In this document: positions 1 through 64,000 of the stretch, piece by piece
How the letters are laid out: each line of letters opens with the position of its first letter
Position numbering within the stretch: the first letter of the stretch is position 1
Virus record (IMG/VR): IMGVR_UViG_3300028886_000070
Span: 1-64,000 of that record
Length of the DNA: 64,000 nucleotides
Source of the DNA: a virus
Taxonomy: Duplodnaviria > Caudoviricetes
Reading direction: 5' to 3' (one strand)
Made by a program: the position numbers and the translations under genes
The notes under the pieces: model-generated
Seen by the model: the letters and a program-made list of their open reading frames with translations, nothing else
Told to the model about the DNA's origin: nothing
Database searches by the model: none

Positions 1-216
1 AACGCGGAGCTCAAGGCGAAGGGCGAGTACGGCAAGTACAACCGCTGCGTCGAGGGCGACGTCTACGACACGCGGGAGATTCTCGAGCTGAAGGAGGGGC
101 GGACGACTCCGCAGGGCTACAGGGACTGGAACGCGCTCGCGGCGTTCGTACGCAAGACGGCGCGGAAGGTACTTGCCTTCGCGAAGGAAGTCGATCCGGT
201 CGAGGAGAACGAATGA
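1..216 (+). CDS. hypothetical protein, 5'-truncated by window edge
   Basis: Frame 1 is open from base 1 (NAELKAKGEYGK...EENE) to TGA 214-216, overlapping the next ATG (ATGA). Confidence 0.6.
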   Translation, partial: NAELKAKGEYGKYNRCVEGDVYDTREILELKEGRTTPQGYRDWNALAAFVRKTARKVLAFAKEVDPVEENE

Positions 217-536
217 CACTGACTATACCGACGACGCCGGCCGAGTGGGCGGCGTCGAACGACGGCGCCAAGGGGCCGTGCCTCCTCGTCTCGAGGGACA
301 GGGAGGGGCTGCCCCGCTGGGTGGGCGTCGACAAGGACGGGTTCTGCGAATCCTTCGACACGCTCGACGGCGCGCTTCTGTTCGCCGTCGGGTTCCTCGA
401 CCCCGGCAAGGGAGGCGAGGGCGAGTACCGCGCGCTGTACGACAGGCCGGGCCAGGCGAAGCTCTGGTTCGAGCAGGTGCTGCGCAGGCTCGAGGCGGAG
501 GAGCGCGGGGACCCACACTGGGAAGCCGTGAGATGA
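213..536 (+). CDS. hypothetical protein (107 aa)
   Basis: GAGGAG RBS, ATGA overlaps at both ends, high GC3. Confidence 0.7.
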   Translation: MTLTIPTTPAEWAASNDGAKGPCLLVSRDREGLPRWVGVDKDGFCESFDTLDGALLFAVGFLDPGKGGEGEYRALYDRPGQAKLWFEQVLRRLEAEERGDPHWEAVR

Positions 537-811
537 ACAAGGCACTGCTGAAGCAGTTCAGGAAGTGGGCCTTCGGGCTCATGAAGGTGAACCCGGACTA
601 CGTCCGGGATCCCAAGCGGCTCCGCGACTACGTGAAGGGCCCGAACTGGAACGCGTGCGGGTGCGAGTACGCGCACTTCCGCGACACCGTCGGCTTCTAC
701 GGCGAGGAGCTTCTCGGCATGTTCGAGAGGCTCCGGGCCGGAGAGGGCGAAGAGGGCCTCGCGGAGTACAGGGCGCTCCTGAAGGCCGCGGGCATAGAGG
801 AGGCGAAGTAG
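533..811 (+). CDS. hypothetical protein (92 aa, MNKALLKQF...)
   Basis: ATGA overlap with the previous stop; abuts the next gene; real start lies within track ORF 173..811. Confidence 0.7.
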   Translation: MNKALLKQFRKWAFGLMKVNPDYVRDPKRLRDYVKGPNWNACGCEYAHFRDTVGFYGEELLGMFERLRAGEGEEGLAEYRALLKAAGIEEAK

Positions 812-1072
812 ATGGCGCACAAGTACAAGGTGCGGCTCACCCTCATGCTGAACACCTACGTGGAGGTCGAGGCCTCCACGCAGGACGAGGCGGAGTCGAA
901 GGCGTTCGACGAGGTGTGCCGCTGCGAGAAGGACGACGAGCGCTGGATCGACGACGGCGACATCCAGGTCGAGGACGACACGTGCGTCCTCGTGGACGGC
1001 CAGTGGGAGAACGCCCACTTCGTCGCGAAGGAGCTCGGAGGCGAGGGCTTGACGCCGGACCCGGAGCTATGA
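812..1072 (+). CDS. small acidic protein, DpnD/PcfM-like pattern
   Basis: GAGGAGG RBS; YKVRLT...VEVEASTQDEAESKA pattern; family call is weak. Confidence 0.55.
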   Translation: MAHKYKVRLTLMLNTYVEVEASTQDEAESKAFDEVCRCEKDDERWIDDGDIQVEDDTCVLVDGQWENAHFVAKELGGEGLTPDPEL

Positions 1073-1078
1073 TATAAT
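1049..1078 (+). promoter_or_regulatory. sigma70-like promoter, class I
   Basis: TTGACG-18 nt-TATAAT with TGn extension, upstream of the helicase. Confidence 0.7.
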
Positions 1079-1129
1079 AGGAACCCGTTAGCCCAAGTTG
1101 GGCCTGGAAGGAAACCAAGTGAAACACTC

Positions 1130-2452
1130 ATGATTACGCTGAAGGAATGGCAAGTCCCGCTTGCCGAGCACCAGACGAAGGTGCTGCGCGAAGGGAAGGT
1201 GATGCTGTCCGCCTGCCACACGGGGAGCGGCAAGACCTACCTCGCATGCCAGACGATCAGGGATCTCAAGATGCCCACGCTCGTCGTGTGCCCCAAGGTC
1301 GCGATCTCGCAGTGGAAACACGTCGTCGAGGGCATGGGCTGCCGGCCCTACGTCATCGACGTCGTGAACCCCGAGAGGCTGGTCGCGGGCAGGAACCCGT
1401 ACTACAACAACGACACCGGCTGGGCGTCGCTCGACGGAAACCGCCCGTGCCTCCTGGTGGTGGACGAGGTCCACCGCGGATGCAGCGGCCCTGACTCGAA
1501 GCAAACCCTCATGTGCGCGCGGTGGTGCAACAAGCTCCACCCGCTCAACAAGGAGCTGCTGATGTCCGCGACTCCCTTCGAGACCCCGGAGAAGATGCGC
1601 CTCATCGGCTACCTGATGGGGTTCCACCGCTTCGTCAAGTCCAGCTTCTACGACTGGATGAGAACGAAGAACTGCGGGTTCGTCGACATCGGCTGGGGCG
1701 CCCGCAAGCGCCGCGTCTTCCGGTTCACCACGAACAGGAAGAAGGCCGAGGAGACCATGCGCCTCATACGGCACGAGATGGGAGACCGTTTCATGTCGAT
1801 AACGCCCGAGGAGATACCGGACTTCCCGGACGAGACGCGCGAAGTGGTCCGCATCGACCTCTCGAAGCGAGACCACGACGCGCTCGTCCGCGCCTACGAG
1901 GAGATGCCCGAGCGCATCCAGCACATGTCGCAGGACGACATGGTGAAGATGCTCCGGCTACGCCAACAAGCCGAGTTCCTGAAGGCCGAGGCGGTCGCGC
2001 AGGAGGTCATCGAGGCGGTGAGGTCGGGCTACTCGGTCTTCCGCATGGTGAACTTCACCGACGCGAGGACGAGGCTCGAGAACTGCCTGCGGGACGCGAA
2101 GGTGCCCTTCGCGAACATCTACGGCGGGCAGAAGGAGAGCGAGCGGCAGAGGGGCATAGACGAGTTCCAGGCGAACCAGGTGCATGTCATGGTGGGCATG
2201 GCCGCCGCCTGCTCCGTCGCCCTGTCGCTGCACGACGAGCGCCACGAGAGGCCGAGGGTCTCCTGGATCAGTCCGGGCTATTCCGCGAGCGAGTTCTCGC
2301 AGGGCCTCGGGAGGATTCGGAGGGTCGGCGGCACGCCCGTGACGCAGTTCATAGACATCGCCGCCGACTCCGTCGAGGAGAAGGTGGGCATGGCAATCGA
2401 GCGGAAGATGAACAACCTCTCCGCTCTTACTGACAAGGATCTGATGAGATGA
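1130..2452 (+). CDS. superfamily 2 DNA helicase (DEAD/DEAH-like)
   Basis: Walker A HTGSGKT, motif II DEVH, motif III SAT, motif VI QGLGRIRR. Confidence 0.9.
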   Translation: MITLKEWQVPLAEHQTKVLREGKVMLSACHTGSGKTYLACQTIRDLKMPTLVVCPKVAISQWKHVVEGMGCRPYVIDVVNPERLVAGRNPYYNNDTGWASLDGNRPCLLVVDEVHRGCSGPDSKQTLMCARWCNKLHPLNKELLMSATPFETPEKMRLIGYLMGFHRFVKSSFYDWMRTKNCGFVDIGWGARKRRVFRFTTNRKKAEETMRLIRHEMGDRFMSITPEEIPDFPDETREVVRIDLSKRDHDALVRAYEEMPERIQHMSQDDMVKMLRLRQQAEFLKAEAVAQEVIEAVRSGYSVFRMVNFTDARTRLENCLRDAKVPFANIYGGQKESERQRGIDEFQANQVHVMVGMAAACSVALSLHDERHERPRVSWISPGYSASEFSQGLGRIRRVGGTPVTQFIDIAADSVEEKVGMAIERKMNNLSALTDKDLMR

Positions 2453-3129
2453 AGGTCAAAGTCAAGTTCCGGGACACGGAGTTCGGGCTCTTCGAGCCGA
2501 GCTTCACGGTCCCCGTCCTCTGGACCGGCGAGCGGTTCCGGGGGATATACCTCGACTTCGTGGCGAACGGCGTCCCGTGGTCGCAGCTCGTCCTCGACGA
2601 GGCGATGCCCCGCGACAGGATACTGGACGAGACGTGGGGCGAAAGCCCGGTCTTCGCGTCGGCCACCGACGGGGTGTACTGGATCATCGAGAGAATACTG
2701 GACCCCGAGCGCGAGTGCGGCGAGGAGATCGAAATCGAATACGAAGGAGAAGACATGGAAGAGAAGACGATAGAGGTCCCTGCGGGGACAAGCAAGGTGA
2801 CGCTGAACATCAAGCGGGGGAGCGAACGCCCCGAGGGGATGACGCTCCGCCAGGCGCTCATGGCGACGCCGTCCAACAGGGCGGTCCTCGTGCGCGTGGT
2901 CGACTGCCCGATGGTGAACTCGAAGCGGCTGGCCTGGGACATGTTCCTGCCGGCGATCGGCGAGGACGACTCCGACGAGTGGCGCCGGGCCCGGACGACG
3001 CAGTTCGCGTCGTGCGAGCTCTGCGACGTCCCCGTCCTGCTGGACGAGCGCGAAGTGAAGCGCGTGGACATCCGGTACAGCACGCACGGCACGGACTGCG
3101 TCGTGTTCGAGGTGGAGAATGACGCCTGA
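2449..3129 (+). CDS. hypothetical protein (226 aa; possible internal start at 2755)
   Basis: ATGA overlap with the helicase stop; typical codon usage. Confidence 0.65.
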   Translation: MKVKVKFRDTEFGLFEPSFTVPVLWTGERFRGIYLDFVANGVPWSQLVLDEAMPRDRILDETWGESPVFASATDGVYWIIERILDPERECGEEIEIEYEGEDMEEKTIEVPAGTSKVTLNIKRGSERPEGMTLRQALMATPSNRAVLVRVVDCPMVNSKRLAWDMFLPAIGEDDSDEWRRARTTQFASCELCDVPVLLDEREVKRVDIRYSTHGTDCVVFEVENDA

Positions 3130-3481
3130 GTTCGTAAAGCTCACGAGCCGCGAGTGCGGTGGCGGCGACCTGTTCCTGAAGAGGAGCATGATCGCCGCCG
3201 TCGGCTCGTACTGGAACGGGAAGCAGCAGGTCACGCACGTCACGCTGATAAACGAAGACATCGACTACGAGGTGAAGGAGAGCCCGCGTGAGGTTCTCCG
3301 CCTCATCACAGGAGAAAAGGAACAGCCAAATGGCATACAAGAAGAGACGCGTGTCGCCCAGCTCGCTGGCCGCGACGGAACACTGCCCCCGGTTCAGGCC
3401 GGACGGCAAGGAGAACGATGCCGCAATCGACGGCACCATGATGCACGAGTACGCGGAGGAGATGGTATCGCTTCCGCGTGA
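3119..3481 (+). CDS. small protein, FlbD-like pattern
   Basis: FVKLT...THVTL...VKESPREVLRLI; GGAG RBS; its 3' end overlaps the next gene. Confidence 0.5.
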   Translation: MTPEFVKLTSRECGGGDLFLKRSMIAAVGSYWNGKQQVTHVTLINEDIDYEVKESPREVLRLITGEKEQPNGIQEETRVAQLAGRDGTLPPVQAGRQGERCRNRRHHDARVRGGDGIASA

Positions 3482-4628
3482 CCAGTGGGACGGCTGGATC
3501 GCCACCCGCGACGCGAGCCCGGACATGAAGGGCATGCTCGAGGAGATCGCGGCCACGTACCGCACGATCATCACGGAAGACGTCGAGGTCTTCAAGGACT
3601 ACCGCCTGCGGATGCGCGGCGGCAAGCCCCGCAAGACTCCGCTGCGCCCGGGCCTCTACCCGGAGTGCGAGCTGGACCGCGGCGACGGGGCTCACGGATT
3701 CATAGACCTCATGTACGTCACCGCCGAGGGGCTGGTCTATATCATCGACCTAAAATCGAATCGCGCGGAGAAGGACTTCTCGCTCCAGCTCGCCGCCTAT
3801 GCGTGCGACGTGAACCGGCTGTGCCCGGCGCATGTCGCGTTCATCTGCCAGATCATCGCGCCGAGGCTCGATGACGAGGCGCAGATGCGCATGGAGGTCG
3901 GCGTCGACGAGCTCGCCGCCTGGCGCAAGCGCATCGAGGAGATCGAGGACATCGCCGACCGCTCGGCGAACGACGACTCGATCCCCGGCGTGCCCTGCGA
4001 TTCCTGTGCCTTCTGCCATTGGGCGGGGAGGTGTCGGTATCAGGCAGCGGCGACGCAGTGCGTGGCCGAAGTCGTGAACGAGGACCAGGTGACGGTCTCC
4101 GCCAAGACCGGCAAGACGACCATCGTTCAGGCATTGGCCAACCTGGTCGGCCCGAACGGCCCGTACGCGGGCGAGGTGGTGACGGCGCAGACGTTCCTCA
4201 ACCCGCCGACCCCGGCGCAGCGCGGACTCCGCCGCGCGTGCATGAAGTTCCTCGAGGTCTTCATCGAGGCCGCGAAGGAGGACGACCGCACGTGGGCCGG
4301 GCAGTTCCCGGCGGACCAGATCGCGACGCTCGTTCCGGGCTTCTCGATCTCCATGGTGAAGGGCCGCTCCACGGTCGACACGTCGCGCGTCGCGGACATC
4401 CGCGAGGCCGTCATGTCCCGCTTCCACATGAACATCGAGGAGGTGTTCGAGGTCTCGAGCGTCGACACGAAGATGCTCGCCGAGAAGCTGGTCGTCGACG
4501 GCTGGACGAAGAAGAAGGCCGACGAGGAGATCAAGAAGTGCCTCGAGCCCTTCATGAACGTCGGCGCGCCGAGCGTCCGCTGGACGCAGAAGCCGCCGAA
4601 GGCGAAGCAGATCGAGTCGGAGTTCTGA
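3330..4628 (+). CDS. Cas4-like PD-(D/E)XK exonuclease (recombination)
   Basis: SPSSL...CP, GTMMH, GFIDL...IIDLKS, QLAAYA, and C-terminal CxxCxFCxxxxxC cluster. Confidence 0.85.
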   Translation: MAYKKRRVSPSSLAATEHCPRFRPDGKENDAAIDGTMMHEYAEEMVSLPRDQWDGWIATRDASPDMKGMLEEIAATYRTIITEDVEVFKDYRLRMRGGKPRKTPLRPGLYPECELDRGDGAHGFIDLMYVTAEGLVYIIDLKSNRAEKDFSLQLAAYACDVNRLCPAHVAFICQIIAPRLDDEAQMRMEVGVDELAAWRKRIEEIEDIADRSANDDSIPGVPCDSCAFCHWAGRCRYQAAATQCVAEVVNEDQVTVSAKTGKTTIVQALANLVGPNGPYAGEVVTAQTFLNPPTPAQRGLRRACMKFLEVFIEAAKEDDRTWAGQFPADQIATLVPGFSISMVKGRSTVDTSRVADIREAVMSRFHMNIEEVFEVSSVDTKMLAEKLVVDGWTKKKADEEIKKCLEPFMNVGAPSVRWTQKPPKAKQIESEF

Positions 4629-4692
4629 CATGCCGTGCTTCGCGAACAGGACGTTCTGGAAATGCGTAGCCGGAGAATCGAGGAGAGGGAAG

Positions 4693-5010
4693 ATGCCTAA
4701 CGAATACGAACTGATGCCGCAGTACGACGCCCGCAAGTCCTTCTACGGGAAGGCGCGGGTGCGCGTGGACGACGACGGGAACAAGTTCCTGATCAGCTAC
4801 GGGACGCCCGTCATGTGGTGGGACGCCAAGACGAAGACCCTGCACCGGCTGTGCGCCGGCTGGACGAACCCGAACGGCAAGTACGTCACGTGGGCGAGCA
4901 CCACGGGGCGCCACGTCACGGAGTTCTCCCGCCAGATGGAGGGCTGCGCCGAGGTCACGAAGAAGGAGTGGGACAAGATGGAGGTCGAGGAGCTTCCGCA
5001 CCCGCTGTGA
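4693..5010 (+). CDS. phage hypothetical protein (YDARKSFYGKA type)
   Basis: AGGAG RBS, start MPNEYEL. Confidence 0.7.
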   Translation: MPNEYELMPQYDARKSFYGKARVRVDDDGNKFLISYGTPVMWWDAKTKTLHRLCAGWTNPNGKYVTWASTTGRHVTEFSRQMEGCAEVTKKEWDKMEVEELPHPL

Positions 5011-5077
5011 CAATCCATGTCTCCCGGGGCCGGGTGGCCCCGGGGACCAAACACAAAGAGAAACCGAAGGAAAGAAG

Positions 5078-6073
5078 ATGAACAAGAAAGCAAATGCCGC
5101 CGAGGCGGCGAACGTGAACGACAACGACGAAGTCGTGGACGCCAAGTCCACGCAGGTCGCGACGGTGGAATCGACCGCCGTCTCGACGGAGGTGCAGGTG
5201 CAGGGTGTCCAGCTGGACTTCCCGTTCATCCGCATCGGCCAGGGCATGAGCCAGTGGCGCACCACGGAGACGAAGAACGGCAAGCCCGAGGAGGGCGCCT
5301 TCTACGTCGGCCGCTCGAAGGACCAGAACGTGAAGATCGCCGAGTCCGGCAAGGACGGCGGCATCTACGGCATCATCCTCGACAAGGTCGACGGGTTCAA
5401 GGAGGACCGCCCGTACTCGCCCGGCAACAACGTGGCGCCCCGCCGCTGGATCGTCGGCCAGACGGACGCGGACGGCAAGCCCATGTCCGAGGAGGCGTGC
5501 CTCACGGCGGCCGCGGCGGAGGGCTTCTCCCTCGCGCTCAAGCCGACGGGCGAGGTGTGGCCCGACTCGGGCCGCCCGAAGATGCGGGCGAACCTGGGGC
5601 GGTTCTGCTACCTCCTCATGCTGGTGCCCGTCCCCGAGACCCTCGAGAGCGACGACCTGCGCGTCTACCCGATCGGCGACCGCCTGTACACGACGGCGCG
5701 GATGGAGTTCGACAAGCAGTACTTCAAGTCGCTCGACCAGACGCTCGGGAACATCAAGTCCCGCGCCGACTTCGCGTTCATGCAGGAGCAGAAGAAGCTG
5801 CTGCGCGAGGGGAAGATCGACGCCGAGGGGTACAAGAAGGCGCTCGCCGGCCACCGCTGGTCGGTGAACGGCCTCGTGTGCCACATCTACTCCTGCGAGG
5901 CCACGAACAAGCAGGGCATCACGTACACGACGCACGCCTTCGAGCGCGCGATGCGCGACGGGAGGCCGTGGGAGTTCACGGACGAGGAGAAGGCGGACTT
6001 CACCACGTTCCTCATGTCGGTCAGGGCTGGCGCCGCCAGCATGGACGACGTGGAGGGCGACGGGGAGTTCTGA
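5078..6073 (+). CDS. putative ssDNA-binding/annealing protein
   Basis: Lies between exonuclease and PolA; N-terminal LDFPFIRIGQGMS; acidic tail ending in an aromatic residue (DDVEGDGEF). Confidence 0.6.
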   Translation: MNKKANAAEAANVNDNDEVVDAKSTQVATVESTAVSTEVQVQGVQLDFPFIRIGQGMSQWRTTETKNGKPEEGAFYVGRSKDQNVKIAESGKDGGIYGIILDKVDGFKEDRPYSPGNNVAPRRWIVGQTDADGKPMSEEACLTAAAAEGFSLALKPTGEVWPDSGRPKMRANLGRFCYLLMLVPVPETLESDDLRVYPIGDRLYTTARMEFDKQYFKSLDQTLGNIKSRADFAFMQEQKKLLREGKIDAEGYKKALAGHRWSVNGLVCHIYSCEATNKQGITYTTHAFERAMRDGRPWEFTDEEKADFTTFLMSVRAGAASMDDVEGDGEF

Positions 6074-6159
6074 CCGTCAGGTTCAACCGGCAGCGGACGT
6101 CCGCCGGTAGGATCCGGCGGACGTCCCGCCATGCGACAAACACAGGAAGGAGACGAAAG

Positions 6160-6288
6160 ATGAAGCACGAGACAACGAAGACGCCCGCGAGCGCGAGCGC
6201 CATGTCCGAGAGCCGCCTCGCCAAGGCGGCAGCGGCGGCAGACCGCCGCGAGGCGCGCGACGCGCGCCGCCAGCCGCGCGCCAAGTAG
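6160..6288 (+). CDS. small basic peptide (42 aa)
   Basis: GGAAGGAG RBS, ATG at 6160, followed by a terminator. Confidence 0.5.
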   Translation: MKHETTKTPASASAMSESRLAKAAAAADRREARDARRQPRAK

Positions 6289-6318
6289 GGCGCGCCGGCA
6301 GTCTGCACTCCACCACCG

Positions 6319-6364
6319 AAAGCCTGCCAGGTTCCCGAGCGGAATCTGGCGGGCTTTTTTATTT
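6319..6364 (+). terminator. Rho-independent terminator
   Basis: AAAGCCTGCCAGGTTCC/GGAATCTGGCGGGCTTT stem (with G-U pairs) followed by TTTTTTATTT. Confidence 0.8.
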
Positions 6365-6386
6365 CGCGCTGTCGCGCGCGACCCGA

Positions 6387-6398
6387 ATATGGTATAAT
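6387..6398 (+). promoter_or_regulatory. extended -10 promoter, class II (TGGTATAAT)
   Basis: ATATGGTATAAT right after the terminator; ATG is 7 nt after the -10, so the mRNA is probably leaderless; weak -35. Confidence 0.65.
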
Positions 6399-6405
6399 AT
6401 GCGCC

Positions 6406-6537
6406 ATGAGACACCCCATCCGCACGTTTGCCGCAGCCCTGCTCCTCGCGTCCCTGCTCCTCGCAGCCGCGGGGTGCTCGTCCGCGCCGGAGAGGGAACC
6501 CGAATATCCGACCTACGAAAGGTGGTGGGCGACATGA
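6406..6537 (+). CDS. small lipoprotein (43 aa), not in the ORF track
   Basis: MRHPIRTFAAALLLASLLLAAAG-CSSAPEREPEYPTYERWWAT: signal peptide plus lipobox AAG-C; ATGA coupling to the protease. Confidence 0.7.
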   Translation: MRHPIRTFAAALLLASLLLAAAGCSSAPEREPEYPTYERWWAT

Positions 6538-7238
6538 CGAGCTTCCGATCGAGATTCAACCCGTGCGGCCTGAAGATACCGCCGCGCAACCCCTGCACCA
6601 GGAAGCGGACCCTGCTCTGCGCCAAGGGCTTCACGGCCCCGCCGGAGCTGCTGCTCGACGGCTACTGCACCCCCGCCGAGGACCAGGGGGCGACGCCGAG
6701 GTGCGCGGCCTTCGCGGCCTCGAACTTCGCCGAGAGCGTCCTCTGGCGCGTGAACGGGCGGCCCGTCTCGGTCGACCCCGCGCCGCTCTATGCGCACGCG
6801 AAGACGCTCGACGGCGACCCGGACGGCGAGGGCACGTACCTCGAGTGCGCGCTCGAGGCGCTGAAGGCGAAGGGCTGGTTCCCGAGGAACTGCCAGGTCC
6901 GCACGTTCGGCAACTCGTTCTTCGGCTACGGCGAGGCGTCCGGCCTCGACGAGGTGAAGTTCGCGGTGCACCGGTACGGATGCTGCGTCGCCGGGTTCAA
7001 CATCACGGACGAGTGGTTCTGCCCGAAGAGGGCCGTGGTGGCGGGAGGCCCCGGCCACGAGTGCCAGGGCGGCCACGCCGTCCTCATCTGCGGCTACGAC
7101 GCGGGCGGGGTCCTCGTGATGAACTCGTGGGGCGCCGGGTACGGCAGGGACGGCAAGGTGTACGTCGCCAACAAGGCGTTCGAGAGGCAGTTCATGTACG
7201 GCGCGGTCCTGACGAAGGTCATGGACGGCCTCGATTGA
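6534..7238 (+). CDS. papain-like C1A cysteine peptidase
   Basis: DQGATPRCAAFA (oxyanion Q, catalytic C), GGHAVLICGYD (H), NSWG (N); start reassigned to ATG 6534. Confidence 0.88.
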   Translation: MTSFRSRFNPCGLKIPPRNPCTRKRTLLCAKGFTAPPELLLDGYCTPAEDQGATPRCAAFAASNFAESVLWRVNGRPVSVDPAPLYAHAKTLDGDPDGEGTYLECALEALKAKGWFPRNCQVRTFGNSFFGYGEASGLDEVKFAVHRYGCCVAGFNITDEWFCPKRAVVAGGPGHECQGGHAVLICGYDAGGVLVMNSWGAGYGRDGKVYVANKAFERQFMYGAVLTKVMDGLD

Positions 7239-7251
7239 GGAGGCCGCGGCG

Positions 7252-7617
7252 ATGTGCATGAGGAGCTCCGAGGAAGGATGCGTGCTGCGCGAGCAGCAGG
7301 AGGCGCTGAAGAGCCAGGTCGGCGAGATCGACAAGCGGCTCACGGTCGTCGAGACGGACGTGGGGAAGCTGCGCAGCGAGACGCAGGATGGGTTCAAGCA
7401 GGGGGCCGAGGCGATGAAGCTGCTGAACGTCTCGCTCACGAACCTCGCCCACGACTTCGGGGCCCGCATGAACAACTTCGACCGGCGCATCGTCGCCGAG
7501 AAGGAGAAGTGGGGCGACGTGCTGCGCAAGGTCGTCCTGTGGACGGCGATAGTCGTCCTCTCCGGGGCGGCGGTCGCGATGGGGGTCACGATCTACCAGA
7601 ACATGTTCGTCCGATGA
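7252..7617 (+). CDS. holin-like / XhlA-like membrane protein
   Basis: GAGGAGG RBS; N-terminal coiled coil and one C-terminal TM helix (VVLWTAIVVLSGAAVAMGVTIY). Confidence 0.55.
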   Translation: MCMRSSEEGCVLREQQEALKSQVGEIDKRLTVVETDVGKLRSETQDGFKQGAEAMKLLNVSLTNLAHDFGARMNNFDRRIVAEKEKWGDVLRKVVLWTAIVVLSGAAVAMGVTIYQNMFVR

Positions 7618-7664
7618 CTTTGATTCAGCTTTGATCCGTGCCTAAAGATTTTTTCTTTTTGCGC

Positions 7665-7697
7665 TTGACTCCGAGGACGGCGATATGATACAATACG
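7665..7697 (+). promoter_or_regulatory. sigma70-like promoter, class I
   Basis: TTGACT-CCGAGGACGGCGATATGA-TACAAT-ACG, with a T-rich UP-like tract upstream. Confidence 0.75.
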
Positions 7698-7704
7698 CGC
7701 CGCC

Positions 7705-8166
7705 ATGAGAAAAGAGAAAGTCGACGGAAAGCTGGTAGTCGTCCACGAGCGGGGCGACGGCATACGGCGGAGGTTCCGGGAGAGCCTCGCCGACATCAGG
7801 TGGACGTACCCGAGGAAGGGCCTCGTCCACCATCCGAGGGAATGGTTCCTCTCGGCGAGACCGATGGCGCGCCCGGTGTTCGGCGTGTACGCGATGGCCT
7901 CCTTCGCCGAGGACATGCTGTGGCGGGCGAAGAACGCGAAGAAGGGTTCGAGGCCGACGGTCGAGGACGCGATGAGGTACTTCGCCGAGACGAGGCGGGC
8001 CTTGCAGAACACGCTCTCGACGTACCGCATCGACAGGAGGTTGACGACGGCGCAGGCGAGGTCGCTGCGGCGCGTCGTCGAGCGCCTCGTCGAGGGCGCG
8101 AGGGAGCTCGTCGGAAAAATGAAAAAAGTTTCCGAGGCCCACTTGACACCGACCTCGGTGATATGA
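7705..8166 (+). CDS. basic hypothetical protein (153 aa)
   Basis: Directly downstream of a promoter; fills the gap before PolA. Confidence 0.6.
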   Translation: MRKEKVDGKLVVVHERGDGIRRRFRESLADIRWTYPRKGLVHHPREWFLSARPMARPVFGVYAMASFAEDMLWRAKNAKKGSRPTVEDAMRYFAETRRALQNTLSTYRIDRRLTTAQARSLRRVVERLVEGARELVGKMKKVSEAHLTPTSVI

Positions 8167-8175
8167 TACAATACG
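8143..8175 (+). promoter_or_regulatory. sigma70-like promoter, class I (PolA)
   Basis: TTGACA-CCGACCTCGGTGATATGA-TACAAT-ACG; A-tracts upstream. Confidence 0.8.
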
Positions 8176-8207
8176 CGGCGTTTTGCAAACACAAGGAGGT
8201 TCATCTA

Positions 8208-10352
8208 ATGAACGAGAATACGGTCTCCCCGCAAGACTTGAAAGAGCGGGACATGCAGGCAGTGGCGATCGACTACGAATCGTTCTACTGCGACAAGGCC
8301 GGGACGAGGGACTACTCGCTTTCGCTGATGCCGACATGGAAATACTGCGCCGACCCGAGGTTCGACGCGTACCTCGTCGCCATCTGCGGATGGGAGATCA
8401 CCGACGACGGCATCTTCGAGCCGGAGTGGAAGGAAGGCGAGACCGTGTCTCGCCGGACGGCGGAAGGCTCGATCTTCCGCAAGCTCCCCGACGGGCGCCA
8501 GCTCTTCATCGGGAGGCCCGAGCGGTTCCCCGATTGGGAGAACCTGAAGAACCGGACGCTGCTGGCACAAAACGCCAGCTTCGACGAAGCCGTGACCCTC
8601 GAGCTCGTGAAGCGCGGAATCCTTCCGTCGTTCCTCCACGAGAACAAATGGGACTGCACCGCCGACCTGTCGGCGTATCTCCTCGCTCCGCGCAACCTGA
8701 AGGGCGCGTGCAAGTACCTCCTCGACAAGGAGATCAGCAAGGACGTCCGCACCGGCATGGACGGGCGTCACGACTACGAGCTTTCGCCGAGCGAGTACCG
8801 CGACCTCGTCGAGTACGGCGGAAGCGATGCGGTCGAGTGCCACGACATCTGGATCGGGTACGCGAAGGACTGGCCCGAGATGGAGCGCACGCTTTCCGAG
8901 CTGAACAGAGAGTCCACGATACACGGCGTGCGCCTCGACGTCGAGAGGGTGCGCGAGGCCGTGAAGGAGCTGAAGCGCTACCAGGCCGAGGTGATGGCCG
9001 ACATCCCGTGGGCGCCGGAGAAGTCGGCGGGCTCGCTGCCCGCCCTTCGCCAGGCCGTGACGGCGATGGGCATCGAGCCGCCGCCGACCTTCAAGAAGGA
9101 CGACCCGCGCTTCCTCGAGTGGCTCGAGTCGCACGACGACATCCCGTTCATCAAGGCGAGGCAGAAGGCCGTGTCGATCGCCGTCCACCTCGCGCGGTTG
9201 CAGACCATGCTTGACACGGTCGACCCGCAGGGCTATTCGCACCCCGTGTTCCTCTATAGCGGAAGTCACACGCTTCGCTTCAGCGGCAAGAGCGACTCGG
9301 GCAAGGGAGCCGGTAATCTTCTGAACCTTCCGCGCAAGCCGCTCTTCGAGGGCGACGAGCACGTGTTCGGCGGCAAGGGCGTGGACGTGCGCGGCATGTA
9401 CATCGCCGACCCCGGCAAGACGTTCGTCATCGCGGACTGGAGCCAGGTCGAGCCGCGCATCACCATGTGGCTCGCCGGGGACACGCACATGGTCGAGGCC
9501 ATGCAGCGCGAGGGCAACCTCTACCAGGCGAACGCCGTGGAGATGGGCTGGTGCGAGTCGCAGTGCGGGCTGAAGCACGGCAACCCCGACCTCTACAAGA
9601 TGGCGAAGGCCGTCTCGATCGGCGCGACGTACGGGCTCGGTGCGGTGAAGTTCGTCGACTACTGCAAGGGCATGGGCTTCGAGCTCCCGTCGATGCCGAT
9701 GGAGGAGTGGCCGGAGATCGACCGCCGCAAGCAGTTCATCCTCCGCAACGTGGCGAGGCTGAAGGGCGACCTGTACGCCGGGCGCAACGTGAAGAAGGTC
9801 GGACAGGTGCTCAAGGCGCTCCAGGTCGTCGACGACTGGCGCAGGGCCAACTCGAAGATCGTCGCCATGTGGCGCCGGTTCGAGGACGAGTTCAAGCGGC
9901 GCGTCGCGGCGGGCAAGACCACCGTGGCGTACAGGATGCCGAACGGCTACGTGAAGCGGTACTTCAACCCGTGCCTCCGCAAGGAGCCGACCATCGAGGT
10001 CGACGAGAACGGCAAGGAGCATCCGTCGTTCCGCATCGCCATGAGCGCGGAGATGCGCAGGGGCGACCCGCCCCGCTTCCTAACGGGCGGGGCCATCACG
10101 GAGAACATTGTCCAGGGGTTCGGACGCCAGCTGCTCGGCAACGTCATCGTCGAGATGCACGAGAAGCACCCGCAGTGGCGGTACGTGTTCTCCGTGTACG
10201 ACGAGGTCGTGCTCGAGTGCCCGAAGGAGGACGCCGAGGACTGCCTCGCCGAGTTGAGCCACGTCATGTGCCACGGCGACAGGATAGCGCCGTTCACCGA
10301 GGGCCTCCCGCTCGAGGTCGAGGGCACGATCTCCGACAGGTATCTGAAGTGA
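8208..10352 (+). CDS. polA: family A DNA polymerase with 3'-5' exonuclease
   Basis: AAGGAGG RBS; ExoI IDYES, ExoII NASFD, ExoIII YGGSD; motif A DWSQVEPR, motif B KAVSIGATYG, ENIVQ, motif C VYDE. Confidence 0.93.
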   Translation: MNENTVSPQDLKERDMQAVAIDYESFYCDKAGTRDYSLSLMPTWKYCADPRFDAYLVAICGWEITDDGIFEPEWKEGETVSRRTAEGSIFRKLPDGRQLFIGRPERFPDWENLKNRTLLAQNASFDEAVTLELVKRGILPSFLHENKWDCTADLSAYLLAPRNLKGACKYLLDKEISKDVRTGMDGRHDYELSPSEYRDLVEYGGSDAVECHDIWIGYAKDWPEMERTLSELNRESTIHGVRLDVERVREAVKELKRYQAEVMADIPWAPEKSAGSLPALRQAVTAMGIEPPPTFKKDDPRFLEWLESHDDIPFIKARQKAVSIAVHLARLQTMLDTVDPQGYSHPVFLYSGSHTLRFSGKSDSGKGAGNLLNLPRKPLFEGDEHVFGGKGVDVRGMYIADPGKTFVIADWSQVEPRITMWLAGDTHMVEAMQREGNLYQANAVEMGWCESQCGLKHGNPDLYKMAKAVSIGATYGLGAVKFVDYCKGMGFELPSMPMEEWPEIDRRKQFILRNVARLKGDLYAGRNVKKVGQVLKALQVVDDWRRANSKIVAMWRRFEDEFKRRVAAGKTTVAYRMPNGYVKRYFNPCLRKEPTIEVDENGKEHPSFRIAMSAEMRRGDPPRFLTGGAITENIVQGFGRQLLGNVIVEMHEKHPQWRYVFSVYDEVVLECPKEDAEDCLAELSHVMCHGDRIAPFTEGLPLEVEGTISDRYLK

Positions 10353-10361
10353 GGCGCAACC

Positions 10362-11000
10362 ATGACTCTGCATTTCACCTATGAAGGGGACTCTGCCGAG
10401 GTCGAAGGGCGCGTGTTCCGGTTCTCGAAGGAATTGGGCAGGCGTGTAGGCGCATCGGCGGACGGAATGTTGCTCCTGCCGAGGCGCGGTGTCGGCTGTG
10501 GCAACCCTCGTGGACCGTCGGGCTACTATGGTGTCACCGTCGGGCACCATTCGGTGTACATCCATCGTATCGTGTACGAGCTGTTCGTCGAACGCGTACC
10601 GGACAAGATGGAGATCGACCACATCAACACCGATATTCACGACAACCGGGTCGAGAACCTGCGCGTCGTCACCAAGTCGGGGAACATGCGCAACCCCATA
10701 ACGCGCAAGAGGAATCTCGAGCAGCTCGGCTCCGTGCGCCATCGCGCCTTCCAGGCGAGGCGGCGCGGGGTCTGCGTCGAGTGGAAGACGAACAGCGGCT
10801 CCACGACGAACTACAAGTTCTTCGAGTCCGTCACCGCCGCGTCCGAGTTCACCGGCGTGTGCCGCACGGACATCGCGAGGGTGTGCAGCGGGCGGCGGCA
10901 GACAGGCAAGGGGTTCAAGTTCGCATATTACGAGCCGCCGATCTGGGCCAAGTTCGGATCGTTGCAGCTGACTGTAAAGGAGGCCACCGATGCCAGGTGA
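10362..11000 (+). CDS. free-standing HNH homing endonuclease with NUMOD1-like C-terminal domain
   Basis: HRIVYELF...IDHINTDIHDNRVENLR...N; FESVTAAS...IARVCSGRRQTGKGFKF. Confidence 0.88.
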   Translation: MTLHFTYEGDSAEVEGRVFRFSKELGRRVGASADGMLLLPRRGVGCGNPRGPSGYYGVTVGHHSVYIHRIVYELFVERVPDKMEIDHINTDIHDNRVENLRVVTKSGNMRNPITRKRNLEQLGSVRHRAFQARRRGVCVEWKTNSGSTTNYKFFESVTAASEFTGVCRTDIARVCSGRRQTGKGFKFAYYEPPIWAKFGSLQLTVKEATDAR

Positions 11001-11241
11001 GAGAATAGGCATGAACCTCCCCCTCGTCGTCAAGCCGGACGGCAGGCGGAAGGACCCGCGGATCGTGAGCCCCGTGACGTTGGGCGGAGTTATCGCCACG
11101 GCGTCGTTCGGAAGCCCGAACGTCATGCGGACGCCGCTGTGGATCGAGCTGACCGACGGGGAGCGGACGATCCACGCGCAGGTATCGAGCGTCTGGAACG
11201 AGGACGGCAGGATCCTTGTCAGGGCGGAGGTGGAGCCGTGA
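10990..11241 (+). CDS. hypothetical protein (alternative start 11011)
   Basis: AAGGAGG RBS; GTGA overlap with the primase. Confidence 0.55.
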   Translation: MPGERIGMNLPLVVKPDGRRKDPRIVSPVTLGGVIATASFGSPNVMRTPLWIELTDGERTIHAQVSSVWNEDGRILVRAEVEP

Positions 11242-13583
11242 AGTTCTTCTGCCTGCCCAATCTCGCCACGGACCACGTGTCCGTGAGCGAGGAGCCGTGG
11301 AAGGAGTTCCCGGTTCCCGAGGAGATACTCGCCCTCCCGAAGGAGGAGTACAAGAAGCGCTGGTTCTCGCCGGACACGAAGCACTGCCTCGTCTCGCTGT
11401 GCGAGGGCCAGAACCCGGCGTACACCGTCTCGCAGGGCAACCAGTGCGCGATGATACACGGGTTCCTCGCCGACTACGACGGCGTGTTCACGCCGGACGT
11501 GATCGACGCCGTGAGGAAGAAGTCGCCGTCCCGGTTCAAGCCGAGGTGGTGGAGCGTCTCGCAGTCGGGCGGCCTGCACCTCGTGTGGACGCTCGACCGC
11601 CCGATCGCCGTCGCCGGGAACGCGCACGCCTCCGAGCTCCTGCACGTCATCGCGACGAAGCTCAAGGCCGTGCGCTGGGGCGTCGGGTACGACCCCGATT
11701 CCGAGAAGCCGACGCAGGTCATGGACATCGGCCGCGAGTGGCACGAGTTCGACCCGGTCGGCCACATCCCGACCGAGGAGGTCATCTCGTGGGACGCCGC
11801 CCTCTTCGAGACCAAGTCGAAGAAGATGGTGGACGAGGTCGTGGACATTCCCTTCGACGTCGTGGTCGAGGAGATTCGCAAGCGCGAGTGGCCCCTCCCT
11901 CCGCCGGAGCGCATCGAGATAGGCACGCGCTGCGTTCGCTTCTGGGACGCGAGCGCCGACAACCACAGTGGCGCGCAGTTCACGAAGGACGGGCTCCGCG
12001 TGTACACGCCGCACGACGGAGGCTGGGTGAGCTGGAAGCGGCTCCTCGGCTCCGAGTTCTGCGAGCAGTACACGGCGAAGTCGATGGCCCCGTTCTTCGA
12101 GGACACCTGGTACTGCCACACGAAGGACGAGTTCTGGCGCTTCTTCAGGAACGACACGCCCGTCCACTTCGAGAAGCGCACCGAGAAGGTGCTGCGGCGC
12201 GACCTCATCATGGAGGCCAAGCTCGCCACGAAGCCCGGGAAGGGCGAGGACATGTCGGAGCTCGACCGGGCCCTCTACATGATAACGAGGCGGAACGTCG
12301 TCGACGTCGTCGCCCCGGTCATCTACCGCCCGGCCGGCAAGATACGGGTGAGCGGCGTCGGCTCCGTCCTCAACACGTCGCTCATCACGGTCGTCAAGCC
12401 CGCGCCCCGGCTCGCGTTCGTCACGCCCGAGGACATCGAGAAGACGAGCTGCCCCGAGCGCTTCAAGAAGGACCCGTCGATCTGCGAGTGGGACAACCCG
12501 TTCGCCGTCTCCGGGTTCCCGCACATCCACCACTACATGACGGCCATGTTCATGCGCGGCCAGGAGAGGTTCGACCAGTGGGCGGCCGAGGGCTTCCCGC
12601 TCCACCGTCCGAGCGACGGCCAGCCGTTCGAGCACCTCAAGGATCCGCAGCTCGTCCACCTCATCTCGTGGCTCTCGCACTTCTACTGGAACGCGGCGAA
12701 GATGTCCGAGGTTCCCTCCCCGGGCACGGTTCTCATCCTTGCCGGGCCGACCGGGATAGGCAAGTCGTTCTTCGCGACCGAGCTCCTCGGGCGGCTCATG
12801 GGCGGATGGGACTACGCCGACAAGATGTACCTCGAAGGGTCGAGGTTCAACTCCGAGACGGTGAAGAAGCCCGTCCACGTGATCGACGACAAGCTGGGAA
12901 GCAAGACGCACCGCGACCGCCTGAAGTTCACCGAGGCGCTCAAGGTCGTCGCGGCGAACGGACGCGTCCGGTGCGAGGCGAAGTTCGGCTCGGCGGTCGA
13001 GGGACTGCCGTGGCCTGGACGCGTCGTCATTCTTTCCAACGTCGACTCGCAGTCGCTCTCGGTGCTGCCCGACCTCGACATGTCGACGCGGGACAAGTTC
13101 ACGATGCTGCGGCTCGGCGGGGCGAAGTATTCCTTCGGCACCACGGACGAGAACCAGGCGTGGCTCTCCGAGGAGCTCCCGGCGTTCGCGCGGTTCCTGC
13201 TCGGGTGGAAGATACCCGCCGAGATCCGAGACGAGCGCTTCGGCGTCAAGGCCGTGCAGCACTCCGACATGGCGCAGGCGTCCGCCGAGAACGGTCTCAC
13301 GCAGATTCTCGTCGACGTCCTCGATGCGTGCATCGAGGAGACGACCGGCGCGAAGGACGACAAGGACAGGGGCGACGCCGAGGGCTTCGTCGTCGAGGGT
13401 CCGGCCGTCAAGATATTCAAGTGGATCAAGGAAGTCGACGACTCCCTCGCGAGGGAAGTGGTCGACTCCAGGACCCTGCACCAGAACCTGCTGACGCTCC
13501 ACAAGAGCGGGGGCTACAACATCAGGTACGACGAGGCGAAGCACCGCTGGTCGATACCGTACGTATTGAGGAGGCAGAAGTGA
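11238..13583 (+). CDS. primase-helicase (AEP-like primase plus P-loop NTPase, DUF5906/SF3-like)
   Basis: GTG start with GGAGG; ADYD, SQSGGLHLVW, YD primase motifs; Walker A GPTGIGKS, Walker B VIDD, ILSN sensor. Confidence 0.85.
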   Translation: MKFFCLPNLATDHVSVSEEPWKEFPVPEEILALPKEEYKKRWFSPDTKHCLVSLCEGQNPAYTVSQGNQCAMIHGFLADYDGVFTPDVIDAVRKKSPSRFKPRWWSVSQSGGLHLVWTLDRPIAVAGNAHASELLHVIATKLKAVRWGVGYDPDSEKPTQVMDIGREWHEFDPVGHIPTEEVISWDAALFETKSKKMVDEVVDIPFDVVVEEIRKREWPLPPPERIEIGTRCVRFWDASADNHSGAQFTKDGLRVYTPHDGGWVSWKRLLGSEFCEQYTAKSMAPFFEDTWYCHTKDEFWRFFRNDTPVHFEKRTEKVLRRDLIMEAKLATKPGKGEDMSELDRALYMITRRNVVDVVAPVIYRPAGKIRVSGVGSVLNTSLITVVKPAPRLAFVTPEDIEKTSCPERFKKDPSICEWDNPFAVSGFPHIHHYMTAMFMRGQERFDQWAAEGFPLHRPSDGQPFEHLKDPQLVHLISWLSHFYWNAAKMSEVPSPGTVLILAGPTGIGKSFFATELLGRLMGGWDYADKMYLEGSRFNSETVKKPVHVIDDKLGSKTHRDRLKFTEALKVVAANGRVRCEAKFGSAVEGLPWPGRVVILSNVDSQSLSVLPDLDMSTRDKFTMLRLGGAKYSFGTTDENQAWLSEELPAFARFLLGWKIPAEIRDERFGVKAVQHSDMAQASAENGLTQILVDVLDACIEETTGAKDDKDRGDAEGFVVEGPAVKIFKWIKEVDDSLAREVVDSRTLHQNLLTLHKSGGYNIRYDEAKHRWSIPYVLRRQK

Positions 13584-13673
13584 TGCCGCCACCCTTCGAG
13601 AACTTCTGCGACTACGCAGTTCGCGCCTTCGGAGCGGAGGCGAAAAAATCTTCCGAAAAGCCCACTTCGGCAC

Positions 13674-13706
13674 TTGACGCCGAGGTCGGGGATATGATAC
13701 AATACG
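13674..13706 (+). promoter_or_regulatory. sigma70-like promoter, class I
   Basis: TTGACG-CCGAGGTCGGGGATATGA-TACAAT-ACG. Confidence 0.75.
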
Positions 13707-13716
13707 GGGCAAAGGC

Positions 13717-14187
13717 ATGAATAGCGAGTTCGACAACGCATACCTGGGCTTCGATCCTGGGCGCGACGGTGCGATGGCAATCATCGGGCCGCACCTCATT
13801 CCGTCTGCACATGCCTTCGACAAGCATGTGTACGTCGAGAAGCTGGCCGACCTCAAGAAGCAGTTCAACCTGTTCGCCGTCGTCGAGCACGTCGGCGCGA
13901 TGCCCGGCCAGGGCGTGACGAGCTGCTTCTCGTTCGGCGAGTCGTTCGGATGGTTGCAGGGCGTCCTCGACGCGATGCAGATTCCGTACGAGCTTGCCCG
14001 TCCGCAGAAGTGGAAGAAGGTGTTCAGCTGCACGTCAGACAAGAACACCTCGATCGCCGTCGCCGAGCGGCTGTTCCCGGAGGTCGATCTCCGCCGGACG
14101 CCGCTCTGCCGCAAGCCGCACGACGGCAAAGCCGAAGCTCTTTTGATCGCGGAGTTCGCCAGGAGGATTCGTAATGGACAACCCTAA
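13717..14187 (+). CDS. ruvC: RuvC-like Holliday junction resolvase
   Basis: LGFDPG, VVEHV..MPGQGV.S.FSFG, PQKWKK, HDGKAEALLIA. Confidence 0.88.
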   Translation: MNSEFDNAYLGFDPGRDGAMAIIGPHLIPSAHAFDKHVYVEKLADLKKQFNLFAVVEHVGAMPGQGVTSCFSFGESFGWLQGVLDAMQIPYELARPQKWKKVFSCTSDKNTSIAVAERLFPEVDLRRTPLCRKPHDGKAEALLIAEFARRIRNGQP

Positions 14188-14863
14188 CGAGTCCATCCTC
14201 CTCACGGATCACGGCACCCCGATCGGCGAGGTCGTCGTCGCGGACAACTCGTCCGTGCCGCCCGCCCCGACCGAGGCTTCCGTCTCGGAGAACAGGGAGG
14301 CGCTCCTCAAGTCGACGGCGGCGGAGCTCACGGGAGACCCGGACGGCGACAAGGCCGTCGCGGAGCTCTACCCGTCCTACGCCGACGCGGAGAAGCGCAA
14401 GAGCGCGATGGTCGCGTACGTGACGAAGGGCCTCGCCATAAAGGACGTGGCCGCGCTGGTCGGCGTCCCCGAGCGCACCGTCTCCATCTGGGCGTACAAC
14501 TTCGGCTGGGATCGGCTCCTCAAGCAGGAGCTCGCCGCCCGGCAGACGCAGAGCGTCATGGAGCTCGCCAAGGTCCGGGCCGAGAGGCGGACGCAGATCG
14601 TCGAGGAGCAGCTCGAGCAGGCGAAGCAGCTGCGCGACAAGGCGATCGAGAAGCTGCACAGCGGCGAGACGAGCGTCAAGCCCGCGGCCGAGGCGTGGGC
14701 CGCCGCGGCCAAGGTCGAGCACACGCTCGCGGGTCTCTCCGAGGCGGGCACCGTCGCCAACCTCGAAGGTGAGGACCCGGAGAAAAAGAAGGCGGAGGGC
14801 AAGCAGCCCCTGGTCGCCGTGATAGTCGGCGGAGGACTTCCGCCCATAAGGAGGCATGAATGA
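14174..14863 (+). CDS. HTH protein, putative terminase small subunit
   Basis: GLAIKDVAALVGVPERTVSIWAYNFGWD HTH followed by a coiled coil. Confidence 0.55.
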   Translation: MDNPNESILLTDHGTPIGEVVVADNSSVPPAPTEASVSENREALLKSTAAELTGDPDGDKAVAELYPSYADAEKRKSAMVAYVTKGLAIKDVAALVGVPERTVSIWAYNFGWDRLLKQELAARQTQSVMELAKVRAERRTQIVEEQLEQAKQLRDKAIEKLHSGETSVKPAAEAWAAAAKVEHTLAGLSEAGTVANLEGEDPEKKKAEGKQPLVAVIVGGGLPPIRRHE

Positions 14864-15153
14864 GCAACCGTGACCCCCAGCAGGCCGGGATAACGAAGTA
14901 CTGGCGCGTCGGCTACGACGACCGGTGCGTCCTCCGGCAGGTCACGAGGCAGACGAAGGAGCGCGTCGACCTCCTTCTGGACGGCCTGTGGACCGTGATA
15001 AGCACGCGCCGCCGCACGAAGCTCGTGGGGTTCGGCGTGTTCGAGTGGAAGCCCTACCGCCGGCGCCTGCCGACCGGGGCGATGATAGAGACTTGGCGGC
15101 TCGCGTTCAAGCCGGGCCGCTATCTCGAGAAGTACAACGGAGGTGCGAAATGA
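14860..15153 (+). CDS. HU/IHF-like DNA-binding protein
   Basis: KLVGFGVFE...PTG...LAFKPGRYL. Confidence 0.7.
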   Translation: MSNRDPQQAGITKYWRVGYDDRCVLRQVTRQTKERVDLLLDGLWTVISTRRRTKLVGFGVFEWKPYRRRLPTGAMIETWRLAFKPGRYLEKYNGGAK

Positions 15154-15380
15154 TGAAGGTCGTGGCGTGGGCCGTCGGGATCGACGTGCTGGCGCAGGTC
15201 GTGCTCGTCGTGGCGAAGCTCACGGGGCACATAGCGTGGGGATGGGCACTGGCGCTCATACCGGCCGAGGCGCTCGTGGTAGTGGTCCTCGTGTGCGTCG
15301 TCCTCGTCCTGTGGGTGGCGGCGAGCTGGGGTAGGTCTTTTGACATCGAGGACAGCGACGGCTGCGGGAGGAGCGAGTGA
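15150..15380 (+). CDS. small two-TM membrane protein
   Basis: VVLVVAKLTGHIAWGWALALIP pattern, hydrophobic. Confidence 0.65.
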   Translation: MMKVVAWAVGIDVLAQVVLVVAKLTGHIAWGWALALIPAEALVVVVLVCVVLVLWVAASWGRSFDIEDSDGCGRSE

Positions 15381-16030
15381 TGCTGGAGGTCCACGACGAG
15401 CTGATGACGCCGGGGTGCCCGCAGTGCGCGGTGAAGCACCTGTCGGCCGCCCTGTTCCACAGGGCGCACCTCGTGGGCGGAGGCGAAGACTTGCGCCCCG
15501 ACCCATACATGGTCGACGTGTGCGTCGCCTACATAAACCTCGTCGAGGTGAGGGCGGGCTACCGTTCGCACCTCTGGTACGCCGTCGGCGCGCTCGTCCG
15601 GGCGGAGGAGAGATTTGCGCCGAGGATCGGCGGGTGCGTGGCGCGCGAGGCGAGGCTCATGCTCGAGGAGTACGGCGAGGGGGCAGTCGTCGACGCGCTC
15701 AACTGCATCGAGGCGGGGGCCGCGCCCGGACACGAGGACTGGGCCATGGCCCACTATTCCGAGGCGATGCGCGAGCTCCCGGCCATGCAGGCCGCGATGA
15801 GGATGGACGACCTGATCGGGTCCATCGAGTGCATACGCGAGGAGTATTTCATTACGGATCAAGAGGTCGCCGTCGCCACCTCCACAGAAGGCGCGGGGGA
15901 AGGAGGTGAAGAGGCGATGGCGACGAAGAAGGCAGCGAAGGCCAAGGTCGACCCGAAGGCCGCGCAGGCGGCGTGCAAGGGCGGCAAGGCCAAGAAGGCC
16001 GCGTGCAAGGGCGGCAAGTGCAAGAAGTAA
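15377..16030 (+). CDS. hypothetical protein with CxxCxxKH N-terminus and Lys-rich C-terminus
   Basis: CPQCAVKHL; tail MATKKAAKAK...CKGGKCKK. Confidence 0.65.
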   Translation: MMLEVHDELMTPGCPQCAVKHLSAALFHRAHLVGGGEDLRPDPYMVDVCVAYINLVEVRAGYRSHLWYAVGALVRAEERFAPRIGGCVAREARLMLEEYGEGAVVDALNCIEAGAAPGHEDWAMAHYSEAMRELPAMQAAMRMDDLIGSIECIREEYFITDQEVAVATSTEGAGEGGEEAMATKKAAKAKVDPKAAQAACKGGKAKKAACKGGKCKK

Positions 16031-16117
16031 TGCTTCTGCAAACGTGGCGTCCGGGCGGGGTTCCTACTCTGCCCGCCCGGACGTCTTCACCAGAGTAGGA
16101 AACCAAGGAGAGTGACA

Positions 16118-16540
16118 ATGAGCAAGAAGAGCTGCAAGTGCAAGCTGATGGTGTTCGGGGAGCCGTGCTACCTCGAGCACAAGTTCGACGACGTGGACAG
16201 GGCGACCGTGTCGAGGAAGTCCGCGATGTCGAAGCTGATCATGTCGACGGTCAAGGGGCTGTCGACGAAGAAGGACAACATGTACGTGTACCGCGTCATG
16301 AAGACGACGGGCAAGTTCGACGGGAAGCCCCGGACGAGCTACGTCGCCCACGTCGCGATGGGCCTCAACGGCCCCGGGCGGCAGGAGGACTACCTCGCCG
16401 CGATGCGGAAGCTCGTCACGTGCAAGACCGTGAAGATGCGGATATTCGACGCGTGGATCGACGCGGCGGACGACCTCGTGGACGTCCTCGTCGACTGCAC
16501 CGACGCCGCGGACATGCTGAAGAAGGAGCCCGCGAAATGA
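16118..16540 (+). CDS. hypothetical protein
   Basis: AAGGAG RBS, ATG at 16118. Confidence 0.7.
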   Translation: MSKKSCKCKLMVFGEPCYLEHKFDDVDRATVSRKSAMSKLIMSTVKGLSTKKDNMYVYRVMKTTGKFDGKPRTSYVAHVAMGLNGPGRQEDYLAAMRKLVTCKTVKMRIFDAWIDAADDLVDVLVDCTDAADMLKKEPAK

Positions 16541-16917
16541 AGATGCAGGAGGTGATAGCGAAGCTGCGCGAGGAGGCGCCGCTTCTCGACAAGTGCGCGA
16601 AGGACGTCGACGAGACGTTCCAGAAGGCGTGGGGCCTCTTCGACGACTTCCGCAGGGCGGAGTCCGAGGCGGGCCAGCGCATCCTCGCGGACGCCGTGTG
16701 CGCCGCGCTCAACGAGTTCGCGGGCAAGTACCGCACGCTCCGGTGCTCGGTCGAGACGGTGTGCATGGTGAACGCGGAATACAAGGAGAAGCTCGGCCCG
16801 AGGAAGGCGAAGCCGAAGGACGACCCGAGGCAGCAGGACCTCCCGGGGTTCGAGCCCTCGCCCGCCTCACAGGCCGCCAGCGCCGGTGCCCGGATCGCCG
16901 GAGGGAGGCACGGATGA
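16537..16917 (+). CDS. hypothetical helical protein
   Basis: ATGA overlaps, AAGGAG RBS. Confidence 0.65.
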   Translation: MKMQEVIAKLREEAPLLDKCAKDVDETFQKAWGLFDDFRRAESEAGQRILADAVCAALNEFAGKYRTLRCSVETVCMVNAEYKEKLGPRKAKPKDDPRQQDLPGFEPSPASQAASAGARIAGGRHG

Positions 16918-17237
16918 CGCACGTACGCACGAAGGAGGGGCTCAAGCAGTCCCCGAGTGAGGATGTCGTGAACCGTCCCAACCACTACGCGCCCAACGGG
17001 CGCGACTCCTTCATGCACATGAAGGACCAGATGGGGAAGGAGGCGTTCGACGGGTTCCTCCAGGGGAACGTGATCAAGTACGTCCAGCGCTACCAGTTCA
17101 AGGGCAAGCCGGTCGAGGACCTGGAGAAGGCGATGTTCTACCTCTTCCACCTCTACCTCGACAACGGCGGCGCGCAGGAGCGGATCATAAAGACCGCGAA
17201 CCACGCCTGGGAGCACTTCAAGCCGGAGGAGAAGTGA
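16914..17237 (+). CDS. DUF3310-like protein (T7 gp1.7-related family)
   Basis: VNRPNHY, GFLQGNVIKYVQRY..KG..EDLEKAMFYL. Confidence 0.85.
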   Translation: MTHVRTKEGLKQSPSEDVVNRPNHYAPNGRDSFMHMKDQMGKEAFDGFLQGNVIKYVQRYQFKGKPVEDLEKAMFYLFHLYLDNGGAQERIIKTANHAWEHFKPEEK

Positions 17238-17845
17238 TGGTCGACATCGAAGCGATCAAGGAACGGCTGCGCGCCCTGTACGGGCTCGCGTGGTTCACCG
17301 ACGAGCAGTTCGATAAGCTCGCCAGGTATCTCGTGTTCGCCGGGGTGTCCACGCCCCTCCTCGAGAACTACAGCGGGTACATGATGTGCTACCTGAACGC
17401 CCCGGCGTCGGCGGGCCACCACCTCGCCGTGAGGGGCGGGCTCGCCATCCACTCGATGAACGTGACCGACCGGCTCCTCCAGCTGACGGGCGACCTCAAG
17501 ATCGCCTGGTCGGACTCGGGGTCGCCCTACGTCATCGGCATGTGCCACGACCTGTGCAAGATGCAGGCGTACGACTTCAAGGCCGACGGCAGGGAGATCA
17601 TGAAGCTGCGCCCGATGTTCCCGGGGCACGGCACGCTCTCGGCGATGCTCGCCCCCGACTTCCTCGGGCATCCGGTCTCGTACGTCGAGCGGGTGTGCAT
17701 CGTGTACCACATGGGCGCGTGGCGCGTGGGCGAGGAGTACGACGTCCGTCATCTCGACGCCGCCGTCTCCGAGTTCCCGCTCGAGGTCATCGCGACGCAC
17801 ACGGCTGACATGCTCGCGTCGCAGTACGACGAGGTGGGGAAGTGA
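17234..17845 (+). CDS. HD-domain phosphohydrolase
   Basis: APAS..HH...GGLAIHS.NV, CHDLCK, GHG, HMG, HTADMLAS. Confidence 0.88.
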   Translation: MMVDIEAIKERLRALYGLAWFTDEQFDKLARYLVFAGVSTPLLENYSGYMMCYLNAPASAGHHLAVRGGLAIHSMNVTDRLLQLTGDLKIAWSDSGSPYVIGMCHDLCKMQAYDFKADGREIMKLRPMFPGHGTLSAMLAPDFLGHPVSYVERVCIVYHMGAWRVGEEYDVRHLDAAVSEFPLEVIATHTADMLASQYDEVGK

Positions 17846-18063
17846 GCCCCGACGAGGTCATGTTGAGGAACGCGAGGAGCGGCAAGGACATCACGCCCGT
17901 ATGGGACGCGATGACGAGGCCGCTCACGCCGGAGGAGCAGGCGGCGTTCGGCCGCCAGCCCTCCATGTTCCGCCTGCCCGATCCCTGCCCGTTCGTGAAG
18001 CTCGGGCCGGGGCGGCGCGGGCACGGAGTCGAGATAACGATAGGGATAAAGGGCACGTTCTGA
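17842..18063 (+). CDS. hypothetical protein (73 aa)
   Basis: GTGA/TGATG coupling with its neighbours. Confidence 0.55.
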   Translation: MSPDEVMLRNARSGKDITPVWDAMTRPLTPEEQAAFGRQPSMFRLPDPCPFVKLGPGRRGHGVEITIGIKGTF

Positions 18064-18236
18064 TGAACACCTACACGATAGAGTACGAAGAGTGCGGACG
18101 CGACTGCCTCGTCCCGCGCTTCGGAACGGTTTCATACGCCGCGAAGGACGCGCACGACGCCGTGCGCCAGTTCAGCGAAGAGTTCCCCGGAGCGGACATA
18201 CGCGAGCTGCGGAGGGACCACGTGCATGGAACATGA
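18063..18236 (+). CDS. hypothetical protein (57 aa)
   Basis: TGATG overlap; MNTYTIEYEE... Confidence 0.55.
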   Translation: MNTYTIEYEECGRDCLVPRFGTVSYAAKDAHDAVRQFSEEFPGADIRELRRDHVHGT

Positions 18237-18538
18237 ATCGAGACGGAGGACGACGTACCATGCCATGCAAGGATGGGGAAGAACCGACGCTGCCGGACGA
18301 GCTCGTGCCGAAGAGGCCGAGGGGTCGCCCGATACGCGGGATGGAGCACGGACTCGACCCGGTGCCGGGCGCGAGGAAGGACTCCGCGAAGTGCCGTGAG
18401 TGCCCGAAGTGGGACGGAAAGCGGACGTGGTGCCCGCTCCGCGCCTCCCCGTGCAACGGCTTCGCCCCGGCGTGCAGGTACGGCACGGTCCTCATAAGGG
18501 CCAAGAGACTGGCGGACAGGAGAAACAATGGCAAGTGA
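18233..18538 (+). CDS. small Cys-rich basic protein
   Basis: KRPRGRP (AT-hook-like) and CxxC...C...C. Confidence 0.55.
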   Translation: MNRDGGRRTMPCKDGEEPTLPDELVPKRPRGRPIRGMEHGLDPVPGARKDSAKCRECPKWDGKRTWCPLRASPCNGFAPACRYGTVLIRAKRLADRRNNGK

Positions 18539-18728
18539 GATATGCCCCGAAGCGAGGGGATTCATACCGCAGGAGCTGACGTGCTGGGCGCGCGTGTCGT
18601 GGGACCGCCACACCGGTGTCGGCTTCTGGAAGAGACTTTGGCGTAGCCTTTCCGGCTACTACGACTGCCCGAACGAGGGCCTGCTTCCCTGCTCCAGGTT
18701 CAGGGACGTCACTAACGAGGCATTATGA
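18528..18728 (+). CDS. hypothetical protein (66 aa)
   Basis: AGGAG RBS, overlaps its neighbours. Confidence 0.5.
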   Translation: MASEICPEARGFIPQELTCWARVSWDRHTGVGFWKRLWRSLSGYYDCPNEGLLPCSRFRDVTNEAL

Positions 18729-19195
18729 ACGATACGCATGGAGAATCGGGTCAAGGCTGGTACGGCTTCGACCTCGACGGAACGCTTGCCGTGTACGACG
18801 GCTGGCACGGGATAGACCACATCGGCGCGCCGGTCGCGAAGACCGTGCGGCTCATGAAGCGGATGCACGAGGACGGGCTGCGGGTGAAGATTCTCACCGC
18901 ACGCGTCTCCCCGCGCACGAACCCGGAGACGACGGTGAACCCGTACCTCGAGAACCACTGGTGCATCGAGTCCCCGGACGACATGCCGTGGGCCCTCAAC
19001 CCGAAGGTGTGGACGGCGCGCGAGTTCGTGCAGGACTGGTGCTGGCGGGTCCTCGGCTTCGTCCCGGAGATCACGCACGAGAAGGACCACCTCATGCTGA
19101 ACCTGTTCGACGACCGTGTCGTGCAGGTCGAGCCGAACACCGGGTGGATCCTCGGGCGCATGCCGCCGGAGCTCGTCAAGTACTGGGAGGACTGA
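18725..19195 (+). CDS. HAD-superfamily phosphatase-like protein
   Basis: FDLDGTLA (motif I), ILTAR (II), K (III), FDDR (IV). Confidence 0.8.
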   Translation: MNDTHGESGQGWYGFDLDGTLAVYDGWHGIDHIGAPVAKTVRLMKRMHEDGLRVKILTARVSPRTNPETTVNPYLENHWCIESPDDMPWALNPKVWTAREFVQDWCWRVLGFVPEITHEKDHLMLNLFDDRVVQVEPNTGWILGRMPPELVKYWED

Positions 19196-19196
19196 C

Positions 19197-19541
19197 ATGG
19201 ACGACGAAGCGAAGTTCTGGTTCAGGTGCCTCGCGGCGATACTGCTGGCCGTCGTGCTGGCGGTGCTCGGGGGCATCTTCATAAACTGCTGGCACATGCA
19301 CCGCATGGCCGAGCTGGGGTACGAGGAGCGGATCGTGCCGGGTCGGCAGTCGACGCTGTGGCAGAAGCTGCCGCAGCCACCCGTCAGGTGCGACTGCCCC
19401 CGCGCATGGGTCGAGCCGCTCGTGTCGATCACGAACTATGTGCAGGAGGTGGAACAGTACTATACGACCAACGCGTTCAGCGCGCTGCTCGACTATGTCG
19501 TCTCCTCGAACGGGATGATCATCTCGACGAAAGGCAACTGA
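19197..19541 (+). CDS. membrane-anchored hypothetical protein
   Basis: GGAGG RBS; N-terminal TM helix. Confidence 0.6.
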   Translation: MDDEAKFWFRCLAAILLAVVLAVLGGIFINCWHMHRMAELGYEERIVPGRQSTLWQKLPQPPVRCDCPRAWVEPLVSITNYVQEVEQYYTTNAFSALLDYVVSSNGMIISTKGN

Positions 19542-19981
19542 TGGCGAACCCCCTCAAGTTCTGGCACTTCGACACGGACGTGTACGGCCTGCACGTCGGC
19601 CTCATTCTCGGCCCGCTCGAGAAATGCACGGAGAAGTGGCTCACCGAGAAGATGCGCAAGGCATGGCCGAAGGTGCTGCCCGCCGAGGGCGAGGTCGAGC
19701 TGGGCGAGCCGGACGAACAGTGCTACGCGGACCACATCGTCATTACCGCGAGCAACAACGTGCAGTTCCGGTTCGTCCGCATACCGCAGTTCTACCCGAG
19801 GGGCAAGAGCGCCCCGCACGACCTCGCGGTGCTCGTCCACGAGACGCACCACCTGGTAGCGACGGCGCTCAAGCACCTCGGAGTCGAAAACGGCGAGCAC
19901 GAGGAGGCCGCCGCCTATCTCGAGGAGTACGTCTTCGAGAAGTTCATGACGATCCTCTACAAGGAATACGGAGTAATCTGA
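19541..19981 (+). CDS. putative zinc metallopeptidase
   Basis: LVHETHH (HExxH) with downstream EEAAAY. Confidence 0.7.
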   Translation: MANPLKFWHFDTDVYGLHVGLILGPLEKCTEKWLTEKMRKAWPKVLPAEGEVELGEPDEQCYADHIVITASNNVQFRFVRIPQFYPRGKSAPHDLAVLVHETHHLVATALKHLGVENGEHEEAAAYLEEYVFEKFMTILYKEYGVI

Positions 19982-20172
19982 TGGCCTGGAAGACGAAGAT
20001 GCACACGCCGGAGTCGGCGAAGGGGATGTTCGACGGGAGGACGAAGGCGTCCCTCCGCGCCGAGCAGGCAAGGCTGCGCGCGAAGGACACGCGCACCGCC
20101 GCGGAGCAGAAGCGGCTCAAGAGGGTGAACTTCGCCCTCCGCGCCAAGAACGGCTTCGGGAAGGCGAAATGA
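19981..20172 (+). CDS. small basic protein (63 aa)
   Basis: TGATG/ATGA coupling. Confidence 0.6.
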   Translation: MAWKTKMHTPESAKGMFDGRTKASLRAEQARLRAKDTRTAAEQKRLKRVNFALRAKNGFGKAK

Positions 20173-20435
20173 CGGTACGCCCGATAAAGCGGTTCGTCCT
20201 CCTGGTGGACGACCAGCCCGAGACCGTGGACGGCGGCGTGATCGTCCGGCGCGAGTTCGGCAGCGCATACCTCGACTACTACGTGGCCGCGGTCGGCGAG
20301 ACGGAGGAGTGCGACTTCGGGGCGGGGGACAGGGTCCTCCTCGCCGATCCGAACGCGGGACGCAAGGTGAGGCTGGACGGCGTCGTGTACCGGCTCGTCC
20401 GCGTCGCGGACATAATAGGAGTGGTGGAGCCATGA
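20169..20435 (+). CDS. groES: GroES/Cpn10-like co-chaperonin
   Basis: VRPIKRFVLL...GGVIV...VAAVGE...GDRVLL...LDGVVYRLVRVADIIGVV, 88 aa. Confidence 0.8.
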   Translation: MTVRPIKRFVLLVDDQPETVDGGVIVRREFGSAYLDYYVAAVGETEECDFGAGDRVLLADPNAGRKVRLDGVVYRLVRVADIIGVVEP

Positions 20436-20791
20436 TACGGATGGTGATAGACTACGGCATACCCGAGGACAGGAAGTACCACATAACGGTGTTCCCGCTC
20501 CACGACGACGCCGCGCCGGAGATGGACGCGTTCGTCGAGAGGTTTCTCAAGGAGACCCGCGGCCTCCTCGTCATCGACATGACGCTCGAGCTGTGCCTGA
20601 AGGGCGTGGACGTCCCGGACGGCACGGAGGTCGAGTGGCACTACTGGCACCTCGGCGAGAAGAGGATCAAGCCGTTCCCGGAAGGCTTCCTTCCGTCGGA
20701 CGGGCTGATCGAGCGCCTGCTCGACCCGCGCGCCCCCGGCGGGACGAAGTACCTGCGCTACGAGGAGGCGGGCGATGGCCAGCGGACTTGA
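20432..20791 (+). CDS. hypothetical protein
   Basis: ATGA overlap with groES. Confidence 0.6.
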   Translation: MIRMVIDYGIPEDRKYHITVFPLHDDAAPEMDAFVERFLKETRGLLVIDMTLELCLKGVDVPDGTEVEWHYWHLGEKRIKPFPEGFLPSDGLIERLLDPRAPGGTKYLRYEEAGDGQRT

Positions 20792-21095
20792 CCCTGCCGC
20801 CCTTCAGGCCATGTTCGGCGCGGGAACCCCGGACGCCGACGGCAACCTGTCGTGGAAGCTCGAGGGCGGGGACGCCGCGAAGGCGCTCGGGATAGACATC
20901 CCGGCGCCGTCTATGCCGGCTGCGCCGGAGCTTCCCCAGGTTCCCCCGGTCCAGCGGACGGAGTCGTTCGGTCCTCCGGTGGTTCTCCCCCAGAAGTCGT
21001 CGTGGGCTCCGACGGCCCTTCTGGCGGCTCTTCTTCTGGTGGAGGTTCTGCGGCTCCTCCTGGAGCTTGCGCCGTACCTCCTCCTCCGCCGCTGA
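20775..21095 (+). CDS. hypothetical protein with C-terminal TM helix
   Basis: GAGGAGG RBS; last gene of the + arm. Confidence 0.55.
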   Translation: MASGLDPAALQAMFGAGTPDADGNLSWKLEGGDAAKALGIDIPAPSMPAAPELPQVPPVQRTESFGPPVVLPQKSSWAPTALLAALLLVEVLRLLLELAPYLLLRR

Positions 21096-21453
21096 CGATC
21101 GCGGCGATCATGTCGCGGGCGCGCTGCACGGTCGCCTGCTCCTCCTCCGTCTGCGGGACCCCCGCCTCCATCACGGAGTCGAGGAACTCCACGGCCTCCT
21201 GGAGCTGCTCGTCGGTCGGGTTCTCCACCGAGTCGTCGAACGTGCAGACGCGGGCGAGTATCGTGCGCCGGAGCTGCACCTCGTCGTTCCGGTACGCGGT
21301 GTCGCTGAAGAATTTCCGCTGCTCCTCCGTGGGCTCCGACGCGGGCTCGAAGGACATGTCCTCCATCACCACGCGGAACGCCTCGTTCCACGCCACGCAC
21401 TTCGCGTCGCGGGCGTCTCCGAACACCTTCGGGTTTATGACTATCCTCGCCAT
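20911..21453 (-). CDS. hypothetical protein (180 aa)
   Basis: GGAG RBS, typical codon usage; last gene of the - arm. Confidence 0.7.
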   Translation of the reverse strand: MARIVINPKVFGDARDAKCVAWNEAFRVVMEDMSFEPASEPTEEQRKFFSDTAYRNDEVQLRRTILARVCTFDDSVENPTDEQLQEAVEFLDSVMEAGVPQTEEEQATVQRARDMIAAIVSGGGGGTAQAPGGAAEPPPEEEPPEGPSEPTTTSGGEPPEDRTTPSAGPGEPGEAPAQPA

Positions 21454-21454
21454 G

Positions 21455-22042
21455 TCAGTCGCACTCCATGACCTTCTTCATCGTGAACGACCCCCACACC
21501 GCCGCCGTGTCGACGACCGTGCAGGTGCCGAGTATGCGCGTCGGGCTCACGTGGCCGTATGCGTAGCACCCGCAGCCGAGCTGCCCGGCGACGTAGCCGG
21601 AAATCCTCTTGTCGCTCGAGCCGTTGCCGCCCGCCATCGTGACGATGAGGGTGTTGTCCTCGCCGTCGGCCAGGGCGTAGCTCGGCGTCGCCTCGATCGT
21701 GAGGAAGATCGAGGGCCTCTTGAAGACGCCCGTCCTGTTGTTCCCGACCGCGTGCCACCCGCCGCTTTCGACGACGGTCGCGTACTTCACGTACTGGCCG
21801 TTCGACATCTTGTGCGACTTGTTCACCATGTCGCGGAACTCGACGGACGGCTCGCCACCGTTCCTGTCGTGCTCGACGACTACCCGTCCCTTTATCTTCT
21901 GCACCTTGTACACGCGCTTCCCGAGCGACCGCGAGTTGTCCACGATGGCCGGGACCTTGAGGCTCATCGTGAGGTCGTAGTGGGTCGTCCTCGCGAAGAG
22001 GGCGAGCGGGAGCAGCATGGCCGCTATCACGAGCTTCTTCAT
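21455..22042 (-). CDS. secreted/exported beta-rich protein (195 aa)
   Basis: Signal peptide MKKLVIAAMLLPLALFA; AAAGGAG RBS; ATGA overlap. Confidence 0.75.
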   Translation of the reverse strand: MKKLVIAAMLLPLALFARTTHYDLTMSLKVPAIVDNSRSLGKRVYKVQKIKGRVVVEHDRNGGEPSVEFRDMVNKSHKMSNGQYVKYATVVESGGWHAVGNNRTGVFKRPSIFLTIEATPSYALADGEDNTLIVTMAGGNGSSDKRISGYVAGQLGCGCYAYGHVSPTRILGTCTVVDTAAVWGSFTMKKVMECD

Positions 22043-24600
22043 GGCGTTCTCCTTTCCGTTGCCGCGAGCATGTCGCGGAAAGCCTTGAGGCCGTCGGCCC
22101 GGCGGTTGGCGAGGCCCTTCAGCGCCCTGCCCCCGGCCATCCTGTACGTCGGCGCCTCGCGGAACACGACGGCGTCCACGTCCTCCCCGGCGACGGCGGC
22201 GGAGCCGTCCCGGTTGAGCGCCGGCGAGTGCTTCGTGAGCGCCGCGAGCCCTACGTTGTACGCGAGGTCGAGGAGCTGCGCCATCGCGCCGGAGCCCGCG
22301 CGCCTCGCCCACGGCATCTGCCGGTACATCTCGGCGGCGTCCCTGCGCACGCGCCCCGCGACGAATTTCGCGGCGTCCGGCTCGGCGATGGAGTCGCCCT
22401 TGCGGACGGGGCGCATCTTGCCGGTCGCCGCGTCCCTTATCTCCGTCTGCCCGTAGCCGACCGTCCACTTGCCCACGGCGTCCTTGTACGCCTGCTCCCG
22501 GAAGCCCTCGTGCTCCTTTATGAACGGGACGGCGAGCGAGAGCGCGTCCTCCACGCGGCGGTACACGGCGTCCGGGGCCATGCGGGCGACGAACTCCGAC
22601 GGGACGTACTCGTCGCCCTTCCACGTGCCGGCGAGCCTCGCGTCGTCGCCCGTGGCGTAGCGGGACTCCACGGAGAACGTGGGGTGGTTCGGCTTCTTGT
22701 AGCGGTCGATGAAGTGCTGGCCGTCCTTCACGTTGTCCTTCACGGTCTCCGGGTCGAGCCAGTAGCCGCGGAGGTCGTAGTCGCCCTCGTACTGCAAGGG
22801 CTTCGGCAGCGTCGCGCGCCACGCCTGGTACTTCGCCTCCTGCTCCTCCGTGAGGGCGGAGTCGTACGCCGCCGGGTACACGACGTGGCCCGTCCCCTTG
22901 ACGTCCACGGAGTCCCAGGCGGAGCCGCCCTTGGCGTCCTGGCGCGGCAGCTTGTCGAGCGGTATCTCGGTCTTCACCTTGCCGGCGTCCGGGTCGGAGT
23001 CCCGCCCGAAGATCGAACCGACGAGCGAGGTCATCGCGTCCGGCACCACGTCGTAGTGCTTGTTGACGTCGAACTTGTCCGTCACCTTGCCGTCCTGCAC
23101 GCTGAATCCTCCCACGGACTGCGAAGCCTCCCACGCGCCGGGACGGCCCGACATCTCGACGCGATGCGTCCCGACGTTTCTTCCGATCTCCCGGAGCGCG
23201 TCCTGCGAGAAGTACCGCTCGTCGCGCACCTCCGGCCGGTAGTACTTCCCGCCTCCGCTCGTCATGTTGGCGATGGCGGCCCTCGCGCCCACGTATGCGG
23301 GCTGGAGCATCTTCGCCGCCGGCGACAGGAGCGGCACGCCCATGTCCGCCGTCTGCGCGGCCTGGCGCTCCATCCAGGCGATGCCCGCGTCGAGCACCTC
23401 GCCCGTCTCGCCGAACCGCTTGGCGATCCCGCCGAAGAGGTCGGCCTCGGTCTCCTCGAGCTCCTCCGTCCGCCTGATCGTAAGCTCGAGGTCCTCGAAG
23501 TCCGTGCCGCCGGACATGTCGCCCTCCGCCGGGTCGTCGAGCTGCACGGGCGCGCCCTCGCCGGAGCCGTCGTCCGGCGACGCGTCCTCGCCCATGTCGT
23601 AGTAGCCGCCCGCCTCCGGGTGCTTGCGGAAGAACTCGAGGTCCTCCTCCGTGTAGTCCCGCTCGTCGGAGACGACGGGTATGCCGAAGATCGTGTCGGG
23701 CGCGCGGTCGCCGGAGAAGAGCCTGCCGCCCACGGCGAAGCGTCCGCCCTTGTCGGCCTGCCGCACGGCCTTCGCGCCCTTGCCGAGGCCCGTCCACGTC
23801 CCGACCTCGAGGACGCCGTCGAGCGCCGAGACGCCCGCGGAGTCCGGCCTGTCCGGCTTCAGCGCCCGGTCGTAGAACTCGTGCGCGACGTCGAACGGCT
23901 TCGAGAGCTTCCCGGGGAGCAGCGTCCCCGCCCCGATGAAGATGTCGTTGGCGACGCGGCCCGGCGCCTTCACGACGTCCATAGGCGTCATCGCCATCGT
24001 GTCGAGCGCCTTGAGCGCGTCCTTGTGCTCGACGTGCTCCTCGCCCGGCCTCGCCGTCATGCGCACGGAGAAGTCCTTCTCGATCACGGGCTCGTCGAGG
24101 AAGCGCGGGAAGAGGACGTTCTGCCACTTGTCGAGCTCGTTGTGCATCCCGAGGAACCACCGCCTCGTCCCGGCGTGGCCGGACGCCTCGGCGCCCATGA
24201 GCGGCACGGAGTTGACGAGCTTCGCGCCGTCGAAGAGCGTGCGCCCGATCCCGGTGCCGACCTGCTTCAGCATGATGCCCGCGGTCTCCAGCGGCTCGTG
24301 GAGGTTGCGCCGCCAGAACTCGTCGGACATCCGCTGCACCACGGCCTCCTCGGCCGCCGTGCGCCTCCTCGGCGTGTCGCGGGTGTTGAAGCTGTAGCCG
24401 GTGAGGCTGACCTTCCCGGGCGCGTACGGCCTCCCGGCGAGCACGTGCGGCGGGCTGTTCCGGGACGACAGGTCGGTCGCGGTCGTCCCGTCCGGCATGG
24501 AGACGAAGCCCGGCGGAGGACCCGGGAGCTTGAGGTTCAGTTCGGGAATCTTCGGTTCCGTCCTCGGGGGCGGAAGGTCTGGCAGATCGTCAAAGTTCAT
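22039..24600 (-). CDS. internal virion protein with C-terminal GH24 (T4-like) lysozyme
   Basis: IKEHEGFREQAYKDAVGKWTVGYG (E-x8-D-x5-T), DLAYNVG, GLANRR; 853 aa; follows the giant gene. Confidence 0.85.
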   Translation of the reverse strand: MNFDDLPDLPPPRTEPKIPELNLKLPGPPPGFVSMPDGTTATDLSSRNSPPHVLAGRPYAPGKVSLTGYSFNTRDTPRRRTAAEEAVVQRMSDEFWRRNLHEPLETAGIMLKQVGTGIGRTLFDGAKLVNSVPLMGAEASGHAGTRRWFLGMHNELDKWQNVLFPRFLDEPVIEKDFSVRMTARPGEEHVEHKDALKALDTMAMTPMDVVKAPGRVANDIFIGAGTLLPGKLSKPFDVAHEFYDRALKPDRPDSAGVSALDGVLEVGTWTGLGKGAKAVRQADKGGRFAVGGRLFSGDRAPDTIFGIPVVSDERDYTEEDLEFFRKHPEAGGYYDMGEDASPDDGSGEGAPVQLDDPAEGDMSGGTDFEDLELTIRRTEELEETEADLFGGIAKRFGETGEVLDAGIAWMERQAAQTADMGVPLLSPAAKMLQPAYVGARAAIANMTSGGGKYYRPEVRDERYFSQDALREIGRNVGTHRVEMSGRPGAWEASQSVGGFSVQDGKVTDKFDVNKHYDVVPDAMTSLVGSIFGRDSDPDAGKVKTEIPLDKLPRQDAKGGSAWDSVDVKGTGHVVYPAAYDSALTEEQEAKYQAWRATLPKPLQYEGDYDLRGYWLDPETVKDNVKDGQHFIDRYKKPNHPTFSVESRYATGDDARLAGTWKGDEYVPSEFVARMAPDAVYRRVEDALSLAVPFIKEHEGFREQAYKDAVGKWTVGYGQTEIRDAATGKMRPVRKGDSIAEPDAAKFVAGRVRRDAAEMYRQMPWARRAGSGAMAQLLDLAYNVGLAALTKHSPALNRDGSAAVAGEDVDAVVFREAPTYRMAGGRALKGLANRRADGLKAFRDMLAATERRTP

Positions 24601-24616
24601 GGCGGCGGTTCCTCCT

Positions 24617-27600
24617 TCAGTAGTCCATCGGCTTCGGGGGCTCCACGGCGAGCGTCCGGTACGGGTTCTTGAGCGAGCCGCGTATCACGGCGCGCATGAT
24701 CGCGCGCTCCTCGGGCGTGAGGTTCTTCTTCCAGTCGCGGCCCTGCGCCTTCATGCGGTCGCGGATGGAGCGCATGACGGCGCGGCGCTTCGCCCCGAGC
24801 CTGTCGAGGACGCGGGCGACGCGGTTCAGCCTCTCGGTGTCGAAGGGCTTGGAGAGGTCGTCGGGCAGCGCCTCGAAGAACTCGCCGTACGCCTTCGTGA
24901 GGACGCGGCCGAGCGCCTTGTCGAGCTGCCGCCTCGGGTCGAGCCCGTTCCTCCGGGCGTCGGCGAGGATGTCGTTCACCGCGTTGCGGGCGAGCATCGA
25001 GCCGCGGCCCTTCCTCACGCCGAAGGCGTAGTTGGCGCGGTCGTTGTACGCCCACGCCGTGAGCGCCTTCTCGAGCCTGTCCTGGATGTTCGTCTGCGAC
25101 GCGCCCATCTGCACCGGCCCGAAGACCGGGAGGATTCCCGCGTCACCCGTGCGCGTCACGCCGCCCACGGTGAACGGGAGGAACGCCTGCGCGAGGTTGA
25201 AGAGCGCGCCGTCGGTCGTCGGGTCGAGCCAGCGCTCGAACTGCCCCTTGTCGTCCCACGGGAGCGCGCGGTCGAGGTAGGCGAGGTTGCGGCCCATGAT
25301 GCCCTCGAGGATGCGCTGCGTCGGCATCGAGAGCTTCGAGAAGAACTGCGCCGACGCGTCGTCGAACCAGCGGAAGAACTCCCAGCCCTGCTTGCCGAAG
25401 TGCATGTAGTAGCGGCGGTTCCTCGACGTGCGGTTCGCCGCGTCGTCGCCGGTGTACATCGGGACGAGCGACGGGACGAGCGATCCGACGCCCGCGCCCA
25501 TCGCGCCCCCGATCGCGCCCGTGAGCCAGTTGCCGCCCCGGCCCCCGAGGAACGCGCCGGCCGCGCCGCCGACCATCGCCGCGGCGGGCCCGCCGTTCTT
25601 CTTGAACGCCTTGAGGGCCCCGCCCAGCCTCGTGTCGTCGAAGCGCTCGATCGCCTTGAGGAGCGGGGTGAGGTCGAACGCCGTCCACCTCGTCTTGTCC
25701 TCGTTCTGCCACGTGAACCAGCGGTCGTCGTCATCGTCCCCGCCGCCGAGGCACTTGGCGAGCCCCATCGCGAGGCACTGCATGAGCGCCGGGACGCCGA
25801 TCATCACCGCGCCGAACATCCGGCACCAGCGGCCGAGGAGGTACTCGCGCTCCTGGCGCGTCACGCTGTGGCCGCCGAAGAGCATGTCCTCGATGACGCC
25901 GCCCCCGCCGGCCTCCCACGCGCCGCGGGTCCACTGCCAGGAGAACATGAGCGTGTTCATGAGCGCCCGGTTCATCGGGTGCGCCCACGCGTACCGCAGC
26001 GGGTCGATGCCGCCGATCTCGGCGTTGATGTAGCCGCCGTAGCGCTTGAGGTCGCGCACCGGGTCGAACGCCTTGCCGCGCGCCTGCGCCTGGTGGCGGA
26101 GCTTCATGGCGAGCTGGGCGATGACAGCGAGCTTCGTCGCGTTGAGCGCGTAGCTGAACGCCTTGTCGCCCTGCCGCAGCGCCATCGTCTCCATGATGCG
26201 CCCGAACTTCGCGGCGGTCTGCGCGCCGAAGCTCCTGCGCAGCGCCTCCTTGAGCCGGTTGATGTCCGAGGCCATCGCGGACTTCGTGGGCTCCATCGGG
26301 TTGACGAGCCGGCTGCTGAACGTGACGCCGAGCGCGGAGCCCCAGGCGTACAGCTCGGCGAGGAACGGGTCGTTCGAGTCCATCATGCGCATGATGTCCT
26401 GGAACCCGAGGAAGTCCTTCGTGATCCAGCCCTTGCCGCCGAACAGCTTCTGCACGCCCGCGAACAGCTCGGGGTTGGATTTCGCCCACTTGTCCATGAA
26501 CTCGAGGTTCGAGCACATGGTCGCCATCGCGCCCACGGCGCCGATGGGCGACTCCCACTTCGTCGCGAGCGGGAAGAAGAACGAGAAGCTGACGCTCATC
26601 GACTTCGACCAGGAGAGGCAGCGGTGGAGCGTGGCGCGCACCGCCGGGCCGCCGAAGCCGAGTATGCGCCCGGCCTGCGTGAACTGCTTGAGGTAGCCGA
26701 GCGCCTCGCCGCCGCCGAGGGCGTTGAGCGCGGACGACTCCTCGCCGAGCTGGTCGTCCTCGCGGACGAGCCACCCGTTCACGGACATCACGTCGCCGTC
26801 GTCGCCGGAGACGAGGACGTACCTCTTGCCGCCGATGCGCGTGTTGCCCTTGCCGTCCTTGCCCGCCTCGTGGAGCGCCGTGAAGATGTCGTGCGCGTTC
26901 TGCACGCCCGACTTCGCCGGGTCGTAGCCGTGGTCGGAGAGGCCGTTGTACTCGCTCCACCACCGGGCGATCTGGTGCCACAGCTCGTCCGGCACGCCCG
27001 AGAGCTCCGCCGCGTGCTGCGCCGGGTCGGCGTAGTACGTCGGCGCGCCGTCGTGCGCCGGGGTGAGCAGCATGTTGACGAGCGTCGAACGGGCCATCAT
27101 CGCGTTCGTGAGGCCGTCGATCGCCGCGTGGACCTTGTGCCCGATCTGGTAGTTCGCCGGCAGGACGCCGTAGCGGCGGAACGCCTGCTCGTCGGTGATG
27201 CCGACACGCCCGCCGAAGAGCTCGCCCGCCTGCTCGCGCCCGCTCTCGAGGGCCGCGAGGACGCGCTCCGCGCTGCGGACGTCGAAGCCCCTGCGGGCGC
27301 GGCCCTTCACCGCGTCCATGAGGCCGTTGCCCACGGCGCCCCAGCCGGAGGCCCTGCCGTCGATGCGCTGGTCCCACACGATGTCCACGAGCCTGTCGTA
27401 CACGGCGCGGGCGACGTCCGCCTTCGTCGCGTCGGCGGCGAGGACGAGCCCCGTCCTCGCGGAGCGGCCCTCGCCCTCCACGGCGAACTCGCCCGCCGCG
27501 ACGAGGTCCTTGAGCGCCATGCCGCGCTCCGGGACGCCGTACGCGTCGGCGAGCATGTCGAGGAGCGGCACGGCCTCCGAGGGGTCCAGGGACGCCACGG

Positions 27601-30600
27601 GCTTCGTCGCGTCCGCGGAGTTCGCCGCCTTCACGAACGCGGCCTCGGCGGCCGGGAGCTCGCCGAGCATCTCCTCGGCAGCGTTGCGGTTCGCCCGGAC
27701 GGCGTTGTACATGAAGACGCCCGTGCCGCGCCAGAACGGGAGCGCCGTCCCGAACGCGTTGAAGTAGCGCCCGTCGCCGTGCGTGAGCCACGGGTGCTGC
27801 TTCGCGAACATGACGGCCTTGCGGTACACGGCCATGAACTCGGAGGCGACGCGGTCGCGGTCGAGCATCTGCGGCGTGCGCCCGCCCTCCTTCGAGGTGA
27901 GCTTCGCGTACGCGGCGGAGGACTTGAACATCCTGTCGATGTCGTCGCACCGGACGGACACCGCCGCCGTCTTCCATATCCTGCGCCCGTCGGCCCAGCG
28001 CTTCCCGCCGGGGTTGTGCCCGACGACGAGGCCGGAGCGGCGGAGGTCGCCGATCACGAGGCTGTTGAAGAGCGCGGAGTCGTCCGGGCTCTCGGTGCGG
28101 CGGGCCATCCCGGCCCTCGCCCTGCGCATCGCGGCGACCGCCCCGTTCACCAGACGGTCGTACAGGTTGAGGCCGTCCCTGCCGATTATGCTCTCCGGGA
28201 GCTGCTTCGTGAGGCGGACGAGCGCGATTTCGAGCGCGTCCATCTGCTCCGCCGGGTTCCCCTCGTTCCAGCGGCGCATGACGCTCTCGCGGCTGTAGAA
28301 GTCCGCGCCCCTGTCGGCCATGTCCACGCTGAAGTAGAGGCGGTCGACGCCGGTGACGATCTCCTTCTGCCCGTTCGCGTGGCCGGCGCACATCTTCTTG
28401 TAGAGGTCGATCGTGCGGAGGTCGTCCTCGGTCATGCGCACGCGGCACGTGACGCGGCGGTAGTTGTCGAACTTGACGTACTCCGCGCCCTCGCGCCGGA
28501 CGACGGAGCCGTCCTCGAAGGCGTACTCGCCCTTCTGCTTGAGGAGCTTGAGAATCTCGCCGCCGTCCTCCACGTTGTCCCCGAAGAGGAACGAGTAGTA
28601 GTTCTCGAGGCGGGCGATCTCGCCCTTCACCGCCGCGTACTCGCGGTTCTCGGCGGCCATCATCGCGCCGATGTTGTCCTGCGCGCCGAACGACTTCCTG
28701 ACGAGCGACGACAGCCACGCGTCGCAGTTGTTCGCGATGAAGAACGACTGGTTGAAGTAGTCGACGAGGCCCTGGTTCTGGTCGACGAGGTTGGAGTCGC
28801 CGATCGCCTGGTTCGCCGCCCACTCCGCCGCCGTGACGTGCGGCGGGAGGCGGTGGCGGCGCATGATCTCGCGCTGGAACGCGATGTCCTCCGCCGTCGC
28901 CGGGACGACGTCGAGCTCCTGGTAGAACTTGGCCATCGCGGCGACCTGCCACGCGGTCGTGAGCGCGAGCTTGAGGGAGCGCTGCACGCCCCTCTCGCGC
29001 CACGAGCCGAGGAAGGTGCGCAGGTGCTCCGCCGACTTCGGGTTCTCCGTGTGGATGTTCTCCGGCGTGAGCTCCGCCTCGGGGTCGTCCACGTCGATCG
29101 GGCGGAGGTCGGCCATGAACCCGTTGTCGTCGAACGCCACGTCCTTGACGCCGGCACGCAGCGTGGAGATGACGTCGTTCACGATGCGCATCCCCTGCGT
29201 GCGCCGGTACTCCATGAGGCGCGTCTGGTCGCCGACGACGAGCAGCAGCTTCTCCATCATGTCGAGGTGCATCTTCACCTCGGCCCTCGCCGTGCCGCCC
29301 GTGGTGGACGCGAGGATGGAGCGGATCTCGTCGCGGGCCTCGCGGGCGAGCTCCGTCGCGGAGGACGGCTTCGCCGACATGATCCACGCGGAGACCTGGA
29401 ACTGCGAGGCGTGCCGCGCCTGGCGCGCGCCCACGGCGTTCGTGAGCACGTTGCCGGTGCGCCCGTCCACGCGGGTCTGCGCGAGGAAGCTCGACTCGAG
29501 CGAGTGGTACATCCGCAGCGCCGCCTCGAACGCGAGGGACTTCGCGATGTCGAGATCGTCGAACGCGGCGGCCGCCTCGGGGTTGATCGTGACGAGCGCG
29601 CGGCGGAGGCCGTGCAGCACGGCGGCGCGGTCGAGCGCCTCCGTCGCGGCGGAGTCCCACACCGGGGCCGCGTACTTGGCGCGGATGTACTCGAGCGGGC
29701 GCTGCCAGCTGCCGCCGGAGCGGAGCCCCTCCTCGAGCGCCTGGTTGATCATGCGCGCCGTGCGGTAGAAGTCGCTCGCCTCCACCATCGGGTAGGTGGC
29801 GGCGCGGGCCGCGGCGGCGACCTCGGCGTCGCGCGCCTCGTTCGAGCCGGGGACGACCGTCTCCGTCCTGCGCGTCGCGTAGGACTCGCCGGACAGGGCG
29901 CCCTTCACCTCGAGGCCCGCCGCCTCGGCCATCTCGGCGCGGAGCGGGGCGTAGGCGGAGAGGACGTCCTTGAGCGCGTCCGCGCCGGTCGCCGGGTCGT
30001 CGAGCATCTCGGCGAGGACCGACTCGACCTCCCGGCTCGCGTCCACGTCCTCCTGGGAGAACACGGCTCCCGGGGTGTCCTCGATCTCCTCGACGGAGCC
30101 GGTCGCCTCGCGGGGCGCGGTCGCCTCGGCGAGGAGTTCGGCCTCGGACTTCCCGGCGTACATGGCGGCGCGGGTCTCGGCGAGGCGCGCCCTCACCGCC
30201 TCCGCGACGGAAGCCTGGTCGAGGTTCGCGAGGTCCTCGCCGAGCAGCTCCTTCCTTCTCGCGTCGGAGGTCTGGGCGATGCCGTGGACGGCCATCTTGA
30301 AGATGGTGTCCTCGGGCATCTCCTCGTAGCTGAACCCGTGGACGAGCGCCTCGAAGAGCCCGCGCAGGAAGTCGAAGATGCGGCGGAACACGCCGCGCAC
30401 CTCGGCGGTCTCCTCGGTGTTGCCCTCGACCCACTTGCGGAACGCCTCGGCCATGCGCTCCTCGGTCTCGCCCGTCCAGGCGTCCGAGCCGTCGGCGTTG
30501 AACCGCTTCGCGAGCTGCGACCTGTCCTCGGCGGACAGGACGCCGCACGCGTCGAACATGCGCATCATGGCGTGGAAGTACTCGTGGTACACCTTCGTGC

Positions 30601-33600
30601 CCGCGTCGGCGGGGAGGCGTATCGCGCCGCAGAGCGTCGCTATGCCGCGCGCGTCCACGGACGAGACGACGCGGTTCATGGTCGCGCCGCCGACGCCGTA
30701 GCGGCGGACGAGCCCCTCGCGCACGCGGCGGGGCATCCGCAGGAAGTCGTCGGGCGTGATGCCGAGGTCGGCGGACGCGCAGAGCGACTCCGCGTAGTCG
30801 CGGGAGTCGGCGAGCGCGGAGACCTGCTCCGGCGTGTCGCAGAGCGGACCCTCGCCCACCGTGACGGAGAGGACGGCCCTCGCGTTCGCGCCCGCGTCCC
30901 CGCGCAGCGCCCCGCGTATGACGAACGACGGGCCGCCCGAGTACTCGACGGACGCCCAGCTGCCGAGCATGGCGGACATGGCGAGCGCCACCTCCGCGAC
31001 GCGCGGGTCGTACTGCCCGTCCTTGAGCGCCTTCGCCTGCGGGACGGAGAAGCCGCCCGCCGCCTCGCCCGCCCTCGCGGGGGCGGAGTCGGACGCGGCC
31101 CGGCGGTAGGAGTCGCCCCAGCCGCCGTCCATGTAGTCGAGTATGTCGGAGAACACGTCGTCGGCGAAGATGTCGCACGAGTTGCGGAAGTCCGGGTTCT
31201 CGCGCCCCTCGGAGACGCCCCTGCGCCACTTGTCGCGGACGCGGGCGAGCGCGCCGGAGACGGCGGGGTAGAAGCTGTCGCTCCCGGCGAGGCTCGCCGC
31301 CGTGTCGGCCGCGTAGCCGGCGAGGGAGTCGTAGTCCTCCTCGGAGAACGAGGTGTCGGCGACGAGGCGGCGCTTCGCCTTCGCGCCGATCTTCGCGAGG
31401 CGCTTCCTGCGCGCGAGGCTCTTCGGCGCCCAGTCGGTAGAGACGAGCAGGTCGACGAAGCCCTCGTCCGCCGCGTTCAGCTCCGCCTCCGCGTCCGAGA
31501 GCGACTCGTAGTAGCGCGCCGGGAGGAGGTTCACGATGGACGGGGACTGCGGCGTCGGCGCGCCGAGCGTGCGAGAGGTGAGGACGGTGTACGCCGGGAT
31601 GAGCTGGCCGAACATCATGGACGGCGTGACGGCGACGCCCTCGCCGAAGACCTCCTCGAGGCGGAACAGCGCGGCGCGCGCCTTCACGACGACGCGGCGC
31701 GTCTCCGGGTCGAGCGCGTCGAGGCGCTCCTCGTCGGACTTGCCCTCGAACTTGCGCCCGAGCTTCTCGGTGACGAGCTGCTCGATCGACTCGCGGGAGA
31801 GCGAGAACGTGCGCGTGATGATCGACGACGCGTCCGCCGCGTCCTCGTTGTGGTGGCGCGTCCCGCCGAACGCCGCGCCCGCGATCACCTCCGCGAACAT
31901 GGCGCGGATGCGCAGGATCGACTCGTCGTCGTTCGCCTGGAAGTTGGCGACGAGGCGCGAGAGCCCGCGGCCCGCCTCGCCGTAGGGGAGCGTGGTCTTG
32001 GGCTTGCCGGTGCGCTCGTCCTCCACCTCGACCTCGCCGTAGGCGCGGTCCGGGGCGAGGCGGACGTACGCGATCGCCTTGTTGCCGTCCGGGCGGTTGT
32101 ACTCGCGGGACGTGGACATCAGCTCGTACATGAGCGTGAACATCGCCTCGATGCCCTGGCGCATCTCGAGGACGCCGGGGTCGAGCGAGAAGTCGCCGTT
32201 CGGCGACGCCCACTGGAGGGCGTCCCTCGCGCCCGAGGCGATCGCCTTCAGCGCGGAGTAGAGGCCGCGCCCGTCGGCGACGAAGGTGTCCCCGACCTCC
32301 ACGGAGAGGTCGGCCATCGAGCGGAAGAGCCCGCACACGTAGGGGAGCTGCTGCGCGTTCGACTGGAGCGCGAGCCGGTCCCACGAGTCGAGGCCGTCGC
32401 GCAGGAGGAGCTTCGCGAGCGCGCGGCGCTTGCCGGGCACGTCCTCCGCCGCGTCGCGGAACTGCTCCGGGAACGTCTGCGAGAAGCGCCGCTCCGCCGC
32501 CGTGATGGCGCGCGCCGCTACCGTGCGCAGCCCGTCGCCGATCTCGTAGGAGAGGCGCGTCGCCGCGTGCATCCGCTCGAACGCGGACATGAGGTCGTAG
32601 GTGCGCCCGTTGGGCAGCATGAGGACGGCGCGGTCGCGGGAGGCGGCGTCGTCGCCGAGGCGCTGCACCACGGACTTGAACGCCTGCACGGTGCGGTCGC
32701 GCCGCCCGGTCGCCATGTCGTCGCCGGGGTCGGCCACGAGGTAGTTCACGGAGTTCCCGAACGAGCGCGCGGACATGAGCACCTGGCGCTTCAGGATCCA
32801 CTCGGCGAAGTCGCGGACGCGCGGGCTCGCGGCGAGCGCCGCCACGATGTCCTGCGACGAGCCGTCGGGCATGGCGGTCGCGCCGCTCTCGCCCTTCTCG
32901 AGGCCGAGCTCCTCGCGGACGAGCCACGCGACGTAGCCCGCCATCGGGTTGGAGCCGCGCCCGCGGGCGACGCCCTCGACGATCGCGGAGACGGCCTTGC
33001 GCCCGCCTCCCTCGGCGAGCCCGTCCGCGACCGACTCGACGGCGGCGACGAGCGCGGCGCCGTAGGTGGACGGGTCGCCGGAGGCGCGCCACGGGTCCTT
33101 CGCCGTGCCGGAGCCCTCGATGCCGAACGCGTCGACGACGTTGCTCCGGTAGAGCCTGTCGCCCCCGCCGAGGACGGCGGAGCAGACGTAGCGCCTCGCG
33201 TCCATGTCGCCGACGCGGCTCGCCCGGAGCATCTGCCAGAAGCGGCCCTTCGACTTGACCTCGCTCGAGTACGAGGCGAGCACCTTCGCGAAGTCCTCGT
33301 CGGTGACGGGGAGGCGTCCGCCTCCCGGCCTGTTGATGAGGAGCTCGGTGATGACGGTGTCCATCATCCCGCTCGTCCAGCCGAGGCGTCCGCACATCTG
33401 CTCCTTGAGGTCGTCGAACGTGGCGTTGGAGAGGCCGTCGACGTGGTACATGAAGCGGAACCAGTCGGCGGGGCTCTCGTCGCCGTTGAAGAGCGACATG
33501 TCGCCGGACGTGAAGAAGCCGCTCGTCCACGCGAGGTGCAGCGAGCGCGCGAGCGACACGATGACGCCGCGCGCCTTCGACGCGTCGAGCGCGGCGGCGG

Positions 33601-36600
33601 ACGCGACGGAGGCGGTCTCCGGGTCGCCGATCGTGTGGTCGGCGTCGAGGACGGGCGGGAGCGCGTGCTCCATCACGGCGTCCTTGTTCGACGTGGGGAA
33701 CGGGTTCGTCGGGCGCGAGGCGATGCCGCCGAGGAACTTGCGGCGCGCGCCGCCCTTCTCCGAGGCGCGCGGGACGACGCGGGCGCGCCCGTCGGCGCCG
33801 ATCTCCTCGGCGTCCGTCGGGAGCCTGCGGGCCATGCTGAAGAGCCCGCGCACGAACGAGTTCGACACGCGCCGGCGCACCGGCTCCGCGACGCGGTAGT
33901 ACCATCCCTCCGGGCTCTCGCCGTCGGGGACGTCCTCCTCGCGCTGCTCCTCGTCGTTCCACACGGTCTTCTGGAGGAAGCCCGCGGCGGCGAGGTCGCC
34001 GAGGTATCTGTCGCGGGCCGAGGGGTCGGACGCGAACGTGGACGCGTCGGCGGACGGCGCGGGCGGGTTCGAGAAGCGGGTGGAGCCGTCGGCGTCCACG
34101 GTGAGCATGTAGAGCTTCGTCTTGTCGCCGTCGTGGTCGCAGCCGAGGATCGCGTTCGTCGTCGGGTCGGGAGACACCATCGCGTCGCGCCCGACCTTCC
34201 ACCGCTTCGCGGCCTTGCCCTCGGAGTCAGTGCCCTCGTACTCGATCTCCGTCACCGGGAGCCCGGCGCGGACGACCTGTAGCCACATCGAGCCGTTGTA
34301 CGACGGGGTGCGCGGGAGGCCGAACATCGTGCCGCCGAGGAACAGGTGCGACTTGCCGTCCGCGTCGAGCGTCACGGCGTCGTCGCCGAACTGGACGGCG
34401 GAGAGGTCGAACACGTCGCCGCGCCCCCTGTCCGCGTCGCGCATGAAGAGGTCCTCGATGCCGAAGCGCTCGACGTACCTGTCGCCGTGCTCGGAGATCT
34501 TCTGGCCGTGGTGGTCGAGGAAGACCCCGGCGATCGCCTCGCGCAGCTTCTTCGCCTCCGCCTTGGCCTCATCCGCCCCCTCGCGCCCGGGCTCCGCCCT
34601 GCGCTGGAGGTCGCGGAGGCGCGTGAACGCGCGCCCGAGGGCGAGCGCCCGGACGTGCCCGCGGGTGTCCGCGCCGGGCGAACCGGCTGCGTCGAGCTCC
34701 GCGGCGGCGATGTCGGCGGCGAACGCCTCCGAGGACTCGAACGCCTCCTCGTCCAGGAACCATCCGTAGCGGAAGCCGTTGGAGCGGACGTTCACGTTGC
34801 AGAGGGCGACGCGCCTCGGCACGCCGAAGAACCTCGCCTCGTCCTCCGTGAAGAGCGTCGAGCCCTGCATCATCGCCCTGTGCATCGGCGACTTCGAGTG
34901 GCAGAACACGTTGCCCTCGTCGTCGCAGAACGAGCCGCTCGAGACGAGCGGGGCGTCGATGCCGGAGAGCGGGAGGTTGGAAGCCTGCCGCGTCTTCGAC
35001 CACACCATGCGCGCGAGCTCCTCCAGCGCGTTCTGCCCGCGCGGGCTCTCGCCGTAGCGGGCGAGCTCGAGGAGCGACTGCGACTGGCGGCGCAGCGACG
35101 CGGCCATGCGCGGGTCGGAGTACACCGTCCCGGCGACGAGGCCCCAGTTCGCGACGAGGTCGAGGAGCTCGGGCACGGTCGTCCCGTCCTCGCCCATCCA
35201 CCCGCCGCGGGTGAGCGCGGTCGCCATCGTCACGGCGTCCACCTCGTAGTTGCGGGCGGCGCGCCCCGGCTCCGCCGGTATGCCCGACGTGTGCGAGACG
35301 TTCGCGACGGTGTAGGCCATCGCGCCGTTCTCCTGGTACGAGAGGTCGATCGCGGTCTCGCCGTCGAAGCCGTCGACGGAGTTCGCGACGACGCCCGGCA
35401 TCAGCTCGGAGAGCTTCACGTCGCGGACCGTTCCCTCCGCGAGGTCCTCGACGCGCAGCGGCCCGACCTTCTCGTCGAGCTCGTCGCCCGTCATCCTGTC
35501 GAACTTCACGCCGGACGCGGCAAGGGACTCGAGGACGGAGAAGACGTGCTCCATCACGGCCTTGCCGCCGACGCGCAGCGCCTTCGAGTTCGCGACGCCG
35601 ATCTTGTACGAGTCGAAGTCCGTGAGGAAGTCCGTGCTCAACTTGTCGGAGCCGCGCCACTTCTCGAGGTAGTCCATGACGAGGCGCTCCGAGGAGCCCT
35701 CGAGGAACTGGCCTCCCTCCTCGCCCGTGGCGACCGAGAGCGACTTGCCGAAGAAGAGGTCCTCGCCCTGCGTGGAGACCACGTGGGCCTTGAGCGTCGC
35801 GGAGCGCGGGTCCTGAGCCATCTCCTTCAGCGCCTGCGCGCCGTAGCCGCGCATGAAGGTCGAGCCCTTCCACGCCTCGGCGGCGAGCTTGTCGAACTTC
35901 TTCTGCGCCTTGGCATCGGCCATGCGCTCGGAGCGGCGGATCTTCAGGATGTGGACGCGGTTCTCGCCGAAGCGGCGCTTCACCTCCGGCGGCCTTCCGT
36001 CGACGCGGGTATAGGTCACGGAGTTCGCGAGGCCGTCCTCGCCCACGTCGTACGACACCTGGTAGACGCGGCCCTCGTGCTCCACGACGGCGGACGCTCC
36101 GAGGCCGCGCGCGTTCTCGCGCCCCTTGGAGGCCGGGGTGAACTTCTGCGTCAGCGTCCCGCCGGGGTCGAGCGCGGCGAGCTTCTTCACGGTCGCCGGG
36201 AGCGCGAGGACGTACAGGCCCTTCTCGTCATAGAGCGTGCTGCCCTTGAGCACGGCCTTCACCGGCTCGCCCTCGGGAGCCGGCGGCTCCACGGCCTGCG
36301 TCTCGACGCCGATCATGCCCGTGCCCTGCGCCTCGAGCGACGAGATGGCCGAGCGCTTCGCGTCGGTGAACATGCGGTCGAGGCCGATCGCCTTGCTCAC
36401 GCCCTTCGCGAGCTGGTCGTACGTCGCGGTGTCGCGGCCTTCCGGGACCCATATCCCGGAGCCCTCGATCTCCGCGTAGCCGTTCGACCCGAGGTACTGC
36501 TCGAGCTCCTTCTCGCCGACGTTGTACGAGGACGAGGAGCGGTAAGCCTTCGCGTCGGCGACGATGACGGCGCCGGCCTTCGTCGCGGCGTCGAGCTCGG

Positions 36601-39600
36601 CGCGGAGCGACGGATCGTCGATGCCCACGCGGTCCTTGCGACGCCCGTTGATCGAGACGCCCACCACGTCTTGCGACGTGTAGCGCCCGGTGTTCGCGAT
36701 GTCGGCGAAGTGCTCCGCGTACGCGGCGGTCGAGCCGGAGCCGAAGCCGATGAAGCGGGTGATGCCGCCGAGCTGGTTGAACTTGGCCTGGTCCTTCGCC
36801 TTGTGCCTGTTGCCGGTCGACGGCAGCACGTGGCTCCCCGTCCTCCCCTTGCGCTCCCTGTACGTCGGGTTGTCCTCCGGCGTCTGGTCCTGCGCGGAGG
36901 GGAGGAACGAGCCGTCTGGGAGGATGCGCACGGCGCGCGGCACCTGGAGGAGCGTGGACGAGCCGTGGTCGCCCGAGAACACCTGCACCCAGTACACGGG
37001 CTGCGACGTGTCGGCGTACGCCTTGCGGCACGCCTCGCGCAGCTCCACGCTGTCGTAGCTCGCGGACACGTTCTTCGCGCAGATGGGCGTGTGCCTCGCG
37101 TCCGGCCAGCAGGCGTCCTGCCTGCACCGGTTGATCTCGGCGGGGTCGGTGACGCCGAACGCCCTCTCGCACACCTCGGCGAACGAGACGCCGCCGAGCT
37201 TGCCGTCCTTGTACAGCCACTTCGCCACGATCGGCACGAGGTCGCGGGGCGATATGACGACGGACGAGCCCTCGGAGTCGCGCTCCGGGTCGATCTCCGC
37301 CGTCATGATCGTGGTCGGCAGGGCGTCGGAGAACGTCGTGAGGAACGTCATCAGCGGGTCGGAGATGGACGGCGAGCGCTTCGCCTCGCGCAGGGACGAG
37401 CGGCGCGGGTTGCCCGTCGCGAACGCGGCGGTGAACGCGGTCGCCACCTCGGAGCGGCGCACCGGGCCGGAGCCCGACTCGGCGAGCGCGTCGAGCGTGG
37501 AGCACACGGTCTCGACGAGGTCGATGTCCTCCGCCGCGCCCTTCTTGTTCTCGCGGAACGAGACGGAGGCGGCGAGGTCGCGTATGCGCTTCTCGGTGAG
37601 ATCGGCCCACGCGTTGTGCGCGAGGCCGGACGCGAGGGCGCTGTAGAGCGGGGACTCCGTGCCGAACTCGGAGGCGAGTATCTCGGCGACGAGCGACGCG
37701 TTGCGCTCGAGGACGGAGCGGGCGGACGAGCCCTGCCCGAGGGCGGCGAACTCGCCGGTGTCGCGCAGCTCGCCGACGAGCGTGCGCAGCCTGTCCGCCG
37801 CGTCGCGGAGCTCCTGGCGGGACTTGCCGACTATCGCGGCGAACCCGTTCGTCACGATGTTCTCGCCGACCTTGCCGTGCGCGGCGCGGAACGCCGGGGC
37901 CATGCGGCCCGTCTCGCGGTTGAGCCGGATCGGGGACGCGGCGACGGAGTGCGCCATGAGCTTGCCGAAGCGGATGCGCGCCTCGCGGGGGAGCGCCGAG
38001 AGGTACGCGACGAGGAACGCGCCGCGCCTCGAGAGCGGGTAGCCGCCCGCGTCCGCGAGGAGCGCCTTCACGTGCCTGTCCGCCGGGGAGTCCGCGCTGT
38101 CGAACTCGAGGAGCGTCTCGCGGTGGAGCGCGTCGTGCTCCGCCTGCGTGCGGCCCGCCGGGTTCATCTTCGGGTTGAGGAGGCGGAACAGGAAGCCGAT
38201 CGCGTCCCTCGCCTCGTCGGGGTAGTCCTCGGCGAGCTCGGCCGCCCGGTCGACGCCCATGCGCGACGCCTCGCGGGCGAGGCGCAGGAAGCCCTGGAGG
38301 TTGCGGCCCGTCTCGGGCGAGACGCGCTGCGCGAGGGCGAGGAAGTCCTCCATCGCCTCGGAGTTGTACTCGGCGAGCGCCTGGTCGTTGAAGTTGTCGG
38401 ACGAGACGTCCTCGCTCTCCTTCTCCTCCTGGGAGAAGCGCCACTTCGCGCCGGAGACGACGAAGCCGTCCCAGCCGGCGTTCGCCCGGATGCGCGCGGC
38501 GTCGGCGACGCGGTACGCGACGCGGATGTCGTCGAGCTCCTCGTCCGCGAGCGCCGGGAACATCCGGCGCGCCGTCTCCGCGACGGTCTCCTCGGAGACG
38601 CCCTCGCCGAGCGAGAGCGCGGAGCGGACGCACACGTTCACGGCGAGGCGCGCCTGGCTCCTCGTCATGCGCCGGCCCTCTATCGTCTCCGCGCCGTAGC
38701 GCTCGGAGAACGCGCGCTCCTCGGAGCGGGCCCTCGTGCCGAACGCGGACGGGAGCGGCGCCGGCTCCTCCTCGCCGTACATGGTGGAGAAGCTCTCGCC
38801 GTCGTCGGCCGTGCCGTTGTCGGAGGCGTTCCTCGCGCCGTCGGCGGCCGCGGAGCGTCCGCCCTTCAGCACCGACTGGACGGGCTTCGTCGCCTCGTCG
38901 AGCGCGCGCTTCTTCTCGGTGAGGTCGTTCGCGGCGGAGTCGAGCGCGGTCTGCGCGTCGGCGATCGCCCCGGGCGCCGGGGCCTCGGCGCGCCCGCGCC
39001 GTGCCTCGAGAAGCTGTCGGCGGAGGCCCACGACCTGTCCGCGCAGGGTCTCGACCTGGCGGGCCGCGTCCTCGTACTGCGCCTTCACGCGGGCGTACTC
39101 GTTGAGGGACTCGTCGACGGTCGCGGCCTTCTTCATCTCCCGGACGGACGCGCGGAGGGCGATCCTCTGCTGCTCCGTGGAGCCCGAGTCGGACGCGAGC
39201 GCGTCCTCGGCGACCTGGCGGAAGAACTCCGCCGTCGCGGCGGGCACGTCGCGGCCGCTGTCGAGCACCTTGCGGACGACGCCGTAGAGCTGGCCGACGA
39301 AGGTGTAGTGCCCGAGGAGGGCGGCGTCCGGCTCGCCGGACTCGGCCTGCCTCGCGGACGAGCGCAGCGCCTCCTTCTCCTCCTCGGTGATGACCGGCGC
39401 GCCGGACTTCGCCATCGACGAGAGGCGCGTGATGCAGCCGTTGAGGAAGGCGGTGTAGCCGAGCCCGCCGGGGAGCGACTCCCTCACGGCGTCGCGCAGG
39501 GCGTTGGGGTTCCCCGCCGCGTACGACATGAGCTGGCGGATGCCGCGCTGCGAGCCCGCGTCCGCGACGCCTCCCGCCGCGTTCTCCACGGCGGCGTCGA

Positions 39601-42600
39601 GGAAGCCGTTCCCGCCGAGCGTGAGGTCGACGAGGTTGGTGAAGTCCATGAACGACGCGGCGCGGCGGACGGCGGGCGCGATCTTCGCGACGGCGCGGAG
39701 GTACGGGGACTCCGCGTACTTCCTGTCCTGGTACGCGCAGAACGCGCCGGCGAGCGTGACGAACCCGGTCGGCGTGAGGCCGACGCCGCGACGGACGACG
39801 GTGCGCCCGTCGGAGGTCGTGGCCTCGCGGTCCACCTCCGCGGTGCACTCGCGGCGGAACGCGGCGAGGCTCCTGACGAGCTCCGTGTCGTTCGCGTCGC
39901 GGGCCTCCTGCATGGCGGTCTCGGCGATGGCGTCCACCTCGTGCACGAAGTCGGAGACGACGCCGTTGAGCGCGTTGCGGATGAGCCGCCCGTGGGACGC
40001 GTAGGCGCGCATGAGCACCGCGTTCACGAGGCCGCTCGTCATGTCCGGGTTGACCGACGGGTCGACCGGGACGACGATGTCCGAGGAGTTCGCGGAGAGC
40101 TTGCCGACGTTCACGGAGAGCGTGTACTTCTTCGGCGAGTACGCGGAGAACTCGCCCGCGTACTTCGACATGGTGTCGACCGAGACCTTCCTGTCGGCGA
40201 GCAGGCGCTCCCCGACGCGCATGTAGCCGTTCGGCCCCCAGACGTTCATCCACGTCGAGCGGACGGTCTTGTCGGACACGCCGGCGTCGCCGATCACGAC
40301 CTGCGCCTCCGGGTCCCAGTGCGACGCGATCGAGAGCTCGCGGGCGAGACGCTCGCGCGCCCAGTCCTCGTCGACGAAGTGCCCGTCGGCCTTGCGCCGC
40401 AGCATCGGGTGGAGGCGCGCGCGGGGCGCGTTCTCGCCGAGGGCGGCGATGTAGTCCGGCGCGAGGTCGAGCTCCCGGATCATCTTGAACATGTCGGTGC
40501 ACTCGACGACCTTGGCCTGCGAGAGGAGGATGCGCGCCTTCGTCGGCGCGTAGCCGAGGCGGGACATCTCCTGGCGAAGCGCCTCCTCGTCGTCGAACGT
40601 GCGGAGGTCGCGCTCGGCGCGCCCGTTCACGGTCTTGATGCCGAAGTCCACCTCGAAGCGCCCGTCCTCCGTCTCGCGGGCGGTGAGCTCCGCCGCGCCG
40701 GTCGAGTGGACGCGGAGGTCGTCCTCCGTCGCCCGCGTCGTCTTCGCGAAGTGGCGGAGGTCGCCGCGGTCGAGCATCGTCGCGAGCTTCGCCATGTTGA
40801 GAATCTTGCGGTCGCGCTCGGCAAGGCCCGCCGCCGTCCCGTCGAAGCGGAGGTTGAGCGACCACGCGACGGACTCGAGCGCGCGCCTGTCGAGGTCGGG
40901 GTGGTCGACGGAGTCGAACTTCGCGAGGTAGTCGACGACGGGCATGCTGACGCGCCCGACGGACGAGCTGTAGATCGCCTCGCGGAGCGGCACCTCGCCG
41001 TCGATGTTCTGGACGTACGCGAGGTTCTGCCCGCCGATCATGTGGAGCGCGCAGTCGTAGATCGCCGCGTCCACCATGTCGGACGACGCGGGGAGGCGCA
41101 CCATGTTGAGGATGCGCATGTCCGCGTCGAAGGACTTGGTGAGCCTGCGCGTGAGGATGTCCGCCGTCGCGATGGCGAGCTTCTCCGCCGTCCTGTCGAC
41201 GGCGTCCCTGTGGGATTCGTAGAAATCGGACGCGGAGACGGCGCTGTCCTGGTCGAACGCGCCCGCCGCCTCGTCGAAGCGGACGAACGACACGGAGCCG
41301 TCCTCCGCCGTCACGTGCTCGAGGCCCTCGGACTTCGCGACGTGCGCGAGCGCCTGGTCGCGGATGCGCCCGTCGGAGAACGAGCGGAGCTGGTGGGCGG
41401 CGAGGTACGCGCCCATGATCTGCTTCGCCCTGCCGGCGAACGCCTCGGCGGCCGCGTCCGTCACGGCCTTGCGCGAGGGCGAGAACGACCCGTTGCCGCG
41501 TCCCGCCGCGGCGGCCTCCGCCGCCATGCGGTCGCGCAGCACGTCCGCCTGCCTGCGCCACTCCGCCCGGAAGCCCTCCTTGAGGGCGCGGCACACGTTG
41601 GCCGAGAGGCCCATGTCGCGCGCCGTCCACTGCGCCGGGTTCGTCGCGGCGAGCGACATGTCGCCGGAGACGACGGCGCCCGCGAGGCCGACGATCTTGT
41701 GCGCGGCCTTGCGGAACCACGTCGGGTCCTCGCCCTCGAGCGGGGCCTCGGCCTCGTAGAGGACGCGGGCGAGCTCCGGGGCGTAGTCCACCATGGCGGC
41801 CTGCCCCTCGAGCGTCTCGCCCGCCTGCTCCGAGGAGAGCGCCGGGGTGCGGCCCTCGATCTCGTCGCTCGCAAGCTGCTGGCTCGCGAGGAGCGGGACG
41901 TTCACGATGCTGTCGGCGTTCGCCTTCGCGGCGTCCGAGAGGGTGCCGAGGAACTTCTGGTGGCGCTCCTCCCTGCGCGTCGAGACCTTCTCCCGCGTCT
42001 CGATCTCGGAGCGGATCGAGTCCGCCGTCTCCTTGTCCCCGGCGGCGTCCGCCTCGTCGAGGCGCGCCTGGAGCTCCGCGACCTCCCTGCGGTCCTGCTC
42101 CGCCATCGCGTCGTGCGCGGCGAGGTACGTGCCGAACTTCATCGAGACGACGCTGTCGTGCCGGAGCGCGTCCTCGATGCCGGCGAGGCGGGCGCGTATC
42201 TCCTGTAGCTTGCCCCCGCCGCCCACGGCGGACTGGAGGCGGAGCGTCGCGGCGCGCGTCACCATCGGCATGGCGAAGCCGACGGCCTCGGCGGTGAGCT
42301 GGTCCCAGCCGGGGTACAGGCCCTTCACGGCCTCCTTGAGGTTGGAGAAGAAGTCGTGCTCGGCGCGGTCGTCGAGGCCGAGCATCCCCTTCACGACGTC
42401 GCTGTAGCGCTCCTCGAACATCTCGCCGAGGATTCCGTCGTACCCCATCTGCTCGTACATGTTCATCACGGTCTCGGGGCCGATCTGGTGCTTGGCCATC
42501 CAGTTCGCGACCGCGAAGCGGGCGTAGGACTTGTACTGGAGGTCCTTCACGCCGTCGTCGTACATCTTCTTGAGCGCCTTCTGCGCGAACGCCTCGACGT

Positions 42601-44341
42601 TCCCGCCGACCGCGTCGCGCAGCTCCTGGCGGAGCCCGGACGACGAGCCGGACATGACGGCGGTGCGGATCGCGGAGCGGTCGGCCTCCGCCGTGACGCC
42701 GAGCGCGCGGATGACGGCGTCGGCCTTCTGCCCCTGCGCCTTCTTGAGGAAGGACTCGCGGGAGCCGAAGACGTCGCCGATCCACTGGCGAATCTTGCCG
42801 CCGAACGCCACGGCGGTCTCGCCCTCCGTCGGGACGATGCCGAGAATCTCGGACGAGGCGGGGCGGACGAGGCCCCTCATGCCCGCGTTCTCGAGGCCGA
42901 GCCCGGCGGCGCGGACGAGCGACTTGAGGCCGCGGCCCGTGTTCTCCGAGACGTACTCGAGGAGGTTCATGCCGAACGCGATCGACTCGGCGTTCTCCAT
43001 GAGCTCGCGGTTGCCGGTCATCAGCGCGGACTGGCGGAGCGACAGCTCCGACTGGCTCACGGTGCGGTCGGCCCCCGCGGCGGCCGCGACGAGCGGCTGG
43101 GCGGCGTAGGCGTTCGGGGCCATGAGGAGGGCGCCCTTTATCGGGGCCTCGACGAAGAACGTGCCGACGGCGTCGGCGAGCGCGCGGCCCGCCTTCGTGT
43201 GGTTCGTGAAGAGGACGGTGGACTCCTCCGCGCCCCACGTGCCGAAGTCCATGAGGCCACGGGAGACGTTCTGCCCGAGCCACTGGGTGAAGCGGTTGAG
43301 GTTGTTGCGCATCGCGCCGTGCGCGTTGCGGGCGAGCATCTGCGCGAACTCGTGCTCCGCCCTCGCCTTCGCCATCGACTGAATGGCCTCGGCGGACATC
43401 CCCTTGTACATGGGGTTGCCGGTCATCGTCTTCGACGCGACGAGCCCGGCGACGCGGTTCACGATGCGCTCGCGCGCCTCGCCCTCCGCGATGCCGGCGA
43501 AGGTCTTCCCGGCGGCCTTCTCGACGGACTCGCGCGCGAAGTGCTCGGTGGCCTCGCGGGCGAGCGTCTTGGAGGCGCGGGTCATCCCGAGGTGGATCGC
43601 CTCCTTCGAGCCTCCGTAGAGCGCGGTGCGCGCCGCGCCGAGCGTGCCGCCGCTCGCGAGGAACTCGACCATGAAGCCCGGGGCGGCGCGGATGATGTCG
43701 CCGACCGTCGCGCCCCAGGAGCCGTTCGAGCGGTACTCCTGCTCGGCCATGTAGAGGCGCGTCTTGATGAGCTCGTCGTCCGAGACGGGTTCGCCGTCCT
43801 GGAGCTTCTTCATCGTCTCGTTCACTGTCACGGCGTCGGCGATGGAGCCGCCGACGGAGGCGACGAGCCCGAGGAACGGGAGGTCGGACCACTGGAAGTC
43901 GGTGATGGCGTCGAGGAACCCGCGCTTCACGCCGCGCCGGTTCTTCTCGCCGAGCTCGAGGAGCCTGCGCCCCGCCTCCGTCTTCTGGAGGGTCTCGGCG
44001 GCGATCTCCTTGCCGAACACGCTCAGGCCGGCCACGGTGTCGGCGGTGTAGTCCGCCGTCATCCCGGTGCGCTCGCCGTAGCGGACGGTCTTCTCGCCGA
44101 ACGGGTCGGTGTCGAGCTGGAAGATGTCGCTCGCCCTGCCGATCCTCTTCGCGGCGGGGTCGGGCCCGTCGGCGTAGTTCACCTGGGGCACGAGGGGCTC
44201 CTCGGCCTGCGCGAGGAGGTCGGGCTCGCGGTTGGGCGAGGAGAGCCAGGACATGTGGGCGGAGTACAGGGAGTCTTCCGCGGGCGGAACGGAAGAGCCG
44301 AGGCCCCCGAAGGCGCCCGGCGCGTCGTCATTCAATGCCAT
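24617..44341 (-). CDS. giant (6574 aa) virion polyprotein: putative two-barrel RNA polymerase plus zincin protease plus Rossmann/SLOG-like domain
   Basis: GAAGGAGG RBS and own promoter; LKAH/FGKS/SYKIG lysines (aa 2851, 2866, 2913), PRTPS (R3344), GCDHDGDK (aa 3402-3406), HEYFH...EERMAEAF (aa 4586 onward); located in the ejected-protein block. Confidence 0.8.
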   Translation of the reverse strand: MALNDDAPGAFGGLGSSVPPAEDSLYSAHMSWLSSPNREPDLLAQAEEPLVPQVNYADGPDPAAKRIGRASDIFQLDTDPFGEKTVRYGERTGMTADYTADTVAGLSVFGKEIAAETLQKTEAGRRLLELGEKNRRGVKRGFLDAITDFQWSDLPFLGLVASVGGSIADAVTVNETMKKLQDGEPVSDDELIKTRLYMAEQEYRSNGSWGATVGDIIRAAPGFMVEFLASGGTLGAARTALYGGSKEAIHLGMTRASKTLAREATEHFARESVEKAAGKTFAGIAEGEARERIVNRVAGLVASKTMTGNPMYKGMSAEAIQSMAKARAEHEFAQMLARNAHGAMRNNLNRFTQWLGQNVSRGLMDFGTWGAEESTVLFTNHTKAGRALADAVGTFFVEAPIKGALLMAPNAYAAQPLVAAAAGADRTVSQSELSLRQSALMTGNRELMENAESIAFGMNLLEYVSENTGRGLKSLVRAAGLGLENAGMRGLVRPASSEILGIVPTEGETAVAFGGKIRQWIGDVFGSRESFLKKAQGQKADAVIRALGVTAEADRSAIRTAVMSGSSSGLRQELRDAVGGNVEAFAQKALKKMYDDGVKDLQYKSYARFAVANWMAKHQIGPETVMNMYEQMGYDGILGEMFEERYSDVVKGMLGLDDRAEHDFFSNLKEAVKGLYPGWDQLTAEAVGFAMPMVTRAATLRLQSAVGGGGKLQEIRARLAGIEDALRHDSVVSMKFGTYLAAHDAMAEQDRREVAELQARLDEADAAGDKETADSIRSEIETREKVSTRREERHQKFLGTLSDAAKANADSIVNVPLLASQQLASDEIEGRTPALSSEQAGETLEGQAAMVDYAPELARVLYEAEAPLEGEDPTWFRKAAHKIVGLAGAVVSGDMSLAATNPAQWTARDMGLSANVCRALKEGFRAEWRRQADVLRDRMAAEAAAAGRGNGSFSPSRKAVTDAAAEAFAGRAKQIMGAYLAAHQLRSFSDGRIRDQALAHVAKSEGLEHVTAEDGSVSFVRFDEAAGAFDQDSAVSASDFYESHRDAVDRTAEKLAIATADILTRRLTKSFDADMRILNMVRLPASSDMVDAAIYDCALHMIGGQNLAYVQNIDGEVPLREAIYSSSVGRVSMPVVDYLAKFDSVDHPDLDRRALESVAWSLNLRFDGTAAGLAERDRKILNMAKLATMLDRGDLRHFAKTTRATEDDLRVHSTGAAELTARETEDGRFEVDFGIKTVNGRAERDLRTFDDEEALRQEMSRLGYAPTKARILLSQAKVVECTDMFKMIRELDLAPDYIAALGENAPRARLHPMLRRKADGHFVDEDWARERLARELSIASHWDPEAQVVIGDAGVSDKTVRSTWMNVWGPNGYMRVGERLLADRKVSVDTMSKYAGEFSAYSPKKYTLSVNVGKLSANSSDIVVPVDPSVNPDMTSGLVNAVLMRAYASHGRLIRNALNGVVSDFVHEVDAIAETAMQEARDANDTELVRSLAAFRRECTAEVDREATTSDGRTVVRRGVGLTPTGFVTLAGAFCAYQDRKYAESPYLRAVAKIAPAVRRAASFMDFTNLVDLTLGGNGFLDAAVENAAGGVADAGSQRGIRQLMSYAAGNPNALRDAVRESLPGGLGYTAFLNGCITRLSSMAKSGAPVITEEEKEALRSSARQAESGEPDAALLGHYTFVGQLYGVVRKVLDSGRDVPAATAEFFRQVAEDALASDSGSTEQQRIALRASVREMKKAATVDESLNEYARVKAQYEDAARQVETLRGQVVGLRRQLLEARRGRAEAPAPGAIADAQTALDSAANDLTEKKRALDEATKPVQSVLKGGRSAAADGARNASDNGTADDGESFSTMYGEEEPAPLPSAFGTRARSEERAFSERYGAETIEGRRMTRSQARLAVNVCVRSALSLGEGVSEETVAETARRMFPALADEELDDIRVAYRVADAARIRANAGWDGFVVSGAKWRFSQEEKESEDVSSDNFNDQALAEYNSEAMEDFLALAQRVSPETGRNLQGFLRLAREASRMGVDRAAELAEDYPDEARDAIGFLFRLLNPKMNPAGRTQAEHDALHRETLLEFDSADSPADRHVKALLADAGGYPLSRRGAFLVAYLSALPREARIRFGKLMAHSVAASPIRLNRETGRMAPAFRAAHGKVGENIVTNGFAAIVGKSRQELRDAADRLRTLVGELRDTGEFAALGQGSSARSVLERNASLVAEILASEFGTESPLYSALASGLAHNAWADLTEKRIRDLAASVSFRENKKGAAEDIDLVETVCSTLDALAESGSGPVRRSEVATAFTAAFATGNPRRSSLREAKRSPSISDPLMTFLTTFSDALPTTIMTAEIDPERDSEGSSVVISPRDLVPIVAKWLYKDGKLGGVSFAEVCERAFGVTDPAEINRCRQDACWPDARHTPICAKNVSASYDSVELREACRKAYADTSQPVYWVQVFSGDHGSSTLLQVPRAVRILPDGSFLPSAQDQTPEDNPTYRERKGRTGSHVLPSTGNRHKAKDQAKFNQLGGITRFIGFGSGSTAAYAEHFADIANTGRYTSQDVVGVSINGRRKDRVGIDDPSLRAELDAATKAGAVIVADAKAYRSSSSYNVGEKELEQYLGSNGYAEIEGSGIWVPEGRDTATYDQLAKGVSKAIGLDRMFTDAKRSAISSLEAQGTGMIGVETQAVEPPAPEGEPVKAVLKGSTLYDEKGLYVLALPATVKKLAALDPGGTLTQKFTPASKGRENARGLGASAVVEHEGRVYQVSYDVGEDGLANSVTYTRVDGRPPEVKRRFGENRVHILKIRRSERMADAKAQKKFDKLAAEAWKGSTFMRGYGAQALKEMAQDPRSATLKAHVVSTQGEDLFFGKSLSVATGEEGGQFLEGSSERLVMDYLEKWRGSDKLSTDFLTDFDSYKIGVANSKALRVGGKAVMEHVFSVLESLAASGVKFDRMTGDELDEKVGPLRVEDLAEGTVRDVKLSELMPGVVANSVDGFDGETAIDLSYQENGAMAYTVANVSHTSGIPAEPGRAARNYEVDAVTMATALTRGGWMGEDGTTVPELLDLVANWGLVAGTVYSDPRMAASLRRQSQSLLELARYGESPRGQNALEELARMVWSKTRQASNLPLSGIDAPLVSSGSFCDDEGNVFCHSKSPMHRAMMQGSTLFTEDEARFFGVPRRVALCNVNVRSNGFRYGWFLDEEAFESSEAFAADIAAAELDAAGSPGADTRGHVRALALGRAFTRLRDLQRRAEPGREGADEAKAEAKKLREAIAGVFLDHHGQKISEHGDRYVERFGIEDLFMRDADRGRGDVFDLSAVQFGDDAVTLDADGKSHLFLGGTMFGLPRTPSYNGSMWLQVVRAGLPVTEIEYEGTDSEGKAAKRWKVGRDAMVSPDPTTNAILGCDHDGDKTKLYMLTVDADGSTRFSNPPAPSADASTFASDPSARDRYLGDLAAAGFLQKTVWNDEEQREEDVPDGESPEGWYYRVAEPVRRRVSNSFVRGLFSMARRLPTDAEEIGADGRARVVPRASEKGGARRKFLGGIASRPTNPFPTSNKDAVMEHALPPVLDADHTIGDPETASVASAAALDASKARGVIVSLARSLHLAWTSGFFTSGDMSLFNGDESPADWFRFMYHVDGLSNATFDDLKEQMCGRLGWTSGMMDTVITELLINRPGGGRLPVTDEDFAKVLASYSSEVKSKGRFWQMLRASRVGDMDARRYVCSAVLGGGDRLYRSNVVDAFGIEGSGTAKDPWRASGDPSTYGAALVAAVESVADGLAEGGGRKAVSAIVEGVARGRGSNPMAGYVAWLVREELGLEKGESGATAMPDGSSQDIVAALAASPRVRDFAEWILKRQVLMSARSFGNSVNYLVADPGDDMATGRRDRTVQAFKSVVQRLGDDAASRDRAVLMLPNGRTYDLMSAFERMHAATRLSYEIGDGLRTVAARAITAAERRFSQTFPEQFRDAAEDVPGKRRALAKLLLRDGLDSWDRLALQSNAQQLPYVCGLFRSMADLSVEVGDTFVADGRGLYSALKAIASGARDALQWASPNGDFSLDPGVLEMRQGIEAMFTLMYELMSTSREYNRPDGNKAIAYVRLAPDRAYGEVEVEDERTGKPKTTLPYGEAGRGLSRLVANFQANDDESILRIRAMFAEVIAGAAFGGTRHHNEDAADASSIITRTFSLSRESIEQLVTEKLGRKFEGKSDEERLDALDPETRRVVVKARAALFRLEEVFGEGVAVTPSMMFGQLIPAYTVLTSRTLGAPTPQSPSIVNLLPARYYESLSDAEAELNAADEGFVDLLVSTDWAPKSLARRKRLAKIGAKAKRRLVADTSFSEEDYDSLAGYAADTAASLAGSDSFYPAVSGALARVRDKWRRGVSEGRENPDFRNSCDIFADDVFSDILDYMDGGWGDSYRRAASDSAPARAGEAAGGFSVPQAKALKDGQYDPRVAEVALAMSAMLGSWASVEYSGGPSFVIRGALRGDAGANARAVLSVTVGEGPLCDTPEQVSALADSRDYAESLCASADLGITPDDFLRMPRRVREGLVRRYGVGGATMNRVVSSVDARGIATLCGAIRLPADAGTKVYHEYFHAMMRMFDACGVLSAEDRSQLAKRFNADGSDAWTGETEERMAEAFRKWVEGNTEETAEVRGVFRRIFDFLRGLFEALVHGFSYEEMPEDTIFKMAVHGIAQTSDARRKELLGEDLANLDQASVAEAVRARLAETRAAMYAGKSEAELLAEATAPREATGSVEEIEDTPGAVFSQEDVDASREVESVLAEMLDDPATGADALKDVLSAYAPLRAEMAEAAGLEVKGALSGESYATRRTETVVPGSNEARDAEVAAAARAATYPMVEASDFYRTARMINQALEEGLRSGGSWQRPLEYIRAKYAAPVWDSAATEALDRAAVLHGLRRALVTINPEAAAAFDDLDIAKSLAFEAALRMYHSLESSFLAQTRVDGRTGNVLTNAVGARQARHASQFQVSAWIMSAKPSSATELAREARDEIRSILASTTGGTARAEVKMHLDMMEKLLLVVGDQTRLMEYRRTQGMRIVNDVISTLRAGVKDVAFDDNGFMADLRPIDVDDPEAELTPENIHTENPKSAEHLRTFLGSWRERGVQRSLKLALTTAWQVAAMAKFYQELDVVPATAEDIAFQREIMRRHRLPPHVTAAEWAANQAIGDSNLVDQNQGLVDYFNQSFFIANNCDAWLSSLVRKSFGAQDNIGAMMAAENREYAAVKGEIARLENYYSFLFGDNVEDGGEILKLLKQKGEYAFEDGSVVRREGAEYVKFDNYRRVTCRVRMTEDDLRTIDLYKKMCAGHANGQKEIVTGVDRLYFSVDMADRGADFYSRESVMRRWNEGNPAEQMDALEIALVRLTKQLPESIIGRDGLNLYDRLVNGAVAAMRRARAGMARRTESPDDSALFNSLVIGDLRRSGLVVGHNPGGKRWADGRRIWKTAAVSVRCDDIDRMFKSSAAYAKLTSKEGGRTPQMLDRDRVASEFMAVYRKAVMFAKQHPWLTHGDGRYFNAFGTALPFWRGTGVFMYNAVRANRNAAEEMLGELPAAEAAFVKAANSADATKPVASLDPSEAVPLLDMLADAYGVPERGMALKDLVAAGEFAVEGEGRSARTGLVLAADATKADVARAVYDRLVDIVWDQRIDGRASGWGAVGNGLMDAVKGRARRGFDVRSAERVLAALESGREQAGELFGGRVGITDEQAFRRYGVLPANYQIGHKVHAAIDGLTNAMMARSTLVNMLLTPAHDGAPTYYADPAQHAAELSGVPDELWHQIARWWSEYNGLSDHGYDPAKSGVQNAHDIFTALHEAGKDGKGNTRIGGKRYVLVSGDDGDVMSVNGWLVREDDQLGEESSALNALGGGEALGYLKQFTQAGRILGFGGPAVRATLHRCLSWSKSMSVSFSFFFPLATKWESPIGAVGAMATMCSNLEFMDKWAKSNPELFAGVQKLFGGKGWITKDFLGFQDIMRMMDSNDPFLAELYAWGSALGVTFSSRLVNPMEPTKSAMASDINRLKEALRRSFGAQTAAKFGRIMETMALRQGDKAFSYALNATKLAVIAQLAMKLRHQAQARGKAFDPVRDLKRYGGYINAEIGGIDPLRYAWAHPMNRALMNTLMFSWQWTRGAWEAGGGGVIEDMLFGGHSVTRQEREYLLGRWCRMFGAVMIGVPALMQCLAMGLAKCLGGGDDDDDRWFTWQNEDKTRWTAFDLTPLLKAIERFDDTRLGGALKAFKKNGGPAAAMVGGAAGAFLGGRGGNWLTGAIGGAMGAGVGSLVPSLVPMYTGDDAANRTSRNRRYYMHFGKQGWEFFRWFDDASAQFFSKLSMPTQRILEGIMGRNLAYLDRALPWDDKGQFERWLDPTTDGALFNLAQAFLPFTVGGVTRTGDAGILPVFGPVQMGASQTNIQDRLEKALTAWAYNDRANYAFGVRKGRGSMLARNAVNDILADARRNGLDPRRQLDKALGRVLTKAYGEFFEALPDDLSKPFDTERLNRVARVLDRLGAKRRAVMRSIRDRMKAQGRDWKKNLTPEERAIMRAVIRGSLKNPYRTLAVEPPKPMDY

Positions 44342-44391
44342 GAGGTTCCTCCTTCAGGCGGGTGCACGGCGTGGGAAAGTTCATGGGCGAT

Positions 44392-44420
44392 ATTATACCA
44401 TAATCGCCCCGATTACTCAA
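44392..44420 (-). promoter_or_regulatory. sigma70-like promoter, class II, for the giant gene
   Basis: TTGAGT-17 nt-TATAAT with TATGG immediately before the -10. Confidence 0.7.
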
Positions 44421-44430
44421 CCGCGCTTCG

Positions 44431-46509
44431 TCAGTCCTTCTGCTCTTCGCGCAGCTTGGCGGCGAGGGCGTCCTGCCGGGCCTTCATGTTCCACTCGTAC
44501 TCCTTCGCGAGCCCGTCCTGGTCGGCCTGCACCTTGCGGAAGACCTCGGGGTCGGTGGAGTACCTTCCGCCGGTCGCCTGGTCGTAGTCGATCAGCTGGC
44601 GGCGGATGACGGGGAAGTTGAGCTCGGGGTCGCGCGCCTGCTTGCCGGTCCTCGGGTCGATCTCCCGGACGTAGCCGGGCATCGTCACCATGGCGCGGCG
44701 CCACGCGGCGCGGTAGTCCTTGCCGGAGCGCTTCATGTCGTGGAGGATGGCGGCGAGGCCGGAGGCCCTCGACTGGGCGTCGGGCTCGGTCATGCCGTTG
44801 GCCATGTTGCGGCGGACGAGCTGGGCGCGCATGGCGCGGATGTCGTCGTCCGCCACGTTGCCGGCGACCCACGCCCTGTAGGCGGCGACGGCGGACGGGT
44901 ACTGCCGGGCGAACGCGGGCTCCGCGTAGGCGAGGCGGGTGATCGTGTCCTGCACGTTCACGCCGGAGCCGTTCACGACGCCCTTGAGAATCTCGTCGGC
45001 GAGGATGCGGGAGGCGAGCCTCCCGGACTTGCCGTGGAAGGACGCGCCGATCGCGTCGGAGAGCCCCTCGCGCAGCTCCGCGTTCGACTCCCTGCGGGAG
45101 ATCGCGGCGCGGAGCGCGGAGCCGACGTCGCGGTGCGACACGGCGTGCGGGACGGCGAAGCGGTAGAGGAACTCCTGCGCGTCGGAGGCGATGGCGTCCG
45201 CGCCCACGCAGCCGGACGTGCCGCCCGTGCGGCCCTCAACGGTGTTGCGCTCGCCGCGCCTGCCGGACAGGGACTCGACCGCCTCGGGCGTGAAGTCGCT
45301 GCCGCCGGTCACGAGGTTCGAGAGGCCGCGCCGGACGCCCCGGAGGGCGTGGACGATGTTGCCCGGCCTCTGCGGGAGGCCGGCCCCGGCGCGGAACGCG
45401 TAGTCGCCGATCTCGGCGTTCACGTTCTGGCCCGCGCCCTTCGCGGACGAGCGGATGTCCACGCCGTAGTCGAACGCGGCGCGGAACTCGTTCGCGGCCT
45501 CCTTGAAGGCCCTGCGGAAGGCGGGGTTCTCGAGGTCGATGTTCTGGCTGTTGGCGGCGAAGGTCTTGACGGTGGAGAGGAGCGCGGCGTCGAACCAGCG
45601 GCGCTGGTCGCCCGTAATCTTCTTGTCCCCGAAGAGCGAGCCCGCGAGGTCGCTGTACAGGTTGAGCGTCCTGTCGGCCACGTCGCGGGGCGTGAGCCCG
45701 TCCGTGCGCATCGCCTGCGCGATGCCGACGATGGAGCGCAGGGCCTGCGGCGCGCCGCCGGACTCCTGGTGCGTCGAGTGGACGAAGTCCACGACGGACG
45801 CCGCGCCCTCGCCGAACGCGCCGCGCAGGTCGTCGCGGAGCTCCGCGACGGCGTTGGCGGTCTGCTTGAGCTGGAGGTGGTTCGGGACGACGCCCGCCGC
45901 CGTTCCCTTCGCGGACTCGTTGAGGAACGGGGTCACGAACGGGCGCATCATGGCGCGGTCGAGGTCGTCGAACTGGCGCGTCGCCGTGCCGTCCGCCGAC
46001 GTCTCCGTGCGCCCGTAGAACATCCCGGCGATGGTGGAGTTGAAGCCGAGCCCCTCGAGGCTCGAGCGGTCCTTCACGAAGGAGCTGCCCGCGCCCAGCA
46101 CCTCGCCGAGCGTCATGGTCTGGCCGTACGCCTTCACCTCCGCGCCGTCGAACCCGCCGGTCACGGCGAGCTGCGCGCGCTTCGCGAGCGCGTCCCCGAG
46201 CGCCCCGGCGTGCTTCGTCGCCGCGAGGTCGAGGAGGCCGTCCCTGTTGCGGGCGACCGTGTCCTGGAGCTCGTCGTAGTACTGCTTCGCCTCGGCGAAC
46301 GCCCCGGAGTTGACGAGCGACTGGAGCTTCGTCACGTAGCGGTCCATGTTCCAGGCGAAGCCCGACACGGAGCCGCCGCTGGCGATGTCGTCGCGCAGGG
46401 CCGCCTCCCTCGCGTCCGCCTCGTGCATCGAGGGGAGCGGAGGCGGCTGGAGCGACTTCACGTAGCGGTCGACGTACCTGTCGGGGGTGTCTATGGGTTC
46501 GTATGCCAT
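44431..46509 (-). CDS. putative internal (ejected) virion protein, 692 aa
   Basis: Helical and Ala/Gly-rich; immediately upstream of the giant gene. Confidence 0.6.
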   Translation of the reverse strand: MAYEPIDTPDRYVDRYVKSLQPPPLPSMHEADAREAALRDDIASGGSVSGFAWNMDRYVTKLQSLVNSGAFAEAKQYYDELQDTVARNRDGLLDLAATKHAGALGDALAKRAQLAVTGGFDGAEVKAYGQTMTLGEVLGAGSSFVKDRSSLEGLGFNSTIAGMFYGRTETSADGTATRQFDDLDRAMMRPFVTPFLNESAKGTAAGVVPNHLQLKQTANAVAELRDDLRGAFGEGAASVVDFVHSTHQESGGAPQALRSIVGIAQAMRTDGLTPRDVADRTLNLYSDLAGSLFGDKKITGDQRRWFDAALLSTVKTFAANSQNIDLENPAFRRAFKEAANEFRAAFDYGVDIRSSAKGAGQNVNAEIGDYAFRAGAGLPQRPGNIVHALRGVRRGLSNLVTGGSDFTPEAVESLSGRRGERNTVEGRTGGTSGCVGADAIASDAQEFLYRFAVPHAVSHRDVGSALRAAISRRESNAELREGLSDAIGASFHGKSGRLASRILADEILKGVVNGSGVNVQDTITRLAYAEPAFARQYPSAVAAYRAWVAGNVADDDIRAMRAQLVRRNMANGMTEPDAQSRASGLAAILHDMKRSGKDYRAAWRRAMVTMPGYVREIDPRTGKQARDPELNFPVIRRQLIDYDQATGGRYSTDPEVFRKVQADQDGLAKEYEWNMKARQDALAAKLREEQKD

Positions 46510-46519
46510 CTTCCCTCCG

Positions 46520-46897
46520 TCAGCTGAAATAGTAGTTCTCCTTCAGCCGGAGCAGCGCGGAGCCGTCCCCGGCGGCGACTGCGCGGGCGAGGCTGCCCGA
46601 CTCGGACTCCGAGAGCTTCCCGAACATGGACGAGCGGCGGGCGTCGGAGACCTCCTCCTCGCGCCCCTCCGAGCGGTTCATGCCGGCCATCATGTGCTTC
46701 GCCACGGCGTCGCCCCAGAACTGCGAGAGGACGGCGTCCTCCACGTCCGGGCGGAACGGGCCGGCCGCGGTCGCCGCGAGCGCCCTCACGTCGTCGAAGT
46801 CCATGTCGCCGAGCGTGCCGTCCGCGACGGCTCCGGCGATCGCGCCGGACGCCGCAGGGGCCATCGTGGCCTGTATCGCGAGGTCAACGCTGTCCAT
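46520..46897 (-). CDS. hypothetical virion-module protein (125 aa)
   Basis: GAGGAGG RBS. Confidence 0.65.
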   Translation of the reverse strand: MDSVDLAIQATMAPAASGAIAGAVADGTLGDMDFDDVRALAATAAGPFRPDVEDAVLSQFWGDAVAKHMMAGMNRSEGREEEVSDARRSSMFGKLSESESGSLARAVAAGDGSALLRLKENYYFS

Positions 46898-47945
46898 TCT
46901 TCCTCCTCTCGTCCTCGCCGGTCGACGGCGTGATCACGACCTCGCCGCGCCTCAAGGGCCGGTTCTCCGTCGGATGGGCGGGCGTTGGGAGCCCGTTCAG
47001 TCCGCCCGGCAGAATATACCCGTGCCCGGGCATGGACCACGAAGGCGGCCTGTTCCGGCGCTCGTCCATGATCTCCTTGACGGACTTGTGCGTCGAGCCC
47101 TCCGGCGCGTTCGTCACCTTGTCCTTCTCCGACGCCGTCAGGTCGTCCCAGCTTTTGCCGGGGTACATCTTCTTCATGTTCTTCTCGGTGGACTGGAGGT
47201 AGCGGCCCCAGTCGGAGCCGAGCCCGTGCGGGAGCAGCTCGCCGTGGCCGATGTAGGTCGAGGCGTAGCGCGTCGCGGAGCCGTCGTCGAACGGCTTGAG
47301 CATGTCGAGGAACGAGGTCTGCGGGGGCGTGTAGCTGCCGTAGTTCTTGATATTGTAGTTGACGTGCCCGCCCGTGAACTGCCAGCCACCGGAGCGCACC
47401 TTGCGCGCCTCAGCGCGGTTCTCGCGGTCGATCTCGAAGGCGCGCTGCATCGTCAGCTGCATGCCGTACTTCCAGAGGTCGCGGCGCATCTGCGCGTCCG
47501 CGTCCTCCGCCTGCGGCGACACTCCACCGGGGGCGACGGCGGGGCCGGCGAGCGTGCCAGCCTTGTGGCCGTCGTTCGCGGAAGGCGACGGGGTCACGGT
47601 CGCTGGGAGCGCCGGGAGTCTTGCCGCCGTAGCGGGAGCAGAAGGAACCACAGGGGTCGGCATCGGTGCAGCCAGCACGTCCGGGAGCGCCGAATTGCCG
47701 TACTCCGTTGCCGGAGTGGAACCCCACGTCCCGTCGGGGCGCCGTCTCAAGTCCGCGTGGACTACGGGAGACACTGGCGTCGAACCCGGCACAGTCACCG
47801 GTGCTCGTGGCGCGGGCGTAGGCGCTGGCAACGCGGGAAGGTCAGCGAACGCATCGCCAGACGTCTGCGGCGTCTGCGTCTGCGTCTGCGCCGGCTTTCG
47901 CTCACCCGGAAGCGGTGGCAGGTCGTTGAAGTTGAACCCCGCCAT
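46884..47945 (-). CDS. Pro-rich putative internal virion protein (353 aa)
   Basis: GGAGG RBS; low-complexity N-terminal half with DLPxLP motifs. Confidence 0.6.
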   Translation of the reverse strand: MAGFNFNDLPPLPGERKPAQTQTQTPQTSGDAFADLPALPAPTPAPRAPVTVPGSTPVSPVVHADLRRRPDGTWGSTPATEYGNSALPDVLAAPMPTPVVPSAPATAARLPALPATVTPSPSANDGHKAGTLAGPAVAPGGVSPQAEDADAQMRRDLWKYGMQLTMQRAFEIDRENRAEARKVRSGGWQFTGGHVNYNIKNYGSYTPPQTSFLDMLKPFDDGSATRYASTYIGHGELLPHGLGSDWGRYLQSTEKNMKKMYPGKSWDDLTASEKDKVTNAPEGSTHKSVKEIMDERRNRPPSWSMPGHGYILPGGLNGLPTPAHPTENRPLRRGEVVITPSTGEDERRKNGQR

Positions 47946-47947
47946 TA

Positions 47948-49549
47948 CTACCGCCCTCCTGCCGCCCTCTTCGAGTCAAGCGCCTTCTGGTAGCCCTCGA
48001 AGTCGAAGAATACCTGGTTCTCGATCGGTTGCTTGTTGAACCAGTCGACATACGGCTGGACACGCTGCTTGTCCTCATCGGACCATGTGTCGTACAGACC
48101 CTCAACACCGCTCGCCATCTGCGCGACACGGTTAGCGTTATCTTTAACGAGCTCCTTCATCGCCGGAAGGTTCTGCAACATCCCGAGGCGCTGGCGGTAC
48201 ACGTTGGTGTGATGTTCCGTCATCTTGTCGAGGTCGGCCCCGACGAGCCCGTTCGTGAGGGCCATGCCCTCGTCGTAGGACTTGCGAATCTGGCCGAGCA
48301 GGCCGTTCAGGGCCGTCGGCGACATGTCGGGAACCTCCGACGCCTGCTTCAGCGCGGCGGCGAGTGCCGTGCGCTCGGCGACGGCCTTCTGGATTCCCGG
48401 CAGCGAGGCGACGAGCTCGGGGCTCCAGCCGTCGTACTGCCCGCGCGTCGGCGCGAGGCCGGACGGGCGGCCGGTGGCTCCGGTCTGCAAGCCGGCAAAG
48501 AGGTTGGCGACGGCCGTGCCGATGAACGAGTCGCCCGGCCCCTTCGGGACCTGCGTGAAGGCGTCCACGACGGCTCCGCCCGTATTGGGGTCGAGCCCGG
48601 TGTTCAAGAGCTTGTCGCCCGCATAGATCGCCCCGGCGGTCGCCGCGGCCTTCGCCCAGTTACTGCGCGGCACTCCCTTCGTCTCGGCCTTCCAGCCCTT
48701 GCCGAACGGGAGGCTGTTCACGAACGAGAGCCGCTCCGGCGTGTCGGGGGTGGCAGCGGCGGGCGCGCCCGACGCGGGAGGCGTCGAGCTCGGAGCCGAA
48801 CTGCGGGGCGGGGTGTGGGTCGAGCCCCTCGATCCCGGCGCGGGAGTCCGCGAGGGGTTGCTCCCGGTGCGCGGCGTGGACGGCGTGGAAGTCGGCGTCG
48901 GCGATGTCATGCGCTGCCACGCCGGGGTGTTCCCCGCCTTCTGCGTGTCGCGCCACGCGAGCACCTGCTTCGCCTGGTCCTCCGTCATGGAAAACCCGAA
49001 TCCCCTGGCGTGCGCCTGCACGTCGGCGGGATTTGTTGCATCTTTCAGCATGCGGTTCCACTTCGACTGGTCGTAGCCGCGGGACTGCTTCATGTTGCGG
49101 AAGAACGTCCAGTCCTCGCCGGTTGCGGCTGGGGCGGCTCCGGGCGCCGCAGGGGCGGCCGCGGGCTTCGCCGCGGGAGCGGCGGGGGCTGCGGCTGGCT
49201 TCGCCGCGGGAGCGGCGGGGGCTGCCGCCGTGCCCTGCGCGCGTGCCCTCGCCTTCGCCACGGCCTCCCTCGCGCCGCTGCGGGACGCCATCCTCTCGGC
49301 GCGGGCCGCGAGCTTCTCGGCGCGGTCTGCCGCGGAAGCGGCGCCGGACGCGGTCTTCGCGCCCTCCGCCGCCTTCGCCGCGGCTTCGGCCTTCGTGGCC
49401 GCGGTGGCCGCGGTCCTCGCCTTGGATGCCGTCTCGGCTGCCGCCTTGGCCTTGGCGGCGGCCTCCGCGGTGGCCTTGGCCTTGGCGGCGGCCTCCGCCG
49501 CCTGCCGCGCCTTCCTCACCGTCTTCGCTGCCTTTACTGGATTAGCCAT
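47948..49549 (-). CDS. Ala/Lys-rich putative internal virion protein (533 aa)
   Basis: AGGAG RBS; AEAAAKAKA and APAAPAAKP repeats. Confidence 0.65.
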   Translation of the reverse strand: MANPVKAAKTVRKARQAAEAAAKAKATAEAAAKAKAAAETASKARTAATAATKAEAAAKAAEGAKTASGAASAADRAEKLAARAERMASRSGAREAVAKARARAQGTAAAPAAPAAKPAAAPAAPAAKPAAAPAAPGAAPAATGEDWTFFRNMKQSRGYDQSKWNRMLKDATNPADVQAHARGFGFSMTEDQAKQVLAWRDTQKAGNTPAWQRMTSPTPTSTPSTPRTGSNPSRTPAPGSRGSTHTPPRSSAPSSTPPASGAPAAATPDTPERLSFVNSLPFGKGWKAETKGVPRSNWAKAAATAGAIYAGDKLLNTGLDPNTGGAVVDAFTQVPKGPGDSFIGTAVANLFAGLQTGATGRPSGLAPTRGQYDGWSPELVASLPGIQKAVAERTALAAALKQASEVPDMSPTALNGLLGQIRKSYDEGMALTNGLVGADLDKMTEHHTNVYRQRLGMLQNLPAMKELVKDNANRVAQMASGVEGLYDTWSDEDKQRVQPYVDWFNKQPIENQVFFDFEGYQKALDSKRAAGGR

Positions 49550-49559
49550 GCCGTTTCTC

Positions 49560-50567
49560 CTAAATGTTGAAGGCTTCCTCCGAGAGCTCGCCCATCGAGT
49601 TCTGGTACACGCCGTTGACTATCACCTGGGTCTGCACGGAGTCGTTCGCCACCTCGCAGGACTTCAGCCACTGCACCGCCTGCGCCTTGAACTTGTCGGC
49701 CTTGTCCACCTCGCCGGCCTTCATGCACCAGTTGTAGTTGATCATCCACTCCACGGGGTCGATGCCCTCGAACGGCAGGGCGTCGGAGTCCCTGACGAGC
49801 GGGAGCGGGTCGATCCTGACCTCCGCGAGGACGTCCACCGGCGCGCGGGGGTCCGCGCCCATGATCGAGTACCGGCGGAACTGCGGGTTCTTCACCTCGG
49901 GGTGGTACACCGCTATGGGGAACCGCTCGCCCGTCGACACGTCCTCCGCGTAGAGCGTGAGGTAGTCGTCGCACGAGTCGGAAATCACAATGTCGTCGAC
50001 GACCTGCGCCTGCGTGCCGTCAGGGACCGCGTCCTCCGGCTCGCAGCCGGAGACGAGGTTGTGCAGGGCGTCGTACTTCGCCTTGCTGTAGACGGAGAGG
50101 TCGAATCCGGCGACCCTCCCGTCGGTGCGCGTCACGGTGACGCGCAGGGGAGGCTGCGGGGCCTCCGAGTCGGAGATCGCGAAGAGCCGGAACGGACGCT
50201 CGGGCTCGACGATGACGGGCTTGAACCCCATGTCCACGACGTTGCGCATCGGGACGGGCGTGAAGCCGTCGGGCGGCCGGGACATGTCGATGTCGCCGGG
50301 GCCGGAGTGCACGAAGCGGAAGTCCTGCCCGCGCACGGTGAGCGGCCTGCCGTTGACGCAGACCCTCACGAGGCCGGCCGACCCCTGGGGAAGAGTGAAC
50401 CCGGGGCCGACCGTAATGATGCGGACGACCCTGCGCAGGCACTCCCACCCGTTCAGCCCGGCGAGGTTCTCCACCGCCCTGTTCACCGCGTCGCGGACGT
50501 CCGTGACGCCGTACGCGTGGATCGAGGCATGGAGCCGCTTCTTGAGCTGTCCGAGGGTGTAGGTCAT
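49560..50567 (-). CDS. putative head-tail adaptor (335 aa)
   Basis: MTYTLGQLKKRL...DAVNRAVENL N-terminal helices; directly downstream of the capsid gene. Confidence 0.6.
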   Translation of the reverse strand: MTYTLGQLKKRLHASIHAYGVTDVRDAVNRAVENLAGLNGWECLRRVVRIITVGPGFTLPQGSAGLVRVCVNGRPLTVRGQDFRFVHSGPGDIDMSRPPDGFTPVPMRNVVDMGFKPVIVEPERPFRLFAISDSEAPQPPLRVTVTRTDGRVAGFDLSVYSKAKYDALHNLVSGCEPEDAVPDGTQAQVVDDIVISDSCDDYLTLYAEDVSTGERFPIAVYHPEVKNPQFRRYSIMGADPRAPVDVLAEVRIDPLPLVRDSDALPFEGIDPVEWMINYNWCMKAGEVDKADKFKAQAVQWLKSCEVANDSVQTQVIVNGVYQNSMGELSEEAFNI

Positions 50568-50584
50568 GGCAGGGTCTCCGTGTC

Positions 50585-50618
50585 GGGAGAGGCGCGGGCT
50601 CGCGTCCGCGCCCCTCCC
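50585..50618 (-). terminator. GC hairpin after the capsid gene (attenuator/stabiliser, no U tract)
   Basis: GGGAGAGGCGCGG / CCGCGCCCCTCCC inverted repeat. Confidence 0.5.
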
Positions 50619-50623
50619 TCTCG

Positions 50624-52618
50624 TCACGAGATGACGAGCTCGCCGTCGTCGACCGTGGTGAGGTTCGTCGGCGTGGACGAATCGGCGGCCGCGGCGAGCA
50701 CGATCGCGCTGGCGGCCGCGAGCTGCACGACGACGGTCTTCGGCGTGGGGGCGCCGATGACGACGCCGGACGCGGCGGCGGCCGTGGGCGTGCTGGCGTT
50801 CGAGAGGGCACCGGCCTTGATCGTGGCGGTGTCGCCGACCTGGGCCGCGATGGGTTCCTTGGTCTTGAGCGTCACGGTCGTCACGGTCTTGGTCGCCGTC
50901 GTGCTCGTGTTGGAGCCGACCACCATGCTGCCCACCAGGGCGCCCTTGCGGGTGTAGCCCGGGTTGATCTTGGTGTTCGCCTCGGGGCAGATCGAAGGCA
51001 TGGCCTTCGTGCAGCGGCGGTACAGGAACGAGCACGCCTCGAAGACGCAGGTGTCGGGCTTCGGCACGATCTCGAAGGTGCCGTAGAAGTTGCCGATCTT
51101 GCCCTCGGGGTTCTTGTCCCAGCTGACGATGTTGCGCCACGCCCACTTGCCGTTGAGGCCCGTGACCGGCCCGAAGTACGTCCCGGAGCCGAGCGTGTTG
51201 ACCGACGGCACGAACAGGTTCGTGAAGATCTTGTTCATGAACACCGGCGCGATCGCGATCGCGGCCATGTAGTACTCGGGGTTGGCGGTCGGGATGCCGG
51301 CGCCGTTGACGCCGGTGCGGCCCGCGATGCGCGGAGGCACGTACTCGGCGATCCACACCGCCTTGCCCTCGAACTCCTTCTTGCCCACGTTGCCGTAGCT
51401 GATGGGGTGCTCGCCGTCGTCCGTGTCGGTGCTGCCCGACGCGGTGTAGTTGGCGATGTACTTCTTCAGCTTGAAGCGGAGCTGGTTCCCGTCGTTCGTG
51501 ATCGCCCAGCGGCGGAACGTGGTCGGCGCGAACCCGTAGTGCTGGATGAGGGCCTGCGGATTGGCCTCGATCCAGTAGCGGCGCTCCTCCTCGTTGGCGC
51601 GGATGTAGCGCTCCACGTCGTCGTGGCTGACGGCGAGGGCGAACATCGGCTCCGTGCCGATGCGGCCGACCGCGGCCTCGGGGCACATCGTCTTCAGGTA
51701 CTCGCGCACCTGGTCGAGCACGTCGAAGTTGATGGGCTCGAGCGGGACGGAGGCGTCGAACACGATGAACGGCTTGTCGACGTAGGTCTTGTTCGCCGTG
51801 CCGTCGGCGCCCGAGTTGCCGAACTTGCAGAACGGCTGGTACACGAAGCGCGGGGCGAGGGGCGAACCGACGCCGTCGAACTCGGACGTCATCAGGTAGG
51901 AGTGGCCCGCCATCACCGTCTGGTAGATGAACATGTCGCGGTTCCAGACCTCCTGCATGTCGATGCCGTACTTGACGCCCGTGTCGAGAATCCAGCCCAG
52001 CTGCTCGATGGCCTGGTTGACGAACTTGAGGGTGTCGAGGCAGATCGGGTCGGAGCCCCAGCCCGCCTTCTTGCCCTTCCACGCCAGCGTCTCCCAGCCG
52101 TAGTTGTACGTGTCGTACTTGAGCGGGGCGCAGGGGTCGTGCTGGCCGTCGGGGTACGGGTCGATGTCCTCCCACTGCGAGAGGCCCGCGTAGGTCGAGA
52201 GTCCGCCGCGGTAGATGCGGGTCTCGTTGACGACGCCGTTGAAGAGCTTGAACGCGCCGCGGGGGATGCGGGAGAACCACCAGTGCGGGCTCTCGATCTC
52301 CTTGCGCTGCGTGAACACGTCGAAGTTCTGCGCGAACGTCATGAGCATCTGGTTGTACTTGTAGTACGTGCCAGCGCCCTCGTTGAAGGACTGTCCGCCG
52401 AAGTTCGCCTCGTGGGGGTTGGCCCACGGGCCCTGGATGCCCACGTTGGGACGCGCCGTGTCGCCGGCGGGATCGTGGATGTTGAGCTTCAGGGAGTCCC
52501 TGATGTCGTACGGGGAGAGGGAGGTCGTGACCGGCTTCTTCGAGGTGAAGGTCGAGTACAGGTCTCCCACGGATGCGGCTCCGCTGGTGGAGCCGTCAGC
52601 GTTGAACGTAATTGCCAT
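50624..52618 (-). CDS. putative major capsid protein with C-terminal extension (664 aa)
   Basis: Follows portal and scaffold; has own promoter, strong RBS, strongly biased codons and a downstream hairpin; start MAITFNADG. Confidence 0.75.
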   Translation of the reverse strand: MAITFNADGSTSGAASVGDLYSTFTSKKPVTTSLSPYDIRDSLKLNIHDPAGDTARPNVGIQGPWANPHEANFGGQSFNEGAGTYYKYNQMLMTFAQNFDVFTQRKEIESPHWWFSRIPRGAFKLFNGVVNETRIYRGGLSTYAGLSQWEDIDPYPDGQHDPCAPLKYDTYNYGWETLAWKGKKAGWGSDPICLDTLKFVNQAIEQLGWILDTGVKYGIDMQEVWNRDMFIYQTVMAGHSYLMTSEFDGVGSPLAPRFVYQPFCKFGNSGADGTANKTYVDKPFIVFDASVPLEPINFDVLDQVREYLKTMCPEAAVGRIGTEPMFALAVSHDDVERYIRANEEERRYWIEANPQALIQHYGFAPTTFRRWAITNDGNQLRFKLKKYIANYTASGSTDTDDGEHPISYGNVGKKEFEGKAVWIAEYVPPRIAGRTGVNGAGIPTANPEYYMAAIAIAPVFMNKIFTNLFVPSVNTLGSGTYFGPVTGLNGKWAWRNIVSWDKNPEGKIGNFYGTFEIVPKPDTCVFEACSFLYRRCTKAMPSICPEANTKINPGYTRKGALVGSMVVGSNTSTTATKTVTTVTLKTKEPIAAQVGDTATIKAGALSNASTPTAAAASGVVIGAPTPKTVVVQLAAASAIVLAAAADSSTPTNLTTVDDGELVIS

Positions 52619-52781
52619 TGTTTGATTCCTTCCTCCGCGCCATGCGCGGAATGGGTTGTCGGTAGTGCCTTGTTTGTCGTCGGCTGGCGTCGTTGCCACC
52701 GACCGCGCCGTCCGGGCTGACGGAATAGACCCGAGTTCAGGCTCCCCGACGGGAAGGGAATCTTATACACCGTCGCCGCAT

Positions 52782-52811
52782 ATTATACCACAAACCGCCC
52801 GCCGATTGCAA
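52782..52811 (-). promoter_or_regulatory. sigma70-like promoter, class II, for the capsid gene
   Basis: TTGCAA-18 nt-TATAAT with TGG before the -10. Confidence 0.7.
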
Positions 52812-52819
52812 GAGGGTAT

Positions 52820-52859
52820 GGAAAAGCCCCCTCGGAACCGCTCCGAAGGGGCCTTTTCC
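52820..52859 (-). terminator. Rho-independent terminator after the scaffold gene
   Basis: GGAAAAGGCCCCTTCGGA...TCCGAGGGGGCTTTTCC on the - strand. Confidence 0.7.
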
Positions 52860-52877
52860 GCCTGCCTCGCGCGGACT

Positions 52878-54287
52878 TTACTGCATCCCGGCGACGGCCT
52901 GCTGCACGAACTCCGCGGCGAAGGACGCGGCGTCGGACGGCTGCCCGGCGGGCGCGAACGCCTTGGGGGCGTCCGGCTCCGGCGGCTTCGCGGGAGGCGC
53001 GGCGGGCGCGGGCGACACCGGGAGGACCGGCGGGCGCGAGAACGTCTGCCGCGACTGGAGGGCGCGGCGGAGCTGAAGGTTCTCCTCCATCGTCTGCCGG
53101 AGCATCTCGTACGTCTTCGGGGCCATGTAGCCCTCGAGCATCGCGGCGAACTTCTGCTCCTCCGGGGCGCGGGCGAGCCACTCCTTGAAGGCGGCCTCGC
53201 GGGCGTCGCGGTCGGCGGCGAACTCGCGGTCGGTGACGGCGTAGGCGGGCGGGAGCCCTCCCTCCGGCGTGAGGCCGCGGAGTATCGTCACGGCGGAGTC
53301 GGCCATCGCGGCGACGCGCTGCGCCGTCTCGATCGCGGACTGCCGGGTGGCGACGGCCTCCTGGCCGATCTGCGAGTTGCGCCAGTCGGTGAGCTCGCGG
53401 TCGCGGTCGGCGAGCAGCTTCTGCGCGTCGCGGACGTGGACGAGGATCTCGCCCTGCGACATCGTCGGGAGCGTCCCGAGCAGGCGCCCGAGGTCCTCCG
53501 GCCTCGCGGTCATCACGGCCTCGGCCTGCGCGAACGACTCGTCCTGCCCGACGCCGTTCTGCTGCAACACCCCGGCGATCTCGCCGCACAGCTTCTCGAG
53601 GGGCGTGTCGAAGCGCTCGCGGAACGCGGGCGACTTCTCGAGGTCCATGCGCCCGAGGTCGTCCTCGAGCTGCCTGATCCTCTCGTCCTTCTGGTTCAGC
53701 TGATCGGTGAACGACGCCTTCTCGTCGATGAACTTCTTCGTGCTCTCGACGAGCTCGTTGTACTTGCCGCGGTACTCCTCGGCCATCCGGCGGTTCTGCG
53801 TCATGCGGGCGCGCAGGTCCGCGAAGGCGTGGTTCTGCTGGTCGGTGAGGTTCTGCGGCGTCGGCACGTCGGGGGCGTTGGGCACCTCCGGGAGCGGCGC
53901 GAGCGTCGAGAGCGGGTCCGCCGGCTGCTGCGCGTACCTGTCCGTCACGGCGGGTTGCGCGGGCGGCTGGGGCTGCGCGGGCGGCTGCCCCGGCGGAGGC
54001 GTAGCGACCGGCGCGGGCGGCGCCGGCGGCTGGGCCGGGGGCGGCGCCGGCGGCTGGGCCGGGGGCGGCGCGGGCTGCGGCTCGGGCGGGGGTTGCGTCG
54101 GGGCGATCCCCTCGGGCTTCGCGAGCATCGCGCCGAGGACCTCGGCGGCGAACGACGTCGCGGCGTCGCTCACCTGCTGCCCGCCGCCGGGAGGTGCGGG
54201 CTGCGCGGCCGTGAAGGGCTGCGGCTCGCCCGAAGGCTGTATGGCCGGCATGCCCGGCCTCTGCGGAACTGGAGCTGGTTCGCTCAT
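52878..54287 (-). CDS. putative capsid scaffolding protein
   Basis: Pro-rich N-terminus, long coiled coil; lies between portal and capsid. Confidence 0.65.
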   Translation of the reverse strand: MSEPAPVPQRPGMPAIQPSGEPQPFTAAQPAPPGGGQQVSDAATSFAAEVLGAMLAKPEGIAPTQPPPEPQPAPPPAQPPAPPPAQPPAPPAPVATPPPGQPPAQPQPPAQPAVTDRYAQQPADPLSTLAPLPEVPNAPDVPTPQNLTDQQNHAFADLRARMTQNRRMAEEYRGKYNELVESTKKFIDEKASFTDQLNQKDERIRQLEDDLGRMDLEKSPAFRERFDTPLEKLCGEIAGVLQQNGVGQDESFAQAEAVMTARPEDLGRLLGTLPTMSQGEILVHVRDAQKLLADRDRELTDWRNSQIGQEAVATRQSAIETAQRVAAMADSAVTILRGLTPEGGLPPAYAVTDREFAADRDAREAAFKEWLARAPEEQKFAAMLEGYMAPKTYEMLRQTMEENLQLRRALQSRQTFSRPPVLPVSPAPAAPPAKPPEPDAPKAFAPAGQPSDAASFAAEFVQQAVAGMQ

Positions 54288-54301
54288 GTGTCAATGTCTC
54301 C

Positions 54302-54682
54302 TCATGTGCCCAGCGCGTCCTCGGGGTCGGTGTCGAACGTCTGGTCGGGCATCGGCTTCGCCGACGCCGCCCTGCCGCGGAACACCTCCGGGAACACGAT
54401 GGACGGGTCTGTGATAAGCTGGAGCGCGAGCGACAGCCCGGACGTGAACCCGTACTGCACGGCCACGTCGGTCGGCGGGTTCGCCATGCCGAGCGGGCCG
54501 TTCACCACGAGGTCCTGGAGCGCCGAGCGCAGGAGCACGGTGAGCGGGTTCTCCGCCCACGCGTGGAACTCCTCCGCGCTCGCGGGGTCGATAAGCCTGC
54601 GGCGGAACGAGGCGACGCCGGACTGGGCGATGTACCCGTCCGGCGACACCTGCGCGAGCCGCTGTCTCGCGGGGGAGTCCAT
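54302..54682 (-). CDS. hypothetical protein (126 aa)
   Basis: TGATG overlap; MDSPARQRL... Confidence 0.6.
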   Translation of the reverse strand: MDSPARQRLAQVSPDGYIAQSGVASFRRRLIDPASAEEFHAWAENPLTVLLRSALQDLVVNGPLGMANPPTDVAVQYGFTSGLSLALQLITDPSIVFPEVFRGRAASAKPMPDQTFDTDPEDALGT

Positions 54683-54999
54683 CAGGACTTGGCCTCCGCC
54701 GGCTTGCACGCGTTGAGGGCGCGACGCGCGACCACGGAGCGGTCGAACGTCACCATCCTCACGGACAGGTCGATCTGGTTGAGCTCGTCGAGCTTCTTGG
54801 CGCGGACGACGGCGAGCTGCGCGAGCTTGACGTCGCAGTCGGCGAGCATCTTGCGCGCCTCCGCCTCCTCGAGCGGGGTCTCCAGCATCTTCTGGAACTC
54901 CGCCGCCTCCTTGGCCGCGGCCTCCTCCGCCACCTTCTGGGCGGCCATCTGCTTGGCGAGGGCCTCCTCGGCCTGCTTCTTCTGTTCGGGTGTCATCAT
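54682..54999 (-). CDS. coiled-coil hypothetical protein (105 aa)
   Basis: A-rich leader with AAGGA. Confidence 0.65.
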   Translation of the reverse strand: MMTPEQKKQAEEALAKQMAAQKVAEEAAAKEAAEFQKMLETPLEEAEARKMLADCDVKLAQLAVVRAKKLDELNQIDLSVRMVTFDRSVVARRALNACKPAEAKS

Positions 55000-55042
55000 G
55001 TTTCACTCTTCCTTGTTTGGTTGTTCACGAATCCCCGCCGCG

Positions 55043-57589
55043 TCATACGGCGGAGAAATCCTCCTCGCCCCCTCCGACGACGTCGGCGGGCGACGTGTGG
55101 CCGAACCCCGTCGCGTCCTGCACGGAGTTGAAGCGGCGCACCGCCCTCGCGGCGTTCAGCTTGGCCTGGTCCATCCGGCGCTGGCGCTCGATGTCCGCCG
55201 CCGCGGTCGCGTCCTTGCGCGCCGCGTCGGCGGCCGCGGTCCCGGCGTCGAGGTCATGCCTCGCGCCCGCCGTCTCGCGCTCGAGGCCGAGCCTGTGGAG
55301 CGCGACCTCGTGCTCGCGGTCGATGCGGTAGCGCTCGGTCTCGGCCTTCTTGTCGGCCTCGATCTGCGCCTTGCGCACCTCGTTCTCGTCCGCCCTGCGC
55401 TGGAGGTCCTCGAGCTCGCGCTGCTGCCTCTCGCGCTCCGCCTCCTCGACGCGCTCCTGCGTGGCGACGGCGAGGTTGAGGGACTTGATCGTCGGGCGGA
55501 GGTCGCGCAGCATCTTCTCGATCTGCTTGGTCTGCGCCTCCATGCCGGGCTGGAGCCTGCCGATGGCGAGGTGCTCCTGTATGTGCTGCGACGTGGAGAC
55601 GAGCACGGACAGCGCCTGCCTCGGGTCGTCCACCTGCGCGGCCTGGCCCTCGCCCTGGGCCGGGCTGTTGTCCTCCGGCGCGCCGACGGCCTCGACGATG
55701 CGCTGGAGCACCTCGGCGTGGACGGGGATGTGCGCCCAGTGGAGCTGGTCCTGGCCGACGCGGACGGGACGGCCGAGCTCGAGCATGTCGTTCTCGAGCG
55801 CGGCGAACGACGACTGGTCGGACGGCGCGCGGTCGCGGCTCACCTCGGGGATGTACCGGTCGGCGGCGGTCACGCCGCAGCGGAGCTGGATCGCGTCGCG
55901 CATGGCGTTGCGGCGTCCCGTCTCGTCGAGGATGCCCGCGCCCGGCCCGCCGAGGATCTCGCCGAGGACGGCGACCTTCCCCTCGGAGCCGAGGACGAGG
56001 TCGCGGCACGTGACCACGGTGTACATGGTCGGGATCGCGAGTATCTGCTCCACGGGCACGTCGCGCTTCGCGCACCGCTCGATGAACTCGGGGACCTCCG
56101 GGTAGTCGGCGGGGACGACGGGGTCGCCCTGCGCGGCGCGCGCGACGAGCTTCAGGAACCTCATGCAGCTCTGGCGCACCACCTTGTCGACGATCTGGAG
56201 GCGCTGCGTGAACAGGGCCTCGTCCTTGCGGGAGCGGAGCCGCTGCTGCAACTCCACCTCGGCCTTCGACTGGCGGTCGGAGCCCTGGAAAATCTTCGGG
56301 CCGGTCGTCGCGAGCGAGCCCTTGCTCGTCCCGTCGACGGACATGACGCCGAGCGAGTCGACGTACTGTATCGCCTGGAGCGAGGACTGGAGGTCGGGCT
56401 TCACGTTGTTCTGCACCGGGGTGAACTCCTTCGGCACGAACGTGAACGGCCCCTGCTCGTTGAGCGTGAGCGCCTGCTGGCTGCCGCCCGACGCCTGCGT
56501 GAACATGATCGTCAGGTTGCGGAAGATGGAGTCGAGGAACGCGCACTTGAGTCGGTTCGCGGCCGCCTCCGGCGCGAACAGGTACGAACCGAGCCCGCGC
56601 ACCGACCGGGCGTAGCGCTCGCTGATCGAGTACGGGAACCACATGAAGCACTCGTCCATCTTCGCGAAGGCGTTCTCGCGGGCGAAGAGGAAGTCGGACT
56701 CGTTGTCGCCGGGCGCGTTCGCCGGGATGATGAGGTGCGTGATGCCGCGGGGCCACGCCATCTCGCGCACGAACGCGTGGATGACCTTCAGCTCGTCGAA
56801 CTGGTGCTCCTCCTCGAACATGTTGCGGCGCATGAGGGAGATCTGCGTCTCGACGATGGACGTGCCGGGCGCGGTGCCGGGCTCCGCCGCCGTCTCGTAG
56901 CCGTCGCGGAACACCTTGACGAGCCACTCCTTCGCGAGCTTCGGGCTCCAGCCGGCGGCCGCCGCCTCGTCCTCGTTGTCGAGGATGGAGAAGAGGTACG
57001 ACGCGGGCAGCACCGACTCGAACATGAAGAGGTCGTGCTCCGCCGAGTGGACGGGGCCGTTGCCGATGAAGCGGACCTGCGCGCGCTCGAGCGCGACGGG
57101 GTTGTAGTCGTCGCTCGTCGCCCACGTGACGGGGCCGAGCCCGTAGAGGTCCGCCTCCTTGTTCATCATGGCGAGCGCGGGTATGAACTTGCCGACGTCG
57201 CGCAGCGTGTACGAGAACTCCTCGGCGACGACCGTCGCGATGTGCTCGGCCGCCGGGCCCGCCACCTCGCGGCGGAGGGGCCGGAACTCGACGAGGTTCG
57301 CCGTGTCGGACGATAGGCGCAGAATCACGTCGGCGCGGTCGTCGATCGCGCCCTTCATGCCGAGGAAGTTGATGTTGGCGATGTTCTTCGCGCCCGCCTG
57401 CTTCAGCTCCTCCGGGTTGTACGGCAGGTTCCCCGCGTACATCTTCAGTATCTTCGACCGGCGGCGCGCCTCCGTGAGGTCGTCCTCGGTCAGCTTCTGG
57501 TACACGGCGCGGACGGCCTGCGGGTTCGAGAACCTGCGCTTGGCCGGCTTGCCGGACTTCTCGACTACGTTGAATCCGCTGAAGCTCAT
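55043..57589 (-). CDS. putative portal protein (848 aa)
   Basis: Size and position; N-terminal YAGNLPY...ANINF, RSVRGLG, and a C-terminal coiled-coil barrel as in podoviral portals; GGAGGAG RBS. Confidence 0.7.
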   Translation of the reverse strand: MSFSGFNVVEKSGKPAKRRFSNPQAVRAVYQKLTEDDLTEARRRSKILKMYAGNLPYNPEELKQAGAKNIANINFLGMKGAIDDRADVILRLSSDTANLVEFRPLRREVAGPAAEHIATVVAEEFSYTLRDVGKFIPALAMMNKEADLYGLGPVTWATSDDYNPVALERAQVRFIGNGPVHSAEHDLFMFESVLPASYLFSILDNEDEAAAAGWSPKLAKEWLVKVFRDGYETAAEPGTAPGTSIVETQISLMRRNMFEEEHQFDELKVIHAFVREMAWPRGITHLIIPANAPGDNESDFLFARENAFAKMDECFMWFPYSISERYARSVRGLGSYLFAPEAAANRLKCAFLDSIFRNLTIMFTQASGGSQQALTLNEQGPFTFVPKEFTPVQNNVKPDLQSSLQAIQYVDSLGVMSVDGTSKGSLATTGPKIFQGSDRQSKAEVELQQRLRSRKDEALFTQRLQIVDKVVRQSCMRFLKLVARAAQGDPVVPADYPEVPEFIERCAKRDVPVEQILAIPTMYTVVTCRDLVLGSEGKVAVLGEILGGPGAGILDETGRRNAMRDAIQLRCGVTAADRYIPEVSRDRAPSDQSSFAALENDMLELGRPVRVGQDQLHWAHIPVHAEVLQRIVEAVGAPEDNSPAQGEGQAAQVDDPRQALSVLVSTSQHIQEHLAIGRLQPGMEAQTKQIEKMLRDLRPTIKSLNLAVATQERVEEAERERQQRELEDLQRRADENEVRKAQIEADKKAETERYRIDREHEVALHRLGLERETAGARHDLDAGTAAADAARKDATAAADIERQRRMDQAKLNAARAVRRFNSVQDATGFGHTSPADVVGGGEEDFSAV

Positions 57590-58137
57590 GTCGTTCTCCT
57601 CCAGCACGTTTCGGGCGTGCCTTCCCATGTGTTCTCGCCTGGGGCGTACGCGCCGGACGCTATCGCCGACTCGTACGCCTTGCAGCACTTGCATATCCCG
57701 GAGCCCGCGTCCTCCGGCACCTTGGGGCGGCGCCCGCCGAACGCGGCGAGGACGCGCTCGAGGTGGCCCGTGCACGTCACGCAGAACTTGCGCGTGTGCA
57801 TGGGGCACGCGAGGCACGCCCGCAGGCGGCGCTCCACCACGTCGAACGGGACGAGCTCCCTGCCCTCCACCTCGGCGAGGGAGTTGCGCAGGGCCTCCGC
57901 CGGCCTTATCGGCGACGGGCGGAACGAGCCGGTGCACATCCAGTCGGCCTCGTCGATGCGCGGGCACATGTAGTTGGCGACCGCCTCCTCGACGGTGCAC
58001 GTGAGCCCGGCCTTGCGGAGCATCTCGCGCACCGGTCGCTCGATGTCGCAGAAGTGGCGGGCCGAGACCTTCTCGCCGTTCAGCTCGAAGAAGAACCCGC
58101 AGGGAGGGGCGACGTTCACGTTCTTGAAGTACGCCAT
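57586..58137 (-). CDS. Cys-rich (Zn-binding) protein
   Basis: CLACP, CVTC, CKCC, C-terminal CW. Confidence 0.7.
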   Translation of the reverse strand: MAYFKNVNVAPPCGFFFELNGEKVSARHFCDIERPVREMLRKAGLTCTVEEAVANYMCPRIDEADWMCTGSFRPSPIRPAEALRNSLAEVEGRELVPFDVVERRLRACLACPMHTRKFCVTCTGHLERVLAAFGGRRPKVPEDAGSGICKCCKAYESAIASGAYAPGENTWEGTPETCWRRTT

Positions 58138-58138
58138 G

Positions 58139-58654
58139 CTATCTCCTCCCCTTCTTCCTGGACGGGACGTGCATCGAGACGGTGGAGCTCTCCTTGAGCC
58201 CCACGGCGTCCTTGTGCGCGGCCACGGTCGCCTCCGCGACGCGCAGGGCCTCGTCGGTCTGCTCCACGGCCTCCTCGGTCGGGGGAGGCGGGGCCTCCTC
58301 GACCGGTGAGACGCGCGTCCTCTCGCCCGCCTCCGGGTACGGCGACTCGCCGTTCCTCATCGAGGCGAGGCGCAGGAACTCGTCGACGGGGCGCATCATG
58401 CGCGGGTCGAACCCGCCCTCGCACCGCCAGCCGTTGTCGTCGCGCTCGAGCGCCAGCGGCTCGCCCGTGTAGAGGCACGTCGCGTACCCGGCGATCCTGC
58501 CGGGCTCGTCGAAGTACGCCGACGGGGTGAACTCGTCGGGGGCGAAGAGCATCGGGTCTCCGCCGGGCCCCACGTACAGCTTCACCTTCATCGGCTCGCC
58601 CGTGTAGGCGTTGACGAGCCTGGAAGCCTTGCCTGTCTTCACGTCGAATATCAC
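58139..58654 (-). CDS. hypothetical protein (171 aa)
   Basis: GTG start with GGAGG; internal duplication of YTGEP. Confidence 0.65.
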   Translation of the reverse strand: MIFDVKTGKASRLVNAYTGEPMKVKLYVGPGGDPMLFAPDEFTPSAYFDEPGRIAGYATCLYTGEPLALERDDNGWRCEGGFDPRMMRPVDEFLRLASMRNGESPYPEAGERTRVSPVEEAPPPPTEEAVEQTDEALRVAEATVAAHKDAVGLKESSTVSMHVPSRKKGRR

Positions 58655-60579
58655 GATCCGCCTCCGTCCTTCAGCTCCTGGACCTGTTGCAGGTAGTGGT
58701 TGTCCCCGTGCCTGTCCCACGACCACGCCTTCGTGATCGTGAGTCCGCTCTCCGTCGGCACGCCCTTGTCGTCCGTCTGGTACGCGTAGCCGCAGAACCG
58801 GTGCGCGGAGCCGACGGGCAGCTCCGAGAACCACGTCGCGTTCCCCTCGATGTCCGGGCCGTAGCCCGGCTTCTCCGGCTCCGCCATGCCGAGGAGCCCG
58901 CGGAGGTCCTTCGCCGTGTGGTAGTCGATGGGCGTGCGGCCTATCGAGTACTGCTCGGTGAACGGCGGGTCCTTGAGGTCGTCGGAGCTGTCGGGCAGCG
59001 GGACGTACTTGTCGTCCTCGGCGTTCACGAGGCCGGACGGGAAGATCATCTTCTCGGCGATGAGCTCGCGGAGCTTTGTCCCGATGGACTTGCCGCGGTC
59101 GGACATGAGCTGCTCCTCGCGCTCGAGCTCCCGGAGCATGGAGTCGTACTCGTCGGAGACGAGCGCGCGGACGGCGGAGCTCTTGAGCTGCCGGTCGATG
59201 CGCATCTGGAATCCGACGGAGGTCTCCTCCGCGACGACGAACTTGAGGTCGGGGTCCGCCTCGAGCTCGGCCTCCGTCGGGGCGCGCAGGAGCTTCACCG
59301 GGACGGAGAACGACACGTACGCGGCGTCGGCCCCCGCCTTCACGGAGACGCCCTCGCCGAGCATGTTCTCCTGCGGCATGTGCTTCCACGACGTGCCGCC
59401 GAACTTCTCGCAGGCCGTCTGCTCGTGCCCGTCGTCCTCCTCGGGGGGCTTGGGCGGGTACAGGGCCATCGCCGTCACGCCGCCGGACGCCGAGACGTCC
59501 GGGGTGATGACGCTCCAGAGGCGCGGGCCGTCGTTCCCGGCGAGGAGGACCCGGCCCGTCGCGTTCGAGTCGTAGGTGTTGAGCGCGCTCTCGTAGTAGC
59601 TCACCTGGCTGCTCGTCTTGAGCCCGGCCTGGCGCATGTCGCGGGTCGCGGCCTCCGCCTCCCGCTTCATGGCCTGGTAGTCCGCGGCCGACACGTAGAG
59701 GTAGTGGTCGAGCGCGGAGCCGGGGAGCGCGGCGAAGGCGCGGTAGTCCGGGTAGAACTTGCCGGACACCTCCTCGCCCTCGCTCTCGGAGAGGCGCTTC
59801 AGCGAGGCGACAAACGCGGCGGCGACGCCGTTCATGTCGTACTTGAGCGCCATGACGCTGCCGGACACGGTGCCGCCCTCCCCGTCGGAGAACGAGAAGG
59901 ACGACGCGCCGGGCGCGCCGGAGACCCTCGCGAGCGAGGCGTCGAACGGCTGCGTCACGCGCGCGGCGACCGCGAACACGTTGGCGGGGTACGGCTCCGG
60001 GAAGGGCGTGGGCTCCACGGGGTTCGCCATGACGCCGTACCACGCGGTCTCGTCTATGAAGCCCTGCGTGGCGGTGGGCGGGTCGAGCTGCACGGGCTCG
60101 ACGAGCGACGCGGCCTTCGCCACCTCCTCGTCGACCGCGACCATGACGGCGAGGCACTGCACGTTCTGGTACGAGCCCATCTTGAGGACGTGCTCGTACG
60201 ACGCGGAGAAGTCCGCCTCGTCGTGGTCGGAGAAGCAGTTCCACTCGTCGGAGCCCTTTGCCTTCTCGACGACCATGCGCGTCTCCGCCCCGCCGTACTG
60301 GCGGCCGGAGCGGCGCGTCACGTCGTTGAAGTGTATGGGGGCGATGCGGAACTCGGTCTCGCGGGTGCAGGTCGCGACGGCGTACCTCGAACCCCACGTC
60401 GTCTTCACGAGCATGTCCGCGACGCACGCGACGAACCTCGGCGACACGCTGCGCGTCACCTTCCTGTACTCGGGCGAGAACAGCAGCTTGCCGATGCACC
60501 GGGGATCGGCGCCGTCGTCCGGCCGCGCCACGTGGAGGTAGCGCGGGTCGAGCCCGGGTTCTCCCGCTACGATCGCCAT
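58651..60579 (-). CDS. putative tail/structural protein (642 aa)
   Basis: TAATG overlap; start MAIVAGEPGL; lies in the structural operon. Confidence 0.55.
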   Translation of the reverse strand: MAIVAGEPGLDPRYLHVARPDDGADPRCIGKLLFSPEYRKVTRSVSPRFVACVADMLVKTTWGSRYAVATCTRETEFRIAPIHFNDVTRRSGRQYGGAETRMVVEKAKGSDEWNCFSDHDEADFSASYEHVLKMGSYQNVQCLAVMVAVDEEVAKAASLVEPVQLDPPTATQGFIDETAWYGVMANPVEPTPFPEPYPANVFAVAARVTQPFDASLARVSGAPGASSFSFSDGEGGTVSGSVMALKYDMNGVAAAFVASLKRLSESEGEEVSGKFYPDYRAFAALPGSALDHYLYVSAADYQAMKREAEAATRDMRQAGLKTSSQVSYYESALNTYDSNATGRVLLAGNDGPRLWSVITPDVSASGGVTAMALYPPKPPEEDDGHEQTACEKFGGTSWKHMPQENMLGEGVSVKAGADAAYVSFSVPVKLLRAPTEAELEADPDLKFVVAEETSVGFQMRIDRQLKSSAVRALVSDEYDSMLRELEREEQLMSDRGKSIGTKLRELIAEKMIFPSGLVNAEDDKYVPLPDSSDDLKDPPFTEQYSIGRTPIDYHTAKDLRGLLGMAEPEKPGYGPDIEGNATWFSELPVGSAHRFCGYAYQTDDKGVPTESGLTITKAWSWDRHGDNHYLQQVQELKDGGGS

Positions 60580-61127
60580 TAGGGCGAGTCCTCCCCTCCG
60601 GTCTCGTTCTCCTCGCCCCAGCCGTTGACGGCGGCGTAGTACTCGCACTCCTCCGTGTCGAGCACCTGGACGTCGATGTCGTCGGGAAGGTCGGAGCCGT
60701 CGCCGGCGAGGAGGATGTCCGCGTAGCCGCCGAACAGGAGGCGCTGGACGGCGTTCCCGTCGCCCCCGCCGATCGGACGCACCGCGCCGCGGTCGTCGAA
60801 GCGGAGGATGTCGTAGTAGTACTGCGTCGGGTTCGAGCCCTGCTGCGACTGGAGCTCCGCGATGGCGGCGTCTATGGCCTCCTGCGTGCTCGTCTTGAAA
60901 TCGGCCCACGACTCCTGCGCCTGGTCCCACGGGATCGTCAGCGGCTGCGACACCGCCGAGGCGAGGGCCGTGTCGGAGAACACGACGACGCCGACGACGT
61001 AGTCCTCGCCCGAGACGATGAAGCGCATGGGCGTGCCGCCGCCGGACCCGCCCCCGATCGGAGGGACGAGCCCGAAGTCCTGCTGCGGGGCGCCAGAGTC
61101 GCTTATGCCGAAAATCTCGCCTTCCAT
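60579..61127 (-). CDS. acidic putative tail-associated protein (182 aa)
   Basis: GAGGAG RBS; PIGGG repeats. Confidence 0.55.
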   Translation of the reverse strand: MEGEIFGISDSGAPQQDFGLVPPIGGGSGGGTPMRFIVSGEDYVVGVVVFSDTALASAVSQPLTIPWDQAQESWADFKTSTQEAIDAAIAELQSQQGSNPTQYYYDILRFDDRGAVRPIGGGDGNAVQRLLFGGYADILLAGDGSDLPDDIDVQVLDTEECEYYAAVNGWGEENETGGEDSP

Positions 61128-61139
61128 GAAATCTCCTCA

Positions 61140-63875
61140 CTACGCGGGGCTGAACGTGACGGTCGGGTTGGCCTGCCACACGCAGGAGGCCGACCACCCG
61201 CCGGTGTACGGGTTGTAGGTGACGTGGGTGCCGGGGGAGTGGTTCCGCGAGCCGACGACGTCCTTCAGCGCCGCGGCGCCGAAGCCCGTCGCGAAGAGGA
61301 CGGTGGACACGCGCTCCGACTTGATGATGCCGGCGAGCGTGTTGCCCTGGCCCATGACGGGGGAGAACTGCGTCTGGTTCTGAATCCAGTGGACCGACGC
61401 GACGACCTTGCTCATGCCCGCCGTGAGCGGGATGGAGCACGTCGCGACGGCGGAGCCCTCGACCTTCCCGTACCGGTTGAGGTGCATCGAGAAGCTGAAG
61501 TGCATCGACGGGACGACGCCGTCCCCCACGGCCGCCCAGCCGGAGACGGCGGAGCCGAGCTGCTGCACAAGCGACGAGACCGAGTTCGGGTCGTAGTTCG
61601 AGAACGCCACGGCCTCTGCCTTGAAGAACTTCGTGTTGATGCTCGCCCTCGCCGAGACGCCCGACTTGACGGTGATCGTCTCCTTCGTGTAGTCGAACCC
61701 GTAGGCGGTGGGCTGCGCGCGGACGGAGCCGAGCTGCGGGACGCCGGGCACGCCCGAGGCGTTGCGCACGGTCTCGATGACGGACGAGTGCAGGGCGTCG
61801 CTCTCGCCGCCCGTCGCGGTCGCCTGGACCGGAGTGACCTGCTCCGTCGTGACGTCGAACCCGTGGGCCGTCGGGGTGGAGCGCACGGAGCCGATCGGGC
61901 CAGGCGCGGACGTCTTCGCGGAGGACGCGTTGCGCGTTATCTCGATCCTGGTCGAGTGGAGCTTGTCCTTCTCCTCGCCTCCGCCCTCCACCGTCTTCGG
62001 GGTCACGGTCTCGACGGTCGTGTTGTACTTCCCGGCGGGGGTCATGGAGCTCCGCACCGACCCGATCGCGGGGATGGTGCTCGCCGGGCCTCCGTTCACG
62101 GTGGACACGACGTCGGTCTTCGTCAGCTTGTCCTGCGAGCCCTGCGTCCCGTTGTCCTGCTGTATCTCCGTCGTCTCCGTCGCGCGCGTCGTGACGGCGC
62201 CGGTGTTCTCGTCCACGGTGGACTCGACCCTGCGGCGCGTTCCGCCGCCCGCGTCCGCGACGTGCCCGGGGACGGAGCCCGCGGGGTCCACCTCGGTGTC
62301 GGAGTGCGTGTGCTCGAAGACGGTCTTCTCGCAGGACGTGCCGACCTTCAGCTTCCTGCCGGTGCGGTCGAACTGCTCGACGGTGATGTTGGCGAGGTTG
62401 CCGGGCGTCACCTCCACGGTCTTGGTCGTCCCGATCTTGTCGGCGGACCAGCCGGGGGCCGTGCGGTCGATGGGCACGTTCCTGTCGGTGACGGAGTGCC
62501 TCACGCCGCGCGCCGTGACGGCCCACGACTCCCTTGCGCCCTTCACGGGCAGCTCCGTCTCGACGATGTCGGTGTTGGAGACGGCGCCCTCGTCGTCCAT
62601 CTCGGAGCGGCGCGTGTGGACGACGCCGCCGCCCGCCGCCGGCACGTCGGACGCGTCGACGGTGTCGCCGCCCGCGTGCGTGGTCTCGTGCCTGTGGGAG
62701 AAGATGTCGAGGCGGCAGACGCTCGCCACCTTCGCGAGCGCGGACTTGATCCACGTCGAGACGGTGTTGTCGTAGAGCCCGCCGGGCGTGCGGTCGCTCT
62801 TCACGCTCCCGCCGACCGCGGGCGTCGTCCCGGTCACGGGCGCGGGCTGGTTGCGGTCGACCGTCGTGCGGCGGACGCCCTTCCTCCCGACCCGTATCTC
62901 GACGGACGCGCCGGAGACGGGGAGCTCCTGCTCGACGGTCGTCCGGTTCTCGTACGTGCCGTCGTCCTGGTGCCTGCTGTCGTGGCGCGTCACCTTGCCG
63001 CCGGACGCCGCCGGCGCGTCGCCGAGGGGCGCGGACTGCCCCGACCTGCCCTCGACGTGCTCGTGCTTGAAGATGTCCTTGCGGCAGCCCTCGTCGGACT
63101 TCACCGCCTTCCTCGTCGTTCTCGTCGCCTGCACGCGCCACGTGCAGTCGTTGTTCATCGTCCACGAGAGGACGGTCTCCTTGCCCCCGCTCGTCCCGGC
63201 CTTCGGGATGTCGGCCTCGAACGAGCCGGGCTCGCCGTACACGTTGTCCCAGACGGCGACCTCGACCTTCTGCGTGGCGTCGTCCTTCTGGACGGCCCAC
63301 GTCCCGCCGACGGTCTTGGCGGTGCGCTTCACGATGGCGTAGTCGAACGTCCCGTCCTCGTTGCGGCTCACGGCCTGGACCGCGTAGGTGACGCCCTGCG
63401 ACCCGGCGGGCACGTCCTCGATCGAGCCCTCGTCCCACCGCCACTCGGAGACGACCTCCTCCATGCAGCTCGACGAGGAGCCGGTCGAGTAGGAGTCGAA
63501 GCTCCCGGACTCGACGAGGTCCTGGACGAGCGTGTACGTGCCGTCGTTCCTGCGCGCCGCGGTCGGCGACTCCACCTCGTCCTGGTCGTCGCGCTTCCAC
63601 GTCGTGAGGGTCGGGACGTACTCGCCGTCGATCGGGACGCCGTTGTACACCACGCCCTTGTACGGGGCGAGCGAGAGGAGGTGCTTCACCGCGGCGTCGA
63701 CGAGCGACCAGGGGCAGCCCTCGACGAAGCGGCGGATGCGCACGGGGAGCTCCGTGCGCTTGCCGGTCTTCCTGTCGAGCCTGAAGCGCCTCGAGAGGAT
63801 TTGGAGCCTCCACCGGTCGGAGAGGGACTCGACCCACTTGCGGGCCTCGTCTGACGTGTGGGAACAGGAAGTCAT
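61140..63875 (-). CDS. repeat-containing beta-rich structural protein (911 aa)
   Basis: Approximately 55-60 aa repeats (GSVRS.TP.G..D/NTT); start moved to ATG 63875 because the track start lies inside the promoter. Confidence 0.65.
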   Translation of the reverse strand: MTSCSHTSDEARKWVESLSDRWRLQILSRRFRLDRKTGKRTELPVRIRRFVEGCPWSLVDAAVKHLLSLAPYKGVVYNGVPIDGEYVPTLTTWKRDDQDEVESPTAARRNDGTYTLVQDLVESGSFDSYSTGSSSSCMEEVVSEWRWDEGSIEDVPAGSQGVTYAVQAVSRNEDGTFDYAIVKRTAKTVGGTWAVQKDDATQKVEVAVWDNVYGEPGSFEADIPKAGTSGGKETVLSWTMNNDCTWRVQATRTTRKAVKSDEGCRKDIFKHEHVEGRSGQSAPLGDAPAASGGKVTRHDSRHQDDGTYENRTTVEQELPVSGASVEIRVGRKGVRRTTVDRNQPAPVTGTTPAVGGSVKSDRTPGGLYDNTVSTWIKSALAKVASVCRLDIFSHRHETTHAGGDTVDASDVPAAGGGVVHTRRSEMDDEGAVSNTDIVETELPVKGARESWAVTARGVRHSVTDRNVPIDRTAPGWSADKIGTTKTVEVTPGNLANITVEQFDRTGRKLKVGTSCEKTVFEHTHSDTEVDPAGSVPGHVADAGGGTRRRVESTVDENTGAVTTRATETTEIQQDNGTQGSQDKLTKTDVVSTVNGGPASTIPAIGSVRSSMTPAGKYNTTVETVTPKTVEGGGEEKDKLHSTRIEITRNASSAKTSAPGPIGSVRSTPTAHGFDVTTEQVTPVQATATGGESDALHSSVIETVRNASGVPGVPQLGSVRAQPTAYGFDYTKETITVKSGVSARASINTKFFKAEAVAFSNYDPNSVSSLVQQLGSAVSGWAAVGDGVVPSMHFSFSMHLNRYGKVEGSAVATCSIPLTAGMSKVVASVHWIQNQTQFSPVMGQGNTLAGIIKSERVSTVLFATGFGAAALKDVVGSRNHSPGTHVTYNPYTGGWSASCVWQANPTVTFSPA

Positions 63876-63891
63876 TGGTTTTGCGGGCGTA

Positions 63892-63920
63892 ATTATACCA
63901 TAAACGGGGTTCGTTTTCAA
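63892..63920 (-). promoter_or_regulatory. sigma70-like promoter, class II
   Basis: TTGAAA-17 nt-TATAAT with TATGG. Confidence 0.7.
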
Positions 63921-64000
63921 CCGTCGTCGGCGAACGTGTCGTCGCCGTCGGCGGCGTCGGCCTCGTACCCGGCGGACTGCGGGACGCGGAAGCCGGGGTC
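63917..64000 (-). CDS. 3' end of an upstream gene (truncated by the window edge)
   Basis: Open frame DPGFRVPQSAGYEADAADGDDTFADDG ending in TGA. Confidence 0.5.
   Translation of the reverse strand, partial: DPGFRVPQSAGYEADAADGDDTFADDG

Follow-up and report, generated by a model that had tools for sequence, protein, structure and literature searches.

The giant open reading frame (ORF; P0001) is encoded on the minus strand at 24617..44341 of the window, by which we mean the whole 64,000-nucleotide stretch of DNA analysed, and runs from an ATG start through 6,574 codons to a stop. It takes up 30.8% of the window, in agreement, down to the exact coordinates, with the original prediction of an uninterrupted 6574-aa ORF filling 31% of this DNA. 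The window DNA is 70% GC, and long frames arise in it by chance too. The genome belongs to an uncultured 95-kb phage (65-70% GC) and has two convergent arms, as in crAss-like phages; the giant block lies at an arm end beside the strand switch, here as in the crAss-like Dulem virus 41, and downstream of the giant ORF the arm holds a single further gene. This downstream gene (22039..24600, minus strand) starts 16 nt past the stop of the giant ORF, encodes an 853-aa protein and is kept in the same place in relatives, one of which (L006) has a segment of the 853-aa protein fused to the end of its giant ORF. Residues 695-835 of the protein (nt 22096-22518, minus strand) form a phage lysozyme domain (PF00959, E 9e-18), which also weakly matches the PHROG 'internal virion lysozyme motif'. 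On the upstream side lies a 692-aa gene of no known family (44431..46509, minus strand), kept in this position in relatives L007 and L008. The lysozyme-bearing gene foreseen at one flank was found, whereas the upstream genes, expected to resemble internal proteins, gave no family matches at all.

A sigma-70-type promoter, TTGAGT-17-TGGTATAAT with an extended -10 element, is located upstream of the giant ORF (44392..44420, minus strand), followed by a ribosome-binding site, GAAGGAGGA (44347..44355, minus strand), 5 nt before the ATG at 44341; the expectation that the ORF has its own promoter and ribosome-binding site held. This promoter is the only sigma-70-like site in 44000-47000 (shuffles give 0.0); the minus-strand block has two further sites of this TGGTATAAT class, with TGGTATAAT occurring four times in the window against 0 expected. 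Host-type promoters precede middle, late and first plus-strand genes alike, and the analysis of direct repeats and k-mer counts gave only the host-type TGATACAAT motif and no separate phage-polymerase promoter class. Because host-type promoters are present throughout and no phage-polymerase class was found, promoters do not tell which transcripts a polymerase of this phage would make.

As originally noted, no gene for a tape measure, a sheath or a tube was recognised by Pfam or PHROGs among the proteins scanned. The same databases recognised no tail tube, chaperone or baseplate genes, although most neighbours lack any match, and no capsid, portal or terminase genes in the 95-kb record, where divergence beyond detection is possible; six-frame genome searches for terminase with PF03237 and PF03354 found nothing. 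Neighbouring genes at 47948-60499, with products of 533, 691, 469, 985 and 786 aa, are candidates for the capsid, portal, terminase and any tube or sheath. The neighbours of the giant gene did not match the block proteins of Dulem virus 41. One tail-fibre-like match together with the lysozyme gene suggests that the minus-strand block may be a virion module.

The GC contents at codon positions 1, 2 and 3 of the giant ORF are 0.67, 0.48 and 0.98, respectively. A word search gave 45 clusters of relatives (5,965-7,508 aa), an exhaustive phmmer search gave 61 representatives, and 74 full-length cluster representatives of 5,965-7,611 aa (median 6,518 aa) were obtained, which are 28-99% identical to the giant protein and lie on phage contigs of about 90-98 kb. 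These representatives are collinear with the giant protein from end to end except at aa 2500-2800, come from different samples and sources, and share a common start (MA...) and a common end (...DY). The codon-position pattern and the 74 end-to-end relatives indicate that the frame is truly coding. An assembly or gene-calling artefact, in which genes were joined by error or a chance high-GC frame was called, might be suspected from the very long chance frames of high-GC DNA, exemplified by an antisense frame of 3,293 aa opposite the giant ORF and overlapping antisense ORFs of 2,600-3,300 aa, and from the two or three genes that encode the region in some relatives. Nevertheless, a third-position GC of 0.98 with a normal pattern at the first two positions, as well as conserved, collinear, independent full-length clusters, refutes this explanation, to which we give almost no credence; the mis-assembly or fusion that would have overturned the original prediction is ruled out by the same evidence.

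The centre of the giant protein, aa 2790-3890 (32672..35974, minus strand), contains a two-barrel RNA polymerase core, identified from a structure model, structural matches and invariant residues. AlphaFold2 modelling of aa 2790-3899 gave a confident structure (pLDDT 85.7, pTM 0.86) with two double-psi beta-barrel domains in one polypeptide. The first barrel (aa ~2793-3013) bears the invariant residues K2851, H2853, K2866, D2908 and K2913, of which the three lysines are basic and fall within the first-barrel range of the model. A helical connector leads to the second barrel (aa ~3299-3409), which carries the invariant R3344, P3346 and S3347 in the sequence PRTPS (aa 3343-3347), an R-x-P element ahead of the metal-binding DxDGD loop, DHDGD (aa 3402-3406; 34124..34138, minus strand). 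The last part of the core is a helical region with an invariant DGxxNxxFDDxK at aa 3635-3646. Across 73 full-length sequences there is no variation at D3402, D3404, G3405 and D3406 or at R3344, P3346 and S3347, and a pattern search found the GxDxDGD-type motif in 66 of the 74 representatives (GCDHDGD in 55) and no such motif in the other eight.

When the polymerase model was compared with BFVD, a library of viral models, the best matches were chunks of giant proteins of crAss-like phages (E 1e-3 to 6e-3, prob 0.84-1.0), one of which is named 'Putative RNA polymerase'. Against the PDB, Foldseek returned no significant match with the model, 6vr4_A having the top TM-score (0.29, E 0.54), and hhalign of the family profile with the RNAP of Dulem virus 41 gave a probability of 0.3%. 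No significant sequence similarity to known RNAPs was seen in Pfam, PHROGs, NCBIfam or PDB sequences; likewise, Pfam, PHROG and PDB sequence searches revealed no T7/N4-type RNAP match anywhere in the giant protein, and a DxDxD scan of all long ORFs gave no candidate for a second polymerase gene. Overall, the confident model, the specific structural matches and the invariant catalytic residues support the transcription function originally proposed for this protein: in its modelled fold, aa ~2790-3890 is a single-chain two-barrel RNA polymerase of the clade comprising QDE-1, crAss gp66 and P23-45, with predicted activity.

About 700 residues past the polymerase core lies a zincin-like metallopeptidase region (aa ~4500-4660; 30362..30844, minus strand), in which H4586, E4587, H4590, D4606, E4627, E4628 and A4631 are invariant. 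HEYFH (aa 4586-4590) and EERMAEA (aa 4626-4632) would correspond, as judged from the sequence, to the HExxH helix and the Glu-ligand helix. The family HMM matches aa 2312-2400 of a 2,474-aa protein of Dulem virus 41 (E 5.8e-13), which has HEAFH at 2327 and whose gene precedes a DFDVD polymerase gene; tblastn also reached this zincin (E 1e-3). Natural split forms mark the module borders. The stand-alone forms P0052 and P0054 end just past the zincin region, the latter being a complete 2,768-aa ORF that equals aa ~1925-4639 and is flanked by stops and non-coding DNA, while another split form consists of a 4,836-aa ORF followed by the 1,516-aa P0105. Contig-end fragments, such as P0107, with its start at base 23 of the contig, were left out of the split-form count.

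The remaining regions are conserved to different degrees. The N-module, aa 1 to ~1800 (38942..44341, minus strand), belongs to no known family and contains the invariant motifs EYxSExxG (462-469) and GYDGxxGExxEERY (633-646); it is closed by a poorly conserved Ala/Glu-rich linker (aa ~1600-1900), at which a separate protein starts in some relatives. Next comes a conserved pre-polymerase region (aa ~1900-2480; 36902..38644, minus strand), also present in the stand-alone P0054, and then a variable accessory slot (aa ~2480-2790; 35972..36904, minus strand), whose residues are present in only 18-51% of relatives. In relative L006 the slot holds a NADAR-like domain and in others insertions of up to 471 aa; for the insert of the phage studied here, the only similar sequence is a hypothetical protein from Vibrio phage Kuja, and no stand-alone homologues of the insert (176-562 aa) were found. 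The C-module (aa 5700-6574; 24620..27244, minus strand) is the most conserved part of the giant protein and is mostly helical, with a DDDDD run and a conserved C-terminal ...DY, a conserved hydrophobic helix (aa 6179-6197; nt 25751-25807, minus strand) and a glycine-rich stretch (aa ~6255-6300). Structure models covered aa 5375-6574 in addition to the polymerase core, and the C-terminal model was too poor for fold assignment. The hydrophobic helix and the glycine-rich stretch are the only features that could point to a role as a DNA-ejection conduit.

About 5,000 of the 6,574 residues match nothing known: neither families nor solved structures correspond to the first ~2,400 aa, to aa 3900-4450 or to the final ~1,900 aa, the most conserved of all. 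Pfam, PHROGs and NCBIfam scans over the full length of the giant protein gave only sub-threshold matches to TMP_C, RsbRD_N, phrog_167 and a T3SS translocon model, the last scoring 15.5 bits against a cut-off of 540. A phmmer search of the whole protein against PDB sequences found nothing, and profiles built from five sequences each for the N, middle and C blocks yielded only coiled-coil noise in the PDB. Among 50,697 phage records, tblastn with three pieces of the protein hit only the Kuja hypothetical protein (through the slot) and the Dulem virus 41 zincin, and no RNAP. The host-takeover or anti-defence domains anticipated in this protein were not identified in the studied genome's own copy. 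Its description as a polyprotein or polyvalent protein fits the invariant zincin motif, the split forms that break at linkers and the exchangeable slot with a NADAR-like domain in a relative, and self-cleavage of the chain may be part of this picture.

The closest known arrangement is that of crAss-like phages, in which Cellulophaga phage phi14:2 carries gp65 (a zincin protein), gp66 (RNAP, PDB 6VR4) and gp67 as a block, and other members have fused 'polyprotein' forms. Fused RNAP polyproteins are already known from crAss-like phages, and the giant protein is a larger, reordered variant of them: it is three times the size of gp66, as originally estimated for the phi14:2 vRNAP, and its polymerase precedes the zincin, the reverse of the crAss gene order. 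No counterpart of its ~2,400-aa N-module or ~1,900-aa C-module was seen in the Dulem virus 41 block, the crAss block used for comparison; its polymerase has no detectable sequence similarity to crAss-like RNAPs, and its catalytic loop is DHDGD rather than DFD(I/V)D. According to 10.1101/2020.03.07.982082, crAss-like phages typically have Ile or Val as the fourth residue of the catalytic motif (DFDID), whereas this position is Gly in the giant-protein family. In addition, PHROGs and Pfam detected no crAss capsid, portal or terminase family among the proteins scanned from the studied 65-70% GC genome.

Other known systems share some of these features. Thermus phage P23-45 encodes gp96 (5,002 aa), a tape measure that bears a virion RNAP at its N terminus (PDB 8H2M/8H2N; PMC10770324). 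However, the polymerase is central in the giant protein, and the phage studied here has no recognised tape-measure context, siphovirus tail genes or second, non-virion polymerase gene. The virion RNA polymerase gp50 of coliphage N4 (~3,500 aa) and the phage polyvalent proteins with an MPTase-zincin hub (PMC5512222) follow a like logic: the capsid carries a giant polymerase to which a zincin is fused, accessory enzymes are optional, and neighbours act in ejection; packaging would be the presumed part of this likeness here. In contrast, the N4 polymerase is T7-like, with a right-hand rather than a two-barrel fold, and outside the polymerase core the giant protein gave no sequence or profile match to any PDB chain. 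Neurospora QDE-1 and plant RDR2 are eukaryotic RNA-silencing polymerases of about 1,000-1,400 aa with no zincin or phage context, which are 9-12% identical to the giant protein over aligned residues.

Several explanations of the giant gene can be weighed against these data. It might encode a non-virion enzyme that stays in the infected cell as an RNA polymerase or scaffold for a late or non-coding transcript subset. We regard this as unlikely, since an enzyme needed during infection is expected among early or middle genes, while this gene has a late-class promoter and ends a block that holds tail-fibre-like and lysozyme-bearing genes; such phage RNAPs are also small, the P74 gp62 chain having about 600 aa, and are not joined to zincins or to thousands of extra residues, and the phi14:2 polymerase and its two neighbouring proteins are virion components. 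If the product were instead a tape measure joined to a virion RNA polymerase, like P23-45 gp96, the phage would have a very long non-contractile tail, with the C-terminal part serving as ruler and channel. Tape-measure matches do exist (phrog_167, E 0.0088; PF24165, 18.7 bits against a cut-off of 27), but they are far under threshold and fall in glycine-rich hydrophobic sequence. The polymerase is not N-terminal, the single gene after the giant ORF leaves no baseplate or tip block, tube and chaperone genes were unrecognised, the protein looks less like a single long helical ruler than like conserved globular modules strung together, and its nearest structural relatives in the viral library are crAss-like proteins. 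We therefore consider a tape measure slightly more doubtful still.

The polymerase could also be a structural relic within a polyvalent effector, an injected carrier of a protease and accessory domains that synthesises no RNA. That about 5,000 of the 6,574 residues lie outside the polymerase, together with the exchangeable domains of the slot and the zincin, which is the hub domain of phage polyvalent proteins (PMC5512222), would agree with such a carrier. However, relatives down to 28% identity keep the metal-binding aspartates, the RxPS element and the lysines of the first barrel without change, which is unexpected for an inactive relic and makes this explanation quite improbable. More credible, although still rather unlikely, is an independent, undescribed phage lineage, not Crassvirales by sequence, that welded its ejected machinery into one ~720-kDa chain. 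Such a chain would combine a part that crosses the envelope, an active two-barrel polymerase of the G type (DxDGD), a protease for processing and a slot in which anti-defence domains can be swapped; in that case, the ~5,000 unexplained residues would hold new folds that serve packaging and delivery through the envelope. P0052, a copy of 3,380 aa whose motifs are intact, is found in a bacterial-looking island adjoining a reverse transcriptase (L021), hinting that the polymerase-zincin module may also be used outside phage particles, for example in defence or in a mobile element.

On balance, the giant ORF probably represents a virion-type RNA polymerase cargo block fused into a single gene, and its product is most likely a very large, highly divergent counterpart of the polymerase that travels as cargo in crAss-like phage particles. 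That the protein is packaged into virions and ejected is suggested by where its gene lies, by the class of its promoter and by analogy. In the sequence of events we propose, host RNA polymerase would transcribe the giant gene and the rest of the minus-strand block late, from the TGGTATAAT promoter. The giant protein would then be packed in the capsid and expelled with the DNA into the cell, alongside the 692-aa and the 853-aa lysozyme-bearing proteins, and the injected polymerase would initiate transcription of the phage genes ahead of the host enzyme or without depending on it. The zincin might cut the chain at poorly conserved linkers near aa ~1700-1950 and ~4650-4750, which we propose as cut sites because some relatives encode separate proteins there; alternatively, it might act on the cell wall or on host proteins. 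In the least supported step, the C-terminal ~900 aa, with the hydrophobic helix and the glycine-rich stretch, may have a role in packaging or in crossing the envelope.

With an RNA polymerase carried in the virion, a phage can begin its programme without relying on the host enzyme. To our knowledge, only a few types of such polymerases are known in detail, namely those of N4, crAss-like phi14:2, P23-45 and phiKZ-like jumbo phages, and the giant protein is among the longest phage proteins that we know of. The family adds a deeply divergent virion-type RNAP branch with a cellular-type DxDGD loop, which standard annotation missed (no Pfam, PHROG or NCBIfam match). At least 74 diverse full-length relatives, together with the natural split forms that mark module borders, provide a map of the polymerase-zincin unit (aa ~1900-4700). 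The findings raise the question of how over 6,000 residues in one chain fit into a capsid and are threaded out of it. The exchangeable slot before the polymerase, NADAR-like in one relative, is a place to seek injected counter-defence enzymes, and the residues with no recognisable fold form a sizeable reservoir of phage protein structure.

The giant ORF lies at 24617-44341 on the minus strand, with its ATG at 44341 and its stop codon at 24617-24619, and comprises 6,574 codons in an uninterrupted frame. The window DNA has a G+C content of about 70%, and in such DNA chance frames reach thousands of codons (an antisense frame overlapping the giant ORF has 3,293); the length of the ORF alone is therefore no proof of a gene. 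The G+C contents of its three codon positions (0.67/0.48/0.98) follow the pattern of a true high-GC gene. A word-indexed search of 5.8 billion proteins yielded 45 clusters (5,965-7,508 aa, 28-99% identity), and an exhaustive phmmer search with residues 2700-3899 yielded 61 cluster representatives, of which some 50 have lengths of 6,000-7,600 aa. The full-length representatives (n = 74; median 6,518 aa) mostly start with MA, and both BLAST coverage and a 73-sequence MAFFT alignment showed collinearity of the relatives with the giant protein over its whole length, save residues ~2500-2800. Contigs bearing full-length relatives reach 90-98 kb, and the 95,069-bp IMG/VR virus record, of which the window covers bases 1-64000, is 99% complete by CheckV. 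The codon-position pattern and the full-length relatives thus demonstrate that the single ORF of the original prediction is a true gene, while a mis-assembly, accidental fusion or other artefact, the first two of which that prediction had listed among its possible refuters, is ruled out by the codon-position G+C, the contigs of up to 90-98 kb and the end-to-end collinearity of all 74 representatives. Because the GC3 of the gene is extreme, it is overlapped by shadow ORFs of 2,554-3,293 codons, two antisense (24401-34282 and 34346-42208, plus strand) and two in other minus-strand frames (25731-34202 and 36228-43892), which could be miscalled as genes.

The gene had also been proposed to possess its own promoter and ribosome-binding site, and both are present. 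A sigma-70-like promoter, TTGAGT-17-TGGTATAAT, is located at 44420-44392 (minus strand), the single such site in 3 kb, with none arising in shuffles, and the ribosome-binding site GAAGGAGGA stands 5 nt before the ATG on the same strand. The TGGTATAAT element occurs four times in the window versus zero expected, three of the four copies being in the minus-strand block.

No significant match emerged when the whole giant protein was compared with Pfam, PHROGs, NCBIfam and the sequences of the PDB. DHDGD at residues 3402-3406 is its sole DxDxD motif apart from an acidic run. The fold of residues 2790-3899, predicted from an alignment with 22 relatives, was confident (pLDDT 85.7, pTM 0.86). A Foldseek search of this model against the PDB returned no significant match, the top TM-score belonging to gp66, the RNA polymerase of the Cellulophaga crAss-like phage phi14:2; in a viral model library, fragments of giant proteins from crAss-like phages matched best (E 1e-3 to 6e-3, prob 0.84-1.0), and one of these carries the annotation of a putative RNA polymerase. 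Across 73 sequences with identity down to 28%, K2851, H2853, K2866, D2908 and K2913 of the first barrel and R3344, P3346, S3347, D3402, D3404, G3405 and D3406 of the second barrel are invariant. These are the residues that such RNA polymerases need. We treat the modelled polymerase fold and its motifs as findings rather than as part of the proposed mechanism, and likewise the gene and its family, the zincin motif with its homology, the variable slot, the split forms and the promoter.

The zincin is marked by HEYFH (residues 4586-4590), D4606 and EExxA (4627-4631), all invariant among the aligned relatives. In Dulem virus 41, a crAss-like phage with a circular genome of 92.9 kb, the family profile matched a 2,474-aa 'structural protein' in its C-terminal HEAFH region (E 5.8e-13), and the following gene of that phage encodes a 2,247-aa protein with GSDFDVDK, the crAss polymerase motif. 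The zincin is thus the only part of the giant protein related by sequence to the crAss polymerase block. The two elements have changed places, however: in crAss-like phages the zincin gene comes before that of the polymerase, whereas in the giant protein the polymerase comes first.

Naturally split forms were found among the homologues. P0054 (2,768 aa), a complete ORF between stops and non-coding DNA, corresponds to residues ~1925-4639 and keeps both DHDGD and HEYFH; P0078 and P0081 (~5,080 aa), two candidate split forms, have a Met start and align from residues ~1840-1980 through to the end. On a 49.4-kb contig of the NCBI metagenome assembly GCA_024712465.1, a 520-nt gap separates a 4,836-aa ORF bearing PF25176 (DUF7831) from the subsequent 1,516-aa P0105, and this two-piece arrangement may reflect genuine splitting, the insertion of an element or faulty assembly. 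The split borders match the least conserved stretches (residues 1700-1900 and 4700-4800), and the giant ORF is therefore best understood as a fusion of three units: the N-module, the polymerase-zincin unit and the C-module. A homologue of the polymerase-zincin unit, P0052 (3,380 aa), is encoded on a 30-kb Logan contig from SRR6824184 (L021, 6799-16941); it keeps DHDGD and HEYFH and shows 39% identity to the window's protein across the aligned polymerase region. Its setting resembles a bacterial chromosome, with an AAA_15/AAA_21 ATPase, a TPR/DUF7017 protein and a reverse transcriptase (RVT_1) upstream and an alpha-2-macroglobulin/PbpC pair downstream, and the G+C content is 45-57% in the upstream genes, 53-56% just downstream and 65-70% in the alpha-2-macroglobulin/PbpC region. 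Possible explanations of this locus are a defence or mobile island, the remnant of a prophage and a chimeric contig.

Just before the polymerase core, a slot at residues ~2480-2790 is present in just 18-51% of relatives and is the chief place of large insertions (up to 471 aa). In the relative at locus L006 it holds a NADAR-like domain (PF08719, E 8.8e-6, under the Pfam cut-off), and other relatives bear PF08902 or PF25176 somewhere along the protein. For the insert of the window's protein, the one match was to a Vibrio phage Kuja hypothetical protein (33% identity, E 1e-6), and no stand-alone homologue of similar size was found. The N-terminal ~2,400 residues, residues 3900-4450 and residues 4760-6574 had no match even by five-sequence profiles against PDB sequences. 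The last ~900 residues, the best-conserved part of the protein, contain a single conserved helix of hydrophobic character (6179-6197), a DDDDD run and a stretch rich in glycine; the model of residues 5375-6574 was poor (pLDDT 57.9), and its structural matches were generic helices. The protein ends in MDY (window 24620-24625, minus strand), and 66 of the 74 full-length relatives end in Tyr, 56 of the 74 in Asp-Tyr. That the last residue of so long a chain (~6,500 aa) is conserved suggests a signal for docking or recognition, e.g., in packaging.

The genome is organized as two arms that converge. The plus-strand arm begins at ~81 kb, passes over the end and the start of the record and reaches ~21 kb; it carries small genes followed by replication genes, including those for a SNF2-type helicase, a PD-(D/E)XK exonuclease, a family A DNA polymerase followed by an HNH endonuclease, and a primase-like ATPase. 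A second class of host-type promoter, TTGAC-N17-TGATACAAT, is found at three of these genes, as near-identical copies (continuing with ACG) at 7670-7698, 8140-8175 and 13690-13706 (plus strand). Two copies lie near each other, one immediately ahead of the region annotated as DNA polymerase A and the other within its beginning, and the class is distinct from the TGGTATAAT class of the minus arm. The minus-strand arm, from 81 kb down to 22 kb, consists almost wholly of genes without matches, apart from a tail-fibre-like hit (phrog_15437, E 1e-8) and a CxxCxxCC protein. The arms also differ in composition, with 64-67% G+C and GC3 of 0.83-0.92 in the plus arm (window 1-21000) versus 68-73% G+C and GC3 up to 0.98 in the minus arm (window 22000-64000). 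Between them, past the window at genome 78560-79122 (loci L003/L004), lies an AT-rich non-coding region of ~560 bp, which is likely a control or origin region; a promoter-like site, TGGTACAAT, stands there ahead of the first plus-strand gene.

In the minus arm, a single gene comes after the giant one. This last gene (22039-24600, minus strand), starting 16 nt past the giant gene's stop, encodes an 853-aa protein with a C-terminal phage lysozyme domain (PF00959, E 9e-18), as expected for the lysozyme-bearing neighbour originally described, and a weak match to the PHROG 'internal virion lysozyme motif' (E 1e-4). In relatives, the lysozyme-bearing gene and the upstream 692-aa gene are both kept beside the giant gene. 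At locus L006 (21425-21592), the giant ORF carries at its C-terminal end, as a fusion, the segment equivalent to residues 279-336 of the 853-aa protein, and little is left of the downstream gene beyond the lysozyme domain. This movement of modules between the two genes suggests that they act together.

Giant virion polymerases fused with a zincin and accessory modules are a known kind, reported for crAss-like phages (PMC7886860) and for N4-like polyvalent proteins (PMC5512222). A full-text literature search found no paper on the present family, which is a separate one recognised by no library. Also new are its two large conserved modules without counterparts, its cellular-type DxDGD loop, the reversed polymerase-zincin order, and a size three times that of phi14:2 gp66.

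Other readings of the giant protein deserve consideration. A tape measure of the P23-45 kind that contains a polymerase has the same ingredients (PMC10770324), but the tape-measure matches of the giant protein are only sub-threshold and a tail-gene context is missing: in agreement with the original claim about tape measure, sheath and tube, searches with Pfam, PHROGs and terminase profiles recognised no gene for a capsid, portal, terminase, tube, sheath or tape measure anywhere in the genome. We consider this reading quite improbable, and a polymerase acting outside the virion unlikely as well. A polyvalent effector with a dead polymerase is very improbable, because the catalytic residues are invariant.

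A caution applies to the targets of the polymerase: the late, middle and first plus-strand genes all seem to have host-type promoters, and repeat and k-mer counts revealed no separate promoter class for a phage polymerase. Overall, by analogy with phi14:2, we infer that the giant protein would be made late from its host-type promoter, packed in the head and expelled with the DNA along with its two conserved neighbours, and it might have a conduit role; its polymerase would then transcribe phage DNA, and the zincin may free the units by cutting at linkers.

Follow-up and report, generated by a model that had tools for sequence, protein, structure and literature searches.

A predicted two-barrel RNA polymerase core within a 6,574-aa protein of an uncultured high-GC phage

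We analysed a 64,000-nucleotide stretch (the window; positions 1 to 64,000 of IMG/VR record IMGVR_UViG_3300028886_000070) from an uncultured phage with a genome of ~95 kb and 68% GC, and found that its giant protein, P0001, contains a predicted single-chain, two-barrel RNA polymerase (RNAP) core at aa ~2819-3750. The best explanation, to which we give a probability of about 0.65, is that this core belongs to a packaged and ejected multi-module protein and transcribes the first phage genes; like crAss-like phages, this phage probably delivers a polymerase of its own to the host. A preliminary description of the window had proposed a single-chain two-barrel core with a DHDGD catalytic loop, and both a confidently predicted fold, closest to phi14:2 gp66 and QDE-1, and invariant motifs bear this proposal out.

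Conserved motifs in a giant phage protein

P0001 is among the longest phage proteins that we are aware of, and homologs of about 6,000-7,600 aa are colinear with it. Its relatives comprise 61 close homologs, and 81 representatives occur among the 1.84 billion proteins of a library; nearly all fall within this size range. The five motifs named in the preliminary description were verified by script, each where that description had placed it, in one minus-strand ORF: TLKAH at aa 2849-2853 (K2851), FFGKS at aa 2863-2867 (K2866), FDSYKIG at aa 2909-2915 (K2913), GLPRTPSYNGSM at aa 3341-3352 (R3344), and NAILGCDHDGDKTKLY at aa 3396-3411, the last of which includes the putative catalytic loop DHDGD (Table 1).

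As one D.DGD match is expected by chance with a probability of ~0.1-0.2 in a protein this long (our estimate from composition), the motif alone proves nothing and its conservation carries the case. Conservation was counted over the non-gap rows of an alignment of 111 metagenomic homologs that reached down to <30% identity. The DxDGD motif held throughout, with D3402, D3404, G3405, and D3406 each present in 109/109 sequences, as did the R-x-P element 58 aa ahead of it, with R3344, P3346, and S3347 each in 110/110. An R-x-P upstream of DxDGD is also a feature of the RDR family. The more N-terminal positions were similarly constant (K2851, 96/96; K2866, 93/94; D2908, 94/94; K2913, 94/94), and this conservation across the 111 homologs shows that the motifs are not chance occurrences. 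The histidine at the second motif position, which had been singled out as unusual, is indeed the majority state but is no constant of the family, since position 3403 holds H in 80 sequences, T in 13, N in 11, M in 2, and Q in 1, with single distant sequences having F or C.

Table 1. Coordinates of P0001, its predicted parts, and associated features in the window.
Feature	Residues	Position (nt)	Strand	Basis
Giant ORF P0001	6,574 aa	24617..44341	-	Uninterrupted translation, GC3 0.98
Sigma70-type promoter of giant gene: TTGAGT, 15-nt spacer, extended -10 (TGGTATAAT)		44392..44420	-	
Conserved polymerase core	aa 2819-3750	33092..35887	-	Conserved block, AlphaFold2 model, fold matches
N-terminal beta-rich domain, candidate beta-like barrel	aa 2819-3018	35288..35887	-	Conservation, domain folded alone
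Five-helix connector between barrels	aa 3032-3121	34979..35248	-	Model helices H214-303
Beta-prime-like double-psi beta-barrel	aa 3125-3412	34106..34969	-	Fold matches
PRTPSYNG loop, R-x-P element before catalytic loop	aa 3343-3350	34292..34315	-	Conservation
DHDGD, putative Mg-binding catalytic loop	aa 3402-3406	34124..34138	-	Conservation and model
Long helix, candidate bridge helix	aa 3574-3607	33521..33622	-	Model H756-789, conservation
Helices, candidate trigger-loop region	aa 3624-3669	33335..33472	-	Model H806-851, conservation
HEYFH, HExxH motif, candidate zincin metallopeptidase site	aa 4586-4590	30572..30586	-	Motif conservation
Hydrophobic, membrane-spanning-like segment	aa 6173-6194	25760..25825	-	Hydropathy scan, conservation profile
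Protein with C-terminal phage lysozyme domain, downstream of giant gene	853 aa	22039..24600	-	Pfam PF00959, E 9e-18

Predicted fold of the core

The AlphaFold2 model of aa 2819-3750 (pLDDT 81.7, pTM 0.84; model residue i is aa 2818+i of P0001) was compared with PDB structures by Foldseek and VIA-align, and its best matches were only single-chain two-barrel polymerases. The top six of 48,161 PDB chains in VIA-align were all single-chain two-barrel RNAPs at Z 7.0-8.4, which is the middling range by the tool's own scale: QDE-1 (7y7p; Z 8.4, 332 residues aligned), phi14:2 gp66 (6vr4_B; Z 8.1, 488 aligned), P23-45 gp96 (8h2m, Z 7.5; 8h2n, Z 7.0), P74 gp62 (8f5m, Z 7.3), and RDR2 (7w84, Z 7.2). Behind these six in the same 48,161 chains ranked a designed double-psi beta-barrel (DPBB) and beta-prime, Rpb1, and A' subunits. 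A second comparison aligned 551 residues of 6vr4_A at Z 8.4 and placed Tth beta-prime on model residues 304..867 at Z 5.2. Foldseek against the PDB gave 6vr4, the phi14:2 virion RNAP, as the sole standout (E 0.029, probability 0.89), and a BFVD search was led by fragments of crAss-like RNAP proteins (lowest E 1.9e-5); a fold search of the ESM Atlas was uninformative (TM 0.23 or less). Our argument from fold is that all top matches belong to one superfamily, and it draws on no single score.

Within the core, the evidence for the two proposed barrels differs, with the beta-prime-like barrel being solid and the beta-like barrel less supported. The former, which bears a ~95-aa helical insertion (aa 3198-3293), is a beta-prime-like DPBB in the model, with the DxDxD loop just ahead of its last strand: DHDGD forms loop 584-588 between a short helix (H575-581) and the last barrel strand (E589-593). 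The designed DPBB 7dvc_A aligned to this barrel at Z 6.4 with 84/87 residues over model 307..594, and the beta-prime, Rpb1, and A' subunits aligned at Z 5.2-5.9 from about model residue 304. The N-terminal beta-rich domain bears the invariant residues K2851 (nt 35789-35791), K2866 (nt 35744-35746), D2908/D2910, and K2913 (nt 35603-35605) and ends at VANVxH (aa 3012-3017). Folded alone (pLDDT 81), it had a single VIA match at Z of at least 5 among the 48,161 chains, namely 6vr4_B (Z 6.3, 108 aligned), in which model 1..220 lay against chain residues 957..1350 and covered the gp66 region before the connector. Foldseek of this domain against the PDB gave nothing significant, and no generic DPBB matched it among the 48,161 VIA chains. 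We treat it as a candidate for the second, beta-like barrel, with conserved basic residues, N-terminal in the same chain.

Downstream of the catalytic loop, gp66, gp96, and Tth beta-prime stay aligned as far as model residues 867-913. The 34-residue long helix, in which R3591, V3595, and H3602 are near-invariant, is a candidate bridge helix that lies 172 aa past the catalytic Asp, compared with 168 aa in gp66. The helices that follow hold the conserved block DGxxNxxFDDxKxQxCxR and, by their spacing relative to gp66, are a candidate trigger-loop region.

Sequence relationships of the P0001 family

By sequence, the P0001 family is linked to no known polymerase, Pfam or PHROG family, or phage record. 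The giant protein had no Pfam or PHROG family above threshold; phmmer of the core against PDB sequences returned only noise (E > 2) and the family profile 0 matches; and tblastn against 50,697 phage records found no match for the core or for the C-terminal 875 aa. These results support the earlier suggestion of an undescribed lineage, and the P0001 protein family appears to be undescribed. Profile comparisons with hhalign were not significant, either against gp66 alone or between the 111-sequence profile and an 8-sequence crAss RNAP profile (P 0.25). The top local pairing of the latter comparison placed DHDGD with gp66 DFDID, which at P 0.25 is not counted as evidence.

Comparison with known single-chain polymerases

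The best and longest structural match to the core was gp66 (Z 8.1-8.4, 488-551 residues aligned), the virion RNAP of the crAss-like Cellulophaga phage phi14:2 (PDB 6VR4; bioRxiv 10.1101/2020.03.07.982082). In gp66 a helical connector joins two barrels of one chain, and the P0001 core is predicted to have the same layout; the connector is ~140 residues in gp66 and QDE-1 and comprises five helices in the P0001 model. The motif flanks of the P0001 family, G[SC]DxDxDK..Y, fit the crAss consensus GSDFD[IV]DK[ML]Y, whereas the fourth motif position is always Gly (109/109) in the P0001 family and Ile/Val in all eight crAss sequences aligned. The likeness extends to gene order, as the gp66 and P0001 genes both lie at the end of a same-strand block of a ~95-100-kb genome, and the phi14:2 block with gp66 holds proteomics-confirmed structural genes. 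A zincin-like protease is the separate protein gp65 in phi14:2, whereas the HExxH motif lies within the same chain in P0001. P0001 also differs from gp66 in being three times longer, in the ~2,800 aa ahead of the core, in the ~95-aa insertion in its barrel, and in the 68% GC of its genome. However, Crassvirales records already contain RNAP fusions that reach giant size (4,551-4,774 aa), so the size of P0001 alone is not new. Sequence homology to gp66 was not detectable for the P0001 family by BLAST or profile, and tblastn retrieves 138 phage records with the gp66 core but none from the same collection with the P0001 core. Other proteins of the P0001 phage had no match in phi14:2 by phmmer or BLAST.

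QDE-1 (7Y7P), which had the top VIA-align Z-score, and RDR2 (7W84) are likewise single-chain two-barrel enzymes with a connector but lack sequence similarity to the P0001 family. They are cellular RNA-silencing enzymes of eukaryotes that act on RNA or ssDNA, outside any virion protein.

Giant proteins of ~4,487 aa are also found in Microbacterium podophages of cluster EK, for example Akoni gp31 (MK757449; PMC8281081). Akoni and the P0001 phage both have high-GC genomes of which one gene makes up about a quarter, and Akoni gp31 has S-H-D-N-D-G-D-K at aa 809, which is the same DxDGDK pattern with the N at position 2 that 11 P0001-family members share. The best BLAST match between Akoni gp31 and P0001 over the motif had an E of 3.9, the family HMM finds nothing in it, and phmmer and BLAST found no other proteins in common between the two phages. 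In Akoni the motif lies near the N terminus and the gene is ahead of the portal gene, whereas in P0001 the motif is mid-protein.

Modules, neighbours, and promoters of the giant gene

P0001 can be divided into an N module (aa 1 to ~1700), an RNAP module (~1900-4700) that ends in the HExxH motif, and a C module (~5100-6574). The N module is missing from the giant gene of some relatives, indicating modular splits. Most relatives have HE[YFA][FY]H ~1,100-1,400 aa past DxDGD, and so does the distant tier (P0093-P0114), whose motif reads GSD[T/M/F]DGDS; the region had no Pfam match and no PDB sequence match by phmmer, and a lineage-specific insert at aa 2470-2820 likewise had no phmmer match to PDB sequences. 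The C module is the best conserved of P0001 in the conservation profile and includes the membrane-spanning-like segment, which is followed by a Gly-rich stretch at about aa 6255-6300.

The phage carries a replication module on the plus strand and a minus-strand block without family matches, in which the giant gene is second to last and the lysozyme-domain gene last. Other gene products of the minus strand measure 692, 533, 691, 469, 985, 926, 712, and 1,157 aa. The 853-aa product of the lysozyme-domain gene matches PHROG endolysin families and, weakly, an 'internal virion lysozyme motif' family (E 1e-4), and is a candidate ejected cell-wall hydrolase. Gene order suggests that the minus-strand block is the late/structural module. 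As capsid, portal, terminase, and tail proteins (tail tube included) were not identified in the phage by Pfam, PHROGs, or two Atlas look-ups, this structural label and the virion location are read only from gene order. One protein of the phage shows tail-fiber-like repeats. A bacterial genome collection was also searched for a host and gave as sole match a 91-kb, 64% GC contig in an 'Anaeromicropila' MAG, which looks like a mis-binned whole phage, so we draw no host from it.

The promoter of the giant gene is 1 of 11 near-consensus sigma70-type promoters in the 95-kb genome. The promoter layout matches that of phi14:2, whose middle and late genes, the RNAP gene among them, have sigma70-like promoters read by host RNAP. 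No convincing second class of promoters emerged when the genome and the non-coding region at 77.5-79.1 kb were searched for k-mers and repeats. A block of small genes starting at ~79.0 kb is also preceded by a sigma70-type promoter, and early transcription might for this reason not need a phage polymerase.

Proposed role and alternative explanations

We propose that aa ~2819-3750 would act as a single-chain, presumably Mg-dependent RNAP that is one module of a multi-module protein, with a predicted order from N to C of beta-like domain, connector, beta-prime-like DPBB (with R-x-P and DxDGD), and bridge-like and trigger-like helices. The gene position, the conserved HExxH, the C-terminal membrane segment, and the lysozyme-domain neighbour suggest that the giant protein is packaged in the virion and then ejected with the DNA. 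Crossing of the envelope would be aided by the C-terminal part and by the lysozyme-domain neighbour, the HExxH peptidase would possibly free the polymerase module, and this module would then transcribe the first phage genes. Host RNAP would next read the 11 strong sigma70-type promoters ahead of the replication and structural genes, the giant gene included, a division that would be as in the crAss-like phi14:2.

The same polymerase fold could instead sit in a tail tape measure protein, in which case the phage would be long-tailed and P0001 would not be an internal capsid or ejection protein of a short-tailed one. Thermus phage P23-45 has this arrangement, its gp96 being a tape measure protein with a fused virion RNAP (PDB 8H2M/8H2N; PMC10770324). 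That 5,002-aa protein combines a two-barrel RNAP with metallopeptidase and membrane domains, the same three elements as in P0001, has Gly at position 4 of its DxDGD as P0001 does, and is among the top structural matches to the core. The only tape measure hints in P0001, Pfam TMP_C (E 0.0038) and PHROG 167 (E 0.0056 on aa ~5802-6299), are nevertheless both below threshold, and the RNAP is N-terminal in gp96 with the rest being tape measure, whereas it is mid-protein in P0001. Further differences are that gp96 is without sequence similarity to the P0001 family and that P23-45 encodes a second, non-virion paralog, whereas a second polymerase was not recognised in the P0001 phage. As genes for a tail tube, sheath, or chaperone were not recognised around the giant gene, and as the phage resembles phi14:2 in genome size, in its two divergent modules, and in having the giant gene at the end of the minus-strand block, we consider a tape measure protein unlikely.

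Still less probable, in our judgement, is an active two-barrel polymerase that is no virion transcriptase but a late-gene RNAP made after infection, a primase, an RNA-dependent polymerase, or a counter-defence enzyme. Non-virion single-chain two-barrel RNAPs do exist, since P74 gp62, one of the top matches, is a relative of P23-45 gp64, and QDE-1 and RDR2 with their RNA or ssDNA templates are equally close to the core; the strong sigma70-type promoter of the giant gene would also suit such a role. However, a 6,574-aa context with a membrane segment, HExxH, a late block, and a lysozyme-domain neighbour is typical of packaged proteins, and sigma70-type promoters on all other gene blocks leave little for a non-virion RNAP to transcribe. 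That the core is no polymerase at all, but a structural or cell-wall-acting DPBB of the RlpA, expansin, or barwin type within an ejection protein, whose acidic loop binds metal or sugar for another purpose, we regard as very improbable. The barrel is also matched, at Z 4.4-5.5, by the DPBBs of expansin, loosenin, barwin-like, and kiwellin proteins, and no sequence method found a polymerase, but the best matches span 330-550 residues across both barrels and the downstream helices and are all polymerases. Moreover, the RxP(S/T) and DxDGD pair is invariant in 109-110 sequences with the order and spacing seen in beta-prime/RDR barrels, and lysozyme function comes from a separate neighbouring gene.

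Extending the reading of a packaged, ejected polymerase, these ~90-100-kb high-GC phages could form a deep, undescribed lineage that carries its infection-initiation machinery as one ~6,500-aa polyprotein, made up of a membrane-crossing part, a zincin peptidase, a two-barrel RNAP, and lineage-specific inserted domains. Self-cleavage by the HExxH peptidase after ejection would then free the active polymerase, which would form an independent branch of single-chain virion two-barrel RNAPs, the third after those of the crAss and P23-45 types, keeping the cellular Gly at position 4 while tolerating H/N/T/M at the otherwise aromatic position 2. Taken as a whole, this combination is tentative and seems to us possible rather than probable.

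Implications

To our knowledge, single-chain two-barrel virion RNAPs have been shown by experiment in only two phage groups, the crAss-like and the Thermus P23-45-like phages. Such enzymes bear on the origin of cellular RNAPs and of eukaryotic RNA-silencing polymerases, and the P0001 family extends them, as predicted here, to a high-GC lineage for which no relatives can be recognised in 50,697 deposited phage genomes. The enzyme would lie mid-chain in a very long phage protein, and the family presents natural variation at a canonical catalytic motif. The predicted polymerase core also offers a functional handle on metagenomic proteins of ~6,000-7,600 aa that are now without annotation.

Giant open reading frame and its homologs

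The giant protein is encoded by a single, unbroken minus-strand ORF within the 64-kb window (24617-44341 (-); 6,574 aa), whose third-codon-position GC of 0.98 is typical for real genes in 68% GC sequence. A script check recovered all motifs of the preliminary description at their residues, and since a protein of this length has a chance of ~0.1-0.2 (composition estimate) of holding one D.DGD match, the DHDGD motif alone shows nothing. Searching with aa 2700-3750 retrieved 61 homologs, all metagenomic (4,200-7,500 aa, 28-99% identity), whose contigs reach ~102 kb. When 1.84 billion representative proteins were searched with a family profile, only 81 matched, almost all of 6,000-7,600 aa; a distant tier among them has E-values between 1e-14 and 1e-38. 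The conserved block extends from about aa 2820 to 3745, and within it the four fixed positions of DxDGD are invariant across homologs (Table). The second motif position (3403) is H in 80 sequences of the 111-sequence alignment, T in 13, N in 11, M in 2 and Q in 1, with canonical DFDGD in one distant protein, such that the histidine earlier called unusual is the commonest state but sits at a variable position.

Table. Features of the giant protein and promoters of the phage genome. Model residues are those of the AlphaFold2 model (residue i = aa 2818+i); conservation is counted over non-gap rows of the 111-sequence alignment.
Feature	Protein (aa)	Model residues	Nucleotides	Strand	Detail
Beta-rich N-domain		1-200			invariant lysines
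Five helices		214-303			after N-domain
Barrel		307-594			~95-residue helical insertion
PRTPSYNG		525-532			second half of barrel; then hairpin, short helix 575-581
DHDGD	3402-3406	584-588	34124-34138	-	between short helix 575-581 and last strand 589-593; located by script
34-residue helix					starts 172 aa past Asp triad; near-invariant R3591, V3595, H3602
DGxxNxxFDDxKxQxCxR					conserved block beyond 34-residue helix
HEYFH	4586-4590		window 30572-30586	-	
K2851					96/96
K2866					93/94
D2908					94/94
K2913					94/94
N3184, R3191					111/111 each
R3344, P3346, S3347					110/110 each
D3402, D3404, G3405, D3406					109/109 each
Promoters			window 1070, 6390, 7686, 8164, 13695; genome 79037, 94678	+	
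Promoters			window 44400, 52790, 63900; genome 77480	-	

Predicted fold of the core

AlphaFold2, given aa 2819-3750 aligned with 20 homologs, produced a confident model (pLDDT 81.7, pTM 0.84). Foldseek against the PDB revealed one stand-out match, 6vr4, the virion RNAP (gp66) of crAss-like phage phi14:2 (E 0.029, probability 0.89), all remaining matches having E > 1, and among predicted viral structures the best matches were pieces of crAss-like phage large RNAP proteins (best E 1.9e-5). VIA-align, run independently against 48,161 representative chains, placed single-chain two-barrel RNA polymerases in all of ranks 1-6, with single Z-scores in the middling range by the tool's own scale: QDE-1 (8.4), gp66 (8.1, 488 residues), P23-45 gp96 (7.5 and 7.0), P74 gp62 (7.3) and maize RDR2 (7.2). 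A designed double-psi beta-barrel (DPBB) came next (Z 6.4, 84/87 residues, model 307..594), followed by the largest subunits of phiKZ, Pol II, archaeal, mycobacterial, Pol I, ASFV, vaccinia and AR9 polymerases, and in a second VIA comparison 6vr4_A reached Z 8.4 over 551 aligned residues, with Thermus beta-prime at Z 5.2 (model 304..867). What carries weight is that all top matches come from a single superfamily and extend over several hundred residues; judged from the model, a polymerase fold for the core is highly probable.

In canonical polymerases the element order is RAPTLH ... NADFDGD in beta-prime and RNPCLH ... DLDGD in RDRs, and the modelled barrel carries PRTPSYNG and DHDGD in this same order. 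The 34-residue helix beyond the Asp triad is a candidate bridge helix, and the conserved block after it a candidate for the trigger-loop position. In gp66 the bridge helix starts 168 aa past its triad, and both gp66 and QDE-1 possess a ~140-residue helical connector at the place of the model's five helices (bioRxiv 10.1101/2020.03.07.982082).

Because one domain can dominate structure searches, the first-barrel region (aa 2819-3128) was folded alone (pLDDT 81). Among the 48,161 chains its only VIA match with Z >= 5 was gp66 (Z 6.3, rmsd 3.5 Å, 108 residues), over chain 957..1350, which takes in the region before the gp66 connector; Foldseek gave no significant match, p97/Cdc48 N-domains, which are DPBBs, appearing only within noise. 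Of the two-barrel core proposed earlier, the beta-prime-like barrel is thus established at the level of predicted fold, whereas the beta-like barrel, with this sole match and the Foldseek null, is graded lower, as probable but not established.

By sequence, no link between the family and known polymerases emerged from Pfam, PHROGs, PDB sequences, 50,697 phage records or hhalign against gp66. Eight Crassvirales RNAP cores were aligned and set against the family profile of 111 sequences; the top local pairing joined DHDGD to gp66 DFDID at P 0.25, which we do not count as evidence. The motif flanks are alike (GSDFD[IV]DK[ML]Y in crAss phages, G[CS]D[HNT]DGDK..Y here), but motif position 4 is Gly here and Ile or Val in the gp66 kind; with homology also undetectable by sequence methods, a crAss gp66 ortholog was rejected.

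Modules of the giant protein

The family is colinear with the giant protein over its whole length. Relatives of ~5,100 aa begin at the equivalent of aa ~1800-1900 and others stop near aa 4640-4690, some perhaps cut by contig ends, and low-conservation linkers coincide with these points. We read three modules from these patterns: N (1 to ~1700), RNAP (~1900-4700) and C (~5100-6574). An insertion at aa ~2500-2800 (window 35900-36840 (-); 60-90% gaps) is missing from most of 55 full-length relatives and had no phmmer match in the PDB, and precomputed Pfam domains PF08902 and PF08719 lie somewhere in the giant proteins of some relatives; together, these absences and domains suggest a slot for variable accessory domains.

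HE[YF]FH is conserved ~1,100-1,400 aa beyond the Asp loop, distant tier included, with a conserved FxEExAAExFR block ~45 aa after it that even the most distant relatives keep. The region matched no peptidase family in Pfam or PDB sequences; it looks like a candidate zincin peptidase similar to those in phage polyvalent proteins. Conservation is highest in the C module, and there in the C-terminal ~875 aa (aa 5700-6574; window 24620-27244 (-)), where some stretches of 50 residues have 15-21 that are invariant; a search of 50,697 phage genomes gave no match to these ~875 aa. They include a DDDDD run, a Gly-rich stretch and a single clear hydrophobic segment (aa 6173-6194).

Genome layout and promoters

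The window covers the opening 64 kb of a contig of 95,069 bp (67.8% GC) that lacks terminal repeats; relatives lie on 90-102-kb contigs, all of 64-71% GC. One relative spans a whole contig (CAYPEJ010000018.1, 91,134 bp, 64% GC) that was assigned to an uncultured Anaeromicropila MAG, an assignment that probably reflects faulty binning and not the host.

The plus strand encodes a helicase, a PD-(D/E)XK nuclease, a family A DNA polymerase, an HNH endonuclease and a primase-helicase. The minus strand carries a long gene block without family matches, in which the giant gene is penultimate, before that of an 853-aa protein that bears a lysozyme domain at its C terminus. The layout of phi14:2 is broadly alike: its structural block ends with the RNAP flanked by two other large virion proteins. 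No Pfam or PHROG family, those of terminase, portal and capsid included, matched the large late-block proteins (692, 533, 691, 469, 985, 926, 712 and 432 aa; window 44431-63920 (-) and genome 63917-77438 (-)); a 1,157-aa protein is the only one in the block with tail-fiber-like repeats. Judged by these searches, a wide distance separates the lineage from the phages described so far.

Eleven strong, near-identical, near-consensus sigma70-type promoters (TTGAC(R), ~15-17 nt spacer, extended -10 TGnTAnAAT (TRTGRTAYAAT)) precede every gene block, the replication and late ones included, and the giant gene, and their likeness reaches past the hexamers (e.g. ATATGATACAATACG three times). In phi14:2, host polymerase reads the sigma70-like promoters of middle and late genes, the RNAP gene among them, and early gp66-dependent transcripts have no common motif. 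Our promoter layout fits this scheme but does not reveal the gene targets of a phage polymerase. Between the divergent late and small-gene blocks lies a 1.6-kb non-coding gap (genome 77,490-79,080; L015:17490-19080, L015 being the later part of the genome), which could be an origin, packaging site or early control region. It contains islands of very high AT content, a GACTTTTCCAAC tandem repeat and an inverted repeat with perfect 15-nt arms (L015 18546-18560 / 18607-18621).

Proposed role and alternatives

We favor, at roughly two chances in three, a packaged and ejected protein whose RNAP module starts transcription; packaging and early transcription, taken jointly, are somewhat likelier true than false. 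The giant protein would be packaged and then ejected with the DNA, the C module and the lysozyme-domain neighbor would handle the envelope, the HExxH domain would perhaps free the RNAP module, and this module would start transcription before host polymerase takes over.

In the main rival the enzyme is unchanged but belongs to a tape measure protein, the arrangement known from Thermus phage P23-45 (PMC10770324); Pfam and PHROG hints point this way, but all are sub-threshold. Less likely are a polymerase acting outside the virion and a DPBB that is not a polymerase.

A single-chain two-barrel virion RNAP in a giant virion protein is an already known kind (PMC10770324; bioRxiv 10.1101/2020.03.07.982082), and Crassvirales RNAP fusion proteins of 4,551-4,774 aa are already in records. 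New here are the family, of which literature searches found no published description, the lineage of phages that carries it, the location of the core mid-chain within 6,574 aa, and the variability of motif position 2. The 4,487-aa 'hypothetical protein' gp31 of Microbacterium phage Akoni (L025:17984-31447, in the Akoni record) holds SHDNDGDK at aa 809 and has the DxDGDK pattern in common with the family, with no significant similarity between the two. As Akoni is a cultured actinobacterial podophage, a cultured system for testing such DxDGDK proteins may exist.
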